Positions 1-22,203 of a stretch of DNA of 22,203 nucleotides are shown one piece after another. Made by a program: the position numbers and the translations under genes. The notes under the pieces were generated by a model. The model was not told where the DNA came from, did no database searches, and was given only the letters and a program-made list of their open reading frames with translations. Within the stretch, counting starts at the first letter, position 1, and the number at the start of each line of letters is the position of its first letter. The stretch is from Promethearchaeota archaeon (GTDB taxonomy: Archaea > Asgardarchaeota > Lokiarchaeia > Sigyniarchaeales > SOKP01): the NCBI GenBank assembly GCA_048941265.1, contig JBHLNT010000065.1:1-22203 (forward strand), given 5' to 3'.

Positions 1-76
1 TATTTAGTAAATTTTTTTGTCGTAATTTTTATATTTATATATCAGAGGGGTTTTTTTATCCAAAATAAAAAGAAAA

Positions 77-1285
77 TCATGAATTTAAAAATTCAATATC
101 ATAATATTTTGATAGAATTTTTAGAAACTCACTTATACTAGCCTTAATTTTTATGAAATATGCTTCATCACTTTTATAATTTTTATGTCCTTCTTTATCA
201 TTTAAGATTTTAAATAATTTTAGAATAAAGTTTTTTCTAATTATTGGTGAAATTTCTTTAAAAAATTTTAGGATATATTTTTCATCAATTTCTTTACAAA
301 TTTTTAATAAAAATAAAAGAAAGGAGTATAAATAATGATCATGCTCTAAAAATCCAAATTTTGTACTCATAACCATTTCTGATATTTTTAAAAATAACTT
401 TTGATCGGCATCTTCCAAAGTGAATTTTAAAGACTCAACATCGAAGTGATGAAACCAATGAAAAATTAAAATTAATGCTAGGGTATACTGATTATTGCCC
501 TTAATTAAAGATTTAATCTCATTTATTTGATGGTGAGAAAAATTTTTTCCGAATCGCTCAAATAATTCAAATAGTTGGTAAAAGCGTATTGAAGGTTTTT
601 CTTCTTCCAAAAATGATAGAAAATAAAAAAACCGTCCTGAAAACCTAGAATTGCTAAAAAATAAGAGCCACTGCTCGAAATTAAATTTTACAAAAAGATA
701 TTTATAAAACCACTCATAAATTTTATGATTAGAAGTAAAATAATCCATTATTTCTAACATTCCAATAGGCGCCTTAAGTTCGAGCAAAAACTCCCAGAAA
801 TCTCCAGGTACCTTATAGAACCAATCTCCCCATAAGATCTCAAAACTTTTCACATCTTCAGTTTCAAAAATGTTAAGAATCATTGATTGTAATGAATTTG
901 ATAATTCAGCTGTTATATTATTATTGGAAGATATCATTGTTTCGCCAATGATTTTTGCTATTCTTGTAATGAATTCCCTTGATTCACAACTATTAAATAA
1001 ATAATTAACCAAATTATACCCCTTTTCAGGAAATTTTTTTAAAGCCAAACTCACTGCATTAAGTCTCACTTCAATATTAGGATCGGATATTACCACTTCT
1101 TCTAGAAATTTAAAGACTTTTTCAGTTTTTATATTCACAGACTCAAGTGTTTTCAAACATTCTATCCGAATCTTTTCTGAATCTGAAAATTCATACATGG
1201 TAATGATTCGATTTATAAATTCGCTCTTATTAATTTTTTTTGTTTTATAGAATTGATATAATTTAGCAGGTGTAATCTGGTTCAA
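77..1285 (-). CDS. Hypothetical alpha-helical protein with N-terminal HEAT-like repeats (402 aa, TTG start)
   Basis: Long ORF. The N-terminus has two HEAT-like units (SDSEKIRIECLKTL; SDPNIEVRLNAVSLA) resembling the N-terminal module common on Lokiarchaeal proteins. The remainder is aromatic-rich and helical with no catalytic motif seen. Confidence 0.7.
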   Translation of the reverse strand: MNQITPAKLYQFYKTKKINKSEFINRIITMYEFSDSEKIRIECLKTLESVNIKTEKVFKFLEEVVISDPNIEVRLNAVSLALKKFPEKGYNLVNYLFNSCESREFITRIAKIIGETMISSNNNITAELSNSLQSMILNIFETEDVKSFEILWGDWFYKVPGDFWEFLLELKAPIGMLEIMDYFTSNHKIYEWFYKYLFVKFNFEQWLLFFSNSRFSGRFFYFLSFLEEEKPSIRFYQLFELFERFGKNFSHHQINEIKSLIKGNNQYTLALILIFHWFHHFDVESLKFTLEDADQKLFLKISEMVMSTKFGFLEHDHYLYSFLLFLLKICKEIDEKYILKFFKEISPIIRKNFILKLFKILNDKEGHKNYKSDEAYFIKIKASISEFLKILSKYYDIEFLNS

Positions 1286-1497
1286 AACAGGAGCACTAGT
1301 AAGATTATATATTTTCTATTCTAATTATAAAATAAATATAAATAAATTACTTTGATATAGAAACTTATTTTCTTTATAATAAACCTTTTTGGTTAATATT
1401 AAAACAAATACATAATAATGTGTTTAAATTATTAAAAAAATTAAAAAACTAGTATCGAACAGTCTCTTTTAACAATATCTCTCCATATTATTTTGCT

Positions 1498-4047
1498 TTA
1501 CAGCTTAACCTTCTTATTTTTAGCACCCTCGATTATTTTTTTGCATAAATTTATTCCCAATCCAGTTTTGCGATTTAAAATGTATGGTTTTTCCCTTGCA
1601 ACTTGAGGAGCAGTATGATAACCTGCATCATATAAAATTCTTGCCCTAATTCTGCCCACATTATCAATTCTTAAGACGAGATCGAACAATTCTTCTCGAA
1701 TGCCGTAATGTAATCTTAATTTCAGAGTTTCTACCATCTCTGCTATTGAAATCATTTTATCTTGCAATTCGACATCACTAATACTTAAATGACTCGCAAT
1801 AATCCCTATAAAATTTATTATTCTTCCTAAATTATCTCGTATAGAATAAAAATCACCTGCCATAATACCATACCGCTCTAAGATTCTTTCAATCGGTTCC
1901 TCATCAGCCCATTCTATAATTGGTTCCAACATTTTAAAATCTCTCACTCGTTCTTCTATTCTTAGCACTTCATAAGCTTCTTTTATTAAATCCTTGAACG
2001 TATAAATTTCCTTATCTTCAAGCTGCTGCCGGATTAATACACCAGATCCGGGATTTAAATATAATCTAATTATTAATTTACCAAATTGTGAGCAATAAAT
2101 TTCATTATTTTCGTTTTTTATAATTAATCCTTTCTCAAAAAGGTAATTTAAGATATATTGATTTTTTATAGCTTTTGGAATGATATCATTCATATATTTT
2201 TGAAAATTAATATCTGGCAAATTAAGAAGATACAATAAAAAAATTGTAACGTGATCACAAAATTCAAAAGAAAAATTTTGATCAACAAAATTATCTGATA
2301 TTCTATTCTGAAATCCACAGGAACACTTTATCCCAGAATCAATATCGAATTGACAGGTATATACTCCAAAATCAGTTTTTACATATCCAAGCAAATTAGA
2401 GTTAGTGACTTTTGATAATTTTACTTGGTAATTACTAGTTTGTAAAAACTGCACTTTTTTTGGATCAGAATGAAGTTTTAATATGTTTAAAGGAGAAATT
2501 TCCTTAATCATAAGTAGCTGATCTATTGGTATGCTCTGTTCTCTCATTTTATCTTTAATTCCGTACCAAAAGTATGTTCTTTTAAAAAATTCTTTTAGAT
2601 TCTCCATCGATATTCGTTTTTCTTCATAAATTCTTAACAGGACTTGTTCTTTAAGAATATTAATTTTGTTTAAGCCTGAAATTAGATCATTATATTTTGG
2701 TACTGCCTTATTTCCTTCCAAAAATTTATGAAAATAATGGTCCTCTATCCATAACCTTTCTTCTACATTACTCACTAACATAATACCATATCCAATTGAA
2801 TCAAGTCCGGGTCTTCCCGCTCTACCTAACATTTGAAATATTTCATTTGCGTTAAATGGCAAGAAATAACTAAATCCATCACCATTTTCATGAAATCCAG
2901 AAAAATTTTTAATATTATATCCTGATGTCACATATTTCTTAAAATCCTTTAAAATTACAACTCTAGCCGGTAGATTAATACCAGCTGAAAGAGTAGTAGT
3001 ACAACAGATTACTTTAAGAATCTTTTTTCGATAATTATCCTCTATTAACTTTCTTTCCTTGGGTAGAAGCCCCGCATGATGAAAGGCAATCCCTGATTTT
3101 ACAACTTTTATTAAATCATTATTTGCTCCCTTAATTTTGTGTATTTTTTTTTCTAATGTTTTACATACACTCAATTCTTTTTCTTCTAAATGTTTTTTAA
3201 CTAAGTGTTTAAGGTTTAGAGCTTGTTGTTGTGCAGAATTTCTTTTATTTAGAAATATAAGAACTTGTCCTTTTTTGTTCAAAGTCTCCTTTACTAATTT
3301 TTTTATAGTAGAATCCTTATTTTGAGTGATTTCAATCCTAAAATGGAGCGGTACAGGCCTTTTCTCAGATTTTATCAGCATAGTTTTATTTCCTAAAGAG
3401 GATAGCCAGGAATTAAAGAATTCTGCATTTGCTATAGTTGCTGATAATCCTATAATCTGTGGATGGTATAAAAACTCATTCAACCTTACGATTAAAGATT
3501 CTATGCGAGGTCCTCTATTACTATCACCAATTATGTGAATTTCATCAACAATAATCGTAGAAATATCAAAAATCCAATCTTTATCATAAAAATTTCTCAA
3601 AATTGAATCCATTTTTTCATAAGTAGTAATGATAATATCTGCTTTCTCTAATTTAGCATCACTAATATCATAATCTCCAATTGATAATTCAACGTTGACT
3701 CCAAATCTTTGATATTTTTTTTTAAAATGAAGATATTTTTCAGTAGCAAGCGCTTTAAATGGAACTAAATATATTGATTTGCCAAAATCTTGAAATATGT
3801 TGTAGATCGCGCATAATTCCCCGATTAAAGTTTTGCCAGATCCCGAGGGAGCACAAATTAAAAAAGATTTCCTAAAAAAAAGTCCTTCTTTAATTGCATC
3901 TTTTTGAATATCCCTTAATTTGAAAATTCTTGACTCAAATAATACTCTAAGAATTCTCTCATCACAGATAAACTTAAAAATTTCTCTATCTTCTTTAGAA
4001 TTCTTATCTAAACCCCTAACGTTTTTATCATAATTGGTAATAGTTAT
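1498..4047 (-). CDS. hel308: Hel308/Ski2-like SF2 DExH helicase with internal SWIM Zn finger (about 849 aa; non-canonical ATA/ATT start; ORF track start at 3612 is truncated)
   Basis: The frame stays open from 3612 up to 4059 and encodes the Q motif (LRDIQKDAI), Walker A (APSGSGKT), motif Ia (YLVPFKALATE) and Ib (TTYEK). Downstream are DEIH, SAT, FHHAGL, TTTLSAGINLPA, QMLGRAGRPG and a C-terminal HhH with the RAR motif (VGRIRARILYDAG). SD GAGGTG lies at 4061-4056. Could be a paralogue rather than the Hel308 orthologue. Confidence 0.9.
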   Translation of the reverse strand: MTITNYDKNVRGLDKNSKEDREIFKFICDERILRVLFESRIFKLRDIQKDAIKEGLFFRKSFLICAPSGSGKTLIGELCAIYNIFQDFGKSIYLVPFKALATEKYLHFKKKYQRFGVNVELSIGDYDISDAKLEKADIIITTYEKMDSILRNFYDKDWIFDISTIIVDEIHIIGDSNRGPRIESLIVRLNEFLYHPQIIGLSATIANAEFFNSWLSSLGNKTMLIKSEKRPVPLHFRIEITQNKDSTIKKLVKETLNKKGQVLIFLNKRNSAQQQALNLKHLVKKHLEEKELSVCKTLEKKIHKIKGANNDLIKVVKSGIAFHHAGLLPKERKLIEDNYRKKILKVICCTTTLSAGINLPARVVILKDFKKYVTSGYNIKNFSGFHENGDGFSYFLPFNANEIFQMLGRAGRPGLDSIGYGIMLVSNVEERLWIEDHYFHKFLEGNKAVPKYNDLISGLNKINILKEQVLLRIYEEKRISMENLKEFFKRTYFWYGIKDKMREQSIPIDQLLMIKEISPLNILKLHSDPKKVQFLQTSNYQVKLSKVTNSNLLGYVKTDFGVYTCQFDIDSGIKCSCGFQNRISDNFVDQNFSFEFCDHVTIFLLYLLNLPDINFQKYMNDIIPKAIKNQYILNYLFEKGLIIKNENNEIYCSQFGKLIIRLYLNPGSGVLIRQQLEDKEIYTFKDLIKEAYEVLRIEERVRDFKMLEPIIEWADEEPIERILERYGIMAGDFYSIRDNLGRIINFIGIIASHLSISDVELQDKMISIAEMVETLKLRLHYGIREELFDLVLRIDNVGRIRARILYDAGYHTAPQVAREKPYILNRKTGLGINLCKKIIEGAKNKKVKL

Positions 4048-4064
4048 TACTATTACACCTCAGA

Positions 4065-4376
4065 TTAATATGGATTTGACCACTTTATCATGAATTGCTT
4101 GAACGTATCAAAATTTCTTGAGATTTCTATGCTCTTAATCAATCCTATGCTTCGTACATTCAAATGTTTATCTATATAGCACAACAGTGCGTGAAGTGGA
4201 TTTCCATGTAAGTGAATATGAGGATATGGAAATTTTTCATACTCAGATAATTCTTTTAAAGTATCCATCTCAATACCAATTTCAATTCGTTCCTTACATA
4301 AAGGGCAAACTTGAACATTTTTTAGGTGTTGTTTTAAATCCCCGTAATTTTTCTTCCTTTTTGATGATATAGCCAT
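4065..4376 (-). CDS. Small putative Zn-binding hypothetical protein (CPxC...HxHxH...H...YID...VR)
   Basis: 103-aa ATG ORF with CPLC and a His cluster (PHIHLHGNPLHALLCYID). Its stop lies 3 nt before the helicase SD, so it is probably co-transcribed. Confidence 0.7.
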   Translation of the reverse strand: MAISSKRKKNYGDLKQHLKNVQVCPLCKERIEIGIEMDTLKELSEYEKFPYPHIHLHGNPLHALLCYIDKHLNVRSIGLIKSIEISRNFDTFKQFMIKWSNPY

Positions 4377-4503
4377 TACAATTCAATTTTATCTTTTTTA
4401 TATTTCATTAGGATTCTTTTTATTTAAAAAAAAAATGACAAAAATGAAGAGGAGTGATTCTTAAAATTCTTAGTGCTGAAAAATAAGCAATTATAAGAAG
4501 GGA

Positions 4504-4621
4504 GACTCCTGCCAACAGACCTAAATACAAGGTCGATAAAATTATAGGATCAGTAGGGCAAAATCAGAGTGTAAAAACTTACACTAACCAAAAGACAAAA
4601 ATCCAGGGTGTGGCAGGAGTC
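4504..4621 (-). ncRNA. Candidate structured RNA or leader element 1 (unassigned family)
   Basis: Perfect 11-bp inverted repeat GACTCCTGCCA 4504-4514 / TGGCAGGAGTC 4611-4621 in AT-rich intergenic DNA. It encloses hairpins GACCT/AGGTC (4518-4534) and AGTGTAA/TTACACT (4568-4585). G-U extensions favour the minus strand. Confidence 0.4.
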
Positions 4622-4936
4622 ATTTTTATATAACATTTTCAATTCAATGTTTTTTCTCTTTAATAATCTTTTATTTGAAAATCATTTAAATTTTATCTTC
4701 ATATTTTAGCATAAGCTTTACAGCATAATAAATAAGATGATAATTCAATATTTATTCATATTTTGATTTAATCATGCACTTTTTTATTTATCTGGATTAA
4801 AATATAAAGACTAAACATATTTTTATGAATAAAATAGGATCAATTTTATTAAAAATTACATTAACAAAGATAATTAGGACATTATTTTAAATGGGTTATT
4901 ATTTATCTTAAAAAAACTATTAAAATTAGAATTAAA

Positions 4937-5164
4937 ATGAAAAAAAAACACGGAACATGTTTAGTGTGTGGCGGGAATATCATCTATGATGAAGAGTCTC
5001 AGAATTTTAAGTGTTTTGATTGTGATGCGAGTCATTCATCAGATTTGTTTAAAACATATGAAAAGATGGGCAAACGTTTGCATTTACCTAGACTGAGAAT
5101 CTTATTTGCCATTCTTGGAGCCTTATATTTGTTATTTTGGTTGTATTGGGTTTTAATTTATTAA
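4937..5164 (+). CDS. Small Zn-ribbon protein with C-terminal transmembrane helix
   Basis: 75 aa; CLVC...CFDC pair plus a terminal hydrophobic stretch ILFAILGALYLLFWLYWVLIY. Confidence 0.7.
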   Translation: MKKKHGTCLVCGGNIIYDEESQNFKCFDCDASHSSDLFKTYEKMGKRLHLPRLRILFAILGALYLLFWLYWVLIY

Positions 5165-5198
5165 TCCCAACTTAATTCCCCGTAATATATATAGGGCT

Positions 5199-5618
5199 TT
5201 AAATAATTCTGGAGATTCTGGATAGTGGATGCCCCTTGGCTTTCATCTCAAGTTCATTAAACCATCCAAAAGGAGGTCTCATAACAGTAAAACCTTTTTT
5301 TCTTAATAAGGATGCAAGTTTTTTCAAGCTTTCTAAACCAAATTCAGGAGAGCTTAATTGTCCAAAAAGGTGAGCAAATGAAAGTATTACGATATTAGAA
5401 ACTTTTAGTTGATTAATTATTTTTTCTATTTCACGAATGCATTTTTCAATAAAGTCCGGTTTATCTTCATCCTGCTTTTCAACACAGATGAATAAAACAA
5501 TCACATTTTCTAGCTTACCTTCCTTATTTTCTTCTGTTAATTCTTCATAGACCTTAGAACGACTCCTTTTAGTGGCCATATAATTGAAATATTCACAATG
5601 AAAAGAAAGAAATCTCAT
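5199..5618 (-). CDS. Free-standing archaeal-type threonyl-tRNA synthetase editing domain (DTD-like fold)
   Basis: Signature motifs MRFLSFHCEYF, FICVEKQDE, FAHL, PFGW and KGHPLS; 139 aa with no catalytic or anticodon-binding domain. Confidence 0.9.
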   Translation of the reverse strand: MRFLSFHCEYFNYMATKRSRSKVYEELTEENKEGKLENVIVLFICVEKQDEDKPDFIEKCIREIEKIINQLKVSNIVILSFAHLFGQLSSPEFGLESLKKLASLLRKKGFTVMRPPFGWFNELEMKAKGHPLSRISRII

Positions 5619-5656
5619 TTACATCTTTTAAAATGCTTTCTTTTAAAAATTTTTCT

Positions 5657-6115
5657 TTATTTTACTGATTCTAAAAATGGTATAAATTTGTCCAATGTTA
5701 CCTTTGCTCCTATCTTAGACGGAATATTTACTGCTTTTTTAACATCATCGTAAGAATACCGTTGATCAAATAACTTCTGGATTGCCGGTGAAAAAATTTC
5801 TTTATAATATTTTTCTCCTATTTTTTTAATGATTTTATCAAAATCTTTTGTAGTGACCCATTTTTCTTTTTTTCGATGAATTACGGACACTCCTTTTTCT
5901 TTCCCTTTCTGCTCAACTTGATATTTTTGTGCTTTTTTGCCTAATCGTGCTTGATACCCCACTATTGCGATAACTATTCCATGAATCTTCGCTTCCTCCT
6001 CACTATGTCCGTTTTTTAGCCACTCAATCCTATGATATTCTGAGATAATATCCCACTTCCCGATCTGAACGGATTTGATCTCATTAAGCTCTTTTTCTGA
6101 GAATTTTTTCTCCAT
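5657..6115 (-). CDS. Hypothetical protein (152 aa)
   Basis: ATG ORF with upstream GGAGA, host-like codon usage, co-oriented with neighbours; no motif recognised with confidence. Confidence 0.7.
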   Translation of the reverse strand: MEKKFSEKELNEIKSVQIGKWDIISEYHRIEWLKNGHSEEEAKIHGIVIAIVGYQARLGKKAQKYQVEQKGKEKGVSVIHRKKEKWVTTKDFDKIIKKIGEKYYKEIFSPAIQKLFDQRYSYDDVKKAVNIPSKIGAKVTLDKFIPFLESVK

Positions 6116-6256
6116 AATAGCTTATTATCTCCATTTCATTTTATAGTAAAAAACTATGAGGTCTAAGAATATATTTCCTCCTCGTGTATTTTAAAATATC
6201 CTTTCAATTTTAAAGAAAAGTTAAAAATTAATCCATATAAATCGAAAGCATATAGA

Positions 6257-6478
6257 TTATCTTAAGATATCATCTTCAGAATAATCTTTCTTAAGATCCA
6301 TTCCACAACTAGGACATTTCAATATCGGCAAAGATTCACTTTTATAGAAATAATCGATCATAGGAGCAACATACTCATTAGAGCAATCAACGCAAACCCA
6401 TTTTTTACATTCAGAATTTAAGCACTGAAAAATTCTGGCTTCATCCCCACAAATCGAACAAATCCCTATTTTTGTCAT
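6257..6478 (-). CDS. Stand-alone 8-Cys cross-brace Zn finger (PHD/ADD/RING-like), 73 aa
   Basis: C-x2-C-x8-C-x4-C-x4-C-x2-C-x22-C-x2-C pattern in the translation. Confidence 0.75.
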   Translation of the reverse strand: MTKIGICSICGDEARIFQCLNSECKKWVCVDCSNEYVAPMIDYFYKSESLPILKCPSCGMDLKKDYSEDDILR

Positions 6479-6624
6479 ATTTTAATCAAATTTATTAGGT
6501 ATATTATTTCATGTAAAGAATAGTAAAAAAATTTATACTTTTTCGAATAGAATTGATTTAAAATTATATCTTAGCCTTTAATTATCTGCTTTATGCAAAT
6601 AAATATAAATTTGAAAATAGGAAA

Positions 6625-6735
6625 AGAAGGAAATCCAAATCCAATCCAAAATGCAAAAATAAAGAGAGGGTTAAACTTCCAAAAAGTCTAACAAGGGCGA
6701 AATCCAATATAGGACCGAATTTTTTGATTCCTTCT
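6625..6735 (-). ncRNA. Candidate structured RNA element 2 (unassigned family)
   Basis: Terminal stem AGAAGGAA 6625-6632 / TTCCTTCT 6728-6735. Internal hairpins at 6670-6692 and 6701-6716 pair through G-U on the minus strand. A TATA-like TTTAAATA (6766-6759) lies about 25 nt upstream and a U-rich tail follows. Confidence 0.35.
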
Positions 6736-6875
6736 CAAGTGATCAAATTGAGATAAGATATTTAAATATGCTGTATATAAATTATAAAGGATAAGCTAAA
6801 TCTATTTTCACTCTATTCGTCCTTGATATAGATCAGATTATGATAGATAGATTAATGAATAATAAGAAAGAATAA

Positions 6876-6887
6876 AAAAAAAGGGAG
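6876..6887 (-). terminator. Putative oligo-U terminator after rubredoxin
   Basis: Minus strand reads CTCCC followed by a T run about 25-35 nt after the rubredoxin stop; archaeal intrinsic terminators are U-tracts. Confidence 0.35.
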
Positions 6888-6911
6888 ATTTTCAATTAAT
6901 TTTTAAGATAT

Positions 6912-7049
6912 TTAACTAATCTTTTCAAACATATCTTTACCTACCCCGCAAACTGGACAGGTCCAATCATCGGGGAGATCCTCAAATTTAGTTCCTTCTG
7001 CATCTTCGTCGTAAACATAACCGCATGCTTGACATTCCCATTTAGCCAT
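6912..7049 (-). CDS. rub: Rubredoxin, short-loop type (45 aa; absent from ORF track)
   Basis: Manual translation [45 protein letters not shown], with canonical CxxCGY...[14 protein letters not shown]. Confidence 0.95.
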
Positions 7050-7249
7050 ATTCAACACAAATTTTTCTTTTAATTTTATAAATTGTAACTTATGGATTTT
7101 AATTGAATCTGTATTAAAAATATTAATTTAATATTTTATAAAAATATCTAATTTGACAAGGAGATTTGCCTTTAAAAATGAATTTTCTGCCATATAAAAT
7201 TATGTGAATTGAAAAAGTTATTAATAAATACACAACGATAGAACACACT

Positions 7250-8641
7250 ATGAATGAGATACCCACTATTGAAAAAGAAGTAAAGTTACGACGAGAATTG
7301 GGTTTATGGTCTGTCATATTTTTTGTCTATGGATATGTAGTTGGAGCTGGCATTTTAATTCAAACAGGAGTTACTGCTGGTGTCACAGGTCCAGCTTTGT
7401 GGCTTGCTTTTTTAATAGCAGGAATACCTGCCGTTATAGGTGCGATTCTTATTTGTTATGTTGTTTCCGCATTTCCGGTTAGCGGAGGCGCTTGGGTTTA
7501 TAGTTCAAGATTAGGTTCTCCGTTTATTGGTATGATTGTTGTAGCTACAGTGATATTAAATATTATTGGAGGATTAGCATTATTAGCTTTAGGATTTGGA
7601 GTCTATTTTGAGGTTTTTATTCCAGGATCATTTTTAATAGTAGCTATATTGATATTAATAATCTTTTATATCGTCAATATTTTTGGGATTAAATTTACTA
7701 GTTGGTTGCAGATATTACTTGCGATTTGTGGAGATTTTCTGGTAATTTTTATTTTCATCATATTTGGATTACCCCATATAGATATAAATAAACTAAAGGG
7801 GACTGGTACAGGCGGAATGTTTCCAATGGGGATTATTGGCATCTTTATGGGCGCTGTAATTTTAAGTTTTTCCTATCAAGGTTTTACCGCAGTAGCTGAA
7901 ATTGGTGGAGAAATAAAAAATCCGAGAAAAAACATACCATTAGGATTATTAATTAGTTTTTTTTTAATTGCTACTGTTTACATATTAGTTTCTATTGTCA
8001 TGACAGGAAATATGGATTGGAGAACATTAGGCGAAATAGAGGGGAATTTAGTTGACGTAGCAGCATTATTCTTTCCTCCATGGGTTCTAATCTTCTTAAG
8101 TATCATGATTTTAATCGCTATAGCTTCCACGATTCATGGGATTCTCCTAGCTTACTCCAGAAACCTTTTTAGCGCTGCGCGTGATAAGTTATTACCATCC
8201 TTTCTAGCGAAACTTAATAAAAAATTTAAGACCCCTCATTGGTCTATAACGATATTCGTAGTTGGAGCAATAATACTCCTATTCTTTCAAGCTAGTATAA
8301 TAGACCTATCAATTGTATTAGCATTTACAGGCTCAATTACGGCACTAATACTTGCATTGGTTCCTCTTAAACTGGAAAAAAAATTTCCTGAACTTATTGA
8401 GAAATCCCAATTCAAACTAAGCAGGAAGGTTTTAGTGGCGTGTGTAGTTATTAACGTCGCATATGCCATTTTATCGCTTATTTTAATGGTATTAATTTCT
8501 CCTATTGCAGTTTTGATTTCTTTATGTTTTTATCTTGGTGCTATTGTCTATTATGTAATAAGAAAGAAGTGGCTTGCTAAAAAAGGGATAGATTTGAAGG
8601 AAATTTGCAGAACAATCCCTGAAGAAACCCTCGAAGTGTAA
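7250..8641 (+). CDS. APC-family amino acid/polyamine permease
   Basis: About 12 TM segments; LRRELGL, VVGAGI (TM1 unwound motif), GGAWVY, FSYQGF..AEIGGEIKNPRKNIP, SRNLFSAARD.LLP. Confidence 0.93.
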   Translation: MNEIPTIEKEVKLRRELGLWSVIFFVYGYVVGAGILIQTGVTAGVTGPALWLAFLIAGIPAVIGAILICYVVSAFPVSGGAWVYSSRLGSPFIGMIVVATVILNIIGGLALLALGFGVYFEVFIPGSFLIVAILILIIFYIVNIFGIKFTSWLQILLAICGDFLVIFIFIIFGLPHIDINKLKGTGTGGMFPMGIIGIFMGAVILSFSYQGFTAVAEIGGEIKNPRKNIPLGLLISFFLIATVYILVSIVMTGNMDWRTLGEIEGNLVDVAALFFPPWVLIFLSIMILIAIASTIHGILLAYSRNLFSAARDKLLPSFLAKLNKKFKTPHWSITIFVVGAIILLFFQASIIDLSIVLAFTGSITALILALVPLKLEKKFPELIEKSQFKLSRKVLVACVVINVAYAILSLILMVLISPIAVLISLCFYLGAIVYYVIRKKWLAKKGIDLKEICRTIPEETLEV

Positions 8642-8726
8642 GTATAAAATCTTAATACTTAATTTTTATTCTTAATTTGGTAAAGTAAATTATATTCACT
8701 TTTTGATATTGGAGAATGATTAAAAA

Positions 8727-10337
8727 TTGGAACGTTTAATATTTTTTGGCGGACCTATCATTACTATGAACGATAGTCATTTGCTCATTGAAGCAGTGGG
8801 CATTGAAGGTGATAAAATAATAGCAGCGGGCAATTTGGAAGAAATTAAAAACAAAATTGGTAATAATTATAAATTAATCGATCTGAATGGATGTACGCTA
8901 TTACCAGGCTTTATTGATTCCCATTTTCATATTGTCCCAATTTTGTTTTTTTATGTTTTTCTTAATCTCGCTGAGGTTAAGAGTTTAAAGGAGCTTAAAG
9001 AGCAATTGATTCAAACTGTTCATAAGAAAAAACCTGGTGAATTCATATACGGTCTAAATTTAAAGGAGGAACAATTTGAAGACCTTGAAGAAAGAGTTCT
9101 ACCAAATCGCTTTTTGCTAGACGATATTTGTCCAGATAATCCCGTGTTCCTCTTACGGTACGATGGACATGTAGGTGTTGTAAATACCAAAGCGTTAGAA
9201 TTAGCTGGAATTGATAATAAAACTATATCACCTGAAGGCGGAGAGATTAGACGAAATGAAAAGGGTGAAATCACGGGTGTTTTGTCTGAAAATGCCACTT
9301 CCTTAATTATGACAAAGGTTTCACTCCCGGATCCCGATGAGATAATGAAAGCGGCAGCGCAAGCTTATCGAGATTTAGCGGTTGAAGGTATAACTTCTAT
9401 TCATGGAATTGTCGAATTAGATAAAGAGGGTGGAGTGGTAAACCTCGGAGGTCTTGAAATCCCCCTATTGAAAACGATGAAAGATAAAATACTTCAAGAT
9501 TGGTATGGGATTGTCTATACTGCCGAACCGAAAAAATTAAAACGACTGCAAAAACCTCCCTTGGATGATGGTAAATTAGACAGTAGATTTAAAATTGGAT
9601 GCTTAAAATCTTGGTTTGACGGTACTTTTGGAGCCGCCACAGCTCTTATGTTAGAACCTTATTCAGATCATCCAGAAAGCAGCGGTTTTTCAGTTATTGA
9701 CGAGGGTGTTCTATATGAAAGGATGGTAAAGGCTCATAACTTAGGATTTCAAATCGCCTTGCATGCAATTGGCGATAAGGCAAATCAGACCGTAATCAAC
9801 TTGTATAAAAAGCTTCTAAGTCAATACCCTCGAAATAACCATAGACATAGAATCGAACACGCATCAATGCTTACCGCAGAAATGATAAAGGATATGAAAG
9901 ATTTAGGTTTAATAGCCTCGTGTCAACCACCCTTTATTAATTCTGAACATAGCTGGTTAGAGAAACGAATAGGCAAGGAACGATGTATAATTACTTACCC
10001 TTTTAAGTCACTGATTAAGGCGGGAGTGATTATTGCGGCAGGTTCAGACGGACCTGTTGAGAATCCAAACGTAATTGATGGTATACATGCAATGGTTCAT
10101 CGAAACGGCTTTGTTCCCGAGGAATGTGTGTCGATTATGGATGCTTTAAAAGCATATACGATTAATGGAGCCTATGCAGCATTCCAAGAAGAGATTAAGG
10201 GGAGTATAGAGGTTGGAAAATTAGCAAATTTTGTCATCTTGAATAAAAATCCCCTTGAAGTCCCAAAAGAAGAGATAAAAAAAATTCAAGTTCTGGAGAC
10301 CATTATAAGAGGAAAAACAGTATTTAAAAAGAGCTGA
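8727..10337 (+). CDS. YtcJ-like metal-dependent amidohydrolase (Amidohydro_3)
   Basis: PGFIDSHFH, DGHVGVVNTKAL, ALHAIGD, HRIEHAS, GSDGP, GSIEVGKLANFVIL; TTG start after GGAG. Confidence 0.92.
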   Translation: MERLIFFGGPIITMNDSHLLIEAVGIEGDKIIAAGNLEEIKNKIGNNYKLIDLNGCTLLPGFIDSHFHIVPILFFYVFLNLAEVKSLKELKEQLIQTVHKKKPGEFIYGLNLKEEQFEDLEERVLPNRFLLDDICPDNPVFLLRYDGHVGVVNTKALELAGIDNKTISPEGGEIRRNEKGEITGVLSENATSLIMTKVSLPDPDEIMKAAAQAYRDLAVEGITSIHGIVELDKEGGVVNLGGLEIPLLKTMKDKILQDWYGIVYTAEPKKLKRLQKPPLDDGKLDSRFKIGCLKSWFDGTFGAATALMLEPYSDHPESSGFSVIDEGVLYERMVKAHNLGFQIALHAIGDKANQTVINLYKKLLSQYPRNNHRHRIEHASMLTAEMIKDMKDLGLIASCQPPFINSEHSWLEKRIGKERCIITYPFKSLIKAGVIIAAGSDGPVENPNVIDGIHAMVHRNGFVPEECVSIMDALKAYTINGAYAAFQEEIKGSIEVGKLANFVILNKNPLEVPKEEIKKIQVLETIIRGKTVFKKS

Positions 10338-10468
10338 TTTTTTTTCCTCTCATTTTTCTGAAAGTTTATGCTTTATCAGAATTATCTATAAACTGGAAGT
10401 GTCTTATTTTATAAATGAAAGGGTAAACTATATTACTAAATTATTTGTAGAAAATAGTGAATTAAAAG

Positions 10469-10873
10469 ATGTATGATACACTTAAAACTTACAAGAATAA
10501 AAAATATACAGGAATGGAGATTGGTCATTCTCACTTTTGGAATTATAAGGATGGCAAATGGTATGAAACTAAAAAAGCTCCCGATCGATGGAGTTTTAAT
10601 TTTAATAGCGTTAAAACAAGAGTAAATGCTGCTCCTATTCATAGTGGTGCAAGTATTCAAACTAAATATCATTGGTACATAATAGCTGATCAAATCGCTA
10701 CCAAGATTAATCCAAATTCTTATTGGACAACGATGAAAGGAGTTAAATTCAAAATTGGGCATAAAAGACCACATTGGAAGACTTTTAGTTATGACTATCC
10801 CGAGCAGATTTCTTATAAGGAACAAATTATAGCTATATTAGAATGTATTCTTAAAAAGTTAAAAGAAGAATAG
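10469..10873 (+). CDS. Conserved hypothetical protein (basic, aromatic-rich, 134 aa)
   Basis: Motifs YTGM.IG.SH.W.Y..G.W.ETK, YHWYI.A.Q and G.K.K..HKR resemble an uncharacterised family recalled from bacteria (from memory, unverified). Confidence 0.75.
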   Translation: MYDTLKTYKNKKYTGMEIGHSHFWNYKDGKWYETKKAPDRWSFNFNSVKTRVNAAPIHSGASIQTKYHWYIIADQIATKINPNSYWTTMKGVKFKIGHKRPHWKTFSYDYPEQISYKEQIIAILECILKKLKEE

Positions 10874-10941
10874 AATAATATTGAGCACATATAATTTAAT
10901 CTTGAGTTTTAAGTTTTTACTAAAATAGTGAAGAAAAAATT

Positions 10942-11541
10942 TTATTTTAAATTTGTTATATCATCTTGCAATACTTTTATTTCCTTCTCTCTTTCCCTTA
11001 TTTCGTTTAGAAAATGATTTAAATTTTCTTGTTCTTGTTTAAACGACGAGTTTATTATCATTGCTTTCGATTGAGAGCCGCTACCTTCCGCTATCATTTT
11101 TAAATATTTTAGTTGGAGTTTTGATAAATTTAATCGGATATTTGCAGCATGAATTTTCATATTTGCCAAATCAATCTTCTTTCTAGCCAAATTTTCTTCT
11201 AATTCTGCGATAGATTTATGCTTTTTCGCCATTTCCAATTGATCTTCAGCGACTTTTTCATGATGTTTTATAAAATCCCTATCTTTTTTTAATTCCTCCT
11301 CAGAAAGCTCTAATATTTCTTTAGATTTAATTTTGTTTTCCAATAATTTCTCATTATCCTCAATAAATTCCTTTCTTAGTTTTGCTAAATTAAGTTCTCT
11401 TTCTACAAATTTTTCTCGTGTTTTTGCTTTTTTCAAGAGATTTTTAGCTAATTGTTTTAATTCAGATGCAATTATTTTTTCTCTTTTTGCGACAATCAAA
11501 TTTTCTCGAGCAACTATTTCAAGCTTAAGCGTATTTTCCAT
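10942..11541 (-). CDS. Long coiled-coil hypothetical protein (199 aa)
   Basis: K/E/L/A-rich, proline-free, heptad pattern throughout with one GSGS hinge. Confidence 0.75.
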   Translation of the reverse strand: MENTLKLEIVARENLIVAKREKIIASELKQLAKNLLKKAKTREKFVERELNLAKLRKEFIEDNEKLLENKIKSKEILELSEEELKKDRDFIKHHEKVAEDQLEMAKKHKSIAELEENLARKKIDLANMKIHAANIRLNLSKLQLKYLKMIAEGSGSQSKAMIINSSFKQEQENLNHFLNEIREREKEIKVLQDDITNLK

Positions 11542-11780
11542 AAAACATTCAAAACCTTAATTTTTTCCTCTCATTAAAGAGTTATATAGATATATACCAA
11601 GATCTATAAATGCTTTTCTTAAATAATTTGAAGGTCACAAAAATTAATTTTTAAAATCTGAGTTTTAAATACAAATAGTTTAGAAGAATATTCTTAAAAA
11701 ATTAAAAGAAGAAATGTAAACTCTAAAATTTTTCAACATGGATATATTAACTCTTATTTAAAACCATGATTTTTACTCAA

Positions 11781-11924
11781 TTAATCATTTTCTAAACATT
11801 CAAACATTTTTTTTGAGCAACGGCACCTCGGGCACTTAAATTCATCGTCAAGCTCTTCAAAGGGAATTTCTCTTTTCTCATCAATATACAGAAATTGGCA
11901 TCGTTTACATCTATAAGTCGGCAT
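11781..11924 (-). CDS. Divergent rubredoxin-like protein (47 aa; absent from ORF track)
   Basis: Manual translation MPTYRCKRCQFLYIDEKREIPFEELDDEFKCPRCRCSKKMFECLEND*; CxxC...Y...FEEL..EFKCPxC...F; starts 45 nt downstream of the oxidoreductase. Confidence 0.85.
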   Translation of the reverse strand: MPTYRCKRCQFLYIDEKREIPFEELDDEFKCPRCRCSKKMFECLEND

Positions 11925-11969
11925 ATTTTTTAACGCATTTTCTTTTTTTATTTATTAATATATATATCT

Positions 11970-13322
11970 TTATGATTCTTTTTTCTTAAATCCGGACTTA
12001 GGGCCTTTACAATTGGGGCATTTCCAATCTTCAGGTAAGTATTTGAATAATGTTTCCATTTTAGCATCATCATATTCAGCTCCGCAATTTCCACAAATCC
12101 ATATATATAAATTAATTGCTTCTCTTAATTCAGATTCATTTATAGGTTTCTCAATATTTTTATTAACATATGGAATTGCATTTTTTTCTCCAAATAAGAT
12201 TGCCCCTTTCAAGGTGTTATCTTTTAATACGATTTTTTTATAACAACCACCTTTTCTATCTATTTCTTTCATAATTTCCCATCCAGCGCCAACTAAATCT
12301 TTGTCTGAAGGATCATATATTCCTACAGAAGTAAGATCTATTCCAACAATCTTCAGCGTATTTTTCGGAACCGTACCTTCATATTCGATATTTTTATTAC
12401 CTACAACCGATGCTGCTACTATTTTTGATTGTTCTAGGCACGCTGGAATTATTCCCCAAGTTTGATTTTTATATTCTATACAATCTCCTACAGCATATAT
12501 GTCTTTAACACTGGTTTCTAAAAATTTATTGACAATAATCCCTCGATTAGTCTCTAAATTAGCATCCTTGGCAAGATCAATGGTATTTCGTATTCCCGCT
12601 TGAATTAATACCATATCTGCTTCAATATTTCTTCCACCCTTTATTCTAATTCCATTGATACCACCATTAACGACAATTTCTTCAGTGGTAGCATCCAAAA
12701 TTACCTTTATTCCCATATTCTCTATTTCTTCTTTCAGCATATCTCCACAACCAACATCTAATTGGCGTGGTAGCAGTCTGGGAAAGAATTCCACAACCGT
12801 GGTATCTAATTCGCAGTTTCTAATTTGTCTTGCCAGTTCCAATCCCAATAATCCTCCCCCAATGATAACTACTTTATTGACCTTTTTTTTTTGGATATAG
12901 TCTCGAATCTCAATTGCATTATCGATATTTCGTAATGTGAAAACACCCTTACCAATCATTTCTACAGCATTTTTAATTGGTGGAATATTTGGCATGCTCC
13001 CAGTGGCAAGGATAAGTTTATCATAAGATACGGGGGCATTTTCATTTTCAATAAAAATTTGTCTATTATTTGGATCAATTTTTACAATGTTTCTATTTAA
13101 ATGAGATTCAATTTTTTTATTTTTGTACCAATCTTCTTTAAAAACCGTAAAATCATTAATAGTGACTCGTTCACTAATCAATTCAGGAAGTTTTATTCTT
13201 GTATAATAGGGATACTTCTCTTTGGAATAGATCTCAATTTCTACATCATTGTTCAAGTTTCGGATATGTTGAGCTGAGAAAGTACCAGCAACTCCATTTC
13301 CTATAATCACAACTTTCATCAT
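11970..13322 (-). CDS. FAD-dependent NAD(P)H:rubredoxin oxidoreductase-like protein with fused C-terminal rubredoxin domain
   Basis: GNGVAG (FAD), LILATGS, GGGLLGLE (NAD(P)H), TSVKDIYAVGDC; C-terminal WICGNCG..Y...LPEDWKCPNC. Confidence 0.92.
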   Translation of the reverse strand: MMKVVIIGNGVAGTFSAQHIRNLNNDVEIEIYSKEKYPYYTRIKLPELISERVTINDFTVFKEDWYKNKKIESHLNRNIVKIDPNNRQIFIENENAPVSYDKLILATGSMPNIPPIKNAVEMIGKGVFTLRNIDNAIEIRDYIQKKKVNKVVIIGGGLLGLELARQIRNCELDTTVVEFFPRLLPRQLDVGCGDMLKEEIENMGIKVILDATTEEIVVNGGINGIRIKGGRNIEADMVLIQAGIRNTIDLAKDANLETNRGIIVNKFLETSVKDIYAVGDCIEYKNQTWGIIPACLEQSKIVAASVVGNKNIEYEGTVPKNTLKIVGIDLTSVGIYDPSDKDLVGAGWEIMKEIDRKGGCYKKIVLKDNTLKGAILFGEKNAIPYVNKNIEKPINESELREAINLYIWICGNCGAEYDDAKMETLFKYLPEDWKCPNCKGPKSGFKKKES

Positions 13323-13375
13323 TTTTTAATGATTTTTCTTCTTATTTTAAGGTTTTTATTATGAGTTGTTAATTT

Positions 13376-13385
13376 GAACATGTTC
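13376..13385. promoter_or_regulatory. Palindrome GAACATGTTC between divergent redox genes (candidate operator)
   Basis: Perfect 10-bp palindrome near the centre of the 119-bp divergent intergenic region. Confidence 0.3.
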
Positions 13386-13450
13386 GCAAGTAAAAATATA
13401 TTCCGCTTGGTTTATTTTTAACTTAAGAAATTAAAAGAGGTATGATAAAA

Positions 13451-14236
13451 ATGACTATAACTAAAGAGAGAAAATTAGTTAATAGAAAAATAATTGAGAT
13501 TGATGAGGATTTATGCACTGGATGTGGCAATTGTGTAATTACTTGTGCTGAAGGAGCATTAGAAATTATCGATGGAAAAGCAAAGGTTGTAAATGATGTT
13601 TTTTGTGATGGGCTTGGTGCATGTTTGGGAGAGTGCCCTGAAGGTGCCTTAAAAATAATTGAGCGAGAAGCTCCAAAATTCGATGAGGAGGCTGTGGAAG
13701 AGCATCTTGAAAAATTAAAATCTAAAGAACGCCAAGAACAGCATATGACAACTCAAGAACCTGGGGATGTTGCTTGCGGATGTCCCGGGTCTCGCATGAT
13801 GACCTTTACTGAATGTGATGATGGACAAGACCAAGTGCTAGAGGGGACAATAAAATCTCAATTGCGTCAATGGCCAATTCAAATGCATTTAATCTCACCT
13901 ACAGCACCTTATTATCAGAGAGCAGATGTGCTCCTTTCTGCTGATTGTGTGGGATATTCGCTTGGAAGCTTTCATCCTGAATATCTAAAAGGTAAATCGC
14001 TTGCTATTGCCTGCCCGAAACTAGATCAAGGTCAAGATGTTTATATAGAAAAAATCCGCTCATGGATAGATGACGCTAAAATAAATACTTTGACAGTTCT
14101 CACAATGCAAGTTCCTTGCTGTTCTGGATTAGTATATCTCGCCAAAGAAGGTGCTGCGAGAGCAAATAGAAAAGTCCCAATCAAAAGCATTGTCGTCAGC
14201 CTGCAAGGCGATATATTACGTGAAGAATGGCTTTAA
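13451..14236 (+). CDS. 2x[4Fe-4S] ferredoxin-domain protein with Cys-rich C-terminal domain (type often found near hybrid-cluster protein genes)
   Basis: CTGCGNCVITCAEGA and CDGLGACLGECP, then CGCPGS, SQLRQWPIQ, ADC, ACPKLD, VPCCSG. ATG 13451 is better spaced from SD GAGGT than ATG 13442. Confidence 0.88.
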   Translation: MTITKERKLVNRKIIEIDEDLCTGCGNCVITCAEGALEIIDGKAKVVNDVFCDGLGACLGECPEGALKIIEREAPKFDEEAVEEHLEKLKSKERQEQHMTTQEPGDVACGCPGSRMMTFTECDDGQDQVLEGTIKSQLRQWPIQMHLISPTAPYYQRADVLLSADCVGYSLGSFHPEYLKGKSLAIACPKLDQGQDVYIEKIRSWIDDAKINTLTVLTMQVPCCSGLVYLAKEGAARANRKVPIKSIVVSLQGDILREEWL

Positions 14237-14369
14237 TTTAAATAAACTTGAAAGTTAAATCCAATTTTTTTGCCATATTTTTTTATTTATTAACGTTTCA
14301 GATAATACCATTCATATTAGTCTTTATTTTAAAATACTATTAAATATTAAAGGATAATTTTTATTTAAC

Positions 14370-14381
14370 AATAACGTTATT
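14370..14381. promoter_or_regulatory. Palindrome AATAACGTTATT upstream of GRE gene (candidate operator)
   Basis: Perfect 12-bp palindrome just downstream of a TATA-like TTTTTATTTAA and 32 nt before the TTG start; a related TAACGTT occurs at 14291-14297. Confidence 0.3.
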
Positions 14382-14413
14382 ATAATTAGGGAAGATTTTA
14401 CGAGGATTTAAGA

Positions 14414-16810
14414 TTGGTTTCTAAAACACCCATGAAAAGAACTATAAAATTAAAAAATAATTTGCTCTCAAGCTCCTATGATTTATGCGTGCAGCGGCTT
14501 AAATTTTTTACTGAAATTTATAAAATTAATGAGAATGAGCCCGAAATCATAAAAAAAGCCAAAGCTATCTCTTATACATTAAATAAAATGAAAATTTTCA
14601 TCAGAGATGATGAGCTACTAGTTGGTAATGAGACAAGTAAAAATCTTGGTGAAAAATTAACATTTGAGCTATATTCTTTTAAGGGATTTAAAGATAAAGA
14701 AAGTTTGAAGCAATTAGGAGTACGTAAACCACAACCTTTCCTTATTTCAGATGGAGAAATTGAAAATTTGATTCGAATTATTCCTTTTTGGAAAGGAAAA
14801 TCGCTCTACGATGATATTATCTATAAAAGAATGCAAGATGAGAAGATAATAACAAGAGATGACAATACAGCCGGGTCTGCTCCGAATATTGCCGTAATGG
14901 TCGGAACTAATGAGGGCCATATTTGTGCGGGGTACGAAAAATTATTGAAATTAGGTTATTCTGGCATAATTAAAGAAGCAGAATATTTTCAAAAGAGATT
15001 GAAGCAAGATGACCCTGAATATAAAGAAAAATGTACGTTTTATGATGCTATTAAGATATATTATCGCGCAGCTATAGAATTTGCGCTTCGATATTCTAAA
15101 CTTGCTTATAAAATGGCTAAAAGCGAAAAGAATTTTAAAAGAAAAAGCGAATTACATTCAATTGCAGAATGTATGGAAGTTATCTCAAAAAGAGCACCAA
15201 TTTCATTTTATGAGGCGATTCAATGTATATGGTTTACTCAAAATATAGCAAACATTATTTATTATCGGAGTGTTCTAGCTTTAGGCAGATTAGATCAAAT
15301 CTTGTGGCCATTTTATCATAAAGATATTAAGGATCATAAAATAACCAGAGAACATGCTTTAGAGCTTATAGAAGAATTAAACTTAAAACTAACCTGGAAT
15401 TGTACATTACTACCTACAAATTATACAGCAGCAGCGAACGCGATTGGTTTAAATACGCAAACAATAACGATTTCTGGAAGTGATAAAAAAGGAGCTGATG
15501 CCACGAATGAACTCTCCTACTTATTCTTAGAAGCCTATAAAAACATAAAATCTCTTACATCAGATCTTTCAATCAGAATCCATAAAAATACACCTAAGAA
15601 ATTTTTTCTAGAAGCTTTAAAGGTGTTTCAATCTACCTCTGGAATCGCTTTTTATAATGACGAAATTATAGTTCCGGCATTAAATAAGGCAGGATATTCA
15701 ATAGAGGATGCTCGGAATTATGTGATTATTGGCTGTGTAGAGCCCACATCCCAAGGAAATACATATGCAGCCACTGGACATATGTTTTTAAATTTACCAG
15801 GTGTATTGGAATTAACGCTTAATAATGGCTATAGTCATTTTTCTGGTCAGAGTGATGGACTACAAACTGGAGATCCTGCCAGCTTTAAGACATATAATGA
15901 TTTCTATAAAGCTTTCACAATACAACTTCAGTTTAATATTAAAAAGGCAGTCCAAATTGCTAATTTAATGGATGAAGAAGCAATTAGGTGGTGTCAACAG
16001 CCATTTATCTCCGCAACACTCGAGGATTGTTTAGAAAATGGAAAGGACTATACTCAGGGAGGAACAAAATATAATTTCTCTTCAATTACTGCTTTCAGTT
16101 TTGCTAGTTTAGTAAATTCGATGTATAATATAAAAAAATTGGTCTATGAGCAAAAATTAATGACTTTACCCGAATTCATCAATATTTTAAATGCAAATTT
16201 TAAAAAACAAAAAGTACTTCGCAAGGAATTATTAAATAAATATCAAAAATGGGGTAATGACCAAGATGAAATAGATGCTATGGCAGCTGAATTATGGGAC
16301 CTTTATTGCCAAGAAGTAATTAAACATAAACCTCTTAGAGGAGGTCGATTCAATCCAGGTGCTTATTCAATGGGTATTCATGTTTTAGAAGGTTTAATTA
16401 CTATAGCTTCTGCAGATGGTAGAAAATCATTTCAGCCTTTATCTAACAGCTTATCCCCGGCTAATCAGACTGAAAAGCATGGCATCACAGCAGCATTAAA
16501 TTCTATCTCGAAATTAAATTATTCATTAGCAACTAATGGGGTGGCGGTAAATATGAGATTTCATCCTCAAAATCTTGAGGGAAGTGAGAATTTAGAGAAA
16601 TTCTATTATCTTATAAAAACCTATTTCGAGAAAGGTGGCATGCAAATACAGCCTACAGTTGTTTCTACTGAAACCCTTAGGGATGCTCAGAAACATCCTG
16701 AGAATTATCCCGATTTAATAGTAAAAGTGGGAGGTTATAATGCAAATTTTACCGATCTTGGCACTGCTATCCAAAATGACATAATTGATCGTTTAGAAAT
16801 TAACTTATAA
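14414..16810 (+). CDS. Glycyl radical enzyme (PFL2/PflD-like single-Cys class, substrate unknown)
   Basis: IRDDELLVG, LGRLDQ.L.PFY, DATNELSYL.L, Cys loop IGCVEP (C441), Gly loop LIVKVGGYNANF (G774), QNDIIDR terminus; SD GAGGA. Confidence 0.93.
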   Translation: MVSKTPMKRTIKLKNNLLSSSYDLCVQRLKFFTEIYKINENEPEIIKKAKAISYTLNKMKIFIRDDELLVGNETSKNLGEKLTFELYSFKGFKDKESLKQLGVRKPQPFLISDGEIENLIRIIPFWKGKSLYDDIIYKRMQDEKIITRDDNTAGSAPNIAVMVGTNEGHICAGYEKLLKLGYSGIIKEAEYFQKRLKQDDPEYKEKCTFYDAIKIYYRAAIEFALRYSKLAYKMAKSEKNFKRKSELHSIAECMEVISKRAPISFYEAIQCIWFTQNIANIIYYRSVLALGRLDQILWPFYHKDIKDHKITREHALELIEELNLKLTWNCTLLPTNYTAAANAIGLNTQTITISGSDKKGADATNELSYLFLEAYKNIKSLTSDLSIRIHKNTPKKFFLEALKVFQSTSGIAFYNDEIIVPALNKAGYSIEDARNYVIIGCVEPTSQGNTYAATGHMFLNLPGVLELTLNNGYSHFSGQSDGLQTGDPASFKTYNDFYKAFTIQLQFNIKKAVQIANLMDEEAIRWCQQPFISATLEDCLENGKDYTQGGTKYNFSSITAFSFASLVNSMYNIKKLVYEQKLMTLPEFINILNANFKKQKVLRKELLNKYQKWGNDQDEIDAMAAELWDLYCQEVIKHKPLRGGRFNPGAYSMGIHVLEGLITIASADGRKSFQPLSNSLSPANQTEKHGITAALNSISKLNYSLATNGVAVNMRFHPQNLEGSENLEKFYYLIKTYFEKGGMQIQPTVVSTETLRDAQKHPENYPDLIVKVGGYNANFTDLGTAIQNDIIDRLEINL

Positions 16811-16844
16811 TTAAATTCACTTACTTAATAAGTTGGTGTAATTA

Positions 16845-17657
16845 CTGAAAATAGCGTTATTTTATTTTTCTGGAACTGGAAACACTGAAAGAATTGCGGA
16901 AGCAATTGCTAATGAATTGACAGAAAAAAATGTTGAGATTAATAATTTTAATATTACGAGCTATAAGGAAAGGCAACAAAATTATGACCTAGCTTCATAT
17001 AACGTTATAATTTTCGGATTTCCGATATATGCATGGAGGGCTCCATCGGTTGTAAGAACTTGGCTTAAATCTTTAAATGGAAATGGAAAAAAATGTGCTA
17101 CTTTCTTTACTTATGGAGGGGTTTCTACAGGTGTAGCTCATTATAATACTATGAAAATTTTAGAAGGGAGTAATTTTATTCTCATTGGATCTTCAGAATT
17201 TCCTGGCAAACATACATTTAACTTAGCAGGATGGAATTTATTAGAAAATCGCCCTGACAAGGGAGATTTCGAAATTGCTAAAGAGTTTGCAAGAAAAATT
17301 TTGAAAAAATTTCAAGAAAAGGATTTTAATAAAATAGAAATTGGAGATCCTACTATTTCAGAGCAAATTCTTGAGAGACACGAGAAACGAGAGAAAAATC
17401 TTCCTACACCATCGAGGAGAGGAGCAGATTGCAGTATGTGTCGAACCTGTGAACAAGTTTGCCCTTCAGGGGCAATGAATGCAGATACAGGGGAGGTGGA
17501 TAATAATAAATGTCTAAGATGCTTAAGATGCATGATTAATTGCCCTGACAATGTATTAGAAATAGCAGATATGAGTAAGCTAAGCAAATTCATTTTAAAT
17601 GCAAATAATATTACTAAAAATGAGTTAGAAAGAAAAGTAAGTAAAATTTATTGCTAA
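16845..17657 (+). CDS. EFR1-type flavodoxin-ferredoxin fusion (270 aa; CTG start; ORF track start at 16917 is truncated)
   Basis: Extension of the frame gives (M)KIALFYFSGTGNTERIA, the FMN phosphate loop, then GFPIY and TYGG, and C-terminal CSMCRTCEQVCP / CLRCLRCMINCP. In-frame stop at 16839-16841; GGTG 6 nt before CTG. Confidence 0.9.
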   Translation: MKIALFYFSGTGNTERIAEAIANELTEKNVEINNFNITSYKERQQNYDLASYNVIIFGFPIYAWRAPSVVRTWLKSLNGNGKKCATFFTYGGVSTGVAHYNTMKILEGSNFILIGSSEFPGKHTFNLAGWNLLENRPDKGDFEIAKEFARKILKKFQEKDFNKIEIGDPTISEQILERHEKREKNLPTPSRRGADCSMCRTCEQVCPSGAMNADTGEVDNNKCLRCLRCMINCPDNVLEIADMSKLSKFILNANNITKNELERKVSKIYC

Positions 17658-17699
17658 TTTCATTTAATATGGTATTATGAAAGGATATTGAATATAATT

Positions 17700-18353
17700 T
17701 TATCCCTCAAACATTATTTTTTTTTTAATTATTTTTCTCAACATTACTGATAACGCAGATTTCGATTTCCCCAATTGGTTTGCCAGTTCTTCTAAAGAAA
17801 TTTTTCTAGGAACTTCAAAAAATCCTTTATTTATCGCCTGTTCTAGAACTTCAGATTCTTCCAAGCTTAATTTATTTTTACCATCAGTAATTTCGAATGG
17901 AGCATTTCCTATTCTAAGTAATTCGTAATTAATATGTTTTTCATCGAATAAAGTTAATAATTGATCTATCCTGTCTCGCGTGGCAATCAATCTCCAATAT
18001 GCATGGCCATCTCTTACATTAACCGGGAAATTGACAAGTACTCCACATTTAATTACACCATATAATAAATAAGGATCTTTTGTTTTTACATTAAATTTAA
18101 CTCTATGTTCCTCCTTTTCTAAAAGACTGAATTCCAAGACAGAAGGATGGTTTTTAACCTCTTCTAAAATATCATCAATTTTATAATGTTGTATTTCAAT
18201 TAAAGCATTTCCAATAGAGTTTTCTATATCATATGGTAAGAAATGAGAGATTTCCATTTGCAGGTCTTTATAATTTTTAAAGATCTGAGAAATCCAGATT
18301 TCCTCAGGAAATTTGATTTTTACACGGGCCAAAGATGGTTTCTCGAGAGTCAT
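17700..18353 (-). CDS. Bat-type (HTH_10) transcriptional regulator
   Basis: C-terminal LS.EESEVLEQAINKGFFEVPRKISLEELANQLGKSKSALSVMLRK is the bacterio-opsin activator HTH signature; ATG 18353 preferred over TTG 18371. Confidence 0.88.
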   Translation of the reverse strand: MTLEKPSLARVKIKFPEEIWISQIFKNYKDLQMEISHFLPYDIENSIGNALIEIQHYKIDDILEEVKNHPSVLEFSLLEKEEHRVKFNVKTKDPYLLYGVIKCGVLVNFPVNVRDGHAYWRLIATRDRIDQLLTLFDEKHINYELLRIGNAPFEITDGKNKLSLEESEVLEQAINKGFFEVPRKISLEELANQLGKSKSALSVMLRKIIKKKIMFEG

Positions 18354-18479
18354 ATTTAAAAAAAATAACAAATTTAGTTTTTTTCTATGTCCTATTTAAG
18401 ATTAATTTAATGTTCCCAATGATTCATTCTTCAAATATTTTTAATCTTTAAAGTATCAATAGATTTTTTCATTACACTA

Positions 18480-19406
18480 TCATTTTGGATCTAATCGAAA
18501 TTTCATGTTATCTTCTCCCAATATAATTTCTCCATCAAAAACATCGGAAACACCTTTCAAATAAGTGTCCTCTGCCAATTTATTTGTTAATGGAGGTACA
18601 ATATGGACATATACAATTTTTTTTACATTAGCTTCTTTAGCTAATTCAGCAGCAACAATAGGTTCCATGTGATATTCTTGGATATCTGTCATAATTTTAG
18701 CTAATCTATTAAGATTACGTGATTTTGCCCCAGCAATCACAGGCTTCAACATATCATAAGAAATGGCTTCACTAAAGAGAATATCTGCATCCTTACAATG
18801 CTTAACGAGATTCTCTGTTTTTATCGTATCACCGGTTATGGTAACAATTCTTCCTTTAAATTCTATCCGATAGCCTATAGCGGGTTTTACAGGAGAATGA
18901 TCCACTTCAAATGCATAGACTTTTAGTTCATTTCTATCAAAAACTAATTCTCTCTTATTAGGAGCTTGTATTGAAATAGTTTTGCTTATAGGTGTACCTG
19001 CTTCAGGTGGCATAATGTCTTTCCCATGATGGGCAATTCTATATCCTGTATCAAATTCATAGGCCATTATAAATCCGTTCACAACTTTTTCCACGCCCTC
19101 AGGGCCGTATATTTCCAATGCTTTTGCTCTTCCCATAGCCCAAGACAACATATTCGCCTCTCCAAGATCTCCAATATGATCTGAATGAAAATGGGTAAGA
19201 AATATAGCACTTAGATGCGCTGCTGGAAGTCTCAATATATCAAGATTTCGGTATGATCCCGGTCCAATATCAACAAGAATAAATTCCCCATTTGCTATAA
19301 TTGCAATACTTGGAGCAACTCTTAAATTATTGTTAATTGGTCCACCGCTACCTAATAGAAAAATGTGTAGACGTCCATCTCTTAATATTTTATCTAAACT
19401 CATCAT
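18480..19406 (-). CDS. MBL-fold metallo-hydrolase, RNase Z/arylsulfatase-like
   Basis: LLGSGGP, VDIGPG, THFHSDH, VDHSPV, ITGDT, YH, VH motifs. Confidence 0.9.
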   Translation of the reverse strand: MMSLDKILRDGRLHIFLLGSGGPINNNLRVAPSIAIIANGEFILVDIGPGSYRNLDILRLPAAHLSAIFLTHFHSDHIGDLGEANMLSWAMGRAKALEIYGPEGVEKVVNGFIMAYEFDTGYRIAHHGKDIMPPEAGTPISKTISIQAPNKRELVFDRNELKVYAFEVDHSPVKPAIGYRIEFKGRIVTITGDTIKTENLVKHCKDADILFSEAISYDMLKPVIAGAKSRNLNRLAKIMTDIQEYHMEPIVAAELAKEANVKKIVYVHIVPPLTNKLAEDTYLKGVSDVFDGEIILGEDNMKFRLDPK

Positions 19407-19580
19407 AACTCTTAAATTACCGATTATCTATTTATTCTATTTTTATAATATGAATATTAAAACAAAAATAAGAGTATTTTAATTTTGAATCAAGATATAC
19501 CAATTTAAATCATTTAATTATTTACTTATTTCCCAATAAAGTTTATAGTCGATAGCTTTAATTTTAAAAAAAACATAAAA

Positions 19581-20186
19581 ATGATTATGAGTCAAGATGA
19601 AAATTTCCTTTTGGGTATATGCGGAAGTCCAAGAAATCAAGGAACTGAATTTGCAGTTCATTACGCTTTGAATTACGCAAAAGAAAAATTCGGATTTAAA
19701 ACAGAATTTTGGACCGCTAGAGCAAAAGAGATAAAGTTCTGTATACATTGTGATTATTGTATTCGAGAAAAAAAAGGATGTATTCATAAGGATGATTTAC
19801 AGGATCTCTACCCTTTAGTAGAAAAGTCAAAATTTCTTCTCTTAGGCACTCCAGTTTTTCAAGGTAATTTATCAGGACAATTAAAGACCATAATGGACAG
19901 AATGCGAGCGTTAATAGCTAAAAATCCAGTTGTTTTCAAGAATAAAATAGGTATGGCATTAGCAGTTGGAGGGGATCGTAGTGGAGGACAAGAAATTGCA
20001 ATTAGATCTATTTTAGATTTTTTTCAGCAAAATCATGTGATATCAGTGTCGGGTGGTGCTTTTGGGGCAAATTTAGGGGCAAGTTTATGGACAAAAGATT
20101 TAGGTAAAAAAGGAGTTGAGAGTGATGAAGTAGGTCTAAGATCAATTAGAAAAGTTATAAAAAGGTTAGCAGAATTTAAAAAATAA
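19581..20186 (+). CDS. Iron-sulfur flavoprotein (Isf-like, NADPH-dependent FMN reductase fold)
   Basis: GSPRNQGT, compact CIHCDYC-x6-C cluster motif, GTPVF, DR, GGDRSGGQE. Confidence 0.92.
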   Translation: MIMSQDENFLLGICGSPRNQGTEFAVHYALNYAKEKFGFKTEFWTARAKEIKFCIHCDYCIREKKGCIHKDDLQDLYPLVEKSKFLLLGTPVFQGNLSGQLKTIMDRMRALIAKNPVVFKNKIGMALAVGGDRSGGQEIAIRSILDFFQQNHVISVSGGAFGANLGASLWTKDLGKKGVESDEVGLRSIRKVIKRLAEFKK

Positions 20187-20449
20187 CTAATTTAAAGTTA
20201 AATTATTTAAATATTAACACCATTAACAAAAAAGTGAGCAAATTGTTGTCCCTAATAGATTACTCTTATCTTGTTAGAAGTTTAAAAATAATTATTTTGA
20301 TAGATTTTAATTTGATATTATTTGATATTTTTCCTTTTTTAATTCAACCGTAAAATTTAGTTTTTAAATGTTTATTTTTAAAGAATTTTATTTATATATG
20401 AAATTTACTTCTTAATAAAAAATAAATACAATTAGAGGAGTGAAATTTT

Positions 20450-21406
20450 ATTAGTCAAATCCAAATAACTTTACCAAATGAGCGTAAAGAATTAATAGAT
20501 AAAATCTTATTAATTTTAAAAGAACAACTTGGAATTAAAAACTTGATTTTAATTACAGCTGAAAAGAACTCGCTTATTATTTTGAGATGTCAAAGAACTG
20601 AAGTACCTGATGTTATTAAATTACTCAATAAAAATGGGATTGGGACCATTGAAGGTTTAATTGATATTTTAAAGCTTAGTGCATCAATCCCTCCTATTAG
20701 CATGTTAGAGAAAGAACAAGATAAAACAATTGAACCATCCTATAAAAAAAGAGTATCAATAGAAGAAATAGAACAATATCTGGAAGGAAAAATTCAATTA
20801 AATTTTAATTATATTATCTTTATATTATTATCTGCTATTATTGCGGGAGCAGGACTTATCTTAAACTCCCCAGTCTTCATCATAGCTTCCATGATTTTAT
20901 CTCCCTTAATAGGTCCTATTCTGGGATTATCATTTGGAATAGTAAGTAAAAACAAACCTATGGTTAAAAAAGGAATTATTAACCAAATAATTGGTTTGTC
21001 ACTTTCCATAGGAATAGGATCATTATTAGGGATTTTAGCCATTATCATCTATGGAACCCCAGAAGTAACAACAGAGATGTTGTTAAGGAATTTTCCCAAT
21101 TATTTTGATATAATTATCGCTATATGTGCAGGAATTGCAGTAGGTTTTGTGATAACGGAGGATATTAAAAGTACATTAATAGGTATTGCTATAGCAGCTT
21201 CAATTACCCCTCCTGCTGTAAATATTGGAATTAGTTTAATTTATAACGAATGGAGCTTATGTTTTGGAAGCTTATTACTACTTATCGCAAACATCCTTAT
21301 AATAAATATATGTGCTGTATGTGTCTTTAAACTAAAGAAAATAGGTAAAATACGGCAACCATATATATTTTGGAGAGGGCCTGAAGAGACTATTGATAAT
21401 GAGTAA
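20450..21406 (+). CDS. DUF389 / TIGR00341-type membrane protein (318 aa; ATT start; ORF track start at 20543 is truncated)
   Basis: IA..GL..NSP..IIASMILSPLIGP and GIAIAASITPPA motifs. The frame opens after the TGA at 20441-20443 and reads (M)SQIQITLP; SD GAGGAGTG lies 7 nt before the ATT. Confidence 0.88.
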   Translation: MSQIQITLPNERKELIDKILLILKEQLGIKNLILITAEKNSLIILRCQRTEVPDVIKLLNKNGIGTIEGLIDILKLSASIPPISMLEKEQDKTIEPSYKKRVSIEEIEQYLEGKIQLNFNYIIFILLSAIIAGAGLILNSPVFIIASMILSPLIGPILGLSFGIVSKNKPMVKKGIINQIIGLSLSIGIGSLLGILAIIIYGTPEVTTEMLLRNFPNYFDIIIAICAGIAVGFVITEDIKSTLIGIAIAASITPPAVNIGISLIYNEWSLCFGSLLLLIANILIINICAVCVFKLKKIGKIRQPYIFWRGPEETIDNE

Positions 21407-21465
21407 AATTTTATTAATTAGCACTAAAATGAACTTTAATTTGTTTATTTTATATATCGAGAATT

Positions 21466-21623
21466 AAAAGAGATAAGGTTCTGTATACACTGTGATTTTT
21501 GTATTCGAGAAAAAAAAGGACGTATTCATAAGGATGATTTACAAGAAGTCTACCCTTTAGTAGAAAAGTCAAGGTTTAAGAACAATTAGAAAAGTAATGA
21601 AAAGATTAGCAGAATTTAAATGA
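21466..21623 (+). pseudogene. Internally deleted remnant of a second isf gene
   Basis: 21466-21572 matches 19724-19830 (7 mismatches in 107 nt) and is joined directly to 21572-21620, which matches 20132-20180 (5 in 49). The 5' end and about 302 internal nt are missing. Confidence 0.9.
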
Positions 21624-21769
21624 TAAATCTATTTTTTAATTATTTGGAGTTCTAATTTCAATCTAAATTCTAAAATTAGTTTATTGTGCTCTATTGAGTG
21701 ATAGTATATTAAATATATGTAAGTGTTAATTTATTATTTTAATTACAAACAAACTCAAAGTGATGATTT

Positions 21770-22203
21770 ATGGAATCTGAGAATGTGAATAGAGATTTAG
21801 TTCTTTATTTCATAATAACATATGCTTTTACATGGGTGTTATGGTTTCCAGCTGTGTTATATACAAATGGTTTAATAGGTGGTTCATATACAGTATATCT
21901 CGTATTAGGAATGATTGCACCCTTTGGTCCCATGGTGTCAGCGTTTAGTCTAACTTTAAAATTTGAAGGAAAGAGTGGTTTTAAAAATAATATGAAGAGA
22001 TGGCTTAATGTTAAATTAGGATGGTGGTGGATACCGTTGATAATTCTAATACCTATATCAGTGATTCTCGCACATTTATTAAATGTTTTTCTATTTGGAG
22101 GAATCTTTCCAGTGGCAACTATTCCATTATGGCTAATTCCTTTGATGTTTTTTATCTTTTTATTGATCGATGGTCCATTATTTGAGGAATTTGGATGGAG
22201 AGG
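21770..22203 (+). CDS. CPBP (CAAX/Abi) intramembrane glutamic endopeptidase, runs off the window end
   Basis: Manual translation MESENVNRDLVLYFIITYAFTWVLWFP...IAPFGP...GPLFEEFGWR, containing the EExxWR motif. Confidence 0.9.
   Translation, partial: MESENVNRDLVLYFIITYAFTWVLWFPAVLYTNGLIGGSYTVYLVLGMIAPFGPMVSAFSLTLKFEGKSGFKNNMKRWLNVKLGWWWIPLIILIPISVILAHLLNVFLFGGIFPVATIPLWLIPLMFFIFLLIDGPLFEEFGWR

Follow-up and report, generated by a model that had tools for sequence, protein, structure and literature searches.

Probable translation starts at ATA, ATT and ATC behind SD motifs in a lineage of Asgard archaea

Do genes that seem to lack a standard start codon in this archaeal DNA begin at near-cognate codons, and is such usage a property of the lineage? 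The question is raised by three genes of the window (the whole stretch of 22,203 nucleotides that was analysed): a helicase, a flavodoxin-ferredoxin fusion and a DUF389 protein, for which the original prediction had proposed starts at ATA, CTG and ATT, respectively, under a relaxed, SD-guided start selection. The sequence matches that description exactly at all three sites. Each N-terminus is boxed in by a nearby upstream in-frame stop and lacks a standard start, an SD stands at proper spacing, and conserved N-terminal sequence precedes any canonical start; the frames are unbroken over 270-850 codons. An independent, SD-anchored scan of the genome also recovers the three sites (ATA at offset 9, CTG at 7 and ATT at 7 from the SD). 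An Asgard host had been a condition in the original prediction, and the host is Asgard: the source names of the helicase relatives are Promethearchaeota, Lokiarchaeota and similar. The genome (G000) is a MAG of 5.0 Mb in 361 contigs, with a contamination of 4.8% and a GC of 0.305. From the sequence patterns set out below, the near-cognate sites are very probably genuine translation starts, and a few per cent of the genes appear to begin at ATA, ATT, ATC or, rarely, CTG behind a ribosome-binding site. Features are collected in Table 1.

Table 1 Positions of the genes and motifs discussed (window coordinates, except for aIF1: genome, contig and positions)
Feature	Position	Strand	Basis or remark
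Hel308/Ski2-type helicase, 849 codons from ATA 4047-4045	1498..4047	-	Pfam and homologous first codons
SD GAGGTG 4061-4056, overlapping in-frame TGA 4062-4060, the upstream boundary of the helicase frame	4056..4062	-	sequence
103-aa gene upstream of helicase, no Pfam family	4065..4376	-	TAA 4067-4065
536-aa gene, TTG start behind GGAG	8727..10337	+	sequence, scan
Glycyl-radical enzyme (PFL-like), TTG start behind GAGG	14414..16810	+	Pfam, scan
SD GGTG 16835-16838, then in-frame TAA 16839-16841	16835..16841	+	sequence, scan
Flavodoxin + 4Fe-4S dicluster protein from CTG 16845-16847	16845..17657	+	Pfam, orthologues
SD GAGGAGTG 20435-20442, overlapping in-frame TGA 20441-20443	20435..20443	+	sequence, scan
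DUF389 membrane protein from ATT 20450-20452	20450..21406	+	orthologues, Pfam
aIF1 gene, start ATT	G000:C112:9670-9996	-	first canonical GTG inside zinc knuckle

The helicase is assigned to the Hel308/Ski2-like group by its DEAD/ResIII core (DEAD, PF00270, 6e-30, residues 50-211), Helicase_C (PF00271) and archaeal helicase domain 4 (Helicase_dom4_arc, PF21280). An 8-nt spacer separates GAGGTG from the ATA, the final G lying 9 nt from the first base of the codon, and canonical starts span 5-11. Counted from stop to stop, 149 codons pass without ATG, GTG or TTG, the first being ATG 3612 at codon 150; with the DEAD domain at residues 50-211, a start there would lose Walker A. Homologous first codons, here and for the other genes, were assigned by eye: in 20 helicase loci (own included) they are ATG in 10, ATA in four, ATT in three, ATC in two and TTG in one, so that ATA, ATT or ATC is found in 9/20, with ATG in other orthologues. 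The N-terminal motif reads (M/I)-(T/S)-(I/L)-x-x-(F/Y), its first residue being the position of the start codon. Some orthologues do have canonical alternatives (L004, ATG 14 codons downstream; L007, GTG within the SD). The expectation that standard gene callers would truncate such proteins holds in part; the helicase product in the collection is 851 aa long, from ATA 4053.

The fusion protein, named EFR1 in the original prediction and putative under that name, combines an N-terminal flavodoxin fold with its FMN loop and a 4Fe-4S dicluster (Pfam Flavodoxin_5/_4/_3 and Fer4_7). Its CTG follows GGTG after a 6-nt spacer, the Flavodoxin_5/_3/_1 profiles begin at frame residue 6, and the first canonical start, TTG 16917, lies downstream of the FSGTGNT loop. 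For DUF389 the spacer between GAGGAGTG and ATT is 7 nt (SD length 5 in the scan) and the first canonical start is TTG 20543. Because the DUF389 domain (PF04087, 9e-34) covers residues 150-289 only, Pfam leaves this start undecided and the orthologues decide: among 10 loci, the start position holds ATT in the window's own gene, ATG in L047 and L050, ATA in L049 and in L054, a paralogue from the same genome, and ACG in L048, and the other four are distant homologues with canonical starts. A near-cognate codon shared between loci, with ATG in other orthologues, is thus seen for both the helicase and DUF389. The CTG is confined to its own genome among 25 loci, the three closest, same-genus orthologues having TTG; by sequence, it is a single T>C change from a TTG start, and for that one gene it may be a recent weakening mutation.

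Taken for all sites, the corresponding reading, namely that they are errors of sequencing or assembly, or that ATG or TTG starts were recently inactivated in pseudogenes in the making, is highly unlikely. It can draw on that single unique transition, and on the fragmentation and contamination of the MAG. Against it, other species, assembled independently, show the near-cognate state in the helicase and in DUF389, the long frames are intact, some 90 genes in the genome have the exact geometry, and Logan contigs from two public runs, possibly of the same source sample, have 0 differences from the sequence at the CTG and ATT sites. Between congeners the starts are kept: when ten near-cognate starts of G001 were mapped to G000, nine were again ATA, ATT or ATC and none was ATG.

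Three further genes of the window had been given TTG starts. Two of these stand, TTG 8727 and TTG 14414, which follow SD-like 4-mers at distances of 10 and 7 nt, respectively. For TTG 1285 no SD was found, and ATG 18353 is the more likely start of the frame containing TTG 18371.

Genome-wide, genes with an SD of at least 5 nt comprise 408 with canonical starts, 90 with ATA, ATT or ATC, and five with CTG (ATG, 297; TTG, 86; ATT, 48; ATA, 32; GTG, 25; ATC, 10; CTG, 5). The proposed set of ATA, ATT and CTG is therefore to be amended: ATT and ATA, joined by ATC, are the main codons, and CTG is rare. The rate in the window, three of about 23 genes, is too high for the genome, where near-cognate codons start about 18% of the genes led by an SD of at least 5 nt and roughly 2-3% of all long frames. 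The SDs are complementary to the 3' end of the 16S rRNA of this genome (...GGAUCACCUCCU). Where a canonical start is absent, ATT, ATA, ATC and CTG rank first to fourth of all codons in enrichment 7-9 nt after the SD. In-frame ATA, ATT or ATC behind an SD of at least 5 nt, again with no canonical start, occurs in 70/153 cases at offsets 8-9 against 75/788 at offsets 13-24 (Fisher p = 6e-24); for SDs of at least 6 nt, offset 8 gives 37/54 in frame and 2/39 out of frame. Offset 8 is the spacing peak for canonical and near-cognate starts alike, and longer SDs go with a larger near-cognate share. Since the sites were located via the SD, guidance by it is partly inherent in the method, which starts lacking an SD escape; with an in-frame background of about 10% for ATA, ATT and ATC, chance may account for some 15-20 of the 90 calls.

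That same background, together with SD-like strings being common within genes, is what could be said for placing the real starts at the first downstream ATG, GTG or TTG, or for leaderless initiation, with the SD and ATA or ATT coincidental in an AT-rich genome. Such a placement has very little probability. The helicase would lose its Walker A and the flavodoxin its FMN loop. Of 37 further near-cognate candidates, 17 have a Pfam domain that begins ahead of the first canonical start and would be shortened as well, with loss of the P-loops of five Ras GTPases, the Rossmann motif of an SDR protein and similar features. In many of these, profile position 1-4 falls 2-21 residues past the near-cognate start, as in Ras (5 genes), adh_short, ATP_bind_1, ABC_tran, CheR_N and the TFIIB zinc ribbon. 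One of the 37, with a PHP domain, fits its downstream ATG better, and 19 are uninformative or without match. The enrichment is, moreover, specific to offset and frame, and is absent from a genome of the same GC (G064, below).

A different origin is suggested for the helicase by its SD, which begins 3 nt past the TAA of the upstream 103-aa gene, whose C-terminus (...KWSNPY*) also precedes the helicase gene in several relatives: termination-reinitiation, that is, translational coupling to this syntenic gene in place of SD-guided de novo initiation, by which the requirement for a start codon would be relaxed. As a general account it is very unlikely, if a shade less so than the two preceding ones. 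A same-strand frame of at least 80 codons ending -40 to +6 nt from the start is found for 19/90 near-cognate and 139/408 canonical starts, and the DUF389 gene is preceded by about 250 nt of non-coding DNA.

The lineage-wide extent of SD-guided near-cognate starts, as originally proposed, is supported: the signal is genome-wide in this MAG and is present in the congener G001 and in one sister-family genome, G038. The comparison genomes were 400-kb samples, and in those of three other Asgard families, G064 (GC 0.303), G074 and G096, no near-cognate signal was detectable; G000 against G064 taken alone gives p = 0.065. Absence from these three, one of them at equal GC, argues against a by-product of AT-richness or of the method.

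The GC of 0.305, the single G>A change from ATG to ATA and the growth of the near-cognate share with SD length would also suit neutral debris of AT mutation pressure, rescued by SDs, with no lineage-specific change of stringency and no regulatory role. This is improbable, although the least so of the alternatives weighed here. G064 uses SDs at the same GC and shows no enrichment, and that of G032 (GC 0.308) is far below that of G038 (GC 0.300; p = 0.017). ATT outnumbers ATA although ATG>ATT is a transversion, the exchanges between congeners are among ATA, ATT and ATC and never to ATG, and one such codon is fixed across a family, at aIF1.

In the aIF1 gene of the family, the zinc knuckle CxxC...CxC lies ahead of any canonical start. 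ATT or ATC stands 10 nt past an SD-like AAGGTTGTGA, an arrangement conserved in the family; 18 of the 21 readable family loci, and 10/11 further loci, lack a canonical codon before the CxxC, and ATT/ATC is fixed in more than 30 genomes of the family. A fidelity factor thus has what is predicted to be a weak start on its own gene. In outgroup Asgard families the aIF1 start is ATG, GTG, CTG or ATA. It is TTG in both G038, rich in near-cognate starts, and G032, poor in them, so the aIF1 start codon alone is no predictor of the habit; the aIF1 loop sequences of the two look similar. A link to the initiation factors had been anticipated, and it stands as far as the aIF1 gene itself begins at ATT; no causal substitution was identified, and the initiator tRNA of this MAG is ordinary.

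For genuine starts at these sites, the following mechanism is proposed. In this archaeon and its near relatives, SD/anti-SD pairing would position the small ribosomal subunit and set the codon about 7-8 nt downstream of the SD in the P site, where the ordinary initiator tRNA (anticodon CAU) would be accepted on AUU, AUA or AUC, where only the third position is mismatched, and more rarely on CUG; methionine would be inserted. The near-cognate starts would be weak, probably a built-in brake on protein output, and selection would retain them and prevent free drift to AUG. With aIF1 made from such a start, start-codon stringency would be tied to the level of aIF1, as it is to that of the factor encoded by bacterial infC and to eukaryotic eIF1. 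A different reading of ATA and ATT, with the codons reassigned to Met or edited to AUG in the RNA, has mitochondrial AUA=Met as its sole analogy and is extremely improbable: the starts comprise three Ile codons as well as CTG, all three stop codons are in use with ordinary frames, and ATA and ATT are abundant inside genes, at about 10% of codons, where the proteins give normal Pfam matches.

Mitochondria with AT-rich genomes regularly start at AUA, AUU and AUC, the same three codons as in the Asgard lineage. They do so with no SD and with a modified tRNA-Met reading AUA, which is often reassigned to Met; the starts here are SD-led. Bacterial IF3 (infC, AUU) is a fidelity factor autoregulated through its own start, and Ivanov and colleagues reportedly described in 2010 the autoregulation of eukaryotic eIF1 via a poor start context. 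The aIF1 of this family, an eIF1 homologue, resembles both in lacking a canonical start before the zinc knuckle behind a conserved SD-like motif and ATT/ATC. The signal would consist of an SD and a near-cognate codon, in contrast to the Kozak context of eIF1, and feedback by aIF1 is putative. Bacterial initiation has IF3 and fMet-tRNA, whereas the archaeal system has aIF1/aIF1A/aIF2 and Met-tRNAi. SD-led AUU and AUA starts in bacteria include E. coli infC and pcnB and S. aureus infC (AUA), cvfC1 (AUU), ccpN (AUA) and citZ (AUA), and near-cognate reporters in S. aureus gave about 10% of AUG output (PMC13009471). The sites described here are like the infC/pcnB type as that source presents it, in a weak third-position codon spaced normally from a strong or extended SD, kept among relatives, overlooked by gene finders and used by the gene of a fidelity factor; they are unlike S. 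aureus in number, with four sites in its genome by the same account and about 90 here (SD of at least 5 nt) (PMC13009471). In ribosome profiling of Haloferax volcanii, near-cognate codons accounted for about 30% of the putative sites of alternative initiation, and the authors set these sites aside as possible false positives (PMC7261190). Those sites are alternative and not the sole starts of conserved genes, and the parts of that paper drawn on here describe no lineage-wide genomic signature (PMC7261190). Literature searches found no report of the start usage described here.

Gene finders restricted to ATG, GTG and TTG would truncate or miss the N-termini of some hundred genes in each genome of the clade, among them Ras-type GTPases, TFB, aIF1 and helicases, and so distort the domain and signal-peptide calls used for work on eukaryogenesis. 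A defining difference between initiation of the bacterial and of the eukaryotic type lies in the stringency of start-codon choice, and here an organism with eukaryote-like factors appears to use third-position near-cognate codons in about 18% of its SD-led genes, the eIF1 homologue included. This would turn a few bacterial curiosities into a genome-scale phenomenon, and offer a natural system for the evolution of aIF1/eIF1-based proofreading and its autoregulation. More tentatively, and with the balance of probability against it, the clade (the family and part of its sister family) may have reset its start-codon stringency cell-wide, with AUU, AUA and AUC as regular, selected weak starts (third and fourth commonest behind an SD) and an AUU-started aIF1 holding the set-point. 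If true, near-cognate initiation under eIF1 control in eukaryotes would have a counterpart, and possibly a forerunner, among the archaea.

Start codons of the AUH type (ATA, ATT, ATC) and, in a few genes, CTG appear to be used behind Shine-Dalgarno (SD) motifs throughout the window's own genome (G000); after background subtraction the estimate is of the order of 110–130 such near-cognate genes among 5024 frames of at least 100 codons, or 2–3%. The original prediction of relaxed, SD-guided start selection in this lineage, drawn from three window genes, is supported and extended by the genome scan, Pfam matches, orthologues, and relatives.

The host MAG, in which the window is contig C321, measures 5.0 Mb in 361 contigs (GC 0.305; completeness 91%; contamination 4.8%), and close relatives of the window's helicase carry Promethearchaeota, Lokiarchaeota, and other Asgard labels as source names. 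Frames of at least 200 aa (n = 2998) end in TAA (2243), TGA (400), or TAG (355). The 16S rRNA 3' end reads ...GGATCACCTCCT, and the SD consensus is therefore AGGAGGTGATCC; upstream of 1795 confident ATG starts, positions -14 to -8 are G-enriched and the final G of GGTG lies most often 8 nt ahead of the start codon. The scan unit was an SD match (in the main scan, at least 5 nt of AGGAGGTGAT) heading a frame of at least 100 codons, with an in-frame stop at most 25 codons upstream; the SD had to precede any canonical start (ATG/GTG/TTG), and each frame was counted once. Raw counts of SD, spacer, and codon without open-frame context gave no signal; because they are swamped by 3-periodic coding sequence, raw motif counts are unusable for pattern scans across genomes.

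In the main scan, 408 frames had a canonical start, 90 had ATA/ATT/ATC at offsets 7–10 (nt from the SD end), 5 had CTG, and 102 had neither; by codon, the starts were ATG 297, TTG 86, ATT 48, ATA 32, GTG 25, ATC 10, and CTG 5. At non-canonical sites, in-frame ATA/ATT/ATC occupied 70/153 at offsets 8–9 versus 75/788 at offsets 13–24 (p = 6e-24). With SDs of at least 6 nt, offset 8 was occupied at 37 of 54 sites in frame and at 2 of 39 out of frame; the in-frame offsets 11, 14, 17, and 20 gave 4, 9, 4, and 3 of 54. When all codons were compared at offsets 7–9, the four most enriched were ATT, ATA, ATC, and CTG (46, 31, 10, and 4 among 197 sites vs. 32, 32, 11, and 3 among 788). SDs of 4 nt gave a smaller excess (125/550 vs. 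366/2848). Among 58 frames of at least 150 aa whose first canonical codon lies at least 60 codons in, 35 had an SD and a near-cognate codon upstream. In this genome, the base following the start codon did not separate near-cognate starts from background, and coupling to the upstream gene was not preferential at near-cognate starts (19/90 vs. 139/408 for canonical ones).

Protein domains provided an independent check. Thirty-nine candidates of at least 150 aa had an SD of at least 5 nt and a first canonical start no fewer than 18 codons in; two are window genes, and the remaining 37 were scanned against Pfam. The domain starts upstream of the first canonical start in 17 genes, a downstream ATG is favoured in one (PHP domain), domains lie downstream only in seven, and 12 had no match at E <= 1e-5. 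Supported genes are of the Ras family (five genes, from residues 2–11), adh_short (from residue 7), ATP_bind_1 (residue 6), ABC_tran (residue 20), CheR_N (residue 10), and TFIIB zinc ribbon (residue 25), with polyprenyl_synt, TPR, Abhydrolase_1, SGL, ADC, Hexapep, AA_permease_2, and, by a weak match, Ish1. The share of Ras-family small GTPases (5/17) may reflect either enrichment or family abundance alone. Two TFB/TFIIB-like genes are among the near-cognate candidates.

The three window sites, re-read in the sequence, match their original description exactly and were recovered independently by the genome-wide scan. In the helicase frame the next ATG/GTG/TTG comes only 149 codons in, and the DEAD domain spans residues 50–211 (Pfam). 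Flavodoxin profiles begin at residue 6 of the flavodoxin/Fer4 protein, whose first canonical TTG sits past the FSGTGNT loop; ahead of this gene, two in-frame canonical codons are followed by a stop within the SD spacer, and two congeners share this GGTGTAA layout. In the DUF389 protein the first canonical TTG lies 31 codons past the ATT, and Pfam is uninformative on the start. Because Logan contigs agree without a difference, the CTG and the ATT are not assembly quirks, with the reservation that the runs may be the assembly's own source.

Coordinates of start sites, read coverage, and related features in the window and elsewhere in its genome
Feature	Location	Strand	Details
Helicase start	TGA 4062-4060; GAGGTG 4061-4056; ATA 4047-4045	minus	8-nt spacer; in-frame stop and SD
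Public helicase product (P0001)	ATA 4053		851 aa, MVITIT...; 2 nt past SD
Flavodoxin/Fer4 start	GGTG 16835-16838; CTG 16845	plus	TAA after GGTG; 6-nt spacer
TTG GTG TAA	16833-16841		flavodoxin reading frame
DUF389 start	GAGGAGTG 20435-20442; ATT 20450	plus	SD overlaps TGA; 7-nt spacer
Logan contigs, two runs of one study	14474-17081; 15881-17546		0 differences
Another Logan contig	19951-20600		0 differences
Intergenic element, 125 nt	4498-4626	plus	11-bp closing stem GACTCCTGCCA...TGGCAGGAGTC
Element, second copy	C218:7671-7797		85% identity
Element, partial copy	C125:1909-1972	minus	adjoins helicase-like fragment
Helicase-like fragment	C125:2480-2821	plus	116 aa, open; 70% identical to helicase N-terminus
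aIF1/SUI1	C112:9670-9996	minus	sole copy; outside window
Initiator tRNA	C212, near 14400	minus	intron just past anticodon loop; probably a second intron as well

The helicase was compared at 20 loci from genus, family, and order (own locus included). Their N-termini have the motif (M/I)-(T/S)-(I/L)-x-x-(F/Y) in common, and the codon that opens it was read by eye as the first codon. This codon is ATA in the own locus, L004, L012, and L013; ATT in L005, L006, and L008; ATC in L002 and L007; ATG in 10 loci; and TTG in L010. GGTG lies 7–8 nt upstream in most ATA/ATT/ATC loci; two have possible canonical alternatives (L004, an ATG 14 codons downstream; L007, a GTG inside the SD). The public collection's helicase product begins at another ATA, 4053; ATA 4047 agrees better with both the orthologues and the SD spacing and is the probable start. 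Among 10 DUF389 loci, the first codon is ATT in the window's gene, ATG in L047 and L050, ATA in L049 and in L054 (a paralogue within the same genome), and ACG in L048, where an ATG follows 15 codons later; the four distant homologues start canonically. Among 25 flavodoxin loci, all 24 others have a canonical start at most 17 codons from the upstream stop. Since three same-genus orthologues have TTG (TTA TTG AAA vs. TTA CTG AAA in the window genome), the CTG is private to the window genome: a TTG start altered by T>C, which may or may not still function.

The window's structured intergenic element is much more stably folded than its shuffled versions (z = -4.5) and matches nothing in Rfam; further partial copies lie on contigs C352 and C57, and summed contig depth reaches up to ~900 at the element versus ~10 in its flanks. 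The helicase-like fragment beside an element copy on C125 suggests that the helicase locus may have been partly duplicated there.

Six Asgard genomes were compared by the same scan in 400-kb samples, which are small.

Near-cognate starts in 400-kb samples of six Asgard genomes
Genome	Relation	GC	Canonical	ATA/ATT/ATC	Offsets 8-9 vs. 13-24
G001	same genus	0.306	32	15	11/19 vs. 12/100
G038	sister family	0.300	28	11	8/12 vs. 7/68
G032	sister family	0.308	41	3	2/10 vs. 5/48, not significant
G064	other family	0.303	34	2	not significant
G074	other family	0.42	85	5	1/28 vs. 15/144
G096	other family	0.48	103	5	4/41 vs. 13/192

From these counts the habit is lineage-specific and not explained by AT content; for the near-cognate share of the own genome against G064 alone, p = 0.065. 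In G096 the signal is faint at most and confined to 4-nt SDs (CTG 7/184 vs. 4/736; ATC 16/184 vs. 27/736). Near-cognate starts of the congener G001, mapped to the own genome, were again ATA/ATT/ATC in 9/10 and ATG in 0/10; 15 ATG starts mapped likewise gave 11 ATG, 3 TTG, and 1 ATA.

Codon reassignment and editing were weighed as rival explanations and set aside. ARAGORN finds 10–12 tRNAs in the whole MAG, and Rfam gives 22 tRNA matches. The initiator tRNA, found by motif, has an ordinary CAU anticodon and a G-C-rich anticodon stem, which give no explanation of the habit, and was rejected as its cause. A GGG-CTTATAA-CCC string on contig C92 was rejected as a tRNA, having no tRNA context.

The initiation factor aIF1 itself has an apparent near-cognate start, an ATT 10 nt after the conserved motif AAGGTTGTGA; no canonical codon occurs until a GTG that falls within the CVC of its zinc knuckle (CSLCG...CVC). 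Across the 21 family loci that could be read, the equivalent position holds ATT, ATC, or ATA, the 10-nt spacing is constant despite varying spacer sequence, and 18 have no canonical codon ahead of CxxC; ten further family genomes are alike, and an eleventh has a GTG inside the SD. Outside the family, starts were assigned by eye: in the sister family ATA (G030, G034, possibly G037), TTG (G025, G032, G036, G038, G040), GTG (G039), and ATG (G035); in other Asgard families CTG (f6, f9), ATA (f11), ATG (f7, with GTG in one genome, G099; f10; f19), and GTG (f24). In three other Asgard families, loci L160, L162 (G042, G053), L169 (G096), and L170 (G047) have no canonical codon ahead of the zinc knuckle; the apparent start is CTG (7 nt past GGAAGGTG; 10 nt past AGGAG) or ATA behind AGGAGG. 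The aIF1 start codon was rejected as a predictor of the habit, being apparently CTG in G096, where the genome-wide signal is so faint; TTG is common to G038 and G032, yet their genome-wide near-cognate rates differ. By eye, the aIF1 loop-1 sequence showed no obvious split between near-cognate-rich and near-cognate-poor genomes.

Reviews state that SDs are rare in Lokiarchaea, and nothing beyond. The closest published case found is Staphylococcus aureus, with four AUA/AUU starts, extended SDs, and ~10% of AUG output (PMC13009471); a Haloferax volcanii profiling study records near-cognate alternative sites, then set aside by its authors (PMC7261190). Full-text literature searches, with subscription journals and supplements outside their scope, turned up no account of AUH initiation among Asgard archaea, nor of an aIF1 initiated from AUU. 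A weak start of aIF1 would fit self-limiting synthesis of a fidelity factor. The near-cognate starts are of a known mechanistic type; as far as our searches show, their scale, their host, and their reach to aIF1 are new.
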